Source: Rebecca billardiae RCC1528 | Lineage: Eukaryota; Protista; Haptophyta | Length of the DNA: 64,000 nt | NCBI GenBank assembly: GCA_965240325.2 | Contig: OZ251224.1 | Span: 2,418,001-2,482,000 of the forward strand | Direction of reading: 5' to 3' | Shown: piece by piece, positions 1 to 64,000 of the stretch | Numbering within the stretch: the stretch's first letter is position 1 | How the letters are laid out: each line of letters begins with the position of its first letter | Position numbers and translations under genes: made by a program | The notes under the pieces: generated by a model | The model's input: only the letters and a program-made list of their open reading frames with translations | Told to the model about the DNA's origin: nothing | The model's database searches: none

Positions 1-3000
1 CGGGCGCGCAGCAGCCGAGCGGCGCGCGCGGCGCGCACGGGTCGGCTGGCGCGAGGCCGGCGGCGGCGTCGGCGGCATCGTCGAGCTCCCACAGCGTGTC
101 GGTCACGTGCGCGGCGCACGCCGCCACGCCCGCCGGCCCGACGCGCGCGCGCGGCGCGCGGCACTCCGCTCCCCACACCAGCTCCACAGCCACGCCGTGC
201 GCACTCGCCGCCCAGCCAATCAGGGCGCTGCCGTTGGCCGCGCCGCCGGCGTTGGCGGCGTCGGCGTCGCGCGGCGCAAAGACGACGGTGGCGAGGCGCA
301 CGAGCCGGCTGGGCGCGGCAGCGCCGCCGTCGGCGTCGTCCGCCAAGATCCCGTCTGCACCGCCGGCGATGATCAGCCGGCCCGGAAACGCATGGTCGGG
401 CGCGCAGAGCGCGTGCAGTGCGCGCGCGGCCGGCTCGCACGAGCGCACGCGCAGCACGTCGGCGCGGTAAGCAATTTCGAGTTGGTACAGCCGGAGCGGC
501 GAGGCGCCGACGTGCGCCCAGAAGCTGAGCTCGGCGGCCTCGCCGCCGTCGAGTAGCCGCACCGGCGGCACGCACGCGAGTGCGCCCTCGCCCTCCTCCT
601 CCGTGCCGAAGCCCACGCCGATGCGGCCGAGCGGCGGCGTCGCGACGACGGCAGCGAGCGTCGCGCGCGCGACGATGGCGGGCGCGCACGTGACGCGCGC
701 GCTCAGCTCGACGGCGGCGGCGTGCGTGTCGAGCAGCTCGACGGTGCCGTCGCCCGCGCTCACGTTCACCGCGCACGGCGCGGACGAGCCGTACGCGAAC
801 GCGCCCGCCAGCGCGCCGTGCGCCGTCGTCGAGACCACGGTCCCGTCGGCGAACGTGGCGGCCAGTTCAAGTCGACCGAGCGTGGCGCGCGGCGCGCCGC
901 ACAGCGCGGCCGGCGAGGCGCGCGCGCGCACCGAGGCGACGCCGAGCGGCGCGACCGCCGAAATCTCGACGTCGAGCTCGCCGAGCGCGCCGTACCACGC
1001 CACGCGCACGCGCGCGCTGCCCGGCGACACGCCGTCCACGACGAGCACGCTCACGCCGCCGCCGGACACACCGAGCGCGCGCGCGGCCGCGACCGCGGGC
1101 ACAGAGCTCATCGTGTCGAGCTCGGCGGCGGGGACGTCGACCCAGGGCGCGGCGGGGTGCGCGCGCGCGCGCACGCGCAGCACGGCGCGCTCGAACGGGC
1201 CGTCCGCGCACGCGAGCCTGCGCAGCACCAGCGTCTCTGCCGGCGTCGGCGACGCCTCATCCACGTCGGCCGCGGCCGCGACGGCGGCGTCGGCCGCGGC
1301 CGCGTCGGCGGCCGCGTCGTATGCCGGCAGAAGCGTCAGGGCGAGCTCGGGCACGGCGGGCGCGATGGGCAGCGTCGCGCGCGCGGAGCGGCCGCTTGGC
1401 GCGTGCGTGGCGACGAGGCTCACGTCGCCCCGCACCGCCGGGTCCGCGCACGCCGCGCCGGCCGCGCCGGACGCCGGCAGCTGCACGCGCGCCGCGGCAG
1501 AGTCGGGCGAGGCGGGCGAACCGTGATGCGCAGGCGGCGCTCGCGTGACGGGCGCGGCGAGTGCGGCGCAGCCGGCGTCAACGCCGTCGCCCTCGAGCGA
1601 GACGGTGACGCCCGCCGCGCTCGAGACGTCGACGACGCTGCCGTCCGCGTACACCAGCTCCACCGCCACCTCGACCGAGTCCGGGAGCCCGAGCGGCGGC
1701 GCCGCGGCCGGCTCGCTCCCGAATGCGAGCGCGGCCGCGCCGCGCAGACGCACCCGTAGCTCGGCCGGGGGCGCGCGCGGCGTGTCCACGCGGGCGAGGG
1801 CGAAGCCCTCCCACGCGGCGGCGGGCCCCGCGCCGCACGGGTCCCAGAGCACGCGCACGAGCTCGCCGCACGCCGGCTCCGCCGTGGACTCGTCCAGCAC
1901 CACGCCCGTGCCGTTGGCCACGACGCTGAGCCCCGCGTGCGCAGAATAGGTGCCGCCGAGCGCCGCGGCGGCGGCCGCGCCCGCGCGCGGCAGCTCGGCG
2001 ACGCTGCCGTCGTCGAAGGTGGCAAAGGCGATGATCGCCGCGGTATCGCCCTCGTGCGCCAGGGTCTGCGTCAGCCGGAGTGTACCGCTCGTGTTCGAGC
2101 CGCCGCCGGGCGCCGCCTCGCTCGCCCAGAGCGCTGCACTCACCGCGTAGCCTTCGACGGCCGTCACGGCGGCCATGCTGTCAGAGACTCGTACCCGAAC
2201 AGAAGCGTTCAGCGCAGCGGAGCCGCCGTTGAGCGGGCGTACGGTGGCGACGCCCGGCGAGACGCCGCGGAGCCAGCCGCTCGCCTCGACGACGACGACG
2301 CCCGCGTCGTCCGAGCCCAGCTCGAACGCGTCCGTCGCGTCGACGACGCCCCACGGCAGGTCGGCGCGCACGCGCACGCGCGCCGGCTGATACTGCTGCG
2401 CGCCGCCGCCCGCGGCGCACACGCGGCCGAGCGTGCCGTCGGCGTCGGAGAGCTCGAGGCGGACGGCGATGGGCACGGCAAGGGCGAAGGTGAGCTCAGT
2501 GCTCACCCGCCCGCCATCCGCGCTGAGCAGCACGCGCGCCACCGGCGCCGCCGCCGCCGCGTCGATCTCGTCGCCGAGCTCGAGATTGCAATCTGAGCCG
2601 ACGCGCACGGAGCGCGCGCTCACGCCGTCGGCCGCTACGCACGTCGCGTCGGCGGCGAGGGAGATGGGCTCATGCGGCGCGTCGCTCAGCGCGAGCGCAC
2701 GCGCGCGCAGTGACATTGCCGCGCGCTCGCCGAAGAGCGGTGCGCCATTCACGAGCGGGCGCGGCGCGGCCCAGCCGCACGCGCCGCCGTCGGCGGCGCT
2801 GGCGCCGGCGCCGGCACCGCTGCTGTCGGCCGCCGCCGCTGTGCTGTTGGCGTCGGCCAGAGGCAGCGGCAGCAGCGCCGCTAGCTGCGCGCGCGCGAGC
2901 TGCACGCCCGCCGCGCGGTCGTCCGCCCACGCGCCCGCGCTCTGCGCGTCCGCCACCGCGGCGCGCGGCGCGTCGCACTCGAGCGCCGCCGCGAGCGCGC

Positions 3001-6000
3001 TGAGCACTTGGCCGCACGAAGCGCCGAGCGCGTCGGCCGCCCAGCCGGCGGCCGCGTCCGGACTCGAGCGAAGCGTGACCTGTGCGAGGACAACCTCGCC
3101 CTCGTCGGCGGCCTCGGCTTCGTCGGCGAGCGCGAGGCTTGGCTCGGTCTGCGCCGCGACGCTCGCGAGCGCGAAGCTGCCGTTGCCCAGCGCGCGCACC
3201 GCGGGCGCGCGCAGCAGGCCCTCGCCCTCGCCCTCCGGCGGGCCTCCGACTCCGAGTAGCTCAAACGCCGCACCGACGAAGATGTGTGCGTGCCACGCGC
3301 CGACGCCGCTCGGCGCGCGCGCGGAGAGGCGTACGACGAAGGGCTCGGACACGCGCACGGGCGCGCGCGGCGCGCGCAGCAGCAGACGCACCCCGCCGCC
3401 CGACGCGCCCGCGTCCACGGCGGCGGGCACAGCCGGCGCGGCCGCGAGCAGCGCACGCGCCTCGGCCGCGGCGCCACTGCCCGCGCGCGCGCTCACGACC
3501 AGCTCGCGCGCGCTCTCGTTGCCGAACCAGCCGCGCGGCACGGTGGCCTCGCACTCGGCGAGGCCGGCGCACGCCCACTCCGCGTGCGCCGCGCACGCCA
3601 GCACGAGCGTCCCCTCCACTGCGCCGGCAGTGCCCGACGCAACCAGCGGCCGCGCCGTCACGTTGAGCGCCACACCGCCGCCGGCCTCGGCCGCCGACCA
3701 CGCCACCGGTTCGCCCGAGCGGTCTCGGAGCTGGAGCGCGAGGGAGAGCGTCGGGCGGTCGATGTGGAGGAGCGGCGTGCGCAGTGCGAGACCGAGCGTC
3801 GACACGTCCCGCCGCTCCGACGCCGCAGCCGCCGCAGCAGAGGTGGCAACCTCCGCCGCGCCCGCCACCGCAATCCCAACTCCGCCATTGCCGAGCGCGA
3901 ACAGCTCGCCGTGGCCGAGCGCGCCGTCGAGCGCGCGGCCGAGCGCCGCCGCGCCGCCGCGCAGCGCGTAGGTGCTCGGCACGCCGGCGTCGGAGAGCGC
4001 CAACCAGCCGCCGCGCTCGGCGCCGAGCGCGCTCTGCTGCGCGACGAGGGCGCGCGCCGCGCCCGCCGTGAGCAGCTCAGGCTGTGCGCACGCGAGCGGC
4101 GGCGGGCTTGGCGGCGCGGGCGGCGGGCTCGGCGGGCTCGGCGGCGGAGCGGACGGTGGCGGGCTCGACGGCGGCGGGCTCGGTGGCGGCGAGGGCGGCG
4201 GGCTCGGCGGTGGCGGGCTCGGCGGCGGGCTCGGCGGGCGCGCCGGCGGTGGGCTCGGCGGCGGGCTCGGCGGCGCACTCGGCGGCGGCGGGCTCGGCGG
4301 CGGGCTCGGCGGTGGCGCAAGCACCTGAATCAAGAGCCCGCTGAGCGCCTCGAAGAAGTCGCCGCCTGTGTCGGCATGTGGCGACACGGTCAGGCCCTTG
4401 AACGAGCGCAGCCCAACGTTGTCCGGGAAGCGGCCGAGCTCCTCGACGCGGTTGAGCCGCTCCACGCCCACCGCCAGCTGGATCGTGTCGCTCACGCGCG
4501 GCCAGCCGCCCGCGGGCGCCGCCACGCGCACCACAAACAGCCCGCCGCCCGCGTGCTCGGCGCGCGCCACCCAGTGGCCGACGGAGGACGCGCCGCCGGC
4601 CCACGTCTCGCCCATCTCGTACGGCGGCGAGCCGAGCTCGGCGTACCCCACGTCGAGCTCGAAGAGCACCACCGCCTCGGCGTCAAGCGTCGCGTCGTCC
4701 GACACGGGCACGCGGTTGTAGTAAGACTCGAGACGGGCCGAGAGCTCGAGCGCCGAGCTGCCGCCGAGCCCGAGCGTCGGCGGGCTCACGGACGCTTCGG
4801 AGAGGTAGTGCAGCCGGTTGAGCAGCGCATCGCCGAGGAACTGTCTGTTCGCCGCGTCGAGCGTCGCGGTCCACCAGTCCGCGCCCTCGGGCGTGCGCAG
4901 CGCCGGGTCCGTCTGCAACTGGTCCCACTCGCACACCGCCGAGCGGTCGACAAACCAGTCGGACGCCTGCGGATCGTTGGCATCGAGGAGCGTAAGGTAG
5001 ATCTGGAGGCGGGCGAAGACGACGAGGTCGCGCGCGGACGCGATGCCGTCACCGTCGAGGTCGCCGCGCACAAGCAGGTCGCAGCACTCGCCGGCCGCGC
5101 ACTCCTGCGCACGCCGGCCGCGCGCCGCCGCCGCCGTGCGCTCAGCCGCTGCGCCGCGCGCCGCGCGCCACGCCGGCCCGGCGACGGCGGCTCTCCTGCG
5201 CGCGCGCGGCCGGAGGCCAAGACGCTGCCGCAGCGAGCGCCGCCGCCGGCCGCCACCCACGACCGCGCACGTCTCGCCCGCGACGGCGGCGGTGGCCTGC
5301 ACCGACGCACCCGACGCTGTGAGCAGGTCGTCGATCGTCGCGCCGATCCTTGCCGCCGTCTCCGCGCCCACGCCGCCGTTCACCGTGAGCACCACCGTCA
5401 CGAGCGTGCCGCCAGCGAACGTAGACGTCAGGCTGGCTGCGATCACGTACACGCGGTCGGACTGGCCCTGGCAGTCGACACCCATCAGCGGCGAGACGCC
5501 GACGCACGTGTCGGCGCGGCGGTACGAGAGGACCGACGGGTCGAACTCGACGAACAGGCCGAACGCGCGCAGCGCCGAGCCGCCCGTGTTCACGCGCACC
5601 TCCACGTGCAGCTCGGCGCCCGCTGCGGCCGAGCCGGGGGTGAATGGCAGCGTGCCGGCGGCGTGTGCGCCCAGGTCGACGTCCAGGGCGGCGGGGTTGA
5701 GGTTGGTGCCGAGCAGCGCGGTGGCGCGCGGAGGCGCGGAGGCGGCACCGGCCTCGGGCACGCACGAGAGCGCCGCGCCCAGCTCGAAGCGCTCGCACGC
5801 GTTCTCGAGCACCGTGAGCGCGCCCGTGCCCGCGTCGACCGCCAGCGCGGCCGCGTCGGTCGAGTCGTAAGCCAGCATGCCTGCGAGCCAGCCGTCGGCC
5901 GCGGCGAAGGAGGCGACGTCCGGCAGCTGTGAGCCATCGGAGAGGGTGGCGGTGCCGAGCAGCCGACCCGAGGACGCGCCGCTCACGCCGCTCACCACGC

Positions 6001-9000
6001 CGCCCGGCGCCGTCGAGCCCAGGCTGAGCGACGACACCGTGATCTCCTCGTCGACCAATCGGATGGTGGCAGCCGCCTCCCACCCTGCCCACGCCGCGGT
6101 GGCGAGCACCGACTCGGCAGGCGCCCGGCCCTCGAAGACGCCCGCGTCCGAGCCGAGCGGCACGAGCGCGGACGTGCCCGGCGCGGACCAGCTCATCGCG
6201 CTCGCAGGCAGCAGCCCGGAGCGCCCGTCGCTCAGCTCGTACGCCGCGCGCGCGCGCAGCCGCTGCCAGGCGCCGCCGGCGCACGGGATGCGGCGCAGCT
6301 CGGCGGTGGGCGCGCACCCAACCGTGTCGAGCGCGCTTGATGGGTACGGCGCGCCAGCGCACACGCTGAGCGCGCGCAGCCGCACGATGGGCACGACCAG
6401 CGTCGCCGGCGCGAGGCCGAGCGCGGGCATGCCCACCGTCACGTTCAGCTCGGCGCACGGCGCGCCAGCGCGCACGCGCACGAGCCACGCCGAGGGCAAG
6501 CCGCTACCGCCGCCATCGTCACGCGAGAGCTCGGCGCACGCCGCGCTCGCGCCGCCGAGGGTGGCGTTGAGCCGCGCGTCGGCAGAGAGGTCGCGGGTCT
6601 CCTCCTCACCTGGCGCGTCCTCGCGCGCGAACGTCACGCGCGCGACCACCTCGAACTCTGTCGGCAGCGACACGGGCGACGCGGCGGCGGCATCGTCCGG
6701 AGGCGCGACGCCCGCCGCCGCGCCGCCGCTCGCGCCGAGCGCGAGATCAGTCGCAACGGGCAGGTCGAGCTTGATGAGCGCCTCGGCGGTGGCGAGCGGC
6801 GCGGCGCAGCCCGCGGGCGTCCACTCCGCGCGGACGAGCGGCGCGCACGCGCCGACCGCGCCCACCGCCACGGTGAGCGTCCATGCATCATCGCCCGCAA
6901 TCTCGAGATCGAGATCCGGCGTGAGCGCCGTGAGCGTGAGCTCGTACGCGGGCACGGCGATGGCGCGGCTCGCGTTCGCGGCGGCGCCGTCGTACTCAGC
7001 CCAGCCGAGCACGCGCGCGGTCTCGCCCTCGAAGCGCAGCGTCTGCTCCAGCGTCGCCACCGCGCGTATCTCCTCGTCCCCCGCGCTCGTCAGCGCCAGC
7101 GAGACGCCCGACACTGCGACGAGCGCGAGCGTCACAGGCGAGCTCGAGGCGCTCACCTGCACGGGCGCGGACGCGACGATGGCGGCGTCGGCGCCGTCGA
7201 GGTGGACGAGGGCGTCGCCGGGGGCGAGGCCGCGCACGTGCACGAAGCCGGCGCTCGTCGTCTCCACCGCCGCGACGGCGCCGTCGCTCACGCCCAGCAG
7301 CCCCGCCACGCGCCGCGTCACGTCGAGCTGGCTCGTCGTCGGCAGCCCGGCGCCGCCAAACCGCGCGAGCACGCGCGCGCGCGTGCGTTGGAAGTGCGCG
7401 GTGCACGAGGGTGCGGCCTCGAGCAGCGCGTCGTCGAGGTGCACCGCGGCGGACTGCACGGTCCACACCTGCAGCGGCACGACGGCCACCTCGCCGCCGT
7501 CCGCGTCGCGCGTCACGCGCACCTCGACGCGCGCGGCGCCGCTCCGCTGCGCCGCGCCCGCGCGAACGCTCGCGCACGAGTCGACGACGATGATGTCGGA
7601 CGCCGCCGCCGTGTTGGCGGGCGCGCAGGAGTAGCCGTTCGGTGAGAGCGAGGCGAGGCTCGTCGCCGCGCGCGCGCGCGCTGCGGTGAGCGCCAGCCCC
7701 GCGCTCGCCGCACTCTGCGCGCCGCTCAGCGCGCCGTCGTTCAAGAGCACAGCCGAGTTGGCGCTCGCAAAGACGCCGACAAGCGAATTGTCTTCGACCG
7801 TGAGTGAGGCCGTCGTCTGGTCCAGCGAGAAGTCGGCGCTGTCGGTGACGCTCATCGGCGCAGCGCTGAGGTACGCGAACGCGGGGAACGTGGTCATGCG
7901 CACCACCTCGCCGCTCAGCGCGCTCGCGTACATGCCCGCGCTCGCGCCCGCGCGCACGCGCAGCCGTAGCGTCAGCACGGGAAGCGCGTCAGACGTGACC
8001 TGGGCGGCGCGCACGCCCCCGGCCACGTCGCCGACACTCACGCGGACCCTCTCGGAGGACGACTCGAGCTCGTTGATGTCGGCGACGTACAGCCCGTCCA
8101 CCAGCACGTCCGAGTTCGTGTCGCCCGCTGCCAGCTCGAGCACCGTCGCGTCGAATGTCACGGTCACCTCCCACGCGCGCAGGGGCCTGCCGCCCGTGTG
8201 CGCAATGATGCTGACGGTGAACACGTCGCCGGCGAAGATGGGCGCGGAGGCGAAGGCGGCGCGCATGCCTGCCGCGCTCATCGCCGGCTCGTGCACCGGC
8301 GTGCGCGCCACGCCGAGCGCGCCGCCAAGCACCGTCGACGCCACCTCCTCCGAGTCGTATGCGACGCGCACGTCAGCGCTCGCGCTCCGCGCCGCTGCCG
8401 TCGAGAACCAGCCTGCCGGGAAGCTTCCGGAGCATTCGCCGATCCCCGTGGTGGCGCTCGGCGTGGCACACGAAAGCGCGCGCGTCGCGCTAGGCAGGTC
8501 GTCGCGCGAGAGCGTCACGCTCACGCGCAGCCCCGAGCGGAGCACCGCCGTCCGCCCTGCCGCGTCGCGCAGCTGGAAGGCCAGCCGGACGGCCGGACGA
8601 GTCGCGTAGCCAACCGTCGTGCGCACGAGCGCTCGGATCTCGGCCGCGCGCGCCTGCGGCGCGGTGCGCGAGCTGGACGAGAAGGTGATGGCAGCAAGCG
8701 ACGCGTCCACCGTGACGGTCAAGCCGGGCGCGAGTGTGAACAAGCCGCCGAATGCGCGCGACTGCTCTGCGCCGCCACTCCCGGCCTCGCTGCCGTCCAG
8801 TGCGAGCGCCCGCTCGGAGCTGAGCCGCGCGCGCGCGCCCGCAACTAGCTGAGTCGGGTCAAGGCAAAAGGCTGGTGGCGGCGGCGGCGGAGCCGAGGGC
8901 GGCGAGGGCGGCGGCGAGGGTGGCGGGGGCGGCGAGGGCGGGGGCGAGGGCGGTGGAGGAGGCGGCGAGGATGGCGGCGGCGGCGATGGTGGTGGCGACG

Positions 9001-10231
9001 GAGGTGGCGATGGCGGCGGCGCCGGCGGCGACACGGGCGGTGGCGAGGGTGGCGGCGAGGGCGGCTGGCTTGGCGGCGGCGAGGGCGGCGGGCTGGGCGG
9101 CGGGCTGGGCGGCGGGCTGGGCGGCGGGCTGGGCGGCGGGCTGGGCGGTGGGCTCGGCGGTGGGCTCGGCGGCGGGCTCGGCGGCGGGCTCGGCGGCGGC
9201 TGGTAGCACGACGCGATCGGCTCCGGGAACCTGTGCGTGCACGCGTCGCTGTCCTTGCCCGTGTCAACCGCCGTGCCCATTGAGAAGCCAGTGAGCGGCT
9301 GCGTTGCGTTCACTGTGCGCATGGTGTACACGTGCAGCTGCTCGTACACGAGCTCAAACGTGCCCGCCACGCGGAAGCCATCGCCCACGCCACCCCCATT
9401 CCGCAGCACGAGCTGCACCGCAAAGCTCGAGCCGCACCCCGACGTGGGATCGTCGCAGCAAGTGTCTGCCAGATCCTCTGAGAAAAGGCAGCGATGGTCA
9501 GCGACGCGGTCCCATACGAAGAGCGCGTGCCCCGCGTCCACGCGCGCGTGCACCTCGTTGTTAAAGTCGTGCAGCAACGGGATGAACTCCCAAAAGGCAT
9601 CGCCCACGAGCGCAAAGTGCCACATCGGCGCGATCAGCTTTCGCGTGCGGAATTCGTCCAGGTCTGGATATCGCGCGTGCAGCACTCTGGACGTGTCGGC
9701 GGAGTGGAGGAGCTGGACGAACCCCGCGGAGGAGACCTGGACGTGCGAGTAGTTGGCGCCACCGTACGGGAAGGGTGTCTCTAGCGCCACGATCGCCGAC
9801 GGCGCGCCCTCGTCGCCGCCGAGGTCCGACATGGTGATCGGGCTGAGGCCGGCATGTGCGCACGGGTCCCCACTCGTGCCGTCCGCGTCGAGCGAGAGGC
9901 CGCCGAAGCGGACGTCGCTGCACTCGGAGGGAGAGACGAGGTCGTACATGCACACGTCGTAGTCCTCCGTGCCGCGTGGTGTGAAGCGGCGCACGGTGCG
10001 CGTGAGGCCCGCATCCGCGGGGACGAGCCGCGACGACGCATCGGGCGGCGGCAGGCAGGACTCGCCCACCGGGCAGTACTCGTCGATGTCGGCGTAGGTG
10101 AGGCCCACGCACTCGCCGGGGTGCCCCGTTGACGCCACCTCGCGCGGGGCGCAGCACAGCGCGAGGAGCACCCCGGTGCCGATGATGTGTCGCATCTTTT
10201 CGGGGCGCGAGCGCGTTTGAAGTGCGTCCAT
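1..10231 (-). CDS. Giant secreted/surface protein (partial, >3,400 aa): signal peptide, NIDO-like domain, two Ser-Pro3 tracts, two TMEM132-like supermodules (cohesin-like plus Ig-like), dockerin-like motif
   Basis: Manual translation: ATG 10231 (second ATG 10195, MRHIIGTGVLLALCC). The same frame was checked at 8227, 5065 and 490, and the ORF track lists no stop-terminated ORF in this frame, so it appears open to the window edge. Motifs: LETPFPYGGANYSHVQVSSAGFV (NIDO-like); GDVFTVSIIAHTGGRPLRAWEVTVTFDATVLEL and GAELHVEVRVNTGGSALRAFGLFVEFDPSVLSY (cohesin-like); FQRTRARVLARFGG..LDVTRRV..VSDGAVAAV..VRGLAPG (TMEM132-type Ig); RGDLDGDGIASARDLVVFARL (dockerin-like). Confidence 0.88.
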   Translation of the reverse strand, partial: MDALQTRSRPEKMRHIIGTGVLLALCCAPREVASTGHPGECVGLTYADIDEYCPVGESCLPPPDASSRLVPADAGLTRTVRRFTPRGTEDYDVCMYDLVSPSECSDVRFGGLSLDADGTSGDPCAHAGLSPITMSDLGGDEGAPSAIVALETPFPYGGANYSHVQVSSAGFVQLLHSADTSRVLHARYPDLDEFRTRKLIAPMWHFALVGDAFWEFIPLLHDFNNEVHARVDAGHALFVWDRVADHRCLFSEDLADTCCDDPTSGCGSSFAVQLVLRNGGGVGDGFRVAGTFELVYEQLHVYTMRTVNATQPLTGFSMGTAVDTGKDSDACTHRFPEPIASCYQPPPSPPPSPPPSPPPSPPPSPPPSPPPSPPPSPPPSPPPSPPPSQPPSPPPSPPPVSPPAPPPSPPPSPPPSPPPPSSPPPPPPSPPPSPPPPPSPPPSPPSAPPPPPPAFCLDPTQLVAGARARLSSERALALDGSEAGSGGAEQSRAFGGLFTLAPGLTVTVDASLAAITFSSSSRTAPQARAAEIRALVRTTVGYATRPAVRLAFQLRDAAGRTAVLRSGLRVSVTLSRDDLPSATRALSCATPSATTGIGECSGSFPAGWFSTAAARSASADVRVAYDSEEVASTVLGGALGVARTPVHEPAMSAAGMRAAFASAPIFAGDVFTVSIIAHTGGRPLRAWEVTVTFDATVLELAAGDTNSDVLVDGLYVADINELESSSERVRVSVGDVAGGVRAAQVTSDALPVLTLRLRVRAGASAGMYASALSGEVVRMTTFPAFAYLSAAPMSVTDSADFSLDQTTASLTVEDNSLVGVFASANSAVLLNDGALSGAQSAASAGLALTAARARAATSLASLSPNGYSCAPANTAAASDIIVVDSCASVRAGAAQRSGAARVEVRVTRDADGGEVAVVPLQVWTVQSAAVHLDDALLEAAPSCTAHFQRTRARVLARFGGAGLPTTSQLDVTRRVAGLLGVSDGAVAAVETTSAGFVHVRGLAPGDALVHLDGADAAIVASAPVQVSASSSPVTLALVAVSGVSLALTSAGDEEIRAVATLEQTLRFEGETARVLGWAEYDGAAANASRAIAVPAYELTLTALTPDLDLEIAGDDAWTLTVAVGAVGACAPLVRAEWTPAGCAAPLATAEALIKLDLPVATDLALGASGGAAAGVAPPDDAAAASPVSLPTEFEVVARVTFAREDAPGEEETRDLSADARLNATLGGASAACAELSRDDGGGSGLPSAWLVRVRAGAPCAELNVTVGMPALGLAPATLVVPIVRLRALSVCAGAPYPSSALDTVGCAPTAELRRIPCAGGAWQRLRARAAYELSDGRSGLLPASAMSWSAPGTSALVPLGSDAGVFEGRAPAESVLATAAWAGWEAAATIRLVDEEITVSSLSLGSTAPGGVVSGVSGASSGRLLGTATLSDGSQLPDVASFAAADGWLAGMLAYDSTDAAALAVDAGTGALTVLENACERFELGAALSCVPEAGAASAPPRATALLGTNLNPAALDVDLGAHAAGTLPFTPGSAAAGAELHVEVRVNTGGSALRAFGLFVEFDPSVLSYRRADTCVGVSPLMGVDCQGQSDRVYVIAASLTSTFAGGTLVTVVLTVNGGVGAETAARIGATIDDLLTASGASVQATAAVAGETCAVVGGGRRRRSLRQRLGLRPRARRRAAVAGPAWRAARGAAAERTAAAARGRRAQECAAGECCDLLVRGDLDGDGIASARDLVVFARLQIYLTLLDANDPQASDWFVDRSAVCEWDQLQTDPALRTPEGADWWTATLDAANRQFLGDALLNRLHYLSEASVSPPTLGLGGSSALELSARLESYYNRVPVSDDATLDAEAVVLFELDVGYAELGSPPYEMGETWAGGASSVGHWVARAEHAGGGLFVVRVAAPAGGWPRVSDTIQLAVGVERLNRVEELGRFPDNVGLRSFKGLTVSPHADTGGDFFEALSGLLIQVLAPPPSPPPSPPPPSAPPSPPPSPPPARPPSPPPSPPPPSPPPSPPPSPPPSSPPPSAPPPSPPSPPPAPPSPPPLACAQPELLTAGAARALVAQQSALGAERGGWLALSDAGVPSTYALRGGAAALGRALDGALGHGELFALGNGGVGIAVAGAAEVATSAAAAAASERRDVSTLGLALRTPLLHIDRPTLSLALQLRDRSGEPVAWSAAEAGGGVALNVTARPLVASGTAGAVEGTLVLACAAHAEWACAGLAECEATVPRGWFGNESARELVVSARAGSGAAAEARALLAAAPAVPAAVDAGASGGGVRLLLRAPRAPVRVSEPFVVRLSARAPSGVGAWHAHIFVGAAFELLGVGGPPEGEGEGLLRAPAVRALGNGSFALASVAAQTEPSLALADEAEAADEGEVVLAQVTLRSSPDAAAGWAADALGASCGQVLSALAAALECDAPRAAVADAQSAGAWADDRAAGVQLARAQLAALLPLPLADANSTAAAADSSGAGAGASAADGGACGWAAPRPLVNGAPLFGERAAMSLRARALALSDAPHEPISLAADATCVAADGVSARSVRVGSDCNLELGDEIDAAAAAPVARVLLSADGGRVSTELTFALAVPIAVRLELSDADGTLGRVCAAGGGAQQYQPARVRVRADLPWGVVDATDAFELGSDDAGVVVVEASGWLRGVSPGVATVRPLNGGSAALNASVRVRVSDSMAAVTAVEGYAVSAALWASEAAPGGGSNTSGTLRLTQTLAHEGDTAAIIAFATFDDGSVAELPRAGAAAAAALGGTYSAHAGLSVVANGTGVVLDESTAEPACGELVRVLWDPCGAGPAAAWEGFALARVDTPRAPPAELRVRLRGAAALAFGSEPAAAPPLGLPDSVEVAVELVYADGSVVDVSSAAGVTVSLEGDGVDAGCAALAAPVTRAPPAHHGSPASPDSAAARVQLPASGAAGAACADPAVRGDVSLVATHAPSGRSARATLPIAPAVPELALTLLPAYDAAADAAAADAAVAAAADVDEASPTPAETLVLRRLACADGPFERAVLRVRARAHPAAPWVDVPAAELDTMSSVPAVAAARALGVSGGGVSVLVVDGVSPGSARVRVAWYGALGELDVEISAVAPLGVASVRARASPAALCGAPRATLGRLELAATFADGTVVSTTAHGALAGAFAYGSSAPCAVNVSAGDGTVELLDTHAAAVELSARVTCAPAIVARATLAAVVATPPLGRIGVGFGTEEEGEGALACVPPVRLLDGGEAAELSFWAHVGASPLRLYQLEIAYRADVLRVRSCEPAARALHALCAPDHAFPGRLIIAGGADGILADDADGGAAAPSRLVRLATVVFAPRDADAANAGGAANGSALIGWAASAHGVAVELVWGAECRAPRARVGPAGVAACAAHVTDTLWELDDAADAAAGLAPADPCAPRAPLGCCAP
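4098..4318 (-). repeat. Coding Ser-Pro3 (extensin-like) tract 2
   Basis: Tandem ggcggcgggctc units encoding SPPP. Confidence 0.9.
8870..9203 (-). repeat. Coding Ser-Pro3 (extensin-like) tract 1
   Basis: Tandem 12-bp units ggcggcgggct[cg] encoding SPPP in the giant ORF frame. Confidence 0.9.
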
Positions 10232-10745
10232 GGAGTTCGGCGGAGCAAGAGGAATATCGATCGACGTATCCTTCTCAGCAGTAACAGCCACATCCTCCGG
10301 TTCTCACCGTTCTCAGCAATAATTATTAATTCATGTACCAACCGAAAGGAACATTTTTCGGCTATTTGGCCTGATTTGACCGGTGCGAATCTGACCAATG
10401 AAAGGACGGCATCAACCCCTGAAAGAACGACCTCGTACCCTTGATGTGAGTAATTGTATCTTGATGAGAATTAGTAGTATCAAATGAGCGATGGTCCACG
10501 GCTCAGCGCGCCGGATCCTGTATTCAACATCCTTCAATCAACTCCTTCGGCTCATCAGGCAACTCAACTCATACTGTACCACTCTTTGAAATGCGCTCAT
10601 CATGTCACTTCTGGAGTCTTCAGCCAAGGGCGGTGCGCAGCGGCGAAGTCTCCTAGGCCGCCTCCCTGTCCTCCTGCGGCCGCGGCACCGGCCGCGGACA
10701 CGGCGCGCGTGGTTGGGCGCCTGCTAGACTCGACAGCACGTAGTA

Positions 10746-11514
10746 CCCTACCACGCTGCGCGCCGTGCCCGCCGGCGCCCTCGCCGTGCCTCGGGCCAGC
10801 CCGCGCCCGCGCGCCGCACCGTGCAAGCAAGCCAGCCAGCCCGCGGTGGCCACGCGCCAGCCAATGGCGCGCACGCGGTGCGCGGTGCGGTCGGCGCGGG
10901 TCGGGCGCGCGCCCGGGGCGAGGCTCACGTATGATGGGCGCGCGCCATGCCGCCTCGCCCCGCCGCACACGAGCTTGATCACGTTCCACGCGGCTGCTGA
11001 AGGGTGCTCGTCGAGCATTCCTCGGCCATCAGTCAGATGAATGAGCTTGGACAAGCGGTGTGAGCGCATCAGTGCGAGGAATGCGACGACGTGGGGACTC
11101 TTGTGCCGTCATATGATGCCAGTCGTTCACACATTCGTGGTCTGCGCATGTCTATCGCGCTTCGCTGCCTTCCCATGATCGTGAGATCGTCTGAAGTCTC
11201 AGAACATGAGCGTTTTCAAACATGGCAATGCACACTCGAAAGTCGACAGCATGAAAACGCGTGCGCGCCGACTCCCATGCGGGCGCCAGCGCGGCGGCGC
11301 GAGGCGGCATGGCTCGCGCCCGTCATACGGGCGCGCCCGACCCACGCCGACCGCACCGCGCACCGCGTGCGTGCCATTGGCTGGCGCGTGGCCACGGCTG
11401 GCCAGCGGCTGCCGCTCTCTTAGTCTCTCTTCAGGTGCGGCGCGCGGGCGCTGGCTAGTAGTGGCCCGAGGCACGGCGAGGGGGCCGGCGGGCACGGCAC
11501 GCAGCGTGGAAGGG
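10746..11514. mobile_element. MITE (~770 bp) with ~220-bp imperfect TIRs and TA TSD (Tc1/mariner-type signature)
   Basis: tagTA|CCCTACCACGCTGCG ... CGCAGCGTGGAAGGG|TActa. Arms about 10746-10967 and 11291-11514 are inverted copies, and the empty site would be the palindrome TAGTACTA. Confidence 0.8.
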
Positions 11515-11525
11515 TACTAAGTATA

Positions 11526-11680
<155 letters not shown>

Positions 11681-12125
11681 TGTGTATATGTGCGTCTAGC
11701 CGTCCTCGTGAACGCCGACGCCCGAACTGCTGGCCGAAGGTGGGCACGCCGCCTGGCATGTCGATGCCGAGGGCGAGGCGGCTGCGTGTGTTCCTACTCA
11801 GTGGGAATGGCATTTACGTGTCCGAAAGATGTTGGTCGGTACACGCGACGCGCCACCCGCGTGCGAGCCGCCGCCGCCGGCGACGCAGGACGAGCTTGGC
11901 TGGAGCCACCTCTCACGCCGCGCCTGGCGAAGCAGGCGGCAGAGGCCGGCGCCGGAAACCGATCTCCTGGGCGGCAGAAAAAACCCGGACAGACTGTTTG
12001 TCCGGGAGCAGCGCCCTTTGAGGCGATGGTCTGGTAGAGGGCGATGTGGCTGATGAGCGGCGCTGGCGCCCGGCGTTCTTGTCGTCCTCTTAGACTGATC
12101 ACTTATTGTACCAATAACCCCCCCC

Positions 12126-12127
<2 letters not shown>

Positions 12128-12172
<45 letters not shown>
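12128..12172. repeat. (TA)n microsatellite
   Basis: Direct reading. Confidence 0.97.
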
Positions 12173-12175
<3 letters not shown>

Positions 12176-12391
12176 TCGGATTATCGCGGTGCGAGATGAT
12201 GCACGTCGCTTGCGCGGCGCGCGGATGACTGAGTGAGATGAGTGCGCGTGCTGCTGGTCCAAGTGGCCAGCGCTATATACCTTTATGTGTAACTACACGC
12301 CAACGGCCAATACGGGCAGGCGTAGTCTCTGACTTCATTTGAGTAGCGTGCTGAGACTGCCGGTGCACGTGCGGAGATGCATGACTCGGTA

Positions 12392-13180
12392 CTAGGCTCC
12401 GACCGACCGCGGTCTACTAGTGTCATCGGAGGTCACTCTTCGTCTCTTGCGATGAGAGTGGGTCGGACTCTCTCGCCACGCGGTGCAGTGCGGCTTGTGT
12501 GCCCGCCACGCGCGCCGCAGGTGGTCGCGCGAGCAGAAGACGGCCACGTGGCACCGCTCGCACTTCCTCATGCCACGGCCCGACTGTGCGCACACCATGC
12601 AGCACTTGGACACCACCTCGCGCTCGCCCGCAAACTCGGCGGCGAGCGTTGCCGCAGGGTCGAGATTGCTGTCGAGCTCGTGAGCACGGCGCAGCAGCCG
12701 CGCACCCTCCTCCACATCGTGCTCCACGCCCTCGCCCGCAAGTGTCAGCCGCCCAAGCTGGAACGAAGCGATTGGCCAATTGCCATCTTTGGCCAGCCGG
12801 TACAAGCGCACTGCCTCTGCCATGTCCTGCGGCACGCCCTCGCCCCCCTCAACGCGCAAGCCCAGGTTGTACTGTGCGCCTGCACAGCCCTGCTCGGCAG
12901 CCAGCCGGTACCCTCAAGGAGGCTGGGGACCACGCACTGCTTCTGCGTGGTCCCCGGCCATTCCACCAATCCCCTTGTGAGAACGTGAGCCGAGATGATA
13001 CTGCGCGTCCGCCGACCCTTGCTCGGCGGCGAAGGTGAGAAGCCGACGCGCCTCGACCACGTCCTATGCGATGCCGTCACCGTCGTCCACGCGCTGGGCG
13101 AGGAGGAACGTGGCGCGCGTGTCGCCCCGTGCCGCCTTGCGCTGAAGCAGCTTCACGCCGGCGCGACGGTGCGCATCCAT
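12392..13180 (-). pseudogene. Sel1-repeat/zf-MYND paralogue (about 4 repeats), disrupted
   Basis: ATG 13180 MDAHRRAGVKLLQRKAARGDTRATFLLAQRVDDGDGIA* with in-frame TAG at 13064-13066, and a short insertion carrying TGA at 12914-12916 in place of the RWY motif. The C-terminal CMVC..CERC..FCSRDH..W..HKPHC MYND finger is intact. Confidence 0.85.
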
Positions 13181-13410
13181 GGAGCGTGCTCACTGGACGG
13201 ACGTGCCCTCGGCGGCTGTGTGGATCGGCGGCGGCGGCCACACCGGCCAGCCCCCAACCGGACCGGAATTTGGTCCGATTTTCAGACTGCAGCAACGGTT
13301 TCGGTGCTTGCTATTTCGGGGCGGCGCCGGCCCGGGCCGCCCGCCCGGCGAGCCGGGAGCTGGCTCCTTTTCGCTGATCAACGCCCCTTCTGCCCCCCGG
13401 CAGCGCGGTC

Positions 13411-14919
13411 ATGGTCATGGAACGCCTGCCCGACGCCGACGCGCCGCTCGGGTACGACACGGCGCTCGCGTGCGTGCGCGGGTGCACCGAGGTCCTGCAC
13501 ACGGCCGACGCCGTCGCCGAGCTCTGCGCCGCCGCGCGCGGCGGCAAGCCACTCGACGAGATCGTCGCGCGCTGGCACGCCGAGTGGCTCCGGCGCGAGG
13601 TCGCGCTCGACCCAGAGCGCGCGGCGCCGTGCCTGCGCGCGGGCGCGCCGCTCGCGCTGCTCGGCTTCTCGGAGGAGAGCGTGGGCCCCGCGGCATGGGC
13701 CGAGTACGAGCACGCGCTGCTGCAGCTGCGCAAGTCCACCCTCTCGCTCGTCGGCGGCGCGCTGCACGGCAAGCCGTGGCGCTGCCGGCGGTGCGCGCCC
13801 GCGCGCGCGCTGCAGTCGGCGGGCGAGGCGCCGCGCGAGGCGCTGCTCCGCGCGCTCGGCCGGATCGAGGCCATCTTCGCCGACCAGCGCGCCGCCGCCG
13901 ACCTCCGCGCCGCCGCCGCCGCGGGCGAGGACCCGGCGCGCGTCTCGGCCAAGTGGACCGCCGAGGCGCTCGAGGGCGCGGGCCTCGAGCGCGGGCTCGG
14001 CGCGAGCGCGGTGCGCGCGGCGGCGAGCGAGCGCGCGGCGGACGCGGAGCTGCTCCGCGCGCACGCGCGCGCCGAGGCCGCCCGCGCCGCTGCGCTCGCC
14101 GCCGCGCGCGTGCCCGCCGCCGCCGCCTCGGGCGGGCACGCCCCACGCCGCTACCCGCCCGCCGCCGAGCTGCGCGCGGCGGGCGCGCTCGAGCCGGGCG
14201 CGCTCGCGCGCGTGGCCGCGCGGCTCGAGGCGGCGCTGGACGAGGACGGCGAGGACCTCGCGGCGGAGGCGCGGCGGACGCGCGCCTCGCGCGCCGCCGT
14301 CGGCGCGCGCTGGCTCGCCGAGCTCTGCGAGGCGGAGGGCATGGCGCACGACTGGGCGGCGCGCGCGCTCGCCGCCGCGGCGGGTGACGCGGCCGAGCCG
14401 GGCGCGCGCGGCGACGCGATGCGCGCGCTGCACGCGGCCGTGCGCCGGCTCGGCCGGCTCGCGGACGAGGGCGGTGCGCCGGCGGGCCCGGCCTCGCCGG
14501 GCGCGCCGCTCGCCTCGCCGGCGTCGCCCCACGCCCCGCCGCCCGCGCTCGTCCCGCGCCTCAACCTCCGCCAGCAGCGCATCTCGACCTCGTCGACCGC
14601 GACTGGCGGCACCGGCGCGCACTGCTGCTCGACGCGCGTGCCGTCGCGCGCACCCGCGCCCGCGTTCGACCCGGTGGTGATCGCCAACGCGAAGACGAAC
14701 CGGCCGGTGCGCCCCGGCTCGGCGCGCGTGCGCGTGCGCCCGGGCTGGTCGCCCGTCGTCGTCGGCGGCGAGGCCGACCGCTGGTCGTCAATGAGCACGC
14801 TCACGCCGCGCTCTGAGGCGTCGACCGCGCCTCGCACGCCGCGCGCGCCGCTGCCGACGCCGCGCACGCTGCAGCTCGGCGCGCTCGGCCGCGCGCCGCT
14901 CGGCAGCGGCGCGCGGTGA
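13411..14919 (+). CDS. Hypothetical protein (502 aa, Ala-rich helical)
   Basis: Long ATG ORF with GC3-biased codons and normal amino-acid composition. No family recognised. Confidence 0.7.
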   Translation: MVMERLPDADAPLGYDTALACVRGCTEVLHTADAVAELCAAARGGKPLDEIVARWHAEWLRREVALDPERAAPCLRAGAPLALLGFSEESVGPAAWAEYEHALLQLRKSTLSLVGGALHGKPWRCRRCAPARALQSAGEAPREALLRALGRIEAIFADQRAAADLRAAAAAGEDPARVSAKWTAEALEGAGLERGLGASAVRAAASERAADAELLRAHARAEAARAAALAAARVPAAAASGGHAPRRYPPAAELRAAGALEPGALARVAARLEAALDEDGEDLAAEARRTRASRAAVGARWLAELCEAEGMAHDWAARALAAAAGDAAEPGARGDAMRALHAAVRRLGRLADEGGAPAGPASPGAPLASPASPHAPPPALVPRLNLRQQRISTSSTATGGTGAHCCSTRVPSRAPAPAFDPVVIANAKTNRPVRPGSARVRVRPGWSPVVVGGEADRWSSMSTLTPRSEASTAPRTPRAPLPTPRTLQLGALGRAPLGSGAR

Positions 14920-15575
14920 GGCCCCCCGCCGCCACGGCGCGCGCGCGCGCGCGACATGCGGCCCGATCGCCGCGCGCCCTGCGCGCTGGCCGCGAGTGAC
15001 TTCCTGCGGAAGTTGCCCGTGTTGAGACTTGGAGACTCGCTGTCTCGATGAGTCGATCTCATCATCTCACTCAGCCGACTCAGCGTGCATCAGGGCCCCT
15101 GCGCGGATCATGACGACAAACAACGTCGTGGCTCAAGCCAGGCTGTCTCTGATGCTGCCGGTACAACGCGAGAATCATCGTCGCCTCATGATGCTGTACA
15201 ATGCGTCATGATCCATTCTCGGAATGACTTCAGATCCGACAGATGTCAGATGTCAGATGGGCATGGCACTCGGGCCACTCGGCATCGGTCGCATCGGCCA
15301 ATGTCCGAGCAGTCCGAGATAATTCAGATAATATATACGACTACGACCTCACCCTCATCCAAGTGCTCCGGAAGGCGCTCGGCCGCGGCGGCATCTGCCG
15401 TCGCCGCCGCGTGCCCCAGGCCGAGGCGGTGCTCCATCCCGGCCCCGCTCCCGCGTAGGCCGTAGGGGGGCAGGGCTGCGGGTGGCGCACTGTCTGACCT
15501 GGACGGAAGGCGCGGACGCATTCTATGTGTCTGTTGCACTCTGAGCCTGACGCTTGTCCGATGCTGCCACGTCGT

Positions 15576-15577
<2 letters not shown>

Positions 15578-15631
<54 letters not shown>
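15578..15631. repeat. (TA)n microsatellite
   Basis: Direct reading. Confidence 0.97.
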
Positions 15632-15634
<3 letters not shown>

Positions 15635-16040
15635 CGCGCGTATAATAAATTGATGCTGAGGCTCCGGCCGGTGCCCGGCGCGGGCCGGTGAGCCGTGAGC
15701 CGCTTCAAGTTATTATACTGCCCAATTAGTCACATATCACTCACAGTCTGCCGCAAGGCTAATAAGTAAAAAGTAATATAAAGCGATTCTATCTAACGAG
15801 ATATACTGAATTTCAATCAATAACTGAGCAGGCTGCTTTCCCAGGCATGATACTCATTCGTCGTCGATCGGCCGCGCCCATCAAGGCTGTGATGGATATC
15901 ATCAGTCGTCGTCAGTCCAATCCATATGGCAGATTCGGCCCGGCCGGGGTCGGGGAGGCCGCGGAGCGGCGGAGCAGCAGGTTCGGGACCAACGGTATAC
16001 GATGCTCCATCCACTCGCCGCATCGTGACAGTCGTCGTCG

Positions 16041-17375
16041 TCACCACGTGTACAGCGACTTGTCGCCCTGCCTCGCGGCGGCCCCGCCCTTGCTGCGCGC
16101 GAGCAGCTCAAAGTGGTACCGCAGGATCGCGTGCGAGTAGCCCGACTGCCGCCGCGCGCAGTGCTTGCACATCGGCTTGGGGCCGAGCCGCGTCGCCGAG
16201 TGCCCGCTCAGCGGCGGCGCGCACACGAGCAGCGTCGTCGCGTGCGCGCACACGAGCTGCTCGACGAGGCCGCGCTCGCCCGCGTCGGGGATCGCGCGCA
16301 TGGCCGCCTGCAGCTGCTCGTGCAGCGGCAGCGCGTCTCGCAGCAGCGCAAGCGCGTGCCGCGCGCCGCTCGCGTTGCGCTCATTGTATGTCGCAGAGTT
16401 CCCCGGGTAGAGGTCAGTGACGAGGACGGCCGCGTCGGCCGCGCCCATGCCGCGCACGCGCTCGCGCCGCCCGGCGGCGTACGCGGCGCCGAGCGCGGTT
16501 GCGCACGGCACGACGCCGGGCGACTCGGCCTCGGGCTTCTCCGAGCGCCACTGCACGCACGCCAGCCGCGCGCCCGGCCGCAGCGCCGCGTGGTACAGCG
16601 CGCCGGCGAATCGGCGCAAGTGCGGCGCTATGCCAAACGCCGGGACGGGCGGCGAGCGGCTGGTCGAGGCGCTGCGCTCGCGCGGCGTGAGGCGGAGGAG
16701 GCTGAGCGGGTCGTCCACGTTTGAGCGCGAGAAGCCGTGCAGCACGAGCACCGGCGCGTCCTCGTACGCCGCGAGCCAGCTGCGCACGCGCGACTTGAAC
16801 CCCGCCTTTGAGCGCAGCGCGCCGATCCCCGCCTCGCTCGGCTTGGCGCGCCGCACGGCCGGCGCGCCCAGCCGGTCGGGGAAGAGGCGCTGCAGGTGGA
16901 AGAAGTCGGCCTGCGCGATGATCGGCACGTAGCGGCACGCGCGGCCCAGGTCGAGGTACTCCGACAGCCGCTCCACGTTGCGCAGGCACGCGGCCGCCGC
17001 TGCGACCGTCCGCGGCGCGCCGTGCACGCAGGGGTCCGAGCTCGGCCGGGGCACGCCAAAGTTGCGCGACGAGAGCATCGTCGGCTCGACGAGCACGCGT
17101 CCGAGCGCGCGCGCGAAGAAGAGCGCGTCGCCGGCGAAGCCGATGAACTTGTTCAGCTGCTCGTTCGAGAACTCGATCGCGAGGAACTTGCTCTCGTTGC
17201 GCAGCGTCGGCCGCGCGCAGCCGGCGATCGGCGAGTCGCTGCTCGCGCGCCGCACGCGGTCGGACGGGTCGAGCTGCGGCAGCGGGCGCTCCGGCACGCC
17301 GCCGAGCGGCGGCGGCAGCGCGAGCGCCAGCCGCAGCAGCAGCACCGCCGCCGCGCCCGGCGGCCGATGCCGCAT
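16041..17375 (-). CDS. GDP-fucose O-fucosyltransferase-like glycosyltransferase
   Basis: N-terminal hydrophobic anchor; NEQLNK..ALFFARALGRVLVEP, ACVQWRSE, VLVTD and GLVEQLVCAHA motifs typical of the O-FucT fold. First ATG at 17375. Confidence 0.78.
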   Translation of the reverse strand: MRHRPPGAAAVLLLRLALALPPPLGGVPERPLPQLDPSDRVRRASSDSPIAGCARPTLRNESKFLAIEFSNEQLNKFIGFAGDALFFARALGRVLVEPTMLSSRNFGVPRPSSDPCVHGAPRTVAAAAACLRNVERLSEYLDLGRACRYVPIIAQADFFHLQRLFPDRLGAPAVRRAKPSEAGIGALRSKAGFKSRVRSWLAAYEDAPVLVLHGFSRSNVDDPLSLLRLTPRERSASTSRSPPVPAFGIAPHLRRFAGALYHAALRPGARLACVQWRSEKPEAESPGVVPCATALGAAYAAGRRERVRGMGAADAAVLVTDLYPGNSATYNERNASGARHALALLRDALPLHEQLQAAMRAIPDAGERGLVEQLVCAHATTLLVCAPPLSGHSATRLGPKPMCKHCARRQSGYSHAILRYHFELLARSKGGAAARQGDKSLYTW

Positions 17376-17446
17376 CCTCACGCCCCCAAACCGGTGCCGC
17401 GTGCAGCTGCTGCTCGCTCAGGCTGGTCTTGACAGTAGTGCGTCGA

Positions 17447-20068
17447 CGGGGAACTTACAGTCAGACGCTCTGAATCGGCCCCCTCGCTCAGAGCGCTCTG
17501 AGCGAGGGGCCGATTCAGAGGGTTTTCCGCCCGCCCCACTGGCGAGCGCGGTGCGGGACGTACATCGCACTGGGGCGGTGCTCAGCACTGCACTCACGGC
17601 TCGCCGCGATGTGTTCGGGCGGTGGACGGGGCTGAATCGGCCGAGAGTGACGGTGCGATGGGCCGTGGTGACTCTGCCATCACCCAGTGATCTCGTGCGG
17701 TGCCAGCTCGCCCTTCGCTTCGTCGCCACTCGCACTCGCACCAGTCGCGTGCGCCCATGGCTTGCCTTTCGCGCGCTGTGTTCCCGCGCAGTGTGTGCTT
17801 GGTAGCAGGGTGCTGGTGGCCGGTGGTTGCCGGCGCGGAGGAACGAAATGTTTGCAGCTACGCTACATCCCAGACGCCATGTGCCCGTCCTCGTCGAGCG
17901 ATGGACAGACACGCGTGTCGCGCATGCGCTCGCGGAAGCAGGCTGCACGGCGGCGCGCGGGCCTGGCTGCACGCGCAGGACAAGCTGCACCACACAGCTG
18001 CCCCCGCCATGAGCCCCAGCTGCGTACGCACACCGTTTCCGTGTTGTCTGATCCGCCAGGCCGACACGGTGCGGAGACTGCGTGCGTGAGACACCAACAG
18101 TCAGCGGCCACAGCGCACACGGTTGCGTGCGGCAGCAATCTGGCTTACAGCTTTCTCTCGGAAGCGATGGCCACGTCGACCGGCTGGCAACGTCGGTGCG
18201 CTAAGCGATGGCGCGACATCGCTGCTACCTGCCGTTGGGGACCCCTCGCGCAAGAAAGCCCTCGTTCCTCGTCGGAAGGGCGGGCGCGACCGCGCCACGC
18301 CTCCCTCGCGCTGCTCGCTCGCATTGCTCACGGCCACGCTTGCGCTCACGCTCGCGACATCGGCCGCGCCACCGCCCGTGGTAGTGAGCTCGGTCACCAC
18401 CGCCGTGGTGCTTTCGGGTGCTTTACGTTTGCCCTGGCCTACCGTGCGCCGGCAGCCGCCAGGCGAGTGCATTGGCCTCCGGCCGGCAGGGCGGCCGTTC
18501 TCACTCTGCGAGTGCGCGCGCTGGGGCGAACTGCTTCGGCATGCCCGGCATCCTGATTCAGACGGCAAGTGCATCTGCATCCGCCCGACACGCCGCCCAC
18601 TGAGCGCCAGGCGCCGGACCGATGGTGCTATTGCTGCAGCTGAGCGGACCTGGTGCCGAGCGTCTGACGCTGTGCATGTTGCGAAACCCACCGCTATTGC
18701 CGCACCCGTCCGCATGCGCATGGGTCAGCGCTGCTTGAGGTGCGGCCTCCACCATCGGCACCGCCGCCGAAGTGCCAGACGCGGAAGGGGCTGTCTCGCC
18801 CACGTACAGCGCTAAGCTGCGCGCCGGGCGGGACACGCCCACCACGCCCGGCGGGTACGAAGTCCTCCTAAGGCTCCGAGCGCCGACGCTGTACGCGGTG
18901 ACGAGTTGAGCCCTGCTGCACAGCTTCTGCAAACGCCAAGTCTCGGACTCTGCGCAAGCTGGATTTTTATTTTAATTAAAATCCCTGCAAGGCGGAATGT
19001 AAAAAGAGGCTGCATAAAATCCCAATCCACAAGTCATCTCCCCTCATAACGCTGGTACGGCTGCGTTGAAGCTGCCAACGCGAGCCACAACAGTTGCTGT
19101 CCCAGCCGCAGCATCTGCAGCAGCTGCTTGGAGCAGGACTCCCGCGACAGCGACCCCCCGAAGCACCTTCCCGCGCGGCTGCTCGGACGACGGTGTCCTC
19201 AGATTGCCGCCGCTCAGCCGATCGTCGAGCCACAGCTGCCGGAGGTGCAAGGGCTGCGAGTGCTGTTGGCGATATGTCAGCAAGTGCGGGTGTGCCAGCG
19301 GCAGCGATGGGGCGACTGCCACCGGCGCGGTTGCTGTTTCATCAATCGAAGCAACGGCTGCATCAGCTGCTGCGCGCCGCCGCATGTGCCAGTGACCTGT
19401 GTGCGCCGTGGCCGCTGACTGTCGGTGTCTCACGCAGTCTCCGCGCGGTGTCGGCCTGGCGGATCAGACAACACGGAAGAGGTGTGCGTACGCAGCTGGG
19501 GCTCATGGCGGGGGCAGCTGTGTGGTGCAGCTTGTCCTGCGCGTGCAGCCAGGCCCGCGCGCCGCTGTGCAGCCTGCTTCCGCGAGCGCATGCGCGACAC
19601 GCGTGTCTGTCCATCGCTCGACGAGGACGGGCACATGGCGTCTGGGATGTAGCGTAGCTGCAAACATTTCGTTCCTCCGCGCCGGCAACCACCGGCCACC
19701 AGCACCCTGCTACCAAGCACACACTGCGCGGGAACACAGCGCGCGAAAGGCAAGCCATGGGCGCACGCGACTGGTGCGAGTGCGAGTGGCGACGAAGCGA
19801 AGGGCGAGCTGGCACCGCACGAGATCACTGGGTGATGGCAGAGTCACCACGGCCCATCGCACCGTCACTCTCGGCCGATTCAGCCCCGTCCACCGCCCGA
19901 ACACATCGCGGCGCGCCGTGAGTGCAGTGCTGAGCACCGCCCCAGTGCGATGTGCGTCCCGCACCGCGCTCGCCAGTGGGGCGGGCGGAAAACCCTCTGA
20001 ATCGGCCCCTCGCTCAGAGCGCTCTGAGCGAGGGGGCCGATTCAGAGCGTCTGACTGTAAGTTCCCCG
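17447..20068. mobile_element. Element A: non-autonomous foldback element, ~675-bp TIRs, 9-bp TSD (Mutator-like signature)
   Basis: GTGCGTCGA at 17438-17446 and 20069-20077; ends CGGGGAACTTACAG...CTGTAAGTTCCCCG; near-identical arms about 17447-18122 and 19398-20068; no transposase ORF. Confidence 0.92.
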
Positions 20069-20949
20069 GTGCGTCGATTCATTCCTCGGCACGATGGAGG
20101 CCGAGCTGGTTGTCCCGACCGGTCCAGACCTCAGGATTATCCTAGATCTGCAGTAAGGTCTGGCGTTTGCCACTGGCGACTGCACACGGCAACAGGGGCG
20201 TTTGCGCCCTGTTGTCGTGTGCACACTGGGGCGCAAAAGGGGTCACCCTCAGGGGGTTTCGCACTGCTGTTGCCGTGTGCACCGGCCCGCTGTGGCCGTG
20301 CACACGGCAACAGGGCGCAAACGGCCCTGTTGCCGTGTGCAGGCGTGCATGGCTTGCGATGGCAGCCAGCCGTCAGCAGGGCGCCACGCCCACTGTTCGT
20401 TGGTAGGCTGGCCCGATGGCGTCGCGGAGCTCACGCGTACGGGGGAGGAGGGCATCGACGAGGAGACGACCAAGGGCGAGAAGCAGCAGGGGGCACGCAG
20501 CACGGGGCTCGGAGCATGCCGCGAGCACGCGTGCCTCCACACCGTCGCACATCAACCTTGCTCGTAGCTGTGCGCTGTGCTGCCACTCATCTCACCATCG
20601 CCCATGCTACGGGCGCGGCCGGGTGGTGGGCATCTACCTGTCGGCGCAGCACTGGCACCGGTGGTCGCCAGACACTCCTCGACTTGCTCTGCGCGTCACA
20701 GCAAGGAGACGGCAGCGGCACAGCTGTGTGAGCTCGCAGATGAAGTGCTCCTCTGCTTTGCGAGGCTGAGAGGCTGAGCACGCGTGGCGAGCGCTGGCAT
20801 TCCCCCGCATTCATGAGACCAACAGGTACATAGCCGTGCCCAGGAGCGCAGGACCAACCGCCGGGTGCTGCTTCAAACACCTGCGCCCCACTCTGCCGGC
20901 AGGCTGAGGGGCGCTCTACTCTATGCTGCACGCGGCAGCAGCAGCTGGG

Positions 20950-22100
20950 CCGTTGGGATGGTCCTGCACGGATGACGGCGGTCGCCGCGGCTGACAGCTT
21001 GGTGTCACTGGTTCGAAGGGCCTGGACGACGGACGCGCCGAGCGTGGTGACGCTGCTCGATGCGCCCACGGCACTGCCAAGCGCGCTGGAGCCGCTGCCT
21101 CGAGCACTACTGTGCCCGCGCCCAGCTTGGGCAGCAGCAGCTGCGCTCAACTCCGCGCCGCGTGCCGTGGCAGCAGCAGGGATGGTGCCACGGCGGCCGG
21201 CGGCGGTCGACGGAGCTGTCGGCTCGGCGGTGCACGCCCGAGGGGCCTGGGCGGTGGGCGCACCGAACGCGGTGCCGCTGCTCGCCTCGCCCATGGCGCT
21301 GGAGCCGCTGCCATCCGACGCTGCTGCGCCCGCGCCAAGCTTGGGCAGCAGCGGCTGCGCTCGACTCCGCGCCGCGTGGGGCGGCAGCACCAGGGATGGT
21401 GCTACGGCGGGCGACGACGGTCGCTAGAGCTGAAAGCTCGGCGGTGTGCGCCTGAGGGGCCTGGGCGGTGGGCGCACCGAACGCGGTGCCGCTGCTCGCC
21501 TCGCCCATGGCGCTGGAGCCGCTGCCATCCGACGCTGCTGCGCCCGCGCCAAGCTTGGGCAGCAGCGGCTGCGCTCGACTCCGCGCAGAGTGCGGCGGCA
21601 GCAGCAGGGATGGTGCCACGGCGGGCGGCGGCGGTCGACGGAGCTGTCGGCTCGGCGGTGCACGCCCGAGGGGCCTGGGCGCTGGACGCACCGAACGCGG
21701 TGCCGCTGCTCGCCTCGCCCATGGCGCTGGAGCCGCTGCCATCCGACGCTGCTGCACCCGCGCCAAGCTTGCGCAGCAGCGGCTGCGCTCGACTCCGCGC
21801 CGCGTGGGGCGGCAGCAGCAGGGATGGTGCTACGGTGGGCGACGACGCTAGAGCTGAAAGCTCGGCGGTGTGCGCCTGAGGGGCCTGGGCGGTGGGTGCA
21901 TTGAGCGCGCTGACGCCTCTCGCCTCGCCCGGCGCGCTCGAGCCGCTGCCATCCGATGCTGCCGCGCCCGCGCCCTGTCGCGCCGAGTGCGGCTGCAGCA
22001 TCAGGGATGGCGCCACGGCGGGCGGGCGGCGGTGCATGCAGCTAGCAGCTCGGTGCTGCACGCGCGAGGGGCCTGGGCGGCAGACGCGCGCAATGCAGTG
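20950..22100 (+). repeat. ~213-bp tandem repeat, about 5 copies
   Basis: CT(G/C)GAGCCGCTGCC anchor at 21086, 21299, 21513, 21727 and 21937. Confidence 0.92.
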
Positions 22101-22939
22101 ACGCTGATGCACGCGTCAGGCGCGCTGGCCAGCCCCCGGAGCTGTTGCTACGACACTTCTTCTGTCCTGCTGCGAGCCGAGCCGCCAGCAGGTTCCGGGG
22201 CGGGCAATGCCGGTCAGCTCATATTCATAAGGCCGGCGGCGCATACCAGTCGTAGCCCGGCAGGTAGGCGATGCAGAAGTTATCAGCAGCATCATGCATC
22301 GTCATCACTACATCAGCATCTGCCTAGACGAGTACGACGTAAGAACTCTTTAAATTATCCACGCGTACTACGGCACCGAGCATATATCTCGAATCATCGT
22401 CAATCTGCTCCGACTAGCCGTTCAGAGCGGTACTCCGACTACGACGATGCATCAGCCAGCTCCGGGGCGGCGGCTGTCCGACACTCTGCCGTCATGTGCG
22501 TATATATATATCTGAAGTGACTCTTACTCCACCTAGCGGTCTATCCGGATCGGTACCCTGGCGGCGGTGTTGTCGTCTGTCCGCCGTCACAGCCTGACTG
22601 CTCGCGTAGCTAGTCACTTATCAGTGATGTGATGGTCTCGTCGTCCGCGTCCGGCCGGACTGTCGCGACGACAAGTCGTGCTGGGCCTGGCGGCTCACAG
22701 TGTAAGTTAGTAGAAGCTAACTCATCAATGTACGAGCATCAGTAGTGAGCAGCAGCAGTAGCAGCTCGACTGCTGGCGTCATCACCGTGCTACACTCCGG
22801 CGCGACACGGTCACGGTCAGCTGGTCAGCAGTCTATACTTATACGCCGGGACCGTAGTACTGTAGTAGAGTACGTATGATACAGTAGTTTTAACGACGAC
22901 CGGTCGGCGCGCGTGCCAAGCAGCACTCAGCACCGCCCG

Positions 22940-24910
22940 ACCACCGCCGCCGGCTTGGCCGTGGCACCTCCCTGCTGCTACCACCGCATGCGGCGCGAAG
23001 CCTCCGGAGCGCAGCTGCTGCCAGGCCTGCCAGCTGCAGCCGTGCAGCGGCGCCGGGGCACGGGCGCAGCGGCATCGGATGGCAGAGGCTCGAGCGCGCT
23101 ACGGAACGAGGCGAGCGGCTACACCGCGCTCGGTGCGTCCAGCGCCCACGCCTCTCGGGTGGGCACTGCCAAGCTTTCAGCTGCTGCGGCCGCCCGCCGT
23201 GGCACCATCCCTGCTGCTGCTGCCGCACGCGGCGCGGAGTGGAGCGCTGCTGCTGCTGCCCTGGCCGGGCGCGGGCGCAGCAGCACTGGATGGCAGCGGC
23301 TCCAGCGCTATGGGCGAGGCGAGCAGCGGCACCGCGCTCGGTGCGTCCAGCGCCCAGGCCCCTCGGGCGTGCACCGCCGAGCTGCCGGCTGCAGCAACCA
23401 CCGCCGCCCGCCGTGCCACCATCCCTGCTGCTGCTGCCGCACGCGGTGCGGAGTCGAGCGCAGCCGCTGCTGCCCAAGCTGGGCGCGGGCGCAGCAGCGT
23501 CGGATGGCAGCGGCTCGAGCGCCATGGGCGAGGCGAGCAGCGGCACCGCGTTCGGTGCGCCCAGCGCCCAGGCCCCTCGGGCGTGCGCTGCCGAGCTTCC
23601 AGCTGCGTCGACCGCCGCCGCCCGCCGTGGCACCATCCCTGCTGCTGCCGCCGCACGCGGCGCGGAGTCAGGCGCGGCTGCTGCTGCCCAAGCTGGGCGC
23701 TGGTGCAGCAGCATCGGATGGCAGCGGCTCCAGCGCGCTGCGGGAGGCGAGCAGCGGCACCGCGTTCGGTGCGCCCACCGCCCAGGCCCCTCGGGCGTGC
23801 ACCGCCGAGCTTTCAGCTCCAGCGACCCACGCCGCCCGCCGTGGCACCATCCCTGCTGCTGCCGCCGCACTCGGCGCGGAGTCGAGCGCAGCCGCTGCTG
23901 CCCAAGCTTGGCGCGGGCGCAGCAGCGTCGGATGGCAGCGGCTCGAGCGCCATGGGCGAGGCGAGCAGCGGCACCGCGTTCGGTGCGCCCACCGCCCAGG
24001 CCCCTCGGGCGCACACAGCCGAGCTTTCAGCTCCAGCGACCGCCGCCGCCCACCGTGGCACCATCCCTGCTGCTGCTGCCGCACGCGGCGCGGAGTCGAG
24101 CGCAGCCGCTGCTGCCCAAGCTTGGCGCGTGCGCAGCAGCGTCGGATGGCAGCGGCTCGAGCGCCATGGGCGAGGCGAGCAGCGGCACCGCGCTCGGTGC
24201 GCCCACCGCCCAGGCCCCTCGGGCGCACACAGCCGAGTTTTCAGCTCCAGCAACCGCCGCCGCCCACCGTGGCACCATCCCTGCTGCTGCTGCCGCACGC
24301 GGCGCGGAGTCTAGCGCAGCCGCTGCTGCCCAAGCTGGGCGCGGGCGCAGCAGCGTCGGATGGCAGCGGCTCCAGCGCGCTGCGGGAGGCGAGCAGTGAC
24401 ACCGCGCTCGGTGCATCCAATGCCCGGGCCCCTCGGGCGCGCACCGCCGAGCTGACAGCTGCGCCGACCCACGCCGCCCGCCGTGGCACCATCCCTGCTG
24501 CTGCAGCCAATGCGGCGCGGAGTCAAGTGCAGCTGCAGCTGGGCCCCAGCTGGGCGCGGGCACAGCAGCACCAGATGGCAGCGGCTCCAGCGCGCTGGGC
24601 AGTGCCGTGGTCGTGTGGAGCAACGTCACGGCGCTCGGCGCGTCCATCGACGAGGCCCCTCGAGCGAGCGACACCGAGCTGTCATCTGCGGCGAAAGCCG
24701 TCATCCGCCGCGGGACCATTCCAGCAGCTGCTGCCGCATGCAGTGCAGACTCGAGCGTGGCTGCCGCTGGTGTTGGCGGCCCGGATGGGCGCGGGTGCAG
24801 CATCATCAGGTGCCAGCGACCCCATCGCGGCGGGCGCGATGGGCCAGGTCGCTGCGTTTGGCGCGCCATTGCCCAGGCCGTTCAAGCGAGCACCACCGAG
24901 CTGTTAGTTG
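22940..24910 (-). repeat. Same ~213-bp tandem repeat, inverted, about 9 copies
   Basis: GTGGCACCATCCCTGCTGCTG recurs about every 213-214 bp and is the reverse complement of the left array. Confidence 0.92.
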
Positions 24911-26471
24911 GAGCAACTGCTGCCGCCCGTCATTATACTGTACGTACTGCTGCTGCAGCATCAACAGCGCCGCTGTTACCAGCAGCGCTGCGCTCGTGTA
25001 TCCGAAGCAGCGCCGCATTGATGGTCCTGCGGTCTGAGTAGGGGAGTATGCCAGTAGCTCGCATGCACCTGGAGTGCAGTCCATGCCTGTACTGCCTCGC
25101 CGAGTACTACTAGAGTAGTAGGACCTCATGTGCTCACGCAGCTGTGCCGCTGCCGTCTCCTTGCTGTGACGCGCAGAGCAAGTCGAGGAGTGTCTGGCGA
25201 CCACCGGTGCCAGTGCTGCGCCGACAGGTAGATGCCCACCACCGGGCCGCGCCCGTAGCATGGACGATGGTGAGATGAGTGGCAGCACAGCGCACAGCTA
25301 CGAGCAAGGTTGATGTGCGACGGTATGGAGGCACGCGTGCTCGCTGCATGCTCCGAGCCCCGTGCTGCGTGCCCCCTGCTGCTTCTCGCCCTTGGTCGTC
25401 TCCTCGTCGATGCCCTCCTCCCCCGTACGCGTGAGCTCCGCGACGCCATCGGGCCAGCCTACCAACGAACAGTGGGCGTGGCGCCCTGCTGACGGCTGGC
25501 TGCCATCGCAAGCCATGCACGCCTGCACACGGCAACAGGGCCGTTTGCGCCCTGTTGCCGTGTGCACGGCCACAGCGGGCCGGTGCACACGGCAACAGCA
25601 GTGCGAAACCCCCTGAGGGTGACCCCTTTTGCGCCCCAGTGTGCACACGACAACAGGGCGCAAACGCCCCTGTTGCCGTGTGCAGTCGCCAGTGGCAAAC
25701 GCCAAACCTGGCTGAGATCTGCACGCCAGTGGGCGGCCCACTGGCGTGCAGATTTCGGGTTTCGTCAGGTTGGCGCGCGCTGGGGCGGACGCTCCCGCCG
25801 CCACCTCGCTCTCGCCTTCCGCCGCCAGGGCGAGGCCGCGCGAAGTCCAGTAGATCTTCCGATGGGACGCAGCGGGGCGGTAGCGAAGCGGTGAACTACT
25901 GTCGCTTGCGCGTGGCGCAGCGCTTCGCGCCCTCGCACCTCGACGGTCAGCTGCAGGCCCGCGAGAGCGCGAGCGTGCGCCGCCGCCACATTCAGCCAGA
26001 GCCATGCCGCGCCTTGCCTGCCGAGGCAGCGAAGAGGCACGCACGTGAAGCCGCTGGGCACCATGGCGCGCGCCCACGGCCGTACTGTCACATGGCTCAC
26101 GCCATCCTTGGATGCGCGCCTCGGGTTGCGCTCAGCGCGCGCATACTTTGCGGGGACGACAGCACGGCTGAAGCCGAGAGGCGGCGCACACGCCCGTGCG
26201 GGCTCAAGGCGCCGAGCAGATGGTCAGACGCGAGTTGCCCGGCGCAGGGCGGCGCAGAAAGGCCCTTTGCCTCTGCCCGACCGCGTGCGCCATCGCCGCG
26301 TGCACGTCTACGACCGCGGCGGCGCGGCAGCGGGCGGCGCCTCGCGGCGGATGGCTGTGGCGGGCGCACGCGGCGGGTTTTGAATTTCTCTCATTTTCCG
26401 AGTTTCCCAAATCCTGAGGTCTGGACCGGTTGGAAGATTCCGCCAATCCGTGCGCAGGTTGGGGGAGCGCG

Positions 26472-28031
26472 ATGGCGACGCTCAGGAGACGACGCGGGTC
26501 TCGGCTGCTGCTGCTGCTGCCGCTGCTGCTGCTCGCGGCGCTGGGCGCGTCGACGCGCGACGCCGCCGCCGCCGCCAGCGCCGGCGGCGAGGGCGGCGGC
26601 AGCGTGGAGACCGACGGCGCGGGCGCGGCGCCGCCGTGCGCCGACGACGCGATGGCGTGCGCGTACCGCCGGATGCGCGCGCGCAGCGCGCGGCTGCTCG
26701 CCGGCACGCGCGCCGACGCCGCGACGCTCGCGTACCAGCGCGACGTGCTCGAGCGTACGCGCCCGTTCTGGGAGATGGCGCGGCGGAGTACGGACGCGTG
26801 CACGCCGGCGCGCGCGGGCGAGCGCCGGTACACGCTGCGCGGCGACCACACGCTCGACGCGCGCTGGCGCGAGTGGGCGCGCGCCGGCGCGGTGCCGCGC
26901 GCCGTGTACGTGCCGCTGCCGTGGCAGTTCCTGATCGAGCGGTGCGCGCGCGGCGGGAACACGCGGCCGCTGCGCGACGCGCTCGCGCTCGTCGGCGCGC
27001 TCAGGCTCGCGCAGTACCCCCACTTCATCACGCTGATGCAGGCGTCGCTCTCGCAGATCGGTGGGCTGCTGCCGCCGGGCGGCGAGTCGGCGCGGCAGCT
27101 GGAGCGGCTGGAGCGGCACGTCGGCCTCGTGCTCGACGCGCGCGGGGACCACGGCGAGCGCCGCGCGGTGGTCTCGCGCGAGCGCGAGGCGCACGAGCGC
27201 CGCGTCGCCGCCGCGCTCGCGCCGCGCACCCGGCCAATCCCGCTCCTTTGGGATGCGCCGCTGCCGCACGCGCCGCCCGAGCGTAAGCGCGCCGAGGTGT
27301 TCTTCGCGGGGCGGTGCACGTCCGCGGCGCGCTGCGCGGCGTCGCGCGCGATCGCGAGGGCGGCGGCGGCGGCGGCGGCGCGCGGCGGCGGCGCGGAGGA
27401 GGGCGCGCCGGTGGCCGAGCTGCTCGCGCGCGCGCCCGCCGCCGCCGAGCCGCGGGGCGGCGCCGGCGCGTCGGCGCGCGCGCCGCCGCGGCCGCGGCTC
27501 GCGTGGGGCCACGCGGAGCGGTGCACCCCCGTGCCGCCGTCCGCCGGCCGCGGCGGGCGGCTGCCGCCCGAGGTCTTCCGCCGGCGGCAGGCGCGCGCGC
27601 TCTGGTTCGTCGCGCCGCGCGGCACGTTCCGCGCGTCGTTCAACATGTACGAGGCGCTGCAGCAGGGCTCGCTGCCGGTGCACGTTTGGATGGAGGAGCG
27701 TACCAAGTGCAGCCCGTGCACGTGCGCGGCGCCGGCGAAGGTGCGGCCGCCCGCGGGCTCGCACGCGCCGTGGCTGCCGTACGCCGACCTGGGCGTCGAC
27801 TTTGGCGCGCTCGGGCTCGTGCTCCACGCGTCCAAGGCGGCGTACCTGCCCGCGCGGCTGGCCAACGCCACGGCCGACGCGGCCGAGCTGCGCGCGCGGC
27901 TGCGGCGCGTTGCGTCCCTCCGGCCGCTCTTCACGCCCAACGGCACGGCCGAGTACGTGCGCTACGCGGCGGCGCGGCTCGCGGCCAAGACGCGCGGCCC
28001 GGCGGCGGCCAGGTCGGGCGGGAGGCGATAG
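26472..28031 (+). CDS. Exostosin-family (GT47) glycosyltransferase
   Basis: Signal anchor LLLLLPLLLLAAL; FFAGR, FVAPRGTFRASFNMYEALQQGSLPVHVW and WLPYADLGVDF match the GT47 C-terminal motif. Confidence 0.8.
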   Translation: MATLRRRRGSRLLLLLPLLLLAALGASTRDAAAAASAGGEGGGSVETDGAGAAPPCADDAMACAYRRMRARSARLLAGTRADAATLAYQRDVLERTRPFWEMARRSTDACTPARAGERRYTLRGDHTLDARWREWARAGAVPRAVYVPLPWQFLIERCARGGNTRPLRDALALVGALRLAQYPHFITLMQASLSQIGGLLPPGGESARQLERLERHVGLVLDARGDHGERRAVVSREREAHERRVAAALAPRTRPIPLLWDAPLPHAPPERKRAEVFFAGRCTSAARCAASRAIARAAAAAAARGGGAEEGAPVAELLARAPAAAEPRGGAGASARAPPRPRLAWGHAERCTPVPPSAGRGGRLPPEVFRRRQARALWFVAPRGTFRASFNMYEALQQGSLPVHVWMEERTKCSPCTCAAPAKVRPPAGSHAPWLPYADLGVDFGALGLVLHASKAAYLPARLANATADAAELRARLRRVASLRPLFTPNGTAEYVRYAAARLAAKTRGPAAARSGGRR

Positions 28032-28426
28032 CGTCGCCGCCGCCGGCGCGCTAAAGGTGGCGGGCATCACGACCGACGGTCAGGGCCGTCGCAGGCGGTG
28101 ACGTAGCTCGTAACGCCGCCGCAGCAAGTTGTGACCGTCACACGGAGCAGTCTCAGCACTGCAGCACTGCACGGTGGACGAACGGACGGCGCGGTGAATC
28201 GTTCATGACGACGATCGACGGCGACGCCGCCGCCGTCTAATGCAGCGACTTGTTCCATCGGTTCGGTCCTGCCTGACCCGCCGACTCCGTGTCTCGCACG
28301 GTATTTGACGAATTGATCAAAGGAATCAAGTTGATGATGGTCGTCCTGTGCTCCCGACCGCGGCAGTCTGCGCCCCTGAGTCAATCAGTGTTCAAGTACC
28401 GTGAGGAAGTGAGCACGTTCGTACGT

Positions 28427-28501
28427 GCCCGTGTAGCTCAGTTAGGTCAGAGCGTTCGACCAATAATCGAAAGGTCACCAGTTCGAGCCTGGTCATGGGT
28501 A
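28427..28501 (+). tRNA. tRNA-Ile (anticodon AAT)
   Basis: Cloverleaf: GCCCGTG/CATGGGT acceptor stem, GCTC/GAGC D-stem, TTCGA-CCAATAA-TCGAA anticodon arm, ACCAG-TTCGAGC-CTGGT T-arm, followed by CCA and a TTTT Pol III terminator. Confidence 0.9.
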
Positions 28502-28792
28502 CCATTTTGTCCCCGTTCTTCACACCGGATGCGTCGCTTTTTGTCCTCTTGTTTTCGCGCTGGCGGTCTTGGCCTTGGCTTCAGTTGCTCGGGCACGTTG
28601 CATGCGCCAGCCCGCCAGGCGAGTGAGACGGCTACCGTGACCGTGCATCTGGCATCAGCGCGAACGGCGTCGTCTGCGATACGAAGTCACTGAGCGTCAT
28701 TCGGATCCGGGATCGGGCCCGCCGACACGGGTCCGGTCTGCGGCGACGACGGACGAGTGTCGAGTGTGGGCCCGTCCGGCGACGCGCGTCCG

Positions 28793-29163
28793 ACATGATC
28801 CAACGGGCTTGCGCTCCAGCTCGCCGCGCACATGATCCAACAGGCTTGCGCTCCAGCTCGCCGCGCCCGGCAGGCGGCCGGGGCGGGTCGCGCCGCCGTG
28901 CTGATGCGAGCCTCTCGAGCGCAGCGCAGCGGGTGGGGGGCGCGCACGCTCTCGCCCACGCCCTCCTGCGCTCCAATCGTGTCGTCACCGGCCCCCTCAG
29001 CCGATCCAGCGGCTGCCGCGCGCAAACGGCGAGGCCGACGCCCACGCGCGCACGGGCGGCTGCGGCACGGGGCGCGGCCCCCTCAGCCGATCCAGCGGCT
29101 GCCGCGCGCGAACGGCGAGCCTGACGCCCACGCGCGCACGGGCGGCTGAGGCACGGGGCGCGG
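28793..29163. repeat. Two local tandem duplications (37 bp at 28793-28866; ~85 bp at 28991-29163)
   Basis: acatgatccaac(g/a)ggcttgcgctccagctcgccgcgc x2 and ggccccctcagccgatccagcggctgccgcgcgc... x2. Confidence 0.85.
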
Positions 29164-29691
29164 GTGGCCCTGCGCGCCGTAAATCCCGCCCTCCGCCGTG
29201 CGGCGCAGCGTGCGCGCCGCCCCGGCGGCGGGGCCGCGCGGGCCGCCGCCCGCGCCGCCGCGCTGCGGACGGCCGCCGCCGCCGCCGCCGCCACTGCCGC
29301 CGAGCGTCCGCCAGCTGGGCGGCGCGCTCGACGGCCTGGGGCCGCCAGCGGCCGCGCGGCCGAGGCGCGCGACTGGCGTGTGCGTCGTGACGCTGTACAT
29401 CACGGTGGGCGGGAACGCCTCGCCTCCGAGCCGCAATCGCACGCGCGCGCGCGACGCCGGGTCGGCGAGCAGAGCGGCCTCGCGCGGCTCGAGGCCGGCG
29501 AGCACGGTGTGCGCGCCCACGAGCTCGGCGCGGCGCAGCTGCGTGCGGAGCAGCTGGAAGAGCGCGGCCTCGCGGTGCGCGATGAACGCGCGCTGCACGC
29601 GCCGCGCCGCCTCATCGGTCGAGAGGCCCGACGGCCGTCGCCGGCGCGCGCCCGTGCTGCTGCGGCGAGGCGGGGCAGCAGACGACATCAT
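29083..29691 (-). CDS. IQ-motif MFI/C11orf65-like protein (3' end uncertain)
   Basis: EAARRVQRAF (IQ-like) and LEPREAALLADPA..RVRLRLGGEAFPPTVMYSVTTH resemble the C11orf65/CXorf58 conserved core. ATG at 29691. Confidence 0.7.
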   Translation of the reverse strand: MMSSAAPPRRSSTGARRRRPSGLSTDEAARRVQRAFIAHREAALFQLLRTQLRRAELVGAHTVLAGLEPREAALLADPASRARVRLRLGGEAFPPTVMYSVTTHTPVARLGRAAAGGPRPSSAPPSWRTLGGSGGGGGGGRPQRGGAGGGPRGPAAGAARTLRRTAEGGIYGAQGHPRPVPQPPVRAWASGSPFARGSRWIG

Positions 29692-29812
29692 CTCGTCGGG
29701 CAAGTGCTCGCCAGCGGCGCCATAAAATGGGAAGACGATGCAGTAGTTGATTTGGCCGCGCCCTGACTGTAACGACCACGTAACGACCACTCGACCCCAG
29801 CAGCTCACCAAC

Positions 29813-30766
29813 ATGGCGGCGACGAGCACCATCACCCTCGGCGCCGTGCTCGTCGCCGCCGCCCTCCTCCTGCTCGGGTGCGCGGCGTGTCGGCCGCGCC
29901 GGCGCCCGCGCGGCGGGGCCGGCGTGGCTGCGCCGGACACCTTCGTCGGCTCGCTCGTGCACGCGCTCAACGCGCCCTCGACCACGCAGTGGCTCAACCT
30001 CGGGCTGTGGCCGCGCGGCGCTCGCGGCGGCGCGTCAGCGTACGCGGCCGCGGCCGAGGCGCTGGCCGCGCGCGTGGGCGAGGCCGCGAGCGTGCGTCGC
30101 GGGTGCGCGGTGCTCGACGTGGGCTGCGGCTTCGGCGAGAGCCTCGTGCTCTGGCTCTCGCCGCGCTTCCGCGCCGCGCGCGCCGTCGGCGTCAACGCGT
30201 CTGCCGCCGAGGTTGCGGGCGCGCGCGCGCGCGTGCGCGCGGCAGAGGCGTCCGACGGCGCCGTCGTGGTGTGCGCGGACGCGGCGGCGCTGCCCGAGGC
30301 GCTCTGCGCCGGCGACTTCCACGCCGTCGTCTCCGTCGACGCGGCGTACCACTTCCGCCCGCGCGACGCGTTCCTACGCGGCGCGTGGCGCGCGCTCGCG
30401 CCAGGCGGCTCGTTCGCCGCGGCCGACGTGGTCGGCGGCGGCGGCGGCGGCGCGCGCGCGCAGGCGTCGTGGCGGCGGCGTGCGTTCTGCGTGCTCGCGG
30501 GGATCCCGCTCGTCAACCTCGCGCCCGACGCCGCCGCGTACGAGGCGCGGCTGCGCGGCCTCGGCTTCGAGGCGGTCGCGGCCGAGGACGTGACCGAGGC
30601 CGTTCTCGGCGGCTTTGGCGCGTGGGCGGCCGCGCACGAGGCGTGGGCGGTGCGGCTCGCGGGGCGCTTCATCCGCGCGATGCGCGCCCACGCGGACGTG
30701 CGTTTCGTCGTCGTGCGCGGCACCAAGCCCAGGCCGTCGGGGCCGTCACTACCCGATGGCGATTGA
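29813..30766 (+). CDS. Class I SAM-dependent methyltransferase with N-terminal membrane anchor
   Basis: WLNLGLW, VLDVGCGFGES (motif I), FHAVVSVDAAYHF and LAPGG. Confidence 0.9.
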   Translation: MAATSTITLGAVLVAAALLLLGCAACRPRRRPRGGAGVAAPDTFVGSLVHALNAPSTTQWLNLGLWPRGARGGASAYAAAAEALAARVGEAASVRRGCAVLDVGCGFGESLVLWLSPRFRAARAVGVNASAAEVAGARARVRAAEASDGAVVVCADAAALPEALCAGDFHAVVSVDAAYHFRPRDAFLRGAWRALAPGGSFAAADVVGGGGGGARAQASWRRRAFCVLAGIPLVNLAPDAAAYEARLRGLGFEAVAAEDVTEAVLGGFGAWAAAHEAWAVRLAGRFIRAMRAHADVRFVVVRGTKPRPSGPSLPDGD

Positions 30767-31107
30767 CAATGACGGCGAGCAGCGCTTGGCAGAGTCATCG
30801 TCATAGCAGCAGCGCGCGCAACGGTAGCTACGTACGGGTAAGTTCTCAGAGGTGATGCCATCATGATCGATCACTCATCACCGGGTGACGCCATGATGGT
30901 CGATATCTAATTCTGTAAGGCCGTATCAGTGTCTGCTGTGCGAGTTAGTCGTCGTATAGTAGTCATCGCATCGCCATCACACACACTCATGTCAGTCACA
31001 CGTTCTCGGACTTCGTCGCGGAGTCATCTGCATCGTCGCGTCGGCACCGCGGGCACACGTGACACGGTCCGGTCGTCTCGGATGTGACGAGGCTATAGCT
31101 TAGCTAC

Positions 31108-32556
31108 TCACTGATGGCCGCAGCCGTGCTGCTTCCACCAGTCGTCACCGCACTGGATGCAGGCCTGCGCGAACTTGAATAGCGATGCTGACGATGACGA
31201 TGCGCCGCCGCCACTCAGCATGCTCTTGGCTTTCCGCACGAGCGCAGACAAGTAGCACTGGTAATGGATGCGGTTGGCGTCGGCGGCGGAAATGATTCTA
31301 TCGGTAGCGCCAACCGAGGATGCGCCCTTGCATTTCGCCCCATTGCAGCGCCGCATGTGGGCCAGCTTGTTCAACGCGTAGGCAGGCAGGCTCAAGACAC
31401 GCCCAGATTGGCGGCTCTGGAAGTATTCGAGCGTGCACAGGAGCCCGGCGAATTCGCACAGCCCCTCCTCCATCGGCACGCCCCTCCCCTGCGGCGCATC
31501 CAGGCGCACGAGTTTCTGCGCCTGGTGCACGTGGACGTGCATCAGCTCGTGCGCAAGAGTCCATACCGCCTCGCACTCGTCGTCAAATATTCGCCTGTCG
31601 AGCGCGATCTCTGCCACTGGCGCCCTGCCAAAGATGGAAGCACGAGAGCCTGCTGCCGTGAATTTCACAAACGCTCGCGCGTGGCTCGGTGGCTCATCTG
31701 CGTCCAAGACACGCGAGGACGCCGCCTTGCACACCTCCGGCATCTGCGTGTGCTCCTTCATTCGGATCCATGCGAGCACCTCGGCAGCTGTGAAGAACAA
31801 GCAGCCGCCATCGCCCAGCATGTTCTTCTCGTACCACGACGCGACCCAGTCAACGACGACTGGGACATAGCCCTTGCTCGCGCAGAGCGCCACTTGCTCG
31901 CAAGCGTGGTCAGCTTGTTCAATAGAATGCACAGCCGATGCGATCCATGAAGCAGGGCGACCAGGCACGGAACGCGCCGTACGCTGACGCTTCCCGTCAT
32001 CGCGTCCGGAGGCTCGCGAGATCGAGTCCCTCTGGATGGTGTACCACATGTGACCGTTGGCGTCACCCGACCCGATTATGGTCACCACGCGCTGAGTCGT
32101 GCACGAGCGGTGCCCCTGCATGAATGACAAGTGGATCAAATGCCGCTCAGCGCCAGCCAGGCCGACAATCTTCTCCTCGACGCGCAACGTCTCGGGCTCG
32201 ACCCAGTCGGCGCCAGCGTGCTCACTCCAGTAACCGGCGCAGCCTGCCTTTCCGTGGTAGTCCTCCTGAGACCCATCCATGTCGACGGAAAGATGAGAAC
32301 TATCGTTGAAGAAGACCTCCTCAAGCGTCATCCAATCACCGACTGATGCCGCCGCGAAAAACTGCTTCATGAAGCGTTCTGCAACCTCGTCGTGACTCGG
32401 GAACTCGCGCGTCAGATCGGGCGCACGCGCGCGCGTCTCTGCGGCTCGAGCTCGAATGGCGCGTCGCTGCTCCGCATCAGACGCGCTATCGCTCGCATTC
32501 CAGGCCGTGTTGGACGCGTGAGACACTCCCGATGACGCGACAGACAGCGTGTTCAT
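31108..32556 (-). CDS. SnoaL/NTF2-like domain fused to DA1-like HExxH zinc peptidase
   Basis: 482-aa ATG ORF. TLAHELMHVHV...MEEGLCEF matches the DA1 peptidase pattern HEMMH..EEGICQ. AERFMKQFFAAASVGDW..YHGKAGCAGYW resembles SnoaL-like domains. Confidence 0.7.
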   Translation of the reverse strand: MNTLSVASSGVSHASNTAWNASDSASDAEQRRAIRARAAETRARAPDLTREFPSHDEVAERFMKQFFAAASVGDWMTLEEVFFNDSSHLSVDMDGSQEDYHGKAGCAGYWSEHAGADWVEPETLRVEEKIVGLAGAERHLIHLSFMQGHRSCTTQRVVTIIGSGDANGHMWYTIQRDSISRASGRDDGKRQRTARSVPGRPASWIASAVHSIEQADHACEQVALCASKGYVPVVVDWVASWYEKNMLGDGGCLFFTAAEVLAWIRMKEHTQMPEVCKAASSRVLDADEPPSHARAFVKFTAAGSRASIFGRAPVAEIALDRRIFDDECEAVWTLAHELMHVHVHQAQKLVRLDAPQGRGVPMEEGLCEFAGLLCTLEYFQSRQSGRVLSLPAYALNKLAHMRRCNGAKCKGASSVGATDRIISAADANRIHYQCYLSALVRKAKSMLSGGGASSSSASLFKFAQACIQCGDDWWKQHGCGHQ

Positions 32557-32759
32557 GATGAGGTGCTGTTCGGGAGTGAGTGCAGCGGAGCAGGGTGGTT
32601 GGAGAGCTCTCCGCCCTTGGCCAAGGGAGGCTCTCCACTCACTTCGGACGCTTTGGATCCGCTGCAGCCGCCGCCGCCGCGCCGCGGCACCCGGGCCGGA
32701 TAGTTGAGGCTCTGAGGTCTATGATACGCTCGTCATCTATGAAGCGGCCGGGATGATAC

Positions 32760-33560
32760 CGGTTGGCGCACGGGGCGGCGCTCCCCGGATTAATAGTGCC
32801 GCCGCCGCCGCCGCCTCCCCCCGTCCGGTCGCTCGCGCCGACCGCCGCCTGGGCGAGGCCGCGCGATGTCCACTAGAGCTTCCGATGGGACGCAGCGGGG
32901 CGGTAGCGAGGCGGTGAACTACTGTACCTTGCGCGTGGCGCAGCGCTTTGCGCCCTCGCACCTCGATGGTCAGCTACAACCCCCCCGTGAGCCGCTACAT
33001 CGTTCCGAGCCAGAGACATGGGCGCCTTGCCTGCCGAGGCAGCGGAGAGGCACGCACGCGCGTGAAGCCGCTGGGCACCGTGGCGCGCGTCTACAACCGT
33101 ACTGTCACATGGCTCACGCCTTCCTGAGATGCGCGCCTCGGGTTGCGGCTCAGCGCACGCATACTTCATATCGGCACTCGTCAGCGACTGGGCACGGCTG
33201 ACGACTATAGTGACTGTTAAGACACGCACCCGTGGTCGACAGCGGACTGCTGAAGCGAGAGGCGGCGCTCACGTCCGTGCGGACTCAAGGCGCGGAGAAG
33301 AAAGTCAGACGCGAGTCGCACAGTGCAGGGCGGCGCAGAAAGGCTCTATGCCTCTGCCAGACCGCGTGCGCCGCATCGACGCCGCGTGCCTCGGTTGCGC
33401 GGGGCCTTGCGGCCACAGCCACGGTGCCAGGCGTATCCGCGTAATTCAGGCACTCGTCATAAGTGCCGTCAATCACTGACTATATATGCGACCGCGCGGC
33501 CGCGCGGCAGCGGGCGGCGCCTCGCGGCGGATCAGGCTGAGTGGCGGCGCACGCGGCGGC
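32760..33560 (+). repeat. Second, diverged copy of the element F body (dispersed repeat)
   Basis: Shares cttccgatgggacgcagcggggcggtagcga..gcggtgaactactgt and ccgtactgtcacatggctcacgcc with 25768-26380 but lacks the 21-bp TIR. Confidence 0.85.
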
Positions 33561-33707
33561 CCGCTTTATTCACAATTCACACGATCTACTAACGACTTAT
33601 GATGATTCAGACAGATGATGCTGCCGACATGATTGTCCTCTGGCAAGGCTCCGACACTCCTCATCGCTCGTCATCCTCGTCATGCACGAGAGCCGCGAGG
33701 CGTCGCA

Positions 33708-36700
33708 TCACTGCGCCGCCGCCGCCGCCGCCGCCGCCGCGGGGAAGGCGGCGAGCAGGCAGGCGATGCGGCAGTCAGCGCGGTGCGCGTCGCGCTCGCC
33801 GCCGCACGCAAAGCACGCGCCCGCCGCCGCCGCCGAGCCGTCGAGCGCGCGCAGCGCGTCGTAGGCTGACGCGGCCCACTGCGCCATGGAGGACGGCGCG
33901 TGGCCCGGCGCCGCCGCGAGCGGCCGCGCCGCGGGCTTCGCCGGCATCGGCATCGGCGGCACGGCGTGCGACGCGCTCGCGGGCGGCGCGGCCGGCGGCG
34001 GCGGCGCGGCCGGCGGCGGCGAAGCCCAGCCGGGCGGCGGCGGCGGCGCGTGCTGCTGCGCGGCAGCGCGGTGCGCGCCAGACGGCCTGGGACACCAGCC
34101 CGCGTGCAGGCTCGCGAGCAGCTCGCGGTGGTGCGCGACGCCGAACGCGGCGCCGAGCGCGGACGTGCGCCGCGCGCCGGGCGCCGCGCGCGCCGTCCCC
34201 TCCAGCCGCGCCCACGGCGCAGAGTCGGCGTCGAGCGCGGCGCGCAGCGCGGCGCGCGCCGCGCCGAACGCTTGCAGCACCGCGCTCACCTTGTAGCATA
34301 CGCGCGCGGCGTTGGCGTTGACGGAGCCCGCGCGTAGCTGCGGCGGGTTGAGCACCACCATCGGGTCGTGCTCGCACCCGGCGCACGAGTCCGCGAGCGC
34401 CTCGCGCCGCGGCCACTCGACCGCGCCAGTGGCCGGCTCGACGCGCGGCGGCGCCGAGAGACACACGACGTGCGCACTCGGCTCGAGCGCGCAGATTGCG
34501 TCGAGCGCGAGGAGCAGCAGCTCGGCCAGTCCGGGCGTGGGCGGCGGCAGTCCGGCGGGCGTTGGTGTGTGCGCGGCGTGCGCGCCGCCGCCCTGACCGC
34601 CAGCCCCTGGCGCGGCGCCGGCGGCTGGCGGAAGGCCGCCGGCGCCGCCGTCGGCGCGCGCTCCCTCCGCGCCGCCAGGCACGCGCGCGGCGGCGGCGGC
34701 GGCGGCGCCGCCGCCGCCGAGCGCGACGCCGCGCGCGACTCCGCGCAGCACGGTGGCGAGCAGCAGCGTGAGCGCGTGCGAGGAGAGCCCGCCGTCCGGC
34801 GCGCCGAGCAGCGCGCGGCACGCCAGCAGCTGCTTCGCGACGAGCGTGAGCGCGCGCAGCGGCGGCAGCTCCGACTGCAGAGCCAGGGCCACGCGCGTCG
34901 CCGCGGCGCCGCGGTGCGCGCAGCCGTGCGCGAACGAGACGTCAGCGGCCAGTGGGACGGAGGACGGCGGCTGGCGGGGCTGCGCGGCGGCGGCGGCGGC
35001 GGAGGCGTGCGCGCCCAGGCCCCCGAGCGGCGCCGCGTCCGCCTCCGCGCGCGCCTCGAGCTTGAGCAGCGGCACGGGCGAGCGCTCCACGGGCACGCAC
35101 ACACTCACCCACGGGGCAGCCGCGAGCGCGCGCGCGAGCTCGGCGACACACATGGCGGGAGGCGGCAGCGCGGAGCCGCGCAGCTCGAGCGCGATGTCCA
35201 CGTCGGACTGCGGCAGCGCGAGGCCCGAGGCGACCGAGCCGAAGACGAAGACGGACACGCGCCCGCCCGGCCACGAGCGCTCCGCCGCCGCGGCGACGCG
35301 GTCCACAATGGCCGCCTGCCACGCGTGCCGGCGCGCGCAAAGCACACTCAGCTCCGTGGCAAAGTCTGAAACGTCGGCGGAGAGCGCGTGAAGGGCGGGG
35401 CGGGCGGCGTGCGGCGGGATGGCGGGCGAGGGCGAGGGCGGGCGGAACGGCGGCGGCGAGGGCGCGGCGGGCGGGCGCGAGGGCGTCGGCGGCGTCGGCG
35501 GCGCCGCCGCCGCGGCGGGCGCCGTCGCGCGCAGCGGCTCAGCCGGCTCGGGCGGCGGCGGCGGCGGACGCGACGGCGCGGGCTCGGCGGCAGGAGTGGA
35601 AGCCGCGCGCTGCCGCCGCAGCGCGAGCGGCGGCGAGGCGGCGTCGGCAGCCGCGGGCGGCTCGGCTGAGCGCGCGCCCTCCGCGCCCGCCGCCACGCTC
35701 GGCGGCGCGGCCGCGGCGGCCGCGGCCTCGGCCGGCGGCGGCTCGGCGCCGTCGGCGGCTGGCGCCGCCGCCGCCGCCGCTCGGTTGCGCCGCGCCGCGC
35801 GCCGCGCGCCGCGCGCCGCGCGCCGCCGGCTTGGCGCTGCCGGCGGCGGCGGCGCCGGTGCCGCCACCGCCGCCGCCGCCGCCGCCACGGGCGCCGGCGC
35901 CTCGGTCGCGTCCGCGCCCAGCCACTCGAGCGTCGCCGAGGCGAGCAGCTGCGAGCAGCCGTCAAGCACCGCGGCCCAAAGCGCTTGCCGGCCGAGCGCC
36001 GCGCCGCCCGCGCCGCCGCCCTCAGGCGCGTCTGAAGCGCCGCCGCGCCGCGCGCCGCGCCGCGCGCCCTCCGCCTGCAGCTGCGCCCACGGCACCAGGG
36101 GCCCGGCCTCCAGCAGCGCATCGACGCGGGGCCCAGCCTCCAGCAGCGCGTCGGCGCGCAGGGCCGCGCAGCCCTCCGCCTGCGCCTTCGCCTGCAGCTG
36201 CGCCCACGGCACCGGCGGGAGCCCTGATGCCTCAAGCAATGCGTCTGCGCGCAGCGGCGCGCAGCCTTCCGCCAGCGACGAGGGCGGAGCGGGCGGCGGG
36301 CGCGGCGGCGGCGCGGCGGCGGCGCGCCGGGCGAGCGCGCCGGCGCGCGGCCGCGCGTTCCGCGCCCGCGCGCCGCGCCGCGCGCCCGCCGCCTCGCCCG
36401 CCGCCTCGCCCGCCGCCGGCGCCGCCGCCGCGCCGCCGACGCCGCCGAGCGCACGCGCCGCGCGGCTCACCAGCCAGTCTCGCTCGGCGGCGCCGAGGTC
36501 GCTCCACGCGCGGAGGACGCGGACGACGGGCTCGGCGCCGGGTGGCGCGACGGGCGTCGCGCGCGCGCCGAGCCACGCCGCGTGCGCGCCGTGCAGCCGC
36601 GACGCGAGCGCGCGGCCGAGCAGCGCGCCTGGGGTGACGACGGCGGCGCGCGGCGGCGGCGCGCGCCCGGCAGCCGCGCGCTTGCGCAGCGCGTGCGGCG

Positions 36701-37409
36701 CGCCGGCGCCGGTGGCGCGGACGGGCATCTCGACGAGCACGCCGCCGACGATCGCACGTCGCACCGCGCACTCGAGCGAGTCCACGTCGGCCGCGAACTC
36801 GCGCGAGACGGCGACGACGACGGGCGCGGCGGCCGCGGCCGCGGCCGCGCCGCCGCCGCTCGGCGGCGCGGCCGCGCCGCCGCCGCCGCCGCCGCGCACG
36901 ACGCGCGTGCAGTGGACGAGCGCGGCGCTCGACGCGTGGTCGAGCCATGTGGGCAGCGGCGCAAGCGCGAGCGCGCTCGCCGCGCCGAGCGCCACCCACT
37001 CGCAGCACGTGCGCGGCGCGGCCGGCGCGGCCGGAGGCGCCGCCATCGCGCCCACATCCGCGCCTGTATGTGAGTAGAGGACGAGGAAGCCGGGCGCGTC
37101 GGAGGCCGCGGCGATGGCCGCGGCGACGGCGGGCTCGAGCCCCAGCGCGAGCACCGCCGCGCGCTCGTCCGCGCGCAGCCCGCGCACCCAGTCCCACGCC
37201 GCGTCCCACCAGCTCTCTGAGAGCGAGTCCCAGCGCGCTGCAGCCGCGGCGGACGCGCGGTCCTCGTCGTCGGCGGCGGCGGTGGCGGGGTCGGTGTCGG
37301 AGGCGGGGGCATCGTCGGCCGACGACGGGTGGCCCGTCCAGTACGCCTCGTTCCCCAAGCACGCCGAGAGCAGCGCCGGGAGCACCTCGGCGTCCGCCTG
37401 CCGCGGCAT
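33708..37409 (-). CDS. TRF4/PAPD5-like non-canonical poly(A) polymerase / terminal nucleotidyltransferase
   Basis: VFGSVASGLALPQSDVDI (Pol-beta GS..DxD), VPLLKL, ADVSF and LRALTLVAKQLL..GGLSSHALTLL. First ATG at 37409. Confidence 0.88.
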   Translation of the reverse strand: MPRQADAEVLPALLSACLGNEAYWTGHPSSADDAPASDTDPATAAADDEDRASAAAAARWDSLSESWWDAAWDWVRGLRADERAAVLALGLEPAVAAAIAAASDAPGFLVLYSHTGADVGAMAAPPAAPAAPRTCCEWVALGAASALALAPLPTWLDHASSAALVHCTRVVRGGGGGGAAAPPSGGGAAAAAAAAPVVVAVSREFAADVDSLECAVRRAIVGGVLVEMPVRATGAGAPHALRKRAAAGRAPPPRAAVVTPGALLGRALASRLHGAHAAWLGARATPVAPPGAEPVVRVLRAWSDLGAAERDWLVSRAARALGGVGGAAAAPAAGEAAGEAAGARRGARARNARPRAGALARRAAAAPPPRPPPAPPSSLAEGCAPLRADALLEASGLPPVPWAQLQAKAQAEGCAALRADALLEAGPRVDALLEAGPLVPWAQLQAEGARRGARRGGASDAPEGGGAGGAALGRQALWAAVLDGCSQLLASATLEWLGADATEAPAPVAAAAAAVAAPAPPPPAAPSRRRAARGARRAARRNRAAAAAAPAADGAEPPPAEAAAAAAAPPSVAAGAEGARSAEPPAAADAASPPLALRRQRAASTPAAEPAPSRPPPPPPEPAEPLRATAPAAAAAPPTPPTPSRPPAAPSPPPFRPPSPSPAIPPHAARPALHALSADVSDFATELSVLCARRHAWQAAIVDRVAAAAERSWPGGRVSVFVFGSVASGLALPQSDVDIALELRGSALPPPAMCVAELARALAAAPWVSVCVPVERSPVPLLKLEARAEADAAPLGGLGAHASAAAAAAQPRQPPSSVPLAADVSFAHGCAHRGAAATRVALALQSELPPLRALTLVAKQLLACRALLGAPDGGLSSHALTLLLATVLRGVARGVALGGGGAAAAAAARVPGGAEGARADGGAGGLPPAAGAAPGAGGQGGGAHAAHTPTPAGLPPPTPGLAELLLLALDAICALEPSAHVVCLSAPPRVEPATGAVEWPRREALADSCAGCEHDPMVVLNPPQLRAGSVNANAARVCYKVSAVLQAFGAARAALRAALDADSAPWARLEGTARAAPGARRTSALGAAFGVAHHRELLASLHAGWCPRPSGAHRAAAQQHAPPPPPGWASPPPAAPPPPAAPPASASHAVPPMPMPAKPAARPLAAAPGHAPSSMAQWAASAYDALRALDGSAAAAGACFACGGERDAHRADCRIACLLAAFPAAAAAAAAAQ

Positions 37410-37696
37410 CTCGGCGAGGGACCTCGGTGACCGTCCTGCGCCCAGTCTGTGAAAAGGCGCGTCCTGGGACGGCCGGTTGCCCAACTGGACCAGTCTGGCA
37501 CCTAGGCCGGCGAGGAAACGTCCGCACTGTCACCGGCCTGAACAAGCCTGAAGCGCCGCATCGCCACCTATCTGCTTCAGACCGGTCCTACGCCGTTACG
37601 AATCCGGAGCAGGACTATATCTGCTATGATAATGGTCTCAGGTGGGCGCGCGCGCGCCGCGCGCGCGCACAGAGCGCAGGGCGCAGAGCGCACAGC

Positions 37697-39802
37697 TCAG
37701 CCCAGGCCCTGCCGCGCCGCCGAGCCGGAGACGGCGCCGACGGCCGCGCTGCCGGGGCGCGCGCTCACGCCCAGGAGAGCGCGCGGCGGCGGCAGCCCGC
37801 GCCCCGCGGCGCCCGACGGTCTGCGCCGCAGCGCCGCGCCCGCCGGCGCCCGCCGGCGCACGAGCAGGCAGAGGAGCGAGACGAGGAAGACGCCCGCGCC
37901 GACGCCCCACAGCGCCGTGGCCTGCGCCTGCAGCGCGGCCAGCTCCGCGGCGCCCGCGCCGCTCAGCGCGAGCGTCGACGAGTGGCGCGCGCGCGCGCGG
38001 CCGACGGGCGGCGCGCCGCCGGCCGCGGCGCGCGCCGCCACGGCCGCCGCCATGGCCGCCGCCGCACCGTGCGCGGCGTGCGCGCCCCCGGAGCCGACCT
38101 CGTGCAGCCCGCCGTCCCAGTCGTCGTCCTCGCCCTCCGCGCCCTCCTCGCCGCCCCACTCCTCCTCGCCGGGGCCGTCGCCCGCCGCCGCCGCCGCCGC
38201 CGGGCCGCCGCCGCGCGCGCCCTCCGATGCCGCGGCCGTCGGCGCGCCGCGCGTCGGCGCCTGCGCCGGCTCGGCACGCGCGCGCGGCGCCGGCGCGCAC
38301 AGGCCGCACGAGAGCCGGCAGGTCTCGCGCATGAAGCCGCGGTTGTTCTCGCACTCCCCACCCAGCGCCCACATCCAGCACGACGCGTGCCCGTCCGCGC
38401 AGCACGGCCCGGCGCCCGGCTCCGCAGGTGCGCACGGCTCTGGCAGCGCCGTGTCTCGGCCGTGCGCCGGGCAGCGCACGTCTGCCATGCCGCACGCCCG
38501 CGAGTAGAAGTCGCACAGCCCGTCGTTGAGCGTGTTGACGACGAAGGCGCCCTGCTCGCTGCGCCCCTCCCACCGCGCGCCGCTGCGCTCGCGCTCGACC
38601 AGCGCCGCGCTCGGCGGCACGCCGAAGAAGCGGCCGCCGGGCGCGCACTCCGCCGGGTCGAATTTCTGAAAGACCATTTTATTCCACTCGTAATTCTGGC
38701 CGATCCGAAAGTCGATGCCGTAGTGCAGCACGGACGGGCCGCCGGCGCGCGAGCCGCCGTCGCTCGGGTAGCCGACGAGCGCGGGCGGGAAGACGTGCTG
38801 CACGCGCGCCTCCGCCGCCGCGAACGCGTACCCGTACCTGCGACGGGCGCGCGCGCGCGGCGCTCGTGAGGAGCGGCGCCACAGTGCGTGCGCGCGCGCT
38901 GGCTGCAGCGCGGCGCGCCGAGTGCTCGCGCCGCGCGCGCGCGCGCACATCTCCGCGATCCACGGCGGCTGGCCGCGCTTGACGTACGCGTCGCCGGTCG
39001 GGATGTCCCGCGCGATCGTCGAGTTGGGCATGCCCGCCCAGTACTCGTGCGGCCGCGAGCGCACCTGCTCTGTGTAGTGCAGCCAGCGCGGCGCAATCTT
39101 CGAAATGTCTTCCATGTGGAAGAGATGCACCCAGCCCGCGGGCTGCACGAGCGCCCAGGGGGTGTCGGGCGGGAGGAAGCGCGCGGCGAGGCCGTTGGAC
39201 ACGCCGATGAGGTACCCTACCCGCGCCGACGCGACCACGCCCGCCCGCGCGCCCAGCTGCGCCGGCCACACCGCGCGCCGAAGGACCATGTCAGCGTCGA
39301 GGAACAGCACAAACTGTGCGCCCGCCGCGCGCTCGGAGCGCGCCCAGTGCATCACCGAGCCCGGCTTGTTGTACGAGCCGGAGGTGTCGCCGTTGTGCGG
39401 GTTGTGCTTGTAGTTCGTGTGCACGAACGTGCACGCCTCGTACGCGCGGTACCCCGCCGTGGCCTCGTACGCGCGCAGCTGCTCGTCGGAGCACGCGAGC
39501 AGCCGCGTCACGCGCACGTCGTTGCCGTCGGCGTCGGCGCCCACCCGGTCGCGCGGCCGGCCGTACGCGCGCTCGTACGACTCGAACATGCCGGCGGACA
39601 TCCACTCGAACTGCGGCGTGCACTCCGCCGTGAACAGGACGTCCAGCCGCACGCCGCCGCCGCCGCCGCCGCCCTCGCCGCCGCCGCCGCCAAGGCCGAG
39701 CAGCGAACGGCCGGCGGCGGCGCGCGGCCACGCGCCCGCGGCGGCGGCGACAGCGGCGGCGAGGAGCGCCGCGGCCGCGCGGCGCGGAGGACGTGCCGAC
39801 AC
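37697..39802 (-). CDS. SGT1: Peptidyl-serine alpha-galactosyltransferase-like with ShKT domain and C-terminal TM; intron 38838-38948; start uncertain
   Basis: VLFTAEC..FEW, VTRLLACS, YNKPGSV.HW, FLDADM, IAPRWLHYTEQVR, WIAEM|YGYAFAAA. Removing a 111-nt GT-AG intron restores EMYGY. CADGHASCWMWALGGECENNRGFMRETCRLSCGLC is a ShKT motif. Confidence 0.88.
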   Translation of the reverse strand: MSARPPRRAAAALLAAAVAAAAGAWPRAAAGRSLLGLGGGGGEGGGGGGGVRLDVLFTAECTPQFEWMSAGMFESYERAYGRPRDRVGADADGNDVRVTRLLACSDEQLRAYEATAGYRAYEACTFVHTNYKHNPHNGDTSGSYNKPGSVMHWARSERAAGAQFVLFLDADMVLRRAVWPAQLGARAGVVASARVGYLIGVSNGLAARFLPPDTPWALVQPAGWVHLFHMEDISKIAPRWLHYTEQVRSRPHEYWAGMPNSTIARDIPTGDAYVKRGQPPWIAEMCARARGASTRRAALQPARAHALWRRSSRAPRARARRRYGYAFAAAEARVQHVFPPALVGYPSDGGSRAGGPSVLHYGIDFRIGQNYEWNKMVFQKFDPAECAPGGRFFGVPPSAALVERERSGARWEGRSEQGAFVVNTLNDGLCDFYSRACGMADVRCPAHGRDTALPEPCAPAEPGAGPCCADGHASCWMWALGGECENNRGFMRETCRLSCGLCAPAPRARAEPAQAPTRGAPTAAASEGARGGGPAAAAAAGDGPGEEEWGGEEGAEGEDDDWDGGLHEVGSGGAHAAHGAAAAMAAAVAARAAAGGAPPVGRARARHSSTLALSGAGAAELAALQAQATALWGVGAGVFLVSLLCLLVRRRAPAGAALRRRPSGAAGRGLPPPRALLGVSARPGSAAVGAVSGSAARQGLG

Positions 39803-39807
39803 GTGCC

Positions 39808-40092
39808 TCACTCGGCGCGCTTCTTCGCCGCCGCCGCCGCCGCTGTCGCCGCCGCGCGCCGCCGCTTTCGCCACGCCCCGATCGCGTCGCTCACGCGCTC
39901 CACCACCTTGCCGACGAAGAAGATGAGGAAGAAGACCGCGGCGAAGAAGCCGCACGCGATGCCGATCACGAAGAACGGGTTCTTCTTCGGCTTGGACGGC
40001 GGCCGGCGCGCCGATATCGTGTCCGCCGCCGCGAGCAGCGGCGCGAGCAGCAGGGCGAGCGCGCGGATGCCCGCCATCCGCGCGCATTCCAT
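39808..40092 (-). CDS. Small type I membrane protein (89-94 aa)
   Basis: Signal peptide MAGIRALALLLAPLLAAA, TM FFVIGIACGFFAAVFFLIFFV, basic tail, and strong GC3 codon bias. Confidence 0.72.
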   Translation of the reverse strand: MECARMAGIRALALLLAPLLAAADTISARRPPSKPKKNPFFVIGIACGFFAAVFFLIFFVGKVVERVSDAIGAWRKRRRAAATAAAAAAKKRAE

Positions 40093-40273
40093 TCTTCGTC
40101 GCGGTGCTCTCGAGCGCCGTGTCCGTGGCCGGCTGGCCGCCAGCGTGATCTACCGGACTCCTCCCGGTTGGCCACCAGTCCTGCCCAGGACCTCGGACCT
40201 GCACGAGTGCTGGGCGCTGGCGCAGCGCGCCTTCGAGGTCGAGGCAACGCCGCGAGCGCTCCCGCCGCAACCC

Positions 40274-41107
40274 ATGAGCGCCGCACCGGCCGGCGCGCCC
40301 CCGGTGGCGGGCGGTGCCGCGGCGGCTCCGCCGCCCCCGCAAGTGCCGCTGGAGCCTCGCGCGCCGACGGGCACGGCAACCGCGCCACCGGCGCAGCCGG
40401 CGCCACCGCCACGGCCGGCGGCGGCGGCGGCCGCGGCAGGCGCGTTGCCGCGGCCGCTGCCGGCGTCGCTCAGCCGCAGGCAGGACGTGCTCGACGGCGG
40501 CGTGGGCGCCGCGCGCGCGCTCGCGCAGCCCGAGGCGGACGGCCCGGTGCACGGCGTCTGGCTCCTCACCTTCGTCAACCACTGGAACCTCGAGCAGGAG
40601 CGGCTGGTCGTGCTCACCGACCGCTCCCTCCTCCGCGTGAAGTACAACTTCTTGCAGCAGCGCGTGGAGAAGTGCACGCGGCTGGCGCTCGCGGACGTCG
40701 AGGGCCTTACGCTGGGCCGCGTGCGCTACGCCGCGCACTCGTTCGCGGAGAACCTGCAGTCCGTGTCGCGCGGCGCGCCGATCTCGAGGCCGGGCGTGCG
40801 CATCCTGATGCGCGGCGACGAGCCCAGCGCGTGGGAGCGGTGGAACCCGCGCTCGAAGAAGATGGGCGAGCGCCGGGCGGTCTTCTGCTCGCACAACGAC
40901 GTCGCCGGCGGCGTGCCGCTCATCGAGCCGCTCGAGAGCGTCGACCACTTCGCCGCGGCGCTGCAGCGCGCGCTCGCCGTCGCCGCGCCCACGCTCACGC
41001 CCGTCGCGGCGGACATTGCGCTCGACTCGATGCTCGGCCTGCCGGCGATCGTGTACAACGAGTCGCGGCTGGGCGAGTGGCGCACGCGCGGCTCGATCGC
41101 ATTCTGA
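40274..41107 (+). CDS. TPRG1/TPRG1L-like hSac2-domain protein
   Basis: GVWLLTFVNHWNLEQERLVVLTDRSLLRVKYNF and C-terminal GLPAIVYNESRLG..RGSIAF. Confidence 0.85.
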   Translation: MSAAPAGAPPVAGGAAAAPPPPQVPLEPRAPTGTATAPPAQPAPPPRPAAAAAAAGALPRPLPASLSRRQDVLDGGVGAARALAQPEADGPVHGVWLLTFVNHWNLEQERLVVLTDRSLLRVKYNFLQQRVEKCTRLALADVEGLTLGRVRYAAHSFAENLQSVSRGAPISRPGVRILMRGDEPSAWERWNPRSKKMGERRAVFCSHNDVAGGVPLIEPLESVDHFAAALQRALAVAAPTLTPVAADIALDSMLGLPAIVYNESRLGEWRTRGSIAF

Positions 41108-41663
41108 GCGCGCCGCCCAGGCCGCGCGGCGCGCCCGAGTGACCTGGAGCCGACTCACGTGTCACCGTCTTCACGGCCGCTCAGCGCCGGTTGGCAAGCT
41201 ACCTCCGCTGGCCTGTAACTACTAAGCTAACTCTCTGAGTTACCTTAGAGGTTGCTCGGAAGAGGCCTCGCCGGGCCCTGGCGCTAAGATGCGGAGTCTG
41301 TTCTGATGCGTCGGAGTCTGCTCATGTAGTCTGCGCTGCTGATGTAACTACCGTACTATAGTCAGGCCGCGCGGCCGCGTCGTCACTACGTCAGGCCGTC
41401 AGCCTCAAGTAGCAGTGAGCCCCCGAATGAGCAGCGGAGCCGGAGTCGGTCACGGACTCGTGCATGAGCCTGAGGCTCCGACGGTCGGCGCGTTACCATC
41501 AAGTCAAGCCTCAAGGCGACGCCGACGAGACACTACAGACGAGCTTTGATAACACAGCGCAGGTCAGACGCCGAGAGAGTCAGATCCGCCCGCTTGGAGC
41601 CCTGGGCCGATTCTGACAACGTCATTAAGAAGCGCCGCGCAGCGGCCGCCAAGTGACCAAGTC

Positions 41664-42179
41664 GGCTCCGGCTTCGGTTGACCCCCGCCTTTGAAGTCCG
41701 GTCACTGGAGCGTTACGTCTTGACATGGAGATCGGCGGGATCGCCGCCTCTGATGATCTACAATCGCTCCTAGGCCGCACCCCAGGCGGTCCCGTTGGCC
41801 TTCGGGACGATATGACGATTGACGGCCGGATGGATCATTGTCAGCCAAACCTCCAATGTTCAGACTCTATTTTCTATATCTAATTACTCCAGCCCGGGTA
41901 CCATTTGCGCATATGTATACAGGTGTCCGGATCGATCCCGGATCACTCGGATGGTGCTGAAATCTGAGTAAGGGGCGGGTAATTACATAATAAAATTGGG
42001 TCTGAACCTATTGGGAGGTGGTCTGATGGCGCTGCCCCATAACCATTTCTCGTTGAAGTCATCAATTATTGGGGGGCGGAATTGGCATCGTCCGCTTGGT
42101 TGACCTCGGAGTTCGGCTCAGTAGGGCCAAGACGTAACGGTCTAAACGGAGCTTAGGGGGGTCAACCGGAGCTGGAGCC
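41664..42179. mobile_element. Degenerate MITE-like element (~516 bp)
   Basis: GGCTCCGGCTTCGGTTGACCCCC ... GGGGGTCAACCGGAGCTGGAGCC plus inner inverted CGTTACGTCTTG/CAAGACGTAACG; lower-GC interior; no TSD seen. Confidence 0.6.
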
Positions 42180-42182
42180 CAT

Positions 42183-42329
<147 letters not shown>

Positions 42330-43153
42330 CCCGTGGTGCCAACCAATGCTGCGGCGGCGCCCAATCGTCGCGCGCTCGGCTGAGGGCTGAGGCCAGTGAC
42401 GACAGGCGAGCAGCGTGTCGCCGTTGAACGCGTAGCAGTAACTGTCGTCCGTACGTAGTCTGAGTGTCTCGCAAGCTGACACGACGCATAAGTAAGACTG
42501 GCCGCGTATATATGTACGCCTCCGCCTAAGTGCCCCAAAGTAGGAGGCGTGTTGAGCCTGAGAGTGAAATAAGTGACTAGTGAGCCGGTCGTGACTCGTG
42601 TCACGTGTGGCCCTGTAGCTATTACTAGCTATAACCGGACCGCCCCGGGCAGGCCGGCACTACTGTAGCACTCTTAGTCTTACGCCCGAGTCTTACGGTC
42701 GACCGTAAGACTAAGAGTGCTCGTGCCCGAGTGGTCTTGTACGACCGGGCCACGATGACGATCGACTCTCAGGCTCAACAAGGCGGATGACTACGGTAGT
42801 AACCTTAGCTATAGGAAAATGCATGCCGTGTACGTAGCTATAGTATGATGTAGTATGTTGACCGCCATTGGCCAGGCGGCGCCGGCGCAGGTGTGCCGAT
42901 GAGCCGGCATCAGGCGGCAGGCGGCGCAGGCGGCGCAAGCGGCCCGGCCCTCATCACGCGGTGCCCGGTTTGGCCCGGGCGCCAGTGACTATAGCAGTCT
43001 AGCAGGTGCTGTGAGTGTGAGACTGCCCGCGCCGAGCTCACGTCTTGGCTTCGGAGCAGTTGGGCCCGCAATGCTGCCGCCAGAAGGGCGCGTGCGTAAT
43101 AACAAGAGAGCTAAGGTCGCGCTGTAGTCAATCACGCTGATGTCAAAGTTGCC

Positions 43154-45598
43154 TCAATGTGATGACGACGATGCCGCAGCGCTGCGCTCCCACTCGGTGC
43201 AGTGCGGCTTGTGTACCCGCCACGCGCGCTGCAGGTGCTCTCGACAGCAGAAGACCGCCACATGGCACCGCTCGCACTTCCTCACGCCGTGGCCCGACTG
43301 TGCGCACACCATGCAGCAAGTGGAGGCCACCTCGCGATCTCCTGCAAAGTCGCTGAGCAAAACGATGGGATCCACTCTGGCGCTGTCAAGCTCGTGGCCG
43401 CGGCGCAGCAGCCGCACGCCCTCGCCCACGTTGCGCTCCACGCCCTCTCCCGCCAGCAGCAGCCGCGCCAATCCCCCGTGTGCACTTGAGAGCCCGCGAT
43501 CGACTGCTAGCCGGTACCAGCGCGCCGCCTCGGCCATATCCGGCGGCACGCCCTCGCCCTCTTTGTAGCACCAGCCCAGGTTGCACTGCGCAGGTGCGTA
43601 GCCCTGCTCGGCCGCCAGCCGGTACCAGCGCACCACCTCGGCCCAATCCTGCTGCACGCCCTCGCCCTCACGATAACACTCACCCAGGTTGAACTGAGCA
43701 GTTGCGTGGCCCTGCTCGGCCGCCAGCCGGTACCAGCGCGCCGCCTCGGCCATATCCTGCTGCACGCCCTCGCCCTCACGATAACACTCACCCAGGTAGA
43801 ACTGAGCAGTTGCGTGGCCCTGCTCGGCCGCCAGCCGGTACCAGCGCACCGCCTCTGCCACATCCTGCGGCACGCCCTCGCCATTCTCGCAGCACAGGCC
43901 CAGGTTGTACTGCGCCAGTGCGTGGCCCTGCTCGGCCGCCAGCCGGTACCAGCGCGCCGCCTCGGCCATATCCTGCGGCACGCCCTCGCCATTCTCGCAG
44001 CACAGGCCCAGGTTGTACTGCGCCAGTGCGTGGCCCTGCTCGGCCGCCAGCCGGTACCAGCGCACCACCTCGGCCCAATCCTGCTGCACGCCCTCGCCCT
44101 CACGATAACACTCACCCAGGTAGAACTGAGCAGTTGCGTGGCCCTGCTCGGCCGCCAGCCGGTACCAGCGCGCCGCCTCTGCCCAATCCTGCTGCACGCC
44201 CTCGCCATTCTCGCAGCACAGGCCCAGGTTGTACTGCGCCAGTGCGTGGCCCTGCTCGGCCGCCAGCCGGTACCAGCGCGCCGCCTCGGCCATATCCTGC
44301 TGCACGCCCTCGCCCTCACGATAACACTCACCCAGGTAGAACTGAGCAGTTGCGTGGCCCTGCTCGGCCGCCAGCCGGTACCAGCGCGCCGCCTCTGCCC
44401 AATCCTGCTGCACGCCCTCGCCATTCTCGCAGCACAGGCCCAGGTTGTGCTGCGCCAGTGCGTGGCCCTGCTCGGCCGCCAGCCGGTACCAGCGCGCCGC
44501 CTCTGCCCAATCCTGCTGCACGCCCTCGCCCTCACGATAACACTCACCCAGGTAGAACTGAGCAGTTGCGTGGCCCTGCTCAGCTGCCAGCCGGTACCAG
44601 CGCACCGCCTCGGTCACATCCCGCAGCACGCCCTCGCCCTTATGGCAGCACCAGCCCAGCGCGCATTGTGCATCTGCATAGCTGTGCTCGGCCGCCAGCC
44701 GGTACAAGCGCGCCGCCTCGGTCATGTCCTGCGGCACGCCCTCGCCCTCAGCATAACACGCACCCAGGTTGGACTGCGCCCGTGCGTGGCCCTGCTCGGC
44801 CGCCAGCCGGTACCAGCGCACCGCCTCGGTCACATCCTGCGGCACGCCCTCGCCCTTCGCGCAGCACACGCCCAGGTTGCACTGCGCGGGTGCGTGGCCC
44901 TGCTCAGCCGCCAGCCGGTACCAGCGCACCGTCCTTGCCCTATTCTGCGGCACGCCCTCGCCCTTGGCGTAGCACCAGGCCAGCGCGTATTGTGCATATG
45001 CGTCGCCGTGCTCGGCCGCCAGCCGGAACCAGCGCACAGCCTCGGCCATATCACGCGCCACGCCCTCGCCCTTCTCGCAGCACAAGGCCAGCGCGCATTG
45101 TGCATCTGCATCGCCCTGCTCGGAGGCCAGCCGGTACCAGCGCACCGCCTCGGCCATGTCCTGCGGCACGCCATCGCCGTTCTGGCAGCACCAGCCCAGG
45201 TTGCACTGCGCAGCTGCGTAGCCCTGCTCGGCCGCCAGCCGGTACCAGCGTACCGCCTCGGCCTGGTCCTGCGGCATGCCCGCGCCATCACGGCAGCACA
45301 CGCCCAGCTTGAACTGCGCTGGTGCCAATCCCTGCTCGGCCGCCAGCCGGTACCAGCGCGCAGCTTCTTCGAGATCCTGCTCGTGCCCGTGCGCTCCCTG
45401 AGCGATGTGATCGCCCAGCCAATGCTGAGCGTCCGCGAACCCGCGATCCGCGGCGATGCGGCAGAGACGATCCGCCTCGCGCAGGTCGCGCGCGACGCCG
45501 TCGCCCACTTCGGTGCGTTGCGCTAGGATGAATGTGGCATGCGTGTCGCCCCGCCCCGACCGACGTCGGAGCAGCCTCACCGCGGCGTTGCCCTCCAT
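43154..45598 (-). CDS. Sel1-like repeat protein (about 19-20 repeats) with C-terminal zf-MYND, 814 aa
   Basis: 36-aa AQxxLGxCxxxGEGVxQDxAEAxRWYRLAAEQG repeats; CMVC..CERC..FCCREH..W..HKPHC; intronless. Confidence 0.95.
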   Translation of the reverse strand: MEGNAAVRLLRRRSGRGDTHATFILAQRTEVGDGVARDLREADRLCRIAADRGFADAQHWLGDHIAQGAHGHEQDLEEAARWYRLAAEQGLAPAQFKLGVCCRDGAGMPQDQAEAVRWYRLAAEQGYAAAQCNLGWCCQNGDGVPQDMAEAVRWYRLASEQGDADAQCALALCCEKGEGVARDMAEAVRWFRLAAEHGDAYAQYALAWCYAKGEGVPQNRARTVRWYRLAAEQGHAPAQCNLGVCCAKGEGVPQDVTEAVRWYRLAAEQGHARAQSNLGACYAEGEGVPQDMTEAARLYRLAAEHSYADAQCALGWCCHKGEGVLRDVTEAVRWYRLAAEQGHATAQFYLGECYREGEGVQQDWAEAARWYRLAAEQGHALAQHNLGLCCENGEGVQQDWAEAARWYRLAAEQGHATAQFYLGECYREGEGVQQDMAEAARWYRLAAEQGHALAQYNLGLCCENGEGVQQDWAEAARWYRLAAEQGHATAQFYLGECYREGEGVQQDWAEVVRWYRLAAEQGHALAQYNLGLCCENGEGVPQDMAEAARWYRLAAEQGHALAQYNLGLCCENGEGVPQDVAEAVRWYRLAAEQGHATAQFYLGECYREGEGVQQDMAEAARWYRLAAEQGHATAQFNLGECYREGEGVQQDWAEVVRWYRLAAEQGYAPAQCNLGWCYKEGEGVPPDMAEAARWYRLAVDRGLSSAHGGLARLLLAGEGVERNVGEGVRLLRRGHELDSARVDPIVLLSDFAGDREVASTCCMVCAQSGHGVRKCERCHVAVFCCREHLQRAWRVHKPHCTEWERSAAASSSSH

Positions 45599-45804
45599 CG
45601 CGGCCGGATGAGTAGATCAGCCGGGTACAGCTCGAAAATCCCGGATCGTGTTTTTGCGCTCCACCACGATGGCGCTCACGCCGTTTGTTCACGTCGGTGT
45701 TTGAGAGGGCATCAGACGAAGCGTTCAAGCCGCAAGTCTCGTGGGCTAGTTCCATGCCGTTGAGGAGCACGAGCACCAGCAAGTTTGTCTCACTTTGGGG
45801 GGGG

Positions 45805-46258
45805 GAGGGCACTTTGAGACAAACCGCGTGCGCACGCCCGAAGAGCTCACCAACTGGGGAGAGCAAGCTTCCCATGGGCTCTTGGCGCGTATCTGGCGTC
45901 CCTACTACCTCCCATGGCATGGCCAGCCGTCAGGCTGGCGTCCGCTTGCAGTAGTAGACTACCTTGCTCACGTCACTGAAGGGCACCGTGCATCGCGGTT
46001 CGCGGCCGTCTCACAGTGGCAGGGCACGACGTTCGGCGGCTACGGTTGGTGCGTGCAGGCCAGGCATGGGCAGCGGAGCGGCCGGCAAACGGGCGGAGGT
46101 GCCAGGCATGCACCTTGGGCACACATGTGACGCGCCTCGACAGACTTGCGTCCACCTCACCGGGCGCTGTAGCGCGTGCGAGGCGGGCGCCATGCACCAC
46201 GCCCAGTGGGTGCCACTGGGCCGCCACCGGGCCGCCGCCTTTGTCTCAAAGTGCCCTC
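45805..46258. mobile_element. MITE-like element (~454 bp) with perfect 19-bp TIR
   Basis: GAGGGCACTTTGAGACAAA (45805-45823) / TTTGTCTCAAAGTGCCCTC (46240-46258); no TSD identified. Confidence 0.6.
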
Positions 46259-46918
46259 TGTCTCTTTCTGCCCTCATCGACCTGTAAGGGCCCTTGCACC
46301 GGCGTTGGGCCCGCGACGAAAGTCACGACACCGGCCGACAGAGCACCGCCTGCACCGCCATCGAATACAATAGCTTGAGCGCTGCTTGAGCTTGCTGGAG
46401 CGCGATCCACCTGCGCTGCGCGGCTTGCATGGACCTGTCGTGCCCCGGTCGAGGGCGGTGCATGTCCGGATGTCAGCTGGCAGTCTCAGCCGCTGGTACA
46501 GTAGCAGCTGGTCCAGCCTGCCCCGTGCGCCCCGGGCGGCCGCATGCGTGCTTGCCGCTTGATCTAGCTGGCTGGCTGGCTGCGGCATGCGAGGTTGCGG
46601 CGTCCAGGGAGCGCTGCGCCCGCTGCTGCGGCGCCTCCTCGTCGTGCACGTTGTCGCCCTAAGGCGAGTCTAGGTTCGCATGGAGGGGGGCAGCAGGGAC
46701 TGGCGCGGTCGACGCCAGGCGCGCCGCCTTGTACGCGCATGGCGTCATCAGGAGACCGACTCTACTCTAGGAGAGCGCATCTCATATTCTTCGTTGCAAA
46801 CTGTATGATGATTTACCTACACAGACGGGTATGACGGCGCAGGTCTCCTGACGATTCGTCGTCGGCAGTGCCCGATCGTCGACAAGTCGGCGTTGGTGGC
46901 AGAGCACCGGTCGCCTGC

Positions 46919-46980
46919 TTTTTTCTTAAATTCCCCTTTATAACGGGCTCCGGGTGATCAGACTGGCGGCCGAAGCCTCC
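46919..46980 (-). repeat. ~60-bp A-tailed repeat, copy 1 (possible 3' end of a non-LTR retroelement)
   Basis: Reverse complement reads ggaggcttcggccgccagtctgatcacccggagcccgttataaaggggaatttaagaaaaaa and matches 54849-54916. Confidence 0.7.
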
Positions 46981-47887
46981 ATCCAGCGTTGGTTGTTTGC
47001 TTGCAGGCTTGCCGTGCCAAATTCGGTTGCAACAAGTAACATCACACATGTCCCAGCTATGATCAATTATTCATCATTATTCATACAGTGATACACACAT
47101 AATCATCGCGTAATATCAATTAAGCATGCCGCTGATAACTAGTGAGCCGCTGTTTTTTTTAGCGCATCATATATGCAGCACAATCATATGCAACGCCACT
47201 CAGGGCATATGGTCGCGTGGCGCCTGGCGACCGACAACGGACTCTGACTCAGTGACTCTGATGAGGGCCTCGGAGGCAGACTGCCAATAACTAGCAGCAC
47301 ATGCGCGCGGAGCCGTGCGCCGCAACACTACTCGTCTGCAGGGCTCCGGCGGACGGCAAGTTGGTTGGCCCGGCAAGCGCACTGCTGACTCGTCTCGGCC
47401 ACGCAGGAGCGCATGGCTGAAAGCCGTCCGCCTGAGTGAGAGAGTCTCGTGGATCCAGCGCCAATAACTGCCAAGCCGCTCAGACCGCGCCGAGCTGCCG
47501 CGCCGTCCACGCCCCCAAAAGGCCCACTCCCGCCGCCCGAGCATCCTGACTCGGACGACTTTCACTTTGCAGGCCGCAGCGGGCCTCAACTCTCAAGTAG
47601 CCGTAGGCCGCCGCGCCGCTGAAGGCGCAGCCGACGACCCCGGTGTGGAGTCACTAGCTAGTCAGCACGTGGCTGCACGTGCGACTCTGACAGAATGACT
47701 CTCGCCCTCTCGGATGGCGACGACATGGTCGACATGCGCCTCACCCCCGGCCCCACCGCGGCCGCGCTGCCAGTGCCCGCCCGTTCGGTCGGCGCATCAC
47801 GCGTGCAGCGCAGTGCCATATTACGCGGTACATGCGCGCTGCGCTTCCACTCGGGCCGAATATAGGGTGAGCAGAGTTGTAACTGAC

Positions 47888-49253
47888 TCAGTGTGAAGAC
47901 GATGATGCCGCCTCAGCGCTGCGCTTCCCCTCGGTGCAGTGCGGCTTGTGCACCACCACGCGCGCTGCAGGTGCTCGCGGCTGCAGAAGACCGCCACGTG
48001 GCAGCGCTCACACTTCCTCACGCCACGGCCCGACTGTGCGCACACCATGCAGCACGTGGAGGCCACCTCGCGATCTGCGGCGTAGCCGCTGAGCCAAAAC
48101 ATCGGATCCAGGGAGGCGCTGTCAAGCTCGTGCCCGCGGCGCAGCAGCCGCACGCCCTCGCCTACGTTGCGCTCCACGCCCGCGCCTGCCAGCACCAGCC
48201 GCGCCAATCCGACGTGTGCACGTGGGAGCCCGCCGTCGACTGCTAGCCTGAACAAGCGCGCCGCCTCAGCCCAGTCCTGCGGGACGCCCTCGCCCCTCTC
48301 GCACCACACGCCCAGGTTGAACTGCGCATCTGCGTTGCCCTGCTCGGCCGCCAGCCGATACCAGCGCGCCGCCTCGGCCATGTCCTGCGGCACGCCCCCG
48401 CCCTTCTCGCAGCACACGCCCAGGTTGAACTGCGCAACTGCGTTGCCCTGCTCGGCCGCCAGCCGATACCAGCGCACCGCCTCGGCCATGTCCTGCGGCA
48501 CGCCCTCGCCCTTGGCGCAGCACACGCCCAGGTTGCACTGCGCAAGTGCGTCGCACTGCTCGGCGGCCAGCCGGTACCAGCGCGCCCCCTCGGCCATATC
48601 TTGCGGCACGCCCTCGCCCTTCTCGCAGAACACACCCAGGTTGTACTGCGCCCGTGCGTTGCCCTGCTCGGCCGCCAGCCGGTACCAGCGCGCCGCCTCG
48701 GACGTATCTTGCGGCACGCCCTCGCCCGTCACGCAGCACTTGCCCAGGTTGCACTGCGCATTTACGTTGCCCTGCTCGGCCGCCAGCCGGTACCAGCGCG
48801 CCGCCTCGGCCCAATCCTGCGGCACACCCTCGCCCTTAAAGCAGCACACGCCCAGGTCGAACTGCGCATCTACGTTGCCCTGCTCGGCCGCCAGCCGGTA
48901 CCAGCGCGCCGCCTCGGTCATGTCCTGCGGCACGACTGTGCCCAAACTGAAGCACCTGCCCAGCGCGTACTGCGCTGGTGCAAACCCCTGCTCGGCCGCC
49001 AGCCGGTACCAGCGCACACCTTCTTCGAGATCCTGCTCGTGCCCGTGCCTTCCCTGGGCGTGGAGATTGCCCAGCCAATGCTGAGCGTCCGCGAGCCCAC
49101 GATCCGCGGCGATGCGGCAGAGGCGAGCCGCCTCGCGCACGTCGCGCGCGACGCCGTCGCCCACTTCGGTGCGCTTCGCCAGCATGAACGTCGCACGCGC
49201 GTCGCCCCGCCCCGACCGGCGTCGGAGCAGCCTCACCGCCGCGTCGCCCCCAT
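47888..49253 (-). pseudogene. Sel1-repeat (about 10)/zf-MYND paralogue with two frameshifts
   Basis: ATGGGGGCGAC versus ATGGAGGGC(G/A)AC in paralogues (-1, giving MGATRR*). TGGTGGTGCAC versus TGGCGGGTGCAC near 47955 (-1) removes the HKPHC ligands. An internal in-frame ATG at 49185 could give a truncated product. Confidence 0.8.
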
Positions 49254-49412
49254 CGCGTCGGACACCCCTCGAAAAGCCTCGGAGCAAGCTCGGAGGGTGA
49301 CGAGAGTCGGAGACCGTTGGTCGTTTGTGAAGCGGCAGCAGCAGCTCTTGATCGGTGGAGCTCGGCAGCTCGCGGGTGCGCAACGGTGAGTTGCGCGCGC
49401 TCGCGCACAGGT

Positions 49413-51541
49413 ATGACGTCGTCGATCACGTTCGAGGGGCTGACGATCGCGCTGCCGTTGGGCACGCGCATGGAGATCAAGGGGGGCACGCTTCAGCTGC
49501 ACATGTGCAACGCGACGGGCACGGTCGTCATCGCCAGGGCGGCCGACGAGGCGACTGGCGCGCGCGCGGAGCCCGCGCCGCCGCCCTCGTCTGGCGGCCG
49601 GCGGCCGGCGGCCGGCAAGCGCACGCCCGACTCGGCCATGCAGGAGCGCACGGCGAAGGCCGTCCGCCGGAGGGTCTCACGCATCCCGCCCAAGCCGCTC
49701 GACCGCGCCGAGCTGCCGCCGTCCGCCCCCCCAAACGGCCCACTCCCGCCGCCGAGCATCGACTCTGACGACTTTGCGCCGCCAGCCGACACGGACGTCA
49801 AGGCCGCCGCGCCGCTGGAGGCGCAGCTGACGGACCCGGCGTGGAGCGACGTGATCTCGGCTGTCGACGACGCGCGCCCCGCCCCCACCGCGGCCGCGCC
49901 CGTGCCCGCCCCCTCGGCCGGCGCGCCGCGGGCGGTCCTTGCGCCGCTTGGTGCGGACACATCGCTCGGGGCGGTCGCGCCGACCGTCTGGCGCTGGCGC
50001 AAGCTCGAGCTGGCGGCGGGTGGGCCGTGCGCGCGCTGGGGGCACACCGCGGCGCTCGCGAGCGTCCCCGCCGCGGACGGCTCCCCTGTGGTGCAGCCGA
50101 CCGTGCTGCTGTTCGGAGGCGAGTCGCTCGTCGGTGACGGCGAGGGCGGCGTCGCGTGCGCGGACATTTGGGCCCTGCCGCTCGGCGGCGGCGGAGGGGC
50201 CGCGTCGTGCGCCGCCGGCACGCTGGCGTGGCGCCGCGCCGGGCCCGACGCGCGCAGCGCGCCCATCTGGCACTCCGCCTGCGTCGCGCCCGGCGCCGAC
50301 GGCGCGCCCACCCTCCTGGTCATGGGCGGCGAAGAGGGCGCGCACGACTCGCGCCAGCCGTCCAACGCGCTCGTCGCCTTCGACGCGGTGCACGGCACGT
50401 GGTTTGAGCCCTTCGTGTCGGGCGCGCCGCCCTCGAAGCGCTCGGGGCACTCCGCGACGATCGCGCCGTCGAGCGGCGCGGCGGGCGCAGGTGGGAGCTC
50501 GATGCTCGTGTACGGCGGCACAGGACCGCGCCGCTTTGCCGAGCCGGAGATGTGGGCGATGGACGCAGCCACGTGGAAGTGGTCCGCGCGCGGCGCGGCA
50601 CGGACGCGCGCGGGGGGCGTGCACCAGGGGGCCGTGCGCGCGCGCGCCGACACGCCGCGAGATCCCCCGTGCCGCGCGTCGCCGCTCGTGCGCGCGCAGG
50701 CGCAAGCTCGGCTGCGTGGGCAAGCCGCCGTTCGCGCGCACCTACCACTCAGCCACGCCCATCTCCGGTGGGCGGCTTCTGGTGTTCGGAGGGAACGACG
50801 AGGAGCGCTCGTTCGGCAAGGTGCGGCGCCGCGGCGCGCGCGCCGACGCGCCGCGTGCTCGGCGCCCACGCCGACGCGCCGCGCCGCGCCGGCCGCGCGC
50901 GCGCAGGGCAAGGTGCACGTCTTCCACACCGACACGCACGTGTGGACACACCCGGATGTGTCGGGCGAGCTGCCGGCGGCGCGGACCGGGCACGTGGCCG
51001 TGCCGTTCGGCGGGCGGTACGTGCTCGTGCACGGCGGCTGGGACTACGGCAGCGACGGCGACAGCTTCGACTTCCGCGAGGACGTGTGCGTCCTCGACAC
51101 AGGTGGGCTGCCGCGCGCGCGCCGTCGCCGGCACGGCGCCCTGTCTTGCCCGCGCCCGCCCGCACGCGTGGCAGCAGCCTTGGCGGCGACTGATGACTCG
51201 GGAGCTGCGCCGCCGCGCCGCGCGCGCCCGCCGGCGCAGAGACGTGGGTGTGGTCCAAGGTCACCTGCCTCGCGCCACCCGAGGGCGCGCCCGCGCTGCG
51301 CACCGGGCACGTCGCCGTCGCGTGCGGCCGCTCGCTCGGCGTGCACGACGACGGCTGTGCGGGCATGTCGGACGAGCTGCTGCGCGCCGAGCCGATGATG
51401 CTGATGCACGGCGGCCGGAGCGACGGCGACGAGGCGCTGGCCGACGCGTGGGTCCTCCAGCCGCTGCTCGATGCGGACGAGGAAGAGCCGTGCGGGGGTT
51501 CAGCGCCGGGCGCTGCCGAGGGCGCGCAGCAGTCGCAGTGA
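49413..51541 (+). CDS. Kelch-repeat beta-propeller protein; introns 50582-50699, 50821-50906 (or 50912), 51103-51239
   Basis: PCARWGHTA..LLFGG, PSKRSGHSA..LVYGG, PFARTYHSA..LVFGG, PAARTGHVA..LVHGG. GT-AG junctions restore the frame. Confidence 0.9.
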
Positions 51542-51843
51542 GCACCCACTGCGCAGAGGGGAGACGGAGTGTAAGCGGCCAGCGGGGCGGGAAGTGCAGC
51601 CCACACTCCGCAGGCGACGGTCGACGTGGCATGTGTCGGTGTTGCGCGCAGGGTGGCTCACAGTCCGAGCATACCGTTAGGGCCACCCTGCGCCAGACCC
51701 CGCGGTCGACGACGGTGACGTCACTGTCGGATGTTCACACCGAGACACAGTGTACTTCATATGTGCCGACGGCATCGACGATGAACAAATTGGTTGATGA
51801 TGGTTTGATGATGTCGCGTCAGAGTAAATTAGTAAAATGTACT

Positions 51844-51846
<3 letters not shown>

Positions 51847-51883
<37 letters not shown>

Positions 51884-51907
51884 TGTCACACACACACACA
51901 CACACAG

Positions 51908-51953
<46 letters not shown>

Positions 51954-51995
51954 CTGACATGATATCGTTATAATATATATATATATGTATATGCG
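51847..51995. repeat. Compound (CT)n/(CA)n/(TA)n microsatellite
   Basis: Direct reading. Confidence 0.95.
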
Positions 51996-52928
51996 CGTGT
52001 GAGTGTGTTTTTAATAGTCAGATCAGGAACGACGAACTGATGTATATATATACGTCGTTATGGCCCGCGGTGCAGGGCGGAGCGCGCAGCGTGGAGCCCG
52101 CACCAGCGGGCCCGAACCACGTTTCAAAAAGATCTTTGATCAAAGAAAAAAGGGACGGGGCGGTGTTTTCCAGAGTGGGGAGACCGAGTTTCGATTTTTT
52201 GAGACCTCCTTACACATGGATTAAGCGTCGAAAAAGGTCGCGCCCGCCGTCTTGAATAGTGAACAGAGGAATCAACGAAACCCACGCCCAAGTGTGCCAG
52301 GCTGGGTAAATTTTGTGGGTAGACTCTCGTTCATGTGTGATAGTTTGCCTCTGCCTTGATGAATATGAACTTGGCTTCGCGGCGGTTGGTATCTAGAGTC
52401 TACAACCCGCAAGCCTTATTGAAAATACCCGCGCAGCTATTCGTTGCCAGCCCATTCCATAGTCACTGACTTACCGAGCTGGCGAGCTCAAAACCTGCCG
52501 CCGTCGCAAGCACGTGCGCAGGTTTCTTCGGGGGTGGCGAGCGAGCCGCGACGACTCTTGGTCCAAGGGGGCGCTCGATGGGCAGGTGCGCGTGGCGAGT
52601 GCCGAGTGGCGCCTGGAGCGCGCGTCTGCGGCGGGTCCCGACGGCCGTCGACATCGCGTTCGTGCCCGCTCACTAGTCACTCCGCACGCCCCTGCCGCGC
52701 CCTGTCGATGCCTGCGCGGCCGGCCGCGCGGCCGCGCCGCCGCCGCCGCAGCCGCCGCCCTGTGTTCGGGCTCTCGCAAGCTCGGGGGCAGCGGCGCATG
52801 ATGCCGGACTGATCGATCTCTGAGTCTCCGACTTCACCACACGCCCCCCTTGCCATGCCTCTCCGCCAGGGTCTCCCAGAACTCTTCTTCAGAGCAGGCG
52901 CAAGTCGAACTGGCCGCGGCCCCGGCGC

Positions 52929-53435
52929 CGTCGGCTCCCCGTGGCTGTCAGCTCCGCGTGGCCTGGGCGCCTGGCGTGCCCAGAGCTGGCCGTGCCTCTG
53001 CGACGCGTGCCGAGCCTGACCGAGGTGTGTCACCCCGTGCACGCGCGGCGCGCGCAAGCACCGGTGCTGCATGGCTGCTCGCACCGTGCTCCCTGGCTCG
53101 GTCAGTCAGCTCAGGCCGCGCGCGCCTGGTGTGCACGTAGAGTCGCGCTCATGCGTCGCTCACGCCTCGCGCCCGCCTGTCGGCCGTCGCGCAGGCGCGC
53201 AGGTCGAACCCTACTGACCTGCAGATCATCTACTCCTGCGCTGCTGGCGTCGCGGCGACGACGGTCAGCGGGCAGCGGCAGGCCCGAACGAACGGTCGAA
53301 TGCGCGGTCCCGCGCCGTCGGCTCCCTGGCTGTCAGTCAGCTCCGCCGGTGGCCTGGCGTGCAAGAGTCGCGCTCGTGCGTCGATCACGCCGAGTCGCAT
53401 CCGCCTGTCGGCCGTCGCGCACGCGCAGGGGGTCA
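52929..53435 (+). repeat. Degenerate direct repeats (2-3 copies) in non-coding DNA
   Basis: gctccctggct..gtcagtcagctc...agagtcgcgctc.tgcgtcg.tcacgcc...ccgcctgtcggccgtcgcgca at about 53088 and 53320, partial at 52929. Confidence 0.7.
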
Positions 53436-54848
53436 GGTAAGGGCCGTCTGTGATGAGGGCAGCTCGGCCGACGACCGACATCCACACTCGGCGCACGCCA
53501 GCCGCCGACGCGCCCGCGCCCGGCCGGCCGGCCGGGCCGGCGGCGGCGCGGCGCTGGGCGGCGCGCCGCTGGATGGAGTCTAGTTACGTACGGGACGACT
53601 GCGACGGAGGGTGCACCGCCACCGCGGGCCCCGAACTACGTTCGTTCTACGGAAAAGGACCGCGGAACGCGGTCATTATCGTTTTATTTTTTTGAAATCT
53701 GAATAGCTCGATCCGTGGCTGGCCCTCATCTGTCACAGTGCCTGCAGAGCTCTGACACTTGCCGTCGGAGCTTACCGTTTACTAATACTAGTAATACTAT
53801 AAGATTTAACGTGCACACTTGCCCTTGCCCGGGCCTTGGTTCAGGCGTGATTGACGCCATCCAACACTGCACAAAGACAGTAGACACCGCCGCACACGGC
53901 ACAAAAACAGTCACAGACCGGCGCAGCAGGTGAGTGGCGCGTTGCCGCACCTTGCATCGAGGCGGCGATTGCAGCAGCAAGAACGGCCGCCCCTCGCTCG
54001 GAGGCACCTGCCGTCGTCGTTGCCAGGGAAGTCGCGAGCTCCGCCGATGGAGAGCTGCAGAAGCTGCTTGAGAGCTGTGCACGAACTGCGACGCAGTGCA
54101 CACTCCTTCATGAGACCTTCACCGCCGCCAGCTTAGGCAGGCGAGATTGACGCCCGCCAACTGTACCGAGTCTGAGAAAAGTATGTAGTAGTAGTACACA
54201 GTGACAGAGCTTCCAGTCTTCTCCGCCTATTGTCGGTCTGTTTTGTGGCGGTGTCTTTGTGCAGTGTTGATATGGAGATAGTAACTGCTGTAACCGATGT
54301 TGAATGTCGCGGTCTACCCCCTCTGCCTCCATAGCTGCACGAGTGAAATACAGGCGCCTCGCTGCCAGGGCCAGTGGCCCAGACCCCTGCCCAGCTAGTA
54401 GCTACTGGGCTCGCTGACAGTCCCCTCCGTCCCCTTCCCCGCGCAGGGATCGGCTAGTGGCTGGCCCTCTGCCCACACTGGGGCACCCTAGGGGGTGCCC
54501 CTTCTGCCGACTCGGCTCAAACTCGATGATCTTGAATTGCAAGGCAGTGCACTGCTTGTACCTGGGACCACCCCACAGTGTTGGGCTTGTATGCTGTTGG
54601 AATGGCATACCCCCGCCCCCTCGTCTGGAGGCGGGCTGTCCACAGTGGAGTGGTGTCAAGGCACTAGGTGTCTCGGTCAGTGGTTTGAGGTTGGGTGAGG
54701 GTGGTGGTTGGTTGGGGGCTGGCCAGGGTACTGTTTTTTCCGGCGGCGCTACCATCGGCGACGGCTTCATGGGCGGTGACAGTTGGCGGGCGTCGATCTC
54801 GCCTGCCTGAGCTGTGTGCGTCTCTTATTCTTAGTAAACTGTAGGGCT

Positions 54849-54916
54849 GGAGGCTTCGGCCGCCAGCCTGATCACCCGGAGCCCGTTATAAAGGGAATTT
54901 TTTTTTTAAAAAAAAA
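54849..54916 (+). repeat. ~60-bp A-tailed repeat, copy 2
   Basis: ggaggcttcggccgccagcctgatcacccggagcccgttataaagggaa followed by a T run and an A run, 35 bp upstream of the Sel1 ATG. Confidence 0.7.
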
Positions 54917-54951
54917 GGTCTCTGCGGACGGGTGTCTGGCAAGTTGCCGCG

Positions 54952-56637
54952 ATGGAGGGCGACGCGGCGGTGAGGCTGCTCCGACGCCGGTCGGGGCGGG
55001 GCGACGCGCGTGCGACGTTCATGCTGGCGAAGCGCACCGAAGAGGGCGACGGCGTCGCGCGCGATCTGCGCGAGGCGGCTCGCCTCTGCCGCATCGCCGC
55101 GGATCGTGGGCTTGCGGACGCTCAGCATTGGCTGGGCGATCTCCACGCCCAGGGAAGGCACGGGCACGAGCAGGATCTCGAAGAAGGTGTGCGCTGGTAC
55201 CGGCTGGCGGCCGAGCAGGGGTTTGCACCAGCGCAGTTCAAGCTGGGCGTGTGCTGCCGTGATGGCGCGGGCATGCCGCAGGATATGGCCGAGGCGGTAC
55301 GCTGGTACCAGCTGGCGGCCGAGCAGGGCCTTGCAGCCGCGCAGTTCAACCTGGGCTGGTGCTGCGAGAAGGGCGATGGCGTGCCCCAGGATATGGCAGA
55401 GGCGGTGCGCTGGTACCGGCTGGCGGCCGAGCAGGGCCTTGCAGCCGCGCAGTTCAACCTGGGCTGGTGCTGCGAGAAGGGCGATGGCGTGCCCCAGGAT
55501 ATGGCAGAGGCGGTGCGCTGGTACCGGCCGGCTGCCGAGCAGGGGCACGCAGTTGCGCAGTGCAACCTGGGCTGGTGCTGCGAGAATGGCGAGGGCGTGC
55601 CGCAGGATATGGCCGAGGCGGCGCGCTGGTACCGGCTGGCGGCCGAGCAGGGCCTTGCAGCCGCGCAGTGCAACCTGGGCTGGTGCTGCGAGAAGGGCGA
55701 GGGCGTGGCGCAGGACATGGCCGAGGCGGTGCGCTGGTACCGGCTGGCGGCCGAGCAGGGGCACGCAGTTGCGCAGTGCAACCTGGGCACGTGCTGCGCG
55801 GAGGGCAAGGGCGTGCCGCAGGATATGGCCGAGGCGGCGCGCTGGTACCGGCTGGCGGCCGAGCAGGGCTATGCACGGGCGCAGTACAACCTGGGCTGGT
55901 GCTGCTCGATGGGCGAGGGTGTGCCGCAGGATGTGGCCGAGGCGGCGCGCTGGTACCGGCTGGCGGCCGAGCAGGGCTACGCACGGGCGCAGTGCAACCT
56001 GGGCACGTGCTGCGCGAAGGGCGAGGGCGTGCCGCAGGACATGGCCGAGGCGGCGCGCTGGTGCCAGCTGGCGGCCGAGCAGGGCTACGCAGCCGCGCAG
56101 TACAGCCTGGGCTGGTGCTGCGAGAAGGGCGAGGGCGTGGCGCAGGACATGGCCGAGGCGGTGCGCTGGTACCGGCTGGCGGCCGAGCAGGGCCACGTAC
56201 TAGCGCAGCTCAGCATGGGCTCTTGCTGCCATAACGGCGATGGCGTGCCGCAGGATATGGCTGAGGCTGCGCGCTGGTACCGACTGGCAGTCGATGGCGG
56301 GCTCCCAAAGGCACACTTGGCGTTGGCGTATCTGCTGCTGCCGGGAGAGGGTGTGGAGCGCAACGTGGGCGAGGGCGTGCGGCTGCTGCGCCGCGGGTAC
56401 GAGCTTGACAGCGCCTCGGTGGATCCGAGCGAGGCGCTCAGCGACTTTGCAGGAGATCGCGAGGTGGCCTCCACTTGCTGCATGGTGTGCGCACAGTCGG
56501 GCCGTGGCGTGAGGAAGTGCGAGCGGTGCCACGTGGCGGTTTTCTGCTGTCGAGAGCACCTGCAGCGCGCGTGGCGGGTGCACAAGCCGCACTGCACCGA
56601 GTGGAAGCGCAATGCTGCAGAGTCGTCGTCACATTGA
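54952..56637 (+). CDS. Sel1-like repeat protein (about 12-13 repeats) with C-terminal zf-MYND, 561 aa
   Basis: Same architecture and near-identical termini as 43154-45598; intronless. Confidence 0.95.
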   Translation: MEGDAAVRLLRRRSGRGDARATFMLAKRTEEGDGVARDLREAARLCRIAADRGLADAQHWLGDLHAQGRHGHEQDLEEGVRWYRLAAEQGFAPAQFKLGVCCRDGAGMPQDMAEAVRWYQLAAEQGLAAAQFNLGWCCEKGDGVPQDMAEAVRWYRLAAEQGLAAAQFNLGWCCEKGDGVPQDMAEAVRWYRPAAEQGHAVAQCNLGWCCENGEGVPQDMAEAARWYRLAAEQGLAAAQCNLGWCCEKGEGVAQDMAEAVRWYRLAAEQGHAVAQCNLGTCCAEGKGVPQDMAEAARWYRLAAEQGYARAQYNLGWCCSMGEGVPQDVAEAARWYRLAAEQGYARAQCNLGTCCAKGEGVPQDMAEAARWCQLAAEQGYAAAQYSLGWCCEKGEGVAQDMAEAVRWYRLAAEQGHVLAQLSMGSCCHNGDGVPQDMAEAARWYRLAVDGGLPKAHLALAYLLLPGEGVERNVGEGVRLLRRGYELDSASVDPSEALSDFAGDREVASTCCMVCAQSGRGVRKCERCHVAVFCCREHLQRAWRVHKPHCTEWKRNAAESSSH

Positions 56638-57007
56638 TGAGTCATCCGCAACTGATTTACTGCGTCATTTGCTCCGGGCCAGAGCTTCTGCAGTGACAGT
56701 GTGCTGCTGTGTGACTGGTCCCATCGTCATGATCGTGCTCTCAGTCATGATGACAGCTAGCTAGCTCAGCGGAGCCGCTCGGAGCTGCGCAGCTGACTCT
56801 GCTGAGGCCAGGACCGCCGCCCAGTGGCAGTGGCCAGTGGCGGCCCACCAATCGCCCGGATGGTGCTGCTTATACTTATAGTGCAGCAGCAGTTCGATCT
56901 TGAGTGAGCCAGCGCTGCTCATACAAGTCGTAGTTGCTCTGCTGCTACGACTCTACAGTATGGACGGCTGTCAACAAGTATACGCCTGTGAATACTGATG
57001 ATGTACA

Positions 57008-59191
57008 TCACTTGGCCAGCTCACAGTAGCGCTCACCACGGCGGACGGCGGCGGCGGCTTGCCTCGACGAGGCCGCGGCCACACGCGCGCGCCCGGCGCT
57101 GCCGCGCAAGCCGCCCGCACTTTCGACATCGTCTCCGTGCTCAGAGTCGTCGTCGTCCGCGTCCGCATCGTGGCCGTCGTCGCCATCGCCGTTGACGTGA
57201 GCGCCGTTCCCGGCGTCGTCGGCGGCGGCGCTCGGTCGAGCTCGCCTGTGGCTGCTGCCTTCCGCGCTGCCCGCGCCCGCACCGTCACCGCCCGCCTCGT
57301 CCGCCGCGCCGCCGCCGCGATGCCGTGGGACCAGCAGCGGCTTGGAGGCAGCCTGCTCGAGATCCTGCTCATCGACCTCGCTCGAGAGCTGGCTGGTCGA
57401 CGGCTGCACGACCGCGTCAAACGAGCCGTCGTCCTCCGCCCCGTGCTCGGCATGCGCAAGCTCGCGCGGCGTGCCTCTCCTGCCCCGGCGCAGGGCTTTG
57501 TTCGCTGCACCCGCAGCGCCCTCGCCCTCGCCGTTCGCGTCGCCGGCAGCGGCGTACCGCGCGGGCACGTCGCTCAGCTCGATCTCCCCGCCCGGCGTGA
57601 GCCGCGCGTCCTCGCCCTCGTCCGCGGGCCTCATCGGCTCCTCACGGCTCAGCCGCGCCGCCTTGAACCGAAACGGAGTCGCCCCTGGCTCGGCCACCGC
57701 CTCGAGCTGCGCCTCCTCCACGCCCTCGTCGAGGAGCTCGATCTCCGGCCCGTCCCGCCAGCAGCACACGTGCGCGCAGTTGGCGCGCGCGCCCGCGTCG
57801 AACGGGTTCCCGTCGTAGTACAGGTCCTTCACCTGCGCGCCGGGGCGGTGGGCGCGCACGAGCGCACACGCGCGCCTGAGCGGGTGGCGTGGCGCGTCGA
57901 GTGCCAAGGCTGACCCGGCGGCGGCCCCCCGTCCGCGCACAATGGGCCCCGAGCGCGCACGCCCGTGCCCGCACACGCCAGCGCGCGTGACGACGCGCCT
58001 CCCGCAGCCCAACTCTCCGCGCGCGCGTGTGTGTGTGTGCGTGTGCGTGTGCGTGTGCGTGAGAGAGGGGGCGCGGGGAGAGGCGCGCACGTTCTCATTG
58101 GTCGTCTCATTCACACAGATCAGGTAGCAGTGGTAGGTGCACAGCATGCAGAGCAGGACGCCGACGATGATGGTGTACAGCGCCAGCACGAACGCCGCCG
58201 GCGACTCGCCCACCGCCACGCCGAACGCCGAGAGCGAGTCCCCCTCGGCCGAGCTGCGCAGCGCCGCCCGCTCGGCGGTCCGGTCGGGCGCGGCACCGCC
58301 CCCGTCACCGGCGGCGTGCGGGCGAGCCCTGGGTGCGTGCGCGGAGGCGAGCACGTCCTGCGTGCGCAGCACGAGCTCGCAGATGCTGAAGCCGCTCACG
58401 TACGCGCAAAACGCGATGGTCACCACGAGAAAGCCGAAGAAGCAGCGGTAGTTGCCGCGTCCGACGCAGTTCCCGACCCACGGGCCTGCGCACGCGCACG
58501 CGCGGCGCGGCCGGCAGCGCGCGCGAGCCGGCCGGCGCGCGCGGGTGAGGCCGGTGTGCTCGGGCGCGTGGGCGCGCGGGCGCGTCGCGGGCGCTCGGCC
58601 GGGCCACCCATCGCGCGTGCTGCGCGCGCGCACGGCGCGCGGCGCGCACAGTGGTGGTCCCATTTCTCCACGCAGCGGTTGCACTCGCGGCAATGCGACG
58701 AGCGCGGTGGCCGGTAGATGCTGCAGGTGACGCACGGCTTGAGCACGAAGGTGCGGTTGCCCACGACGGCCTCGCGCCTGGCGTATTGCCCCCCTGCGCG
58801 AGGCGCGCGCGCCTCGTGCCCGCTCAGCCCGCGAGCAATCCGCTGCGCGCACCGCGCGCGTGCGCGCATGGCGCGCACTCATGGACTTGGGCAGCGGCGA
58901 CTCGCCCGACGGGATGGTGCCGGGGTCGAGGAAGGCGGTGAGCAGCAGTAAAGTGGACGAGCACGCGTATATCGCGATGCCCCCAACCATCACCGCCGGC
59001 GACAGCCGCACGGCGAGCTCTGAGCAGACCGTGAGGAAGAACACGATCGCAGGCGCGCTCAGCATCAGCACAAACGTGCGCAGCGCCGAGAGCTCCGGCC
59101 AGTTCCAGCGCCTGCTCTCCGGGCAGCATGGCGGGGGTCGGCCAGGCGTGAACGCGGTGCACACGGAGAGGCAGACTGCCGCGTCCGGCAT
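57008..59191 (-). CDS. DHHC palmitoyltransferase (ERF2/ZDHHC9-14-18-like); introns 58794-58878, 58486-58649, 57833-58090
   Basis: [34 protein letters not shown]|[22 protein letters not shown]|VK..NPFD; four TM segments; GT-AG introns restore the frame. Confidence 0.93.
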
Positions 59192-59344
59192 CGTGGCCCG
59201 CTCCGTGCGCACGCTCCGGCGAGAGGCCTACTGCCTACTTGCGTCCGCCGAGCAGCGCCACCATCAGTGGCAGTGGATGCACCGATGCAGGCGCCTGCGA
59301 CTTTCGCGAGTACCACTGAGCACAGTGGTGCTAATCTGCCCTGA

Positions 59345-61842
59345 GGGCACCGTGCCCTCTGGAGGGCACCGTGCCCTCGTGGGGCTCTGAGGGCACGGTG
59401 CCCTCGCGGGACGCAGCCTCGCACTGCGCGGCGCGCCGCGATGAGTTCGAGTGGTGGACGGGGGTGCATCGGATGCTAGTGACGGTGCGATGGGCCGCGA
59501 TGAGCCCGCCATCACCCAGTGATCTCGTGCGGTGCCAGCTCGCCCTCCTCCTCGTCGTCACTCGCACTGGCACCACGTTGCGCGCGCGCGCGCATGGCTT
59601 GCCTTGCGCGCGCTGTGTTCACGCGCAGTCTGCTTGGCAGCAGGGCGACCGTGGCTGGTGGTTGCGGTCGCGGATGATTGGAGTGTGTGCAGCTGCGCTA
59701 CATCCGCACGCGACCCGCCCGTCCTCGTCGAGCGCTGGAGAGACACGCGTGTCGCGCATGCACTCGAGTGGAAGCAGGAGAGCGGCACGCGAGCTTGGCT
59801 GCGCGCGCACGACAAGGTGCGCCAACACACAGCTCCTCCCGCCATGAGCACCAGCTACGCACGCACCCCTGCCGCGCTGCCTGACCTGCGAGGCCGCCGC
59901 GGTGCGGACACTGCGTGAGACACCCACGGTCAGCGGCCACGGCTGACACTGGTCAACAGCTCATGCAGCCGTTGCTGCAGCTTCGATTGCAACAGCAGCA
60001 GCGCTGGTGGCAGTCAACCCCATCACTGTCGCTGGCGTAACTACCCTCGGCGCCATAGCACCCACGGCACCAGCAGCCCTTGCACGTCCAGCAGCTGCGG
60101 CACGTCGCTCGGCTGAGCGGCGGCAACACGGACTGAGGCTGTCGTCTGAGCAGCCGCGCGGGCAGCTCCATGACCTTGGGGCGCACTGTCGCTGCATGCT
60201 GCTCCAAGCGGCTGCTGTAGCTGCTGCGGCTGAGACAGCAACTGCTATTGCTCGCGATGGCAGCTTCACCGCAGCTGTACCATCAGCATCATCAGTTAGA
60301 ACGCGATGTGGCAATAAATGGGATTTCCGCCGTTTTTTTCGCTCGATGGATTTCGAATTATAAATGAAAATCCCGCTGACAGAGACTTCAGAGACTTGGT
60401 GTGTGCACACACTTAACGTGGCGGCTGTGCTGCAGGGCTCACACGGTACGTGAAGCGTCGGCGCATGGAGCCTGGGGAGCTCTTATCCGCAGGGGTGTGG
60501 TAGGCGTGCCCCACCCCGCACGCAGCGCAGCGCTGTAGCAGCCGCTTCCGCGTACTCGCACTTTGGCGGTGGTGCCAAGGCCGCGCGCCGCTCGCCTGAC
60601 GGCATCGCCGCAGCAGCGCGGTCCCACGCGCATGCGGACGGGCGCGGCAATGGCGGTGGGGTTCGCAACGTGCAAGGCGTCAGCGGCTCGGCACCGGGTC
60701 CACCCGGCTGCAGCAGTAGCGCTGTCGGTGCTCGCGGCGCATGCGGCGTCAGGCGCTCACCAAGCGGCGTGTCGGGCGGGTGCGGATGCAGCTGCCGGAA
60801 CCAGGGCGCCGGGTATGCACGCGGCTGCAGCTCGCCCCAGCGCGCACTCGCAGGCAGTGAAGTCGGCCGCCCTGCCGGCCGGATTCGTAGGCGCTCGCTT
60901 GGCGGCTGCCGGCGCGCGACAAGCCAGAGCACGAGTAAAGCATCCGCGCCGCCACGGCGGTGGTGACAGAGAGCACGACCACGGGCGGTGGTGCCGCCGA
61001 TGCAGCGAGCGCGAGCTCGAGCGCGGCAGTGAACGTTGCAAGCAGCGTCAGCGGTGCGCGGAGCGATCAAGCCCGCCGTTCCAAGAGGAACAAGGGCGGC
61101 ATTGCGGGAGGGTAGGGGCACCGGCAGACAGCAGCGATGTCGCGCCATCGCTGATCGGACTGACGTGGCTAGCCGGTCGATGTGGCCATTGCTCGCGAGA
61201 GTATGCTATGAGCCAGATTGCTGTGCAGCACGCGACCGTGTCAGCCGTGGCCGCTGACCGTGGGTGTCTCACGCAGTGTCCGCACCGCGGCGGCCTCGCA
61301 GGTCAGGCAGCGCGGCAGGGGTGCGTGCGTAGCTGGTGCTCATGGCGGGAGGAGCTGTGTGTTGGCGCACCTTGTCGTGCGCGCGCAGCCAAGCTCGCGT
61401 GCCGCTCTCCTGCTTCCACTCGAGTGCATGCGCGACACGCGTGTCTCTCCAGCGCTCGACGAGGACGGGCGGGTCGCGTGCGGATGTAGCGTAGCTGCAC
61501 ACACTCCAATCATCCGCGACCGCAACCACCAGCCACGGTCGCCCTGCTGCCAAGCAGACTGCGCGTGAACACAGCGCGCGCAAGGCAAGCCATGCGCGCG
61601 CGCGCGCGACGTGGTGCCAGTGCGAGTGACGACGAGGAGGAGGGCGAGCTGGCACCGCACGAGATCACTGGGTGATGGTGGGCTCGTCGCGGCCCATCGT
61701 ACCGTCACTAGCACCCGATGCACCCCCGTCCACCACTCGAACTCATCGCGGCGCGCCGCGCAGTGCGAGGCTGCGTCCCGCGAGGGCACCGTGCCCTCAG
61801 AGCCCCACGAGGGCACGGTGCCCTCCAGAGGGCACGGTGCCC
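59345..61842. mobile_element. Element B: non-autonomous foldback element, ~605-bp TIRs, 3-bp TGA TSD, GGGC termini (PIF/Harbinger-like signature)
   Basis: TGA|GGGCACCGTGCCCTCTGG ... CCAGAGGGCACGGTGCCC|TGA; near-identical arms about 59345-59949 and 61238-61842. Confidence 0.9.
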
Positions 61843-61850
61843 TGAAGAGT

Positions 61851-64000
61851 CACTACAAAAAGTCTCCGCCAGCGGAGCATCCGGGCAAGGGGCCCAGACC
61901 CTCCGCCGGCGGAGATTTTTGTGGCCACGAAAAATCCCCGCTGGCGGAGCATGGAATGCTCCGCTGGCGGAGCCTGGGCTTGCAGGAATGACACAACAAA
62001 CGTACTAGTTATGGTATCAGAAGTCTGTCAACCACCGAACAGCAGTCACCTCCGCTGGCGGAGCTCGCTAATGAGCCATGCCTTTTGTAAACTAATACAC
62101 TCGGCACTTGAACTGAGCTCCGCTGGCGGAGCTTCGGGGGCGCCGAATGCCATTCTTGATGACCCACCTGACTTGAACTGAGCTCCGCTGGCGGAGCGTC
62201 GGTGGTCAGCGCCGTGTGTCATATCGGAGAAATAATGCTAAGCCTTTCAACGCATTCATACTCTGCTGTGCCACACATTCAACCTCCGCTGGCGGAGCTC
62301 ACTGGCCTATTCGACTTGAACTGAGCTCCACTGGTGGAGCCTCGGCTGCGCCGAATGTCCTTAATCGATGACCCACTCTCGACTTGAGCTGAGCTCCCCT
62401 GGCGGAGCTTTGGTGGCGCCGCATGTCATATTGGAGTAACGCGGAAGCGTCAACCGTAGTCATATCTATATTGAGACTCAACCTCCGCTGGCGGAGCTCG
62501 CGGACCTACTAGTATTCAACTTTAACTGAGCTCCGCTGGCGGAGCCTCGGCTGTGTCGAATGTCCTTATCGATGGCCGACGTCTTGACTTGAGCTGAGCT
62601 CCGCTGGCGGAGCTTTGGTGGCGCCGCATGCCATTTATGGGAATAATGTGAAGCCGTTAACCATAATCATATCCATATTGACACTCAACCTCCGCTGGCG
62701 GAGCTCACGGACCTATTCGACTTGAGCTGAGCTCCACTGGCGGAGCTTTGGTGGCGCCGCATATCATATTGGAGTAATGCGAAGCCGTCAACCGTAATCA
62801 TACGTATCCATATTGATACTCAACCTCCGCTGGCGGAGCTCACTGGCCTATTCGACTTGAACTGAGCTCCGCTGGCGGAGCCTCGGCTCCGCCGAATGTC
62901 CTTATCGATGGCCCACGACTTGACTTGAGCTGAGCTCCGCTGGCGGAGCTTTGGTGGCGCCGCATGTCATATTGGAGTAATGCAAAGCCATTAACTACCG
63001 TAATCATATCCATATTGACACTCAACCTCCGCTGGCGGAGCTCGCGGGCCTATTCAACTTGAACTGAGCTCCGCTGGCGGAGCCTCGGCTGCGCCGAATG
63101 TCCTTATCGATGGCCCACGACTTGACTTGAGCTGAGCTCCGCTGGCGGAGCTTTGGTGGCGCCGAATGTCATATTGGAGTAATGCGAAGTCGTTAACCGT
63201 AATACTATCCATATTGACACTCAACCTCCGCTGGCGGAGCTCACGGGCCTATTCAACTTGAACTGAGCTCCGCTGGCGGAGCCTCTGCTTGTGGTTTGCT
63301 GCAATTGGGGCTGGGCAGCCTGGGCTCAGCATGGGGCAGCTGTTCACAGCCCAGGCGGGGCGTCACCGCCTGTGAGCCGTCGGTGGGCAGGGCCGACGGC
63401 GTCGCAGAGCTCATGCGTGGGAGCAGCGCGTCGAGGAAGCGATCAAGGTCGAGAAGGAAGGGGCAAGCAGCAGGGGCTGCCTGTACGTTTGTACATGCCT
63501 CCACACCGGTGCACATCACCCTTGCTCACTGCAGTCGTGAACAGTGCTGCCACTCATCTCATCATCGCTCACCATGCAGTGACGGCCGAGCTGCGGCGAA
63601 CTCTCACAGGCACCGAACACGCATCGGCTGTGCCCGCTGGTGCTGGCATGCGCTGTCCTCTACTTGCTGTCGGACAGCAAGGAGACGGCACAGCCGCATC
63701 TGCGAGCGGGCGAGGTGATGCTGTCCAGTGTCCTCTGCTCAGCGAGGCTGAGAGGCTGAGCACGGATCACGGATAGTGAGCCCTGGTATCTCAACGCATC
63801 CAGGAGAGCAGTTGGTGCATGCCTGTGCTCAGACGTGCAGGACCAACCATCCGGTGCTGATTCAAGCACCCGCGCCAACAGCGGCGGCACTCAACTCCAC
63901 GCTGCTGATGCGGCCGCACAGCTGCAGGGATGGTACCACGGCGGGCGACGGCGGGCGCTGCAGCTGGCAGCTCGGTGGTGCCTGCCCGAGGGGCCTGGGC
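61851..64000. mobile_element. Element D: left end of a CACTA (En/Spm)-type element with long subterminal repeat array (partial)
   Basis: Begins CACTACAAAAAG, followed by about 23 copies of palindromic CTCCGCTGGCGGAG, then sequence homologous to the arm and 213-bp unit of element C. The other end is outside the window. Confidence 0.75.
61864..63283. repeat. Higher-order tandem array (~200-bp unit, three CTCCGCTGGCGGAG palindromes per unit)
   Basis: Motif spacing cycles about 42/68/90 bp, e.g. 62825, 62867, 62935, 63027, 63069, 63137, 63226, 63268. Confidence 0.93.

What the first reader, a model, noticed from the sequence alone, without database searches (positions are those of the whole stretch)
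1..10231. Giant eukaryotic cohesin-dockerin/TMEM132-like scaffold protein missed by the ORF track
Seen: an apparently uninterrupted frame of more than 3,400 codons with two supermodules, each starting with a Ser-Pro3 rod, and four cohesin-like starts (about 8230, 5620, 3350, 550) flanking Ig-like repeats, plus an N-terminal NIDO-like domain. Known: cohesin-dockerin pairs assemble bacterial cellulosomes, and animal TMEM132 has cohesin plus Ig domains. Inference: a self-assembling extracellular coat, scale or adhesion scaffold.
Basis: partly seen in the sequence, partly recalled or inferred. Interest (0 to 1): 0.72.

Follow-up and report, generated by a model that had tools for sequence, protein, structure and literature searches.

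The report
Giant algal cohesin-dockerin surface protein
One uninterrupted 20-kb gene of a very GC-rich, probably haptophyte, alga encodes a 6,668-residue membrane-anchored surface protein; it has two cassettes that each join an animal-TMEM132-like adhesion core to two cohesins and a calcium-loop dockerin, so an orphan human adhesion fold sits in the same chain as its possible binding partner.

Summary
The minus-strand frame is open from window 10303 to the window edge and for 9.8 kb beyond it. It holds 6,668 codons from the first ATG (10231), with no internal stop where about 71 are expected.

Coding-type GC3 bias holds along its whole length. A full-length paralogue (77% identity, all indels in frame, dN/dS 0.14-0.63) supports a real gene. 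No RNA evidence could be obtained.

The first half best matches vertebrate TMEM132 ectodomains. A family dockerin profile hits solved cellulosomal dockerins (E 3e-4). Cassette 2 was identified from family profiles, not modelled. The NIDO-like head is only a weak lead.

Past the window lie the second dockerin, a third proline rod, a transmembrane helix and a 2,900-residue multi-pass C-terminal half with no known domain.

The roughly 1,500-residue cassette recurs at least 25 times in this genome, in stop-free frames of up to 23,065 codons. It also occurs in Prymnesium, Diacronema, Pavlovales and the green alga Cymbomonas. Earlier follow-ups in this scan reached the same reading at paralogous loci. 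Self-assembly through cohesin-dockerin binding remains an inference.

The parts
10130..10231 (-). Start codon (ATG at 10229-10231) and signal-peptide-like N-terminus (aa 1-34; basic stretch, hydrophobic core IIGTGVLLALCCA, then PREVAS).
   Evidence: Read from the translation. The hydrophobic core and cleavage-type motif are conserved in the C24 paralogue. No signal-peptide predictor was available.
9197..10126 (-). Cys-rich N-terminal head domain (aa 36-345), possibly NIDO-like.
   Evidence: Only two paralogues in the genome (C24 82%, C8 47%). Conserved motifs are PFPYGG.NYSHVQVSSSGFVQLL and LIAPMWHFALVG. Pfam, PDB and word searches are blank. NIDO clusters make up 13 of 30 language-model neighbours at 0.91. 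dN/dS against C24 is 0.28.
8870..9196 (-). Rod 1: (Ser-Pro3)n and related Pro-rich spacer, aa 346-454.
   Evidence: Read from the translation. dN/dS 0.14 against the paralogue.
8300..8656 (-). Supermodule 1, pre-cohesin Ig-like beta-sandwich (aa 526-644). It sits where the TMEM132 second Ig domain / conserved region sits.
   Evidence: Model A residues 72-190 have pLDDT around 90. Filamin-type Ig matches at Z 9.0-9.3, rmsd 2.4-2.6. A TMEM132A N-terminal fragment aligns over model residues 24-465.
7787..8278 (-). Supermodule 1, cohesin 1 (aa 652-815), carrying the family motif AHTGG.
   Evidence: For model A residues 198-361 the top 14 VIA matches are all cohesins: Z 10.9-12.5; rmsd 2.6-3.5 over 126-146 residues for 13 single-module matches, plus one two-module match (2w1n, rmsd 8.4 over 213). 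Pfam Cohesin is sub-threshold in this protein (14 bits). It hits 7 of 17 family members at E<=0.01.
6752..7783 (-). Supermodule 1, three TMEM132-type Ig domains (4th, 5th, 6th), aa 817-1160.
   Evidence: Colinear Pfam hits to Ig_TMEM132_4th, 5th and 6th (E 0.009, 3e-5, 0.09; all below the cut-off). 12 of 17 family members hit the 4th domain, best E 4e-14. Shape search: TMEM132C TM 0.53 over 478 residues, TMEM132D 331 residues at rmsd 3.4.
5699..6751 (-). Supermodule 1, three further Big_2-like Ig domains (aa 1161-1511).
   Evidence: Model B residues 6-362. LigA matches at Z 11.8 (model 132-362) and FdeC at Z 8.8 (model 6-362). The A2 profile hits LigB/LigA Big_2 domains at E 0.005-0.03. Pfam Big_2 hits 1 of 17 members.
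5252..5692 (-). Supermodule 1, cohesin 2 (aa 1514-1660), carrying the family motif VRVNTGG.
   Evidence: For model B residues 365-511 the top 13 VIA matches are all cohesins: Z 12.3-13.9, rmsd 2.3-3.0 over 123-142 residues. Pfam Cohesin scores 19.7 bits, E 1e-3, below the 24.1 cut-off.
5087..5251 (-). Arg-rich linker between cohesin 2 and the dockerin (aa 1661-1715). It has GGGRRRRSL at its start and RGRRAQEC just before the dockerin cysteines.
   Evidence: pLDDT below 50 for model B residues 516-563. 75 of 91 distinct family dockerins have a dibasic site within 45 residues upstream, and 21 of 91 have RRxL within 30. Cleavage is an inference.
4796..5086 (-). Supermodule 1, dockerin 1 (aa 1716-1812). 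The first calcium loop, GDLDGDGIASARD, is canonical. The second loop is degenerate and carries an insertion.
   Evidence: Family alignment: G-D-x-x-G-D-(6 residues)-D and two cysteines are invariant in 15 of 15 sequences. The dockerin-only family profile hits 23 PDB sequences, nearly all dockerins, best E 2.8e-4 across both loops. Helices at model B residues 584-654.
4337..4795 (-). Supermodule 1, post-dockerin beta-sandwich domain (aa 1813-1965). Fold not identified.
   Evidence: Beta strands at model B residues 659-776, pLDDT 60-83. Conserved across the family, e.g. G.W, GGWP, ET.DALG, FPF.GSS. The cohesin filled the fold-search list, so this domain was not tested alone.
4097..4318 (-). Rod 2: Ser-Pro3-type spacer, aa 1972-2045.
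   Evidence: Read from the translation.
2795..3814 (-). Supermodule 2, pre-cohesin Ig-like domain (3422-3814) and cohesin 1' (2795-3403; aa 2140-2479). Strongly diverged.
   Evidence: A family profile built without the giant's own rows hits aa 2115-2432 (22.5 bits, i-E 2e-9, profile positions 50-336). Boundaries were transferred through the supermodule alignment. Not modelled.
638..2791 (-). Supermodule 2, six Ig-like domains: TMEM132-type x3 (1772-2791) and Big_2-like x3 (638-1771); aa 2481-3198.
   Evidence: Family profile hits aa 2467-2820 (76.3 bits, i-E 1e-25) and aa 2825-3668 (62.8 bits, i-E 1e-21), colinear with the profile. Boundaries.
92..628 (-). Supermodule 2, cohesin 2' (aa 3202-3380).
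   Evidence: Lies inside the 62.8-bit colinear A2 profile hit. The cohesin-1 profile also cross-hits aa 3231-3269. Boundaries. Not modelled.
1..91 (-). Short non-basic linker with the Cys pair (14-91) and the first codons of dockerin 2 (1-13). The dockerin (aa 3407-3477) continues beyond the window to about -199.
   Evidence: Pfam Dockerin_1 E 0.027 over 53 of 57 profile positions, below the cut-off. Both calcium loops are canonical: GDSDGDCVFSAYD and LDATRDGSVTLTD.

Best explanation
This is a real, probably single-exon gene (G000:C5:2408225-2428231, minus strand) for a 6,668-residue cell-surface giant of a very GC-rich alga of haptophyte type.

Shown:
- Layout of the outer part: a signal-peptide-like start, a Cys-rich head, then three Ser-Pro3 rods that space two supermodules of about 1,520 residues each.
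- Each supermodule reads Ig, cohesin, three TMEM132-type Ig domains, three Big_2-type Ig domains, a second cohesin, a linker, a calcium-loop dockerin and a beta-sandwich. Its first half has the same domains in the same order as the animal TMEM132 ectodomain, with a similar overall shape.
- Layout of the rest: a transmembrane helix after the third rod, then 2,900 residues with at least five more hydrophobic helices and an Ala/Glu-rich repeat tail.

Inferred:
- The 3,700-residue N-terminal part projects from the cell on stiff, probably glycosylated, polyproline rods.
- Its cohesins and dockerins bind each other in a calcium-dependent way, either within one cassette as a clasp or between molecules and paralogues.
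- The many giant family members would thereby link into an adhesive or protective surface layer, while the multi-pass C-terminal half anchors the protein in the membrane.
- The Arg-rich linker in front of the supermodule 1 dockerin may be cut by a secretory-pathway protease. The pieces would then be held together only by the cohesin-dockerin contact.
For: Gene reality:
- 0 stops in 6,668 codons against about 71 expected.
- GC3 0.89 > GC1 0.76 > GC2 0.60, kept in every 100-codon block outside the rods.
- A full-length paralogue on C24 (6,831 aa, 77% identity) has 30 indels of 6 or more residues, all in frame, and dN/dS 0.14-0.63 in every region except the 39-codon transmembrane segment.

Domains:
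- Models have pLDDT 82 and 74.
- Both supermodule 1 cohesins give solved cohesins as top hits, Z 10.9-13.9.
- The shape search places the first half next to a haptophyte PF16070 cluster and vertebrate TMEM132C/D/A.
- Pfam hits to Cohesin, TMEM132 4th, 5th and 6th are colinear. Relatives pass the Pfam cut-offs.
- The dockerin profile hits solved dockerins at E 2.8e-4, and the first calcium loop is invariant.

The cassette as a unit:
- It aligns end to end in at least 19 own-genome copies.
- It is conserved with its dockerin in Prymnesium parvum, Pavlovales sp. CCMP2436, Diacronema lutheri and Cymbomonas tetramitiformis.

Topology: the strongly hydrophobic 19-residue windows all lie after aa 3768.
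Against: - No transcript or protein evidence.
- One family member (C8) has a canonical intron, so introns do occur in the family.
- In this protein itself every Pfam hit is below the curated cut-off.
- The supermodule 1 dockerin has a degenerate second calcium loop, and supermodule 2 lacks the basic linker.
- Each cassette has two cohesins but one dockerin. Vertebrate TMEM132 has the cohesin without any dockerin (PMC6030884), so the cohesin fold need not bind a dockerin.
- No interface could be examined, because model coordinates and PAE were not available.
- The C-terminal 2,900 residues match nothing.
Confidence: 0.6

Rival explanations
1. Same gene and architecture, but the cohesin and dockerin modules do not bind each other. 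The cohesin folds would act as rigid spacers or bind other ligands, as in TMEM132. The dockerin would be a calcium-stabilised structural or carbohydrate/protein-binding module. The protein would then be a mechanical tether, adhesin or receptor linking the outside to its large membrane-embedded and cytoplasmic half, not a self-assembling scaffold.
For: Vertebrate TMEM132 keeps the cohesin with no detectable dockerin (PMC6030884). Each cassette has a 2:1 cohesin:dockerin ratio, and the supermodule 1 dockerin has a degenerate second loop. The large polytopic C-terminal half looks more like a receptor or anchor than a scaffold subunit.
Against: Cohesin 2 and the dockerin are kept adjacent, in this order, in 75 of the 151 best relatives, which include haptophytes and a green alga. 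The first calcium loop is invariant. Such conserved linkage of a known binding pair is most simply explained by binding.
Confidence: 0.27
2. The 20-kb frame is not one protein. The ectodomain part (to about aa 3,800) and the C-terminal polytopic part would be separate products, through an unseen intron, an internal promoter, a polyadenylation site or proteolysis, that happen to stay in one open frame.
For: The C-terminal half has no relatives outside the C24 paralogue and a higher dS (0.47-0.64 against 0.14-0.35). Introns exist in the family. No RNA data were obtained.
Against: No stop separates the parts in either paralogue, despite 23% divergence and many indels. The coding GC3 pattern is continuous. 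Only one weak in-frame donor/acceptor pair is found in 20 kb. The Diacronema relative also continues through a transmembrane helix into a long tail in one gene model.
Confidence: 0.1
3. Artefact: a long open frame produced by extreme GC content, a pseudogene, or an assembly error.
For: In this genome antisense frames can stay open for 900-2,400 codons, so long open frames alone are weak evidence.
Against: 0 stops against a minimum of 51 in shuffles. Confident folded models. Profile hits of hundreds of bits to relatives in four named species. dN/dS below 1.
Confidence: 0.03

Closest known systems
Animal TMEM132 family (TMEM132A-E; Sanchez-Pulido and Ponting 2018, PMC6030884)
   Same: Same order of ectodomain modules: Ig/conserved region, cohesin-like domain, three tandem BIG-type Ig domains. 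Shape match to TMEM132C at TM 0.53 over 478 residues, and to TMEM132D over 331 residues at rmsd 3.4. Pfam TMEM132 4th, 5th and 6th domains hit in order. A membrane anchor follows the ectodomain.
   Different: About six times longer. The core is duplicated and extended by three more Ig domains, a second cohesin, a dockerin and a beta-sandwich. It is mounted on Ser-Pro3 rods. No TMEM132_C domain was found, and a 2,900-residue multi-pass half replaces the short tail. It occurs in haptophytes and a green alga, whereas the paper placed the origin of the architecture in early holozoans.
Bacterial cellulosomal scaffoldins and non-cellulosomal cohesin-dockerin proteins (e.g. C. thermocellum CipA/OlpA, A. 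cellulolyticus ScaB, C. perfringens GH84C/GH33)
   Same: Cohesin fold (Z 11-14; top hits 2w1n, 5nrk, 3ul4, 6kgc, 4uyp, 2vo8). A dockerin with duplicated EF-hand-like loops. Cohesins and a dockerin in one polypeptide, as in scaffoldins.
   Different: Eukaryotic, with no enzyme cargo or carbohydrate-binding module detected. The dockerin carries two invariant cysteines. The cohesin and dockerin are direct neighbours behind a basic linker. The context is Ig strings and proline rods. Binding has not been shown.
Choanoflagellate and sponge coherins, lefftyrins and hedglings (cited in PMC6030884)
   Same: Protist or early-animal surface giants that contain the TMEM132-type five-domain block, including a cohesin.
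   Different: Those are cadherin-repeat proteins. No cadherin domain was detected here, and the paper reports no dockerin for them. I did not compare sequences directly.
Hydroxyproline-rich glycoproteins and extensins of plants and green algae (Ser-Pro3-5 rods)
   Same: Long Ser-Pro3 repeat blocks that separate globular domains.
   Different: Prolyl hydroxylation and arabinosylation are untested in this organism. The globular domains are unrelated to those of known HRGPs. This comparison rests on general knowledge, not on a test here.

Membership tests
Cohesin (Pfam PF00963) | Nine-stranded beta-sandwich cohesin fold | tested here: met
   aa 652-815 and aa 1514-1660. The top 14 and top 13 structural matches respectively are solved cohesins, Z 10.9-13.9, covering almost the whole target. 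Single-module matches have rmsd 2.3-3.5; one two-module match (2w1n) has rmsd 8.4 over 213 residues. The supermodule 2 cohesins were not modelled.
Cohesin (Pfam PF00963) | Sequence score at or above the Pfam gathering cut-off (24.1 bits) | tested here: not met
   19.7 and 14 bits in this protein. The Diacronema homologue, aligned at 32% identity, scores 30.7 bits. 7 of 17 first-half and 3 of 17 second-half family members hit at E<=0.01.
Cohesin (Pfam PF00963) | Binds a dockerin | not testable with these tools
   Needs binding assays or a complex model with an interface confidence measure.
Dockerin type I (Pfam PF00404) | Two EF-hand-like calcium loops (D-x-[DNS]-x-D-G-x(5,6)-D), each followed by a helix | tested here: met
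   Supermodule 2 dockerin: both loops are canonical. Supermodule 1 dockerin: the first loop is canonical and the second is degenerate. G-D-x-x-G-D-(6 residues)-D is invariant in 15 of 15 family sequences. Helices are predicted after the loops.
Dockerin type I (Pfam PF00404) | Significant sequence similarity to known dockerins | tested here: met
   The family dockerin profile hits 23 PDB sequences, nearly all cellulosomal dockerins, best E 2.8e-4, 4.3e-4 and 4.4e-4 over both loops. As a single sequence, Pfam gives only 15.1 bits against a 22.9 cut-off.
TMEM132 family | Ectodomain block of conserved region/Ig, cohesin and three BIG-type Ig domains, in that order | tested here: met
   Colinear Pfam hits, shape matches to TMEM132A/C/D spanning model residues 10-705, and the cohesin fold.
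TMEM132 family | Pfam Ig_TMEM132_4th/5th/6th at or above the gathering cut-offs | tested here: not met
   This protein scores 16.4, 24.5 and 13.1 bits against cut-offs of 27, 28 and 27.8. Relatives pass for the 4th domain: Diacronema 33.4 bits, best family E 4e-14.
TMEM132 family | Single-pass protein with the TMEM132 C-terminal domain (PF15706) and a short cytoplasmic tail | tested here: not met
   No Pfam hit after aa 3,650. At least six hydrophobic helices and 2,900 residues follow. So it shares the ectodomain core but is not a TMEM132 orthologue.
NIDO domain (Pfam PF06119) | Sequence match to the NIDO profile | tested here: not met
   No hit at E<=10 for the head domain or its two paralogues. 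The only support is a language-model neighbourhood lead.
Hydroxyproline-rich glycoprotein / extensin-like rods | Ser-Pro3-5 repeat blocks | tested here: met
   aa 346-454, 1972-2045 and ~3646-3745.
Hydroxyproline-rich glycoprotein / extensin-like rods | Prolyl hydroxylation and O-glycosylation | not testable with these tools
   Needs biochemistry. A sub-threshold HPAT-like hit lies 27 kb away in the window, which is only a hint.

The most novel reading that the evidence does not exclude
The roughly 1,500-residue cassette is an ancient eukaryotic self-locking unit. The dockerin would bind a cohesin of the TMEM132-type block in a calcium-dependent way, and after a cut at the basic linker the giant proteins would be held together, or polymerised into a cell-surface lattice, by these clips alone. 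That would name the missing partner class for the orphan cohesin of human TMEM132 proteins. It would also move the origin of the TMEM132 ectodomain from early holozoans to before the split of haptophytes, green algae and animals, or else to an ancient gene transfer.
Probability: 0.25. Interest if true: 0.8.

Novelty: new variant of a known kind. Interest (0 to 1): 0.62.

Why it matters
[quoted passage not shown] Their cohesin-like domain has no known partner, because no dockerin is detectable in vertebrates (PMC6030884).

Here the same ectodomain block sits in one chain with a second cohesin and a genuine calcium-loop dockerin. That linkage is conserved in haptophytes and a green alga. This gives a directly testable candidate for what a TMEM132-type cohesin binds. 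It also questions the proposed holozoan origin of the architecture.

The family is also a striking case of protein gigantism. This genome holds stop-free frames of up to 23,065 codons built from the cassette. Public data hold 1,586 representative clusters, none of which is described in the literature I could search.

For algal biology, it is a candidate main component of the poorly understood pavlovophyte cell covering.

Tried and rejected
- **Self-BLAST.** BLAST of the protein against itself found only one weak internal repeat. The two supermodules are too diverged (25%) for pairwise search, so family profiles were needed.
- **Foldseek on whole models.** Searching the two multi-domain models against PDB gave only generic strings of Ig domains: NUP210, S-layer proteins, complement C3. 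The VIA-align and atlas searches were the informative ones.
- **Word-index protein searches.** Searches with the cohesin-plus-Ig core alignment and with the head-domain alignment found nothing. This is probably because Ala-rich words swamp the candidate list, since the exhaustive search then found 1,586 clusters.
- **Head domain.** Pfam and PDB sequence searches were blank.
- **C-terminal half.** Pfam, the protein atlas and the own-genome search gave nothing beyond the C24 paralogue. One own-genome search failed technically.
- **Hidden in-frame introns.** A scan found one unconvincing candidate.
- **Peer et al. 2009** (non-cellulosomal cohesins and dockerins) is not held in the library.
- **GC-bias artefact** was considered and rejected.
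- **Allelic haplotig.** I considered whether the C24 copy is an allele and rejected it, because dS is 0.14-0.64.
Full report
**Observation**

The window is extremely GC-rich at its left end (73-80% over 1-10,000). The ORF listing shows nothing large there because it omits ORFs that run off the source. A six-frame scan finds one minus-strand stretch, 10303..2, of 3,434 codons without a stop. The next longest open stretch in that region is 890 codons.

The window is G000:C5:2418001-2482000. I fetched the 20 kb before it. The same frame stays open for another 9.8 kb and ends at a TGA at window -9775..-9773. From the first ATG (10231) the frame has 6,668 codons (20,007 nt).

The frame has no internal stop. 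Base composition predicts about 92 stops. Shuffles that keep the composition of each codon position give 71 on average and never fewer than 51. The other five frames carry 28-121 stops. GC3 (0.89) exceeds GC1 (0.76) and GC2 (0.60) in essentially every 100-codon block outside the proline rods.

**Is it a gene?**

No RNA evidence could be obtained. 

Indirect evidence is strong:
- A second full-length copy lies on contig C24 (6,831 aa). It is 77% identical in protein and differs by 30 indels of at least 6 residues, all of them in frame.
- dN/dS between the copies is 0.28 for the head, 0.14-0.20 for the rods, 0.35-0.44 for the supermodules and 0.47-0.63 for the C-terminal half.
- dS of 0.14-0.64 means these are paralogues, not alleles.
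- Single-exon genes are common in the related Diacronema lutheri, at 45% of genes, in a genome of 73% GC (PMC8379373).
- Introns do occur in the family. The C8 copy has a 186-nt GTGAGC...TTTCAG intron with an in-frame stop inside cohesin 1.
- A scan of this gene for in-frame donor/acceptor pairs gave one unconvincing candidate.

**Anatomy**

Residue numbers count from the ATG:
- aa 1-34: a basic stretch plus hydrophobic start that looks like a signal peptide.
- aa 36-345: a Cys-rich head.
- aa 346-454: a Ser-Pro3 rod.
- aa 455-1985: supermodule 1.
- aa 1972-2045: rod 2.
- aa 2046-3600: supermodule 2.
- A polybasic run, RRRRRRSRR.
- aa ~3646-3745: rod 3.
- aa 3768-3786: a transmembrane helix.
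- 2,900 further residues, with strongly hydrophobic helices at 4440, 4902, 4928, 5770 and 5807, ending in an Ala/Glu-rich tail with a 240-nt repeat.

The window ends inside the dockerin of supermodule 2.

**Domain identities**

Pfam on the protein gives only sub-threshold hits, but they are colinear: Cohesin, then TMEM132 4th, 5th and 6th Ig domains, then a second Cohesin, and Dockerin_1 in supermodule 2.

A word-index search found a 4,660-residue Diacronema lutheri protein. It is 32% identical over 94% of aa 640-1660, with E 3e-104. It passes the Pfam cut-offs for Ig_TMEM132_4th and Cohesin.

The own genome holds at least 25 copies of the region at 32-38% identity. Nineteen of these that I fetched align end to end with supermodule 1 over about 1,520 residues and form about a dozen distinct lineages. 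Across 17 aligned members, 12 hit Ig_TMEM132_4th (best E 4e-14), 7 and 3 hit Cohesin in the two halves, 2 hit Dockerin_1 and 1 hits Big_2.

With these alignments AlphaFold2 gave confident models of supermodule 1 in two halves: pLDDT 82 with pTM 0.71, and pLDDT 74. Foldseek on the whole models returned only generic Ig strings. VIA-align against 48,161 representative chains was clear:
- Model A residues 198-361 (aa 652-815) and model B residues 365-511 (aa 1514-1660) have solved cohesins as their top 14 and top 13 matches. These are Z 10.9-13.9, with rmsd 2.3-3.5 over nearly the whole target for single-module matches.
- The domain before cohesin 1 is a filamin-type Ig (Z about 9).
- The three domains before cohesin 2 resemble LigA Big_2 pairs (Z 11.8).

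A shape search of model A against the ESM Atlas put it closest to a haptophyte cluster carrying PF16070. Next came vertebrate TMEM132C (TM 0.53, 478 residues aligned across model residues 10-705), TMEM132D (331 residues at rmsd 3.4) and a TMEM132A N-terminal fragment. The first half of the supermodule therefore shares the multi-domain arrangement of the TMEM132 ectodomain as well as its individual folds.

**The dockerin**

The family consensus is V-x-G-D-V-[SDN]-G-D-C-x-F-T-S-[FY]-D-V ... C ... L-D-P-T-L-D-G-x-V-x-x-x-D-x-x-Y-L-L. This is two EF-hand-like loops, each followed by a helix, plus two invariant cysteines.

A profile of this segment alone hits 23 PDB sequences, nearly all cellulosomal dockerins. 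The best hits are at E 2.8e-4 to 4.4e-4 and span both loops.

In this protein the supermodule 2 dockerin has both loops intact. The supermodule 1 dockerin keeps the first loop, but its second is degenerate and interrupted.

**Supermodule 2 and the linker**

Supermodule 2 is only about 25% identical to any other copy. Even so, profiles built without this protein's own rows hit it colinearly at 22.5, 76.3 and 62.8 bits. Transferring boundaries through the alignment puts the four cohesin N-terminal edges at window 8278, 5692, 3403 and 628.

The linker between cohesin 2 and the dockerin is disordered in the model and Arg-rich. Among 91 distinct family dockerins, 75 have a dibasic site within 45 residues upstream and 21 have RRxL within 30. 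In this protein supermodule 1 has RGRR four residues before the dockerin cysteines. Supermodule 2 has no basic linker. Cleavage is therefore a hypothesis, and not a uniform feature.

**The head and the C-terminal half**

The head has only two paralogues, on C24 and C8. It has no Pfam, PDB or word-search match. A language-model neighbourhood search put NIDO clusters among 13 of its 30 nearest, at score 0.91 with 164 shared features, which is below the tool's comfort level. Its conserved motifs resemble NIDO as I recall that domain. I treat NIDO-like as a lead only.

The C-terminal half matches nothing but the C24 paralogue.

**Distribution**

An exhaustive HMMER search with the first-half profile found 1,586 representative clusters at E<=1e-3, of which 419 are at E<=1e-30. 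These include proteins of up to about 8,000 residues with several cassettes.

Named members come from Prymnesium parvum, Pavlovales sp. CCMP2436, Diacronema lutheri and the green alga Cymbomonas tetramitiformis. UniRef auto-names some of them "TMEM132 fourth domain-containing protein". For example, Prymnesium has three tandem cassettes with a 1,385-residue period.

Full-text searches found no paper that mentions cohesin and dockerin together with haptophytes, and none of the top-ranked papers on these algae mentions TMEM132. The TMEM132 paper places the origin of the architecture in early holozoans and notes that vertebrates lack dockerins.

Other follow-ups in this scan described the same cassette at paralogous loci of this genome. 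One of these is a 20.5-kb two-cassette gene that is very likely the C24 paralogue. My results agree with theirs and were obtained independently on this locus.

**Mechanism**

Shown: the gene-like properties, the domain folds and their order, the predicted membrane anchor, and the conservation of the cassette.

Inferred:
- surface exposure of the N-terminal 3,700 residues on stiff proline rods;
- calcium-dependent cohesin-dockerin binding, within one molecule or between molecules;
- possible proteolytic processing at the basic linker;
- a role in an adhesive or protective surface layer.

The main rival is that the modules are structural and do not pair. That rival fits TMEM132, which has no dockerin, and fits the degenerate loop in supermodule 1.

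**Verdict**

This is a real and remarkable gene. It is a new architectural variant that combines two known kinds, the TMEM132 ectodomain and the cohesin-dockerin pair. It belongs to a large, unstudied protist family.

Noticed in passing
G000:C30 (~98-207 kb), C1 (~4.24 Mb and ~4.92 Mb), C17 (~394-433 kb), C21 (~47 kb): The same cassette sits in stop-free frames of 23,065, 20,497, 14,225, 20,156 and 14,857 codons. C17 shows at least 9 tandem cassettes with a period of about 4.55 kb. If these are translated as single products they are among the largest proteins known.
   Followed up: partly
G000:C24:~899,900-920,400 (loci L035, L036, L012): Full-length paralogue of this gene (6,831 aa, 77% identity). 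dS is uneven: 0.14 in supermodule 2 but 0.47-0.64 in the C-terminal half. This suggests gene conversion between the two copies in the ectodomain region.
   Followed up: partly
L013 (G000:C8:539467-548505), inside cohesin 1 of that copy: A canonical 186-nt intron (GTGAGC...TTTCAG) with an in-frame stop. Removing it restores the family motif AHTGGAFLFTWILEL. So introns exist in this family and are recognisable.
   Followed up: yes
window 1-10231 and L016 (G000:C17:427326-436175): Frames antisense to these genes stay open for 950-2,474 codons because of the extreme GC3 bias. ORF length alone is a poor gene signal in this genome.
   Followed up: partly
window 37700-41161 (-): A 1,154-codon open frame with a ShK domain (E 8e-7) and a sub-threshold match to the hydroxyproline O-arabinosyltransferase family (HPAT, E 0.0075, 16 bits against a 23.9 cut-off). 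An HPAT-like enzyme 27 kb from a Ser-Pro3 rod gene would fit rod glycosylation, but the hit is weak.
   Followed up: no
window 33711-37529 (-): A 1,273-codon open frame in an 81-83% GC block, with a poly(A) polymerase-like nucleotidyltransferase palm domain (MTPAP-like_central E 4e-8, NTP_transf_2 E 1e-6).
   Followed up: no
L004:724-1377 (window -9276..-8623), C-terminal tail of the gene: A 240-nt tandem repeat, 2.7 copies at 93% identity, encodes an Ala/Glu-rich, probably coiled-coil, tail (unit ELERARDGAASEASE...).
   Followed up: partly

Follow-up and report, generated by a model that had tools for sequence, protein, structure and literature searches.

Two long-inverted-repeat elements, A (17447-20068) and B (59345-61842), located within the 64-kb stretch of DNA analysed here (the window) from a GC-rich eukaryotic genome, may well represent two diverged subfamilies of one lineage of foldback-type elements that are non-coding, non-autonomous, bounded by long terminal inverted repeats (TIRs) and equipped with replaceable terminal cassettes. 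The pair is real and moderately unusual: the two elements share one 2.3-kb body, and their hairpin-rich tips have no convincing similarity. Coordinates of the individual features, together with those of the neighbouring foldback elements C and C2, are listed in Table 1.

Table 1. Features of elements A, B, C and C2 (window positions; TSD, target-site duplication)
Feature	Position	Strand	Remarks
A, left TSD copy	17438-17446		9 bp, GTGCGTCGA
A, left outer terminal cassette	17447-17552	+	CGGGGAACTTACAG; perfect 53-nt hairpin 17468-17520; CCACTGGCG motif at 17536
A, left inner arm	17553-18123	+	palindrome GACACGCGTGTC; 38-nt block identical across four arms
A, core	18124-19394		unique, non-coding; AT-rich patch near 18960-19030
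A, right inner arm	19395-19962	-	
A, right outer terminal cassette	19963-20068	-	hairpin 19995-20047
A, right TSD copy	20069-20077		9 bp, GTGCGTCGA
C with flanking repeats	20144-25723		foldback element proper 20153-25714
B, left flank	59337-59344		TGA 59342-59344 (3-bp reading) or TGCCCTGA 59337-59344 (8-bp direct repeat)
B, left outer terminal cassette	59345-59405	+	three palindromes (G)GGCACSGTGCCC(TC); imperfect 27-nt tandem
B, left inner arm	59406-59953	+	14-nt palindrome CGCGGCGCGCCGCG at 59427-59440
B, core	59954-61233		unique, non-coding; reversed relative to A
B, right inner arm	61234-61781	-	
B, right outer terminal cassette	61782-61842	-	three palindromes
B, right flank	61838-61845		TGA 61843-61845 (3-bp reading) or TGCCCTGA 61838-61845 (8-bp reading)
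C2	61846-64000	+	partial; continues past the window edge

The two arms of A, 17447-18123 and 20068-19395, can pair along 678 nt with 97.9% complementarity, and the TIRs account for 52% of the element. As the first-pass annotation of this DNA had described, A ends with CGGGGAACTTACAG, which is exclusive to its two ends, and with a hairpin of 53 nt that has a mirror copy on the opposite side. The terminal 136 nt including the hairpin (17447-17582) gave a folding energy of -48.4 kcal/mol (z = -7.4). The 9-mer GTGCGTCGA directly adjoins both ends, an arrangement that would occur at one fixed position by chance with a probability of ~1e-5. The exact 9-bp TSD that had been claimed for A is present, and A is a bona fide insertion. 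The element lies 72 nt upstream of the ATG of a gene.

For B, complementarity is 98.9% along 610 nt of arm (59345-59954 and 61842-61234), and the TIR share is 49%. Three GGGCACSGTGCCC palindromes had been assigned to each end, and we indeed found six in the window, all at the ends of B, where 0.4 would be expected. Concerning the target site, TGA is present on both sides as previously noted, and a match of 3 bp, which arises by chance in 1 of 64 cases, carries little information. The direct repeat in fact extends to 8 bp (TGCCCTGA), and its right copy takes in the final 5 nt of the palindrome at that end. An 8-bp TSD, with the right end of B placed 5 nt further inward, would fit the flanks as well as TGA does, which leaves the 3-bp TSD proposed for this element ambiguous. 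Both flanks are unrelated unique DNA: one is the 5' region of a gene, the other the C2 array. The predicted empty site for the B insertion is ...ctaatctgccctgaagagtcac....

Alignment of A (17583-19932) with B (61773-59414) displayed 76.7% identity over 2444 columns, with ~81% in the arms and 75.6% in the cores, bearing out the homology of inner arms and core (~77% over ~2.44 kb) recognized in the first-pass annotation. The homology reaches outward to approximately 17553-17574 in A and 59405 in B, and within the arm alignment conservation is lowest around the junction. Between the outer cassettes, the local score of 15 was borderline compared with 9.3±1.6, 3 of 500 shuffles scoring as high. The outermost 61-127 nt thus show no convincing similarity, in line with the earlier view that the ends are unrelated. 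Elements are assigned to the same transposon family when at least 80% identity is observed over at least 80% of their length (the 80-80-80 rule). A and B fall below this level and rank as related subfamilies or as sister families. The core of B is reversed with respect to that of A, also as noted earlier; because the element ends are symmetric, this is uninformative beyond the direction of insertion. A globally palindromic core was examined and rejected. Segmental duplication of a unit consisting of A and C was ruled out, as the flanks and spacers are unrelated. Elsewhere in the window, candidate fragments or solo ends of A/B turned out to be only compositional matches with ~60% identity.

Codon periodicity was not observed among the A/B mismatches in the body, GC1/2/3 was flat, and no Pfam matches to the body were obtained; a coding or captured-gene body was rejected on these grounds. 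In addition, 34 of the 38 indels in the body are not multiples of 3. An RNA gene was also rejected, Rfam giving only chance hairpin matches far below gathering scores. With neither a coding signal nor convincing similarity between the cassettes, the notion of one non-coding body with two dissimilar terminal cassettes is supported. The window contains one copy each of the A type and the B type. Exact-pattern scans of metagenome, genome and viral collections for further copies, run with a 24-mer shared by the four arms and with a gapped pattern of two blocks, gave 0 matches. A protein search with a 289-aa ORF of A gave no match, and exact look-ups for every ATG-initiated ORF of 60 aa or more (30 in A and B together) found nothing in the collection searched. 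Among other genes of the window, a Sel1-MYND ORF matched a multitude of repeat proteins, a DHHC region gave no match in a word-indexed search, and three genes flanking or close to the elements had no exact match; an exhaustive search recovered one ORF of the window solely in two Logan contigs of 1.5 kb (runs ERR14847148 and ERR14847151). An autonomous partner, which for Mutator/MULE would encode a MURA/Phantom-type DDE transposase and for PIF/Harbinger a DDE transposase plus a Myb-like ORF, in both cases between matching ends, was not found in the 64-kb window, nor was a transposase domain (PIF, MULE) or a free-standing cassette pair.

The relationship between the arms bears on how the tips came to differ. 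The arms of one element share 97.9% (A) or 98.9% (B) identity, compared with ~81% between the elements. Among 541 homologous arm columns, 101 represent A/B differences mirrored in both arms, whereas columns differing between the arms of one element number 11 in A and 6 in B. Because the mirrored differences so exceed those within an element, the two arms of each element evolve in concert, as we infer from the pattern. The outer cassettes follow the same trend, with 0 arm-to-arm differences in B and 1 in A. With the arms homogenised in this way, a single one-sided replacement of the tip would become symmetric on its own, through copying to the opposite arm. The symmetric swap at both ends that the first-pass annotation had invoked is therefore not needed.

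A second pair of foldback elements is present in the window. Element C has TIRs of ~590 nt (98.5% identity), two hairpins of ~45 nt each in its outer 223 nt, and an interior of 214-bp tandem repeats in inverted arrays. The 9-bp direct repeat AGATCTGCA flanks the element, and C probably has a 9-bp target duplication too. In C2, positions 63355-64000 are 68% identical to positions 20376-21025 of C. Outward of this C-like part, the hairpins of C are replaced by a 1.4-kb array of ~202-bp repeats, containing ~20 copies of CCGCTGGCG, the core of the near-palindrome CTCCGCTGGCGGAG. C and C2, the far end of the latter lying beyond the window, thus appear to repeat the pattern of a conserved inner arm and a differing hairpin-rich outer part, which would point to a general turnover of terminal cassettes in foldback elements rather than to a special cross-superfamily event. 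The terminal regions of A, B, C and C2 are all hairpin-rich (z of -3.7 to -7.5), and palindromes cluster in them. The gap between A and C is 84 nt, and that between B and the first C2 motif is ~20 nt. Homology between A/B and C/C2 was considered and rejected.

Concerning superfamily assignment, the TIRs of Mutator/MULE elements are one hundred to several hundred bp in length. The 9-bp TSD of A falls within the 8-11 bp range of this class, which includes the Foldback clade, and its TIRs are long (678 nt, 97.9%). Owing to the exact 9-bp TSD, the ~675-nt TIR and the position 72 nt upstream of a gene ATG, A fits a Mutator/Foldback-type insertion. In PIF/Harbinger elements, short TIRs of tens of bp are typical rather than strictly defining, and Tourist TIRs are short. 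The target of Tourist/PIF elements is TWA (TTA/TAA) (PMC12595863). B, on the other hand, is flanked by TGA in a repeat that extends to 8 bp, and has TIRs of 606-610 nt. With TGA in place of TWA, a 606-nt TIR and an equally compatible 8-bp TSD, the PIF/Harbinger label that had been given to B is not supported. Both elements display the features of foldback-type elements, a structural class and not a clade: TIRs constituting 52% (A) and 49% (B) of the element, a modular organization, tips rich in hairpins and palindromes, and outer TIRs that differ between A and B and between C and C2 (n=2 pairs). Replitrons were rejected, as they carry short direct terminal repeats and not TIRs (bioRxiv 10.1101/2022.12.15.520654).

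In the explanation that we favour, that of diverged subfamilies with replaceable cassettes, each TIR would consist of two parts, a shared and inherited inner arm of ~550 nt and a short outer cassette, made up of one 53-nt hairpin in A and of three palindromes of 13-17 nt in B. This cassette presumably provides the recognition sites of the mobilising transposase. It may have been replaced once, at one end and in one lineage, by recombination with another hairpin-ended element or through the expansion and turnover of short palindromic repeats. The new cassette would then have spread to the opposite end through an arm-equalising process, for which gene conversion between the arms and re-synthesis of an arm on the template of its partner are candidates. 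A Mutator/Foldback-like transposase making 9-bp duplications would move A and likewise the neighbouring C. B may be moved, or have formerly been moved, by an enzyme of different specificity; with TSD readings of both 3 and 8 bp, no superfamily can be named for it. Several points stand against this explanation. There is one copy per type, so that each cassette is known from one insertion, and no autonomous partner resides in the window. Conservation within a TIR family is normally highest at the outermost nucleotides; here these are what differs, which ordinary subfamily drift does not produce. Moreover, the precedent provided by the Galileo transposon involves related TIRs (77% identity) and not unrelated ones.

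The first-pass annotation had proposed that the body acquired modules of two superfamilies, A being mobilised by a Mutator-like transposase and B by PIF/Harbinger. The lack of convincing homology between the outer cassettes, the 9-bp TSD of A, and the symmetric ends of B, which start with GGGC and have TGA on both sides, agree with this proposal, and the near-identical arms and intact flanking repeats are compatible with recent movement of A and B. We nevertheless regard it as quite unlikely, taking into account that TGA is not TWA (PMC12595863), that a 3-bp match arises by chance in 1 of 64 cases, and that the flanks of B are equally well accounted for by an 8-bp TSD if the right end is taken 5 nt further in. 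A 606-nt TIR is atypical of PIF/Harbinger, neither a PIF nor a MULE transposase is present in the window, and each type is a single copy.

The junctions between cassette and arm raise the possibility of nested insertion, in which the shared body is itself a transposon, with ends near 17553-17583/19932-19962 in A and 59406/61781 in B, that landed twice in the middle of short palindromic hairpin elements. The composite would look like one long-TIR element, and that of A would also move as one. Transposons often nest, the outer cassettes consist of hairpin or palindrome DNA in perfect inverted copies, which could have served as a target, and A and B adjoin other hairpin-rich termini (84 nt to C, ~20 nt to the C2 motif). 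However, two independent hits exactly at the centre of symmetry would be necessary, and no target duplication was seen by eye at the junctions, which are located to ~20 nt. Functional termini should be the best conserved part of the arms, whereas the junction shows the lowest conservation in their alignment, and a free-standing cassette pair is absent from the window. This makes nesting unlikely. We consider it very unlikely that B is not a discrete mobile unit at all, with palindromes derived from local tandem expansion or from a rearranged, degenerate terminus, a coincidental TGA, and the A-type configuration alone being functional. The cassette of B is short and repeats imperfectly in tandem every 27 nt, the evidence for its TSD is weak and ambiguous, and only a single copy is present, all as this would predict. 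Yet the arms are 98.9% identical to the last base and on either side abut the flanking repeat exactly, and the flanks are unrelated unique DNA, as expected of an insertion.

Arm-to-arm gene conversion takes place in large genomic palindromes, for example those of primate Y chromosomes. As in A/B, near-identical arms are maintained there while the whole structure diverges between lineages. Unlike A/B, for which we only infer the mechanism, these palindromes are not mobile and are far larger. In Galileo, a foldback-like element of the P superfamily from Drosophila mojavensis, the same central region is found with TIRs of three subfamilies (PMC3573991). Its chimeric copies resemble A/B in their long structured TIRs and in exchange between copies, and they already provide a case of one central region combined with inverted repeats of different subfamilies. 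The Galileo TIRs, however, belong to related subfamilies (~77% identity) with one transposase family and a 7-bp TSD, whereas the outermost 61-127 nt of A and B lack convincing similarity and their flanking duplications may differ in length. The Tm1 family of root-knot nematodes, of Mutator/Foldback type, combines composite TIRs with TSDs of 9 bp, and Foldback/Tm1 elements tolerate asymmetric outermost motifs (PMC3169594). Like Drosophila FB and Tm1, which are mostly non-coding and have 9-bp TSDs and composite, variable-length TIRs of short repeats, A and C fit this type. A differs in having a single long hairpin cassette rather than a repeat array, B in that its TSD is not clearly 9 bp, and A, B and C are known here without a linked Phantom/MURA-type transposase. 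Tourist-like MITEs and PIF/Harbinger elements resemble B in being non-autonomous, near genes and, in one reading of B, flanked by a 3-bp repeat. B departs from their short TIRs, with a TIR of 606 nt in a 2.5-kb element, and from their TWA target, with TGA (PMC12595863).

Non-autonomous transposons persist only while some transposase recognises their ends. If a body can exchange a whole end cassette, this would provide a concrete escape route from transposase loss, and arm homogenisation would make the exchange symmetric at no cost. Cassette exchange could also create new "families" unrelated by their termini, confounding classification based on TIRs and TSDs. The case comprises one pair, with a second and weaker one, from a single 64-kb window, and is a good lead, not yet a demonstrated mechanism. 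A broader reading, which we regard as unlikely, is that a conserved non-coding body with interchangeable, arm-homogenised hairpin end cassettes switches transposases, possibly superfamilies, and homes near foldback termini. The homing part of this reading relates to the positions of the elements, with A neighbouring C and B neighbouring C2.

Two long-inverted-repeat elements, A and B, had been described in the first-pass annotation as carrying related bodies with different ends. We re-found their arms, cores, differing ends and flanks, and the factual description was correct. Positions 17583-19932 of A aligned with 61773-59414 of B at 76.7% identity over 2444 columns (arms ~81%, 1.3-kb cores 75.6%), and with a small indel the homology reaches outward to ~17553-17574 in A and 59405 in B. 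Beyond this limit the ends were without convincing similarity, and a local alignment of the outer TIR tips, which we refer to as cassettes, scored borderline above shuffles. Each end of A consists of CGGGGAACTTACAG, a perfect 53-nt hairpin (17468-17520; 19995-20047) and ~30 more bases, and each end of B of exactly three GGGCACSGTGCCC palindromes. Within the window, the terminal motifs of each are confined to their own element. The opposite orientation noted for the two cores is true of the alignment but uninformative, as the element ends are symmetric.

The bodies of A and B are non-coding, as had been stated. None of the ungapped blocks showed codon periodicity in the A/B mismatches, 34 of the 38 indels were not multiples of three, and GC1/2/3 was flat across all ORFs of A and B, whereas the neighbouring real genes differ in this respect. 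Their ORFs gave no Pfam matches, and Rfam matches were limited to chance hairpins scoring well under threshold. No transposase domain was present anywhere in the 64-kb window.

Features of the window and their coordinates
Feature	Coordinates	Description
Long open frame	5-10303, minus strand	at least 3433 codons, continuing past window start; GC3 0.91
Small inverted-repeat element	10741-11519	~780 bp; TIRs ~190 nt, 84% identity
(TG)n/(ATGT)n microsatellite	11533-11671	long
Sel1/zf-MYND paralogues	12377-12988; 43154-45598; 47821-49383; 54952-56637	108-bp (36-aa) Sel1 repeats, terminal zf-MYND finger
A	17447-20068	arms 678 nt, 97.9% complementary
C	20153-25714 (with flanking repeats, 20144-25723)	classic foldback element, 5.6 kb; arms ~590 nt, 98.5% identity
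Inverted arrays within C	21083-21974; 23056-24600	214-bp tandem repeats
Direct repeats	25806-26291; 32829-33372	~500 bp, ~85% identity, spaced 7 kb
ARAGORN call, tRNA Ile-AAT	28427-28504	78 nt
Class I methyltransferase	29747-30763	
ARAGORN call, tRNA Ala-GGC	36284-36379	96 nt
B	59345-61842	arms 610 nt, 98.9% complementary
C2	61846-64000	partial, at window end; 63355-64000 68% identical to C 20376-21025 (inner arm)

The central result comes from comparing the four arms of A and B over 541 homologous columns. All four were identical in 423, and 101 carried an A/B difference mirrored in the two arms of either element; A's own arms were unlike at 11 columns and B's at 6. Independent mutation since the A/B split predicts similar divergence within and between elements, but the two are ~tenfold apart. 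Some process thus keeps the arms of an element alike, be it conversion between them or the rebuilding of one with the other as template. The cassettes share in this homogenisation, with one arm-to-arm difference in A and none in B. Since arms that evolve in concert, cassettes included, would need only a single event at one end to acquire symmetric tips, the symmetric swap at both ends proposed previously is unnecessary.

We propose that A and B are sister subfamilies of one foldback-type non-autonomous transposon whose TIR has two parts; the terminal part, the cassette, would have been exchanged in one lineage and then rendered symmetric via arm homogenisation. A nested origin, with the body inserted into the centre of short palindromic elements, is disfavoured: it requires two exact centre strikes, no duplication was visible by eye at the body/cassette junctions, and the junction is the least conserved portion of the arms. 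The nearest described phenomenon to a cassette exchange is Galileo of Drosophila mojavensis: TIRs of three different subfamilies are found there around a common central region, and exchange of sequence among copies was proposed as one source of further subfamilies (PMC3573991, section 8). The two cases differ in degree, the exchanged tips being 77% alike in Galileo and unrelated in A and B.

As for target sites, GTGCGTCGA directly abuts A on both sides and is a convincing 9-bp TSD. Together with the long composite TIR, this agrees with the earlier Mutator-type call for A. Like C, a second foldback element in the window, A fits a Mutator/Foldback anatomy, for which Tm1 of nematodes, with the same two features, is a described parallel (PMC3169594). 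B has TGA on either side, and the direct repeat in full is 8 bp, TGCCCTGA (59337-59344 and 61838-61845), the right copy overlapping the terminal palindrome at its final 5 nt. A 3-bp TSD with perfectly symmetric ends and TGCCC in the left flank by chance, and an 8-bp TSD with a right end 5 nt shorter, completed by the target by chance, fit equally well; both imply the same 5-nt coincidence and the same empty site, and a single copy does not separate them. Assignment of B to PIF/Harbinger fails, taking into account that the Tourist/PIF target is TWA rather than TGA (PMC12595863), that the TIR spans 606 nt, and that the 8-bp reading is possible. As the outermost bases of A and B are wholly different, recognition of the cassettes by enzymes of different specificity is plausible, judging from one copy of each. 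No further copies of A or B were retrieved from searchable collections, where the source genome is represented solely by short Logan contigs of runs ERR14847148 and ERR14847151 (L001 and L002, each ~1.5 kb; window ~56576-58052).

C is flanked by a 9-bp direct repeat, AGATCTGCA, and each of its tips carries two ~45-nt hairpins, the outermost 5-7 nt, before a shared GGTYTGGCG, being imperfect. Outside its homology to C, the partial element C2 is without these hairpins and carries instead a 1.4-kb array of ~202-bp repeats with ~20 copies of CCGCTGGCG, the core sequence within the near-palindrome CTCCGCTGGCGGAG. CCRCTGGCG, the core motif, recurs in the outer portions of the A and C TIRs, and a palindrome immediately past C's right end (25724-25746) contains it as well. 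With the ends differing between A and B and the array replacing the hairpins in C2, the window contains two unrelated foldback lineages, each combining a conserved inner arm with a different hairpin-rich outer part; TIR membership of the C2 array is putative, its other end lying beyond the window.

A and B each have the left end of a C-type element as immediate neighbour: A lies 84 nt from C (20069-20152), with 66 bases between A's right and C's left TSD copies, and B ~20 nt from the first C2 motif (61843-61862). Both are also upstream of minus-strand genes, A 72 nt from an ORF of strong coding character (ATG at 17375) and B 154 nt from the DHHC gene (ATG at 59191). Mutator-like elements typically insert near promoters. 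By rough reasoning, both elements sit nearer to C-type termini than would seem likely from chance or from a preference for promoters by itself.

The window is eukaryotic DNA and very GC-rich (59-83% in 2-kb bins), with extreme third-position GC in its real genes (0.85-0.97). Encoded domains include DHHC palmitoyltransferase, Kelch, ShK, poly(A)-polymerase-like and several Sel1-repeat/zf-MYND proteins. The Sel1/zf-MYND paralogues form a cluster with mutual DNA identity of 80-88%, full length in at least two. An intron appears to interrupt the DHHC gene, as residues ~250 nt apart here are contiguous in a relative; L001 and L002 end at a (CA)n-like tract within it. The long open frame, with only weak Ig-like (TMEM132) and cohesin-like Pfam matches, is probably a gene for a giant low-complexity surface/extracellular protein. 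The ORFs scanned between the ~500-bp direct repeats include the methyltransferase and contain no reverse transcriptase or integrase, so a segmental repeat is more probable here than a pair of LTRs. Both ARAGORN calls are probably false positives of GC-rich DNA, since Rfam at gathering threshold placed a tRNA at neither site. The small inverted-repeat element, ending in GTACCC...GGGTAC with TA dinucleotides on either side, could be a Tc1/mariner-like MITE; it adjoins the microsatellite.

Follow-up and report, generated by a model that had tools for sequence, protein, structure and literature searches.

Two foldback-type elements appear to carry one inner segment and satellite behind unrelated terminal modules

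Can one transposon interior come to lie behind ends of unrelated kinds? The question is raised by two elements, here called C and D, within a 64,000-bp stretch of the Rebecca billardiae RCC1528 genome (the window; all positions refer to it). The original prediction, made by inspection of the sequence, held that C, with CAG ends and a 7-bp target-site duplication, and D, a CACTA-type element, share an internal body and a 213-bp repeat unit. It took the pair as an independent case of interchangeable end modules in a modular transposon system. Element C lies entirely within the window and has the following parts:

20151..25714, plus strand: element C, a 5,564-bp non-coding foldback-type transposon with CAG...CTG ends, inverted arms and a target-site duplication
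20144..20150, unstranded: target-site duplication AGATCTG of C, left copy, identical to 25715-25721
25715..25721, unstranded: target-site duplication AGATCTG of C, right copy, read directly
20151..20375, plus strand: C-specific terminal module of the left arm, a terminus and five hairpin-forming CACACGGCAACAGGG motifs
25490-25714: mirror copy of the C-specific terminal module in the right arm, counterpart of 20151..20375
20376..21025, plus strand: shared body and first degenerate satellite unit in the left arm of C, homologous to D 63355-63998
21083..21974, plus strand: left 214-bp tandem array of C, 4.2 copies (Tandem Repeats Finder)
22080..23055, unstranded: middle domain of C, unique, less GC-rich and without an arm partner
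23056..24600, minus strand: 214-bp tandem array in the right arm of C, 7.2 copies, in opposite orientation to the one in the left arm
24758..25131, minus strand: inner body in the right arm, matching 20734-20911 of the left arm at about 61%, a strong divergence that exceeds that of D
25717..25753, unstranded: perfect 18+1+18 palindrome in host DNA (fold z -7.0)

C has transposed: its ends are inverted (CAG at 20151, CTG at 25714), and AGATCTG flanks it on both sides, exactly at the inverted-repeat ends, as the original prediction had it. The layout is that of a foldback element, with arms at 20151-~22079 and ~23056-25714, 214-bp arrays within them and a unique centre; the outer arms (20144-20733 and 25720-25132, 590 bp) are 98.5% identical. 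Five CACACGGCAACAGGG sites fall within about 190 bp of each end (0.24 expected by chance), in keeping with the palindromic ends of about 200 bp that had been described, and outside C's ends the window contains only one weak site with 2 mismatches. The two terminal modules fold as DNA hairpins (z -4.1 and -4.4). Stops break all six reading frames at the end of the left arm (20151-20960), and protein-database searches returned no relatives of C's own ORFs. The target site of C overlaps the left edge of the 37-bp palindrome at 25717..25753.

Element D is visible by its left end only; an inverted TTTTTGTAGTG end, a partner of AGT and an inverted arm would fall beyond 64000. Its visible parts are:

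61848..61850, unstranded: AGT, the 3 bp before the CACTA terminus, a candidate duplication
61851..63287, plus strand: D-specific terminal module, 1.44 kb, with the CACTACAAAAA terminus, hairpins and CTCCGCTGGCGGAG sites (fold z -7.2)
61864-61972: 109-nt nested hairpin in the D terminal module
63288..63354, plus strand: unassigned 67 bp joining the array of D to the shared body, without remnant of a C-type end
63355..63875, plus strand: shared body of D (BLAST, Smith-Waterman, colinear alignment)
63876..64000, plus strand: first part of the first 214-bp unit of D, truncated by the edge of the window

The predicted D end with its 1.4 kb of palindromes was recovered. The terminus CACTACAAAAA is present once in the window, at 61851 (0.05 expected), and matches the published CACTA termini of Psl (CACTACAAAAAA) and En1 (CACTACAAGAAAA) (PMC3193017); elements of the CACTA/En-Spm type have 5'-CACTA...TAGTG-3' ends and make a 3-bp duplication (PMC3193017). 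Behind it lies a subterminal array of a short repeated motif, with 23 CTCCGCTGGCGGAG-type sites in 1.44 kb (61864-63281; 43 strand-matches against 3.06 expected) and an about 203-bp tandem array that runs from 62106 onward and ends mid-unit at 63287. Judged from this one end, the D module looks like that of a CACTA/En-Spm element. A complete small CACTA element at 61851/61925-63297 was considered and rejected, there being only a TTGTGG resemblance past the last motif and no matching duplication.

The common body proposed for C and D was confirmed by each method applied. C 20376-21025 and D 63355-63998 align colinearly over 684 columns at 67.7% identity with gaps counted, and BLAST paired D 63378-63568 with C 20398-20601 (74.5%, E 5e-14), D 63727-63876 with C 20744-20887 (75.7%, E 6e-13), and D 63876-64000 with each 214-bp unit of C (76-84%, best E 6e-23). 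The Smith-Waterman local score of C 20343-20900 against D 63288-63876 was 157, compared with 13.6 +/- 1.6 (maximum 22) for 300 dinucleotide shuffles and a maximum of 22 for 264 real window segments. The alignment crosses the junction from body to satellite, with the satellite phase identical in both elements. Its longest identical runs are five blocks of 12-23 nt, among which are all four strings that had been quoted as evidence (18, 17, 23 and 12 nt). Functional constraint on the body was rejected as an explanation, since the clumping of identical runs was marginal (P about 0.03). The repeat unit is shared as proposed, with a Tandem Repeats Finder period of 214 rather than 213 bp. Because identity between C and D is only modest (68-76%), the homology is old and not that of a recent copy. 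D's first 214-bp unit is 80-82% identical to the C units, which are 84-89% identical among themselves; by this measure it is a sister lineage (outgroup) of the C units and not a recent copy.

The ends present a different picture from the bodies. No similarity was found between the C end and the D end, the score being no better than that of shuffles, and each terminal motif is confined to its own element in a scan of the window. A hidden C-type end at D's junction (63288..63354) was likewise rejected (score 8, shuffle mean 8.6). In both elements the switch point lies at the inner edge of the hairpin-motif domain, within 33 bp of the last terminal motif in C and 67 bp in D, and every terminal module folds as a strong DNA hairpin (z -4 to -7). 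These comparisons support the view that C and D carry one inner segment and satellite behind two unrelated terminal modules.

D's array stopping mid-unit at 63287 is also compatible with a breakpoint or an insertion. If the C-like segment were a third element with another type of end, nested from near 63288 inside D's subterminal array, this interruption would be expected, and the unique 67 bp at 63288-63354, in which there is a small inverted repeat of 9 bp, could belong to such an element; but no C-type terminus or motif occurs anywhere in 61851-64000, position 63288 has no recognisable terminus or duplication, and the other boundary falls outside the window. We consider such nesting unlikely.

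A further property of C bears on how ends may be replaced. Inward of the outer 590 bp, its left arm is 72.6% and 69.5% identical to D, as against 60.6% and 61.0% to its own right arm; C is a mosaic, with an inner left arm that resembles D more than it does the opposite arm. Since the arms remain at 98.5% for exactly 590 bp, after which the left arm is nearer to D, it follows that this family copies or exchanges its terminal blocks as units, and for C such block-wise arm copying is shown here.

The window contains a second pair of elements with the same property:

17447..20068, plus strand: X1, a 2,622-bp long-inverted-repeat element with a 9-bp duplication, GTGCGTCGA, and 678-bp arms at 97.9%
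17438-46 and 20069-77, both flanks: X1 duplication GTGCGTCGA
59344..61843, minus strand: X2, a 2,500-bp relative of X1 (76.7% over 2.4 kb), with the centre flipped

X1 and X2, both complete in the window, have a body in common at 77-90% and terminal modules that are unrelated on both arms, the ends of X2 carrying three AGGGCACCGTGCCCT palindromes apiece in place of X1's module. X1 itself has a 52-bp palindrome. The pair shows a complete two-armed end swap inside the window. The 9-bp duplication of X1 falls within the 8-11 bp of Mutator-like elements, as do its long inverted repeats within their plan. X2 lacks a duplication of that kind: its flanks (...tctgccctg and gaagagtca...) mismatch at every length from 2 to 10.

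The X pair also bears on the possibility that D is no chimeric mobile unit at all, 61851-63287 being instead the left part of a separate, possibly broken or solo CACTA-type element that happens to lie beside an old C-family fragment minus its terminal 225 bp. Such a juxtaposition would account for an array that is cut off within a unit at 63287, with 67 bp of unmatched sequence after it, and for the age of the body (about 68-76% to C); the region is moreover a nest of elements, with X2, which has no duplication, only 7 bp away. Hairpin arrays are plausible break points, so that a junction at a module edge is weak evidence for capture. However, a break would have to hit each partner no more than a few tens of bp from its module boundary, whereas X1 and X2 show boundary-precise replacement on both arms of complete elements, and terminal blocks have been copied as units in C's arms. 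We regard this reading as possible, though on balance doubtful.

The claim that C and D are an independent case did not hold. X1 lies to the left of C, separated by 66 bp plus the two duplications, and X2 lies 7 bp to the left of D; that each X directly adjoins C or D has a probability of about 2e-5 under random placement (about 2 in 100,000 trials). The two swaps are therefore not independent, and such closeness suggests some targeting rule, or a history, beyond a chimeric origin of the ends. One such history would be an ancient duplication of a linked block, X plus body-bearing element, whose end modules were later replaced in place, making the two swaps one history and not transposon modularity. 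The adjacency itself and the broadly similar divergence (76.7% for X1/X2, 68-76% for C/D) would fit, yet flanks and spacers have no homology, X1 and C are each bounded, right at the ends, by a separate exact duplication, the centre of X lies in opposite orientation in the two pairs, and at least five separate ends would have to be replaced. We judge it very unlikely. Segmental duplication of the flanks was rejected more generally, no homology being seen beyond compositional matches.

Long inverted repeats are prone to misassembly, of which they are a known source, and repeats interrupt the short-read contigs of this organism (Logan contig L003 stops within a repeat), so that palindromes created by the assembly, or a chimeric join close to the end of the window, might be suspected. 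The arms of C differ in array copies (4.2 and 7.2) and in inner sequence, though, exact duplications flank C and X1, and each element has a unique middle domain; an assembly artefact is extremely improbable.

Our favoured reading, to which we assign a probability of about 0.5, is that C and D are non-autonomous foldback-type DNA transposons, descended partly from one ancestor, with modular chimeric ends. We prefer it because the homology greatly exceeds chance and stays colinear across the junction of body and satellite; because the end modules are unrelated, their motifs element-specific and the switch beside the last terminal motif; because X1 and X2 repeat the pattern in complete elements; and because Galileo and Tetris show a like architecture (PMC3573991, PMC4079207). 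Both would have inherited, as a single block, some 0.5 kb of the inner arm together with the beginning of the 214-bp satellite array. In front of it stands a module that differs between the two and comprises a terminus and, after it, arrayed short motifs that form hairpins. If other cut-and-paste elements are a guide, the motifs are putative binding sites for a transposase encoded elsewhere. The C module, with its 7-bp duplication, would point to the P superfamily (Galileo-like), hAT and Mutator being other possibilities, and the D module would be a CACTA/En-Spm-like end, with a presumed second end to match. The chimera would most probably have begun on one arm, where recombination or sequence capture took place at the inner boundary of the motif array; the end gained in this way would then, in the probable order of events, have spread to the opposite arm by arm-to-arm conversion or inverted duplication.

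A more elaborate version, which we think decidedly unlikely, is that the body is a cassette that persists by repeatedly acquiring site arrays of unrelated superfamilies, copied from arm to arm, and that targets X elements or palindrome edges. It would explain why both body-bearing elements adjoin an X, why the target of C overlaps a perfect 37-bp palindrome, and why five identical blocks of 12-23 bases stand in a body otherwise at about 68%.

Searches beyond the window retrieved no further copy. Exact-pattern scans of metagenome and genome contigs gave no match to the D paired motif or the C hairpin and two matches to the satellite unit, neither similar to the window, and scans of viral contigs gave nothing or one chance 18-mer. 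At the protein level, word searches that used one ORF from a C arm and one from the D body returned 0 matches, as did an exhaustive phmmer search with the 664-aa array ORF. Of 20 ATG-started ORFs looked up by exact match, 31108-32556 alone had an entry, in a 2.2-kb Logan contig identical to the window. A Pfam search of 20 long ORFs of the window, all lying outside C, detected no transposase domain, which leaves the end modules unlinked to any enzyme. A DHHC-domain ORF in the window has one relative, at 43% identity. Rfam found nothing in the window, and ARAGORN made only two doubtful tRNA calls. Interchangeable end modules are supported by the unrelated ends on a common body in C and D and by both arms of X1 and X2; a general system is a wider claim than these two pairs.

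Were D two-ended, one passenger sequence with its satellite would have been moved by two unrelated transposition machineries, and C's arms would show how a one-sided new end gets copied across. This bears on the birth of non-autonomous elements, the spread of satellites and the mis-joining of families in transposon libraries built by clustering; in annotating this GC-rich genome, family should be based on the terminal 0.1-1.5 kb and not on internal similarity.

Tpn1- and Tgm-type CACTA elements capture foreign DNA. D resembles CACTA/En-Spm elements in its terminus, its dense subterminal array of short motifs and the foreign DNA behind the subterminal region, but only one end is visible, its motif domain, at 1.44 kb with 23 sites and a repeat of about 203 bp, is longer than usual, and what it captured would be a piece of another transposon rather than a gene fragment. 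X1 is like Mutator-like elements in its 9-bp duplication, inverted arms of about 680 bp and want of coding capacity; it differs in having no transposase evidence and a sister, X2, with different termini and no duplication.

The closest parallels to C are in Drosophila. Galileo, a P-superfamily foldback-like transposon, makes 7-bp duplications, has very long inverted repeats in which tandem repeats of about 210 bp lie, and occurs in chimeric copies (PMC3573991). Like C, it carries its tandem repeats in the inverted repeats, in numbers unequal between arms, its copies are mostly non-autonomous, its arms are extended by inverted duplication, and its chimeras are assembled from segments of different subfamilies. 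The 7-bp duplication of C fits the 7-8 bp of the P superfamily (Galileo value: PMC3573991), which makes C a candidate member; elements of that superfamily are mobilised by a P-type (THAP plus RNase H-like) transposase with its sites in the inverted repeats. Galileo chimeras mix subfamilies of one transposon with a common terminus, whereas the ends of C and D are unrelated and imply different duplication lengths. Tetris has a C-like domain layout with 220-bp repeats (PMC4079207), and Tetris/DAIBAM, Drosophila FB and sea-urchin TU all share with C a flanking domain, repeats of about 220 bp, an inner domain and a non-coding middle (PMC4079207). In Tetris/DAIBAM, as in C, a satellite is carried by a transposon and modules are common to otherwise different elements. 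The Tetris duplication is 8-10 bp, against 7 bp in C, and Tetris and DAIBAM have common ends and different insides, while C and D have common insides and different ends. The modular pattern that had been proposed is supported in C/D and X1/X2, but its novelty was overstated: chimeric, modular foldback elements are already documented in Galileo and Tetris (PMC3573991, PMC4079207), to which C and D add an example from an unsampled lineage.

The C and D elements were checked by self-comparison of the window, in which the following transposon features were delineated.

20151-25714: element C, foldback-type and non-coding, first bases CAGTAAGG, last bases CCTGGCTG
20144-20150 and 25715-25721: target-site duplication AGATCTG, on both sides of C
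61851 on, 1,437 bp: end module of element D, opened by CACTACAAAAA, its sole occurrence in the window
17447-20068: X1, a long-inverted-repeat element beside C; arms 678 bp, 97.9%; 9-bp duplication GTGCGTCGA
59344-61843: X2, related to X1 and beside D; arms 611 bp, 98.9%

The original prediction that C and D carry a common internal body and repeat unit was borne out, with a unit of 214 bp. D 63355-63998 is colinear with C 20376-21025 over 684 columns at 67.7% identity including gaps (74.5-76.5% in BLAST blocks inside the alignment). The local alignment score was 157, against 13.6 ± 1.6 for dinucleotide shuffles and a control maximum of 22 for both shuffles and 264 real window segments. Because the alignment crosses the body-to-satellite junction in unchanged phase, body and array were inherited together rather than captured separately. 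The first satellite unit of D is 80–82% identical to C units, which are 84–89% identical mutually and not sorted by arm; the D array is a sister lineage of the C array. Five identical runs of 12–23 bases (20532-20859 / 63496-63848) lie in a body of otherwise ∼68% identity, their clumping being only marginally above permutation (P ∼0.03).

The 7-bp duplication and the differing palindrome modules claimed for these elements were also recovered. Each end of C holds five CACACGGCAACAGGG sites, all in the terminal ∼190 bp, versus 23 CTCCGCTGGCGGAG-type sites in the 1,437 bp of D; outside the C ends, the window holds a single weak CACACGGCAACAGGG site with 2 mismatches. Further in, the 214-bp unit of C forms two inverted arrays, of 4.2 and 7.2 copies, which enclose a unique ∼1-kb middle domain. 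A perfect 18+1+18 palindrome in host DNA (25717-25753), with no second copy in the window, is overlapped at its left edge by C's 7-bp target.

The D terminus matches the published CACTA termini of Psl (CACTACAAAAAA) and En1 (CACTACAAGAAAA), from a superfamily in which a 3-bp duplication is typical (PMC3193017); only the left end of D lies within the window, any right end, second duplication copy or inverted arm falling past base 64000. The first 122 nt of D fold as a nested hairpin (61864-61972), at whose centre ATTTTTGTGG, an inverted and slightly degenerate terminus copy, abuts the direct copy CCACGAAAAAT, with a CTCCGC..GCGGAG site beside each. All four terminal modules of the neighbourhood fold into strong hairpins as single-strand DNA (z −4 to −7), a strength that no shuffle equalled. 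Among the window's long ORFs, 20 were examined and none showed a transposase domain; the superfamily labels are therefore putative, drawn solely from the ends and the duplication length.

The first 225 bp of C scored no better than shuffles against the 1,437-bp module or, on either strand, the 67-bp D junction, and no C-type motif occurs in 61851-64000. The ends of C and D are thus unrelated, and a complete nested C-type element is excluded on the visible side; nesting of an element whose ends are of a third kind seems improbable. From the last terminal motif to the switch of ends is at most 33 bp in C and 67 bp in D. A tandem repeat of ∼203 bp organises the D module from 62106 and breaks off mid-unit at 63287; 67 unassigned bases separate it from the body alignment. 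Such a junction might also come from a CACTA end simply lying next to an old fragment that has been truncated; this is the main rival, which we consider unlikely. Our preferred reading, with a probability of roughly 0.5, is that D is a chimeric non-autonomous element, in which a CACTA-type end module would have joined a C-family foldback inner arm by capture or recombination, this one-sided joining being followed by arm-to-arm copying.

Such copying is seen in C itself. Its arms are 98.5–100% identical over exactly the outer 590 bp, ending at 20733 / 25132, where identity drops sharply from 98.5% outside to ∼61% just inside. The left arm at 20726-21027 is 60.6–61.0% identical to the right arm versus 72.6% and 69.5% to D; local alignment joins C left 20744-21025 with D 63727-63998 (76.5%), and resumes between the C arms only from 20912 / 24757 on. 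C is thus a recombinant or converted mosaic, whose terminal block (end module plus ∼365 bp of body) was recently copied or converted between arms, above an older, heterogeneous interior. Block copying of this kind is the step needed to turn one-sided end acquisition into a two-ended, mobile element.

End replacement is demonstrated at the inner edge of the hairpin module in X1/X2, where all four ends are visible: the body is common (76.7% over 2.4 kb, ∼85–90% near the arms), and on both arms the outer ∼135 bp of X1 (a 52-bp perfect palindrome) are unrelated to the outer ∼65 bp of X2 (three AGGGCACCGTGCCCT palindromes). X2 has no target-site duplication at any length (59335-59343 vs 61844-61852), as expected from ectopic recombination or capture at a break; in Galileo, non-matching flanks mark copies involved in ectopic recombination (PMC3573991).

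The C/D swap had been taken as an independent case, which the positions of X1 and X2 contradict. The sole two X copies lie directly left of the sole two body-bearing elements, and no further fragments of C, D, X1 or X2 occur elsewhere in the window. The X1-C gap is 66 bp plus two duplications (∼82 bp) and the X2-D gap 7 bp; both pairs fell within 82 bp in 9/400,000 random non-overlapping placements (∼2 per 100,000). Since flanks and spacers of the two pairs lack homology and the X centre is flipped, simple block duplication seems unlikely, and the adjacency points to a targeting rule or shared history. The C target meets the edge of a host palindrome, and that of D lies 4–7 bp from the palindromes that end X2; a candidate explanation is insertion at the margins of DNA that can form hairpins.

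The surrounding sequence (∼70% G+C, with long (TC)n and (TG)n microsatellites) holds eukaryotic genes for DHHC palmitoyltransferase, Kelch, ShK, MTPAP-like nucleotidyltransferase, hSac2 and Sel1-repeat/MYND proteins, and the following features.

42186-42327: perfect (TC)71 microsatellite, amid otherwise 70% G+C sequence
12128-12172; 15578-15633: two long (AT)n tracts, in the same setting
43154-45598 (-); 47821-49383 (-); 54952-56637 (+); fragment 12472-12912: 108-bp tandem arrays, Sel1 gene family
25840-26380 and 32855-33570: direct repeats, ∼0.55–0.7 kb, ∼85% identity, 7 kb apart
28427-28504: ARAGORN tRNA-Ile (AAT), doubtful
36284-36379: ARAGORN tRNA-Ala (GGC), 96 nt, doubtful

The 108-bp arrays were rejected as transposons: they encode the 36-residue Sel1 repeats shared by a small family of paralogous genes, and an 814-aa paralogue combines 18 such repeats with a MYND zinc finger at its C-terminus. 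The direct repeats, perhaps LTR-like or else the product of local duplication, enclose two ORFs that start with ATG, of 593 and 482 aa, without Pfam match. Both tRNA calls are doubted because Rfam returned nothing at gathering threshold. The conserved DHHC ORF matched a single relative (43% identity). ORF 31108-32556 is recorded verbatim on a 2.2-kb Logan contig (run ERR14847148), 100% identical to window 30724-32903 and ending within the second direct repeat. No further element copies were returned when metagenome, genome and viral collections were scanned for DNA patterns, when ORFs taken from the elements were used in protein searches, both word-based and exhaustive, or when 20 ORFs were looked up exactly.

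Three features of C match Galileo of the P superfamily (PMC3573991): it duplicates 7 bp, its long arms are internally repetitive, and it has no coding capacity. C also matches Tetris (PMC4079207) in its domain plan. Modular, chimeric foldback transposons are a class already known, to which the C/D pattern belongs; what is unusual here is the apparently cross-superfamily ends and the pairing of X with the body.
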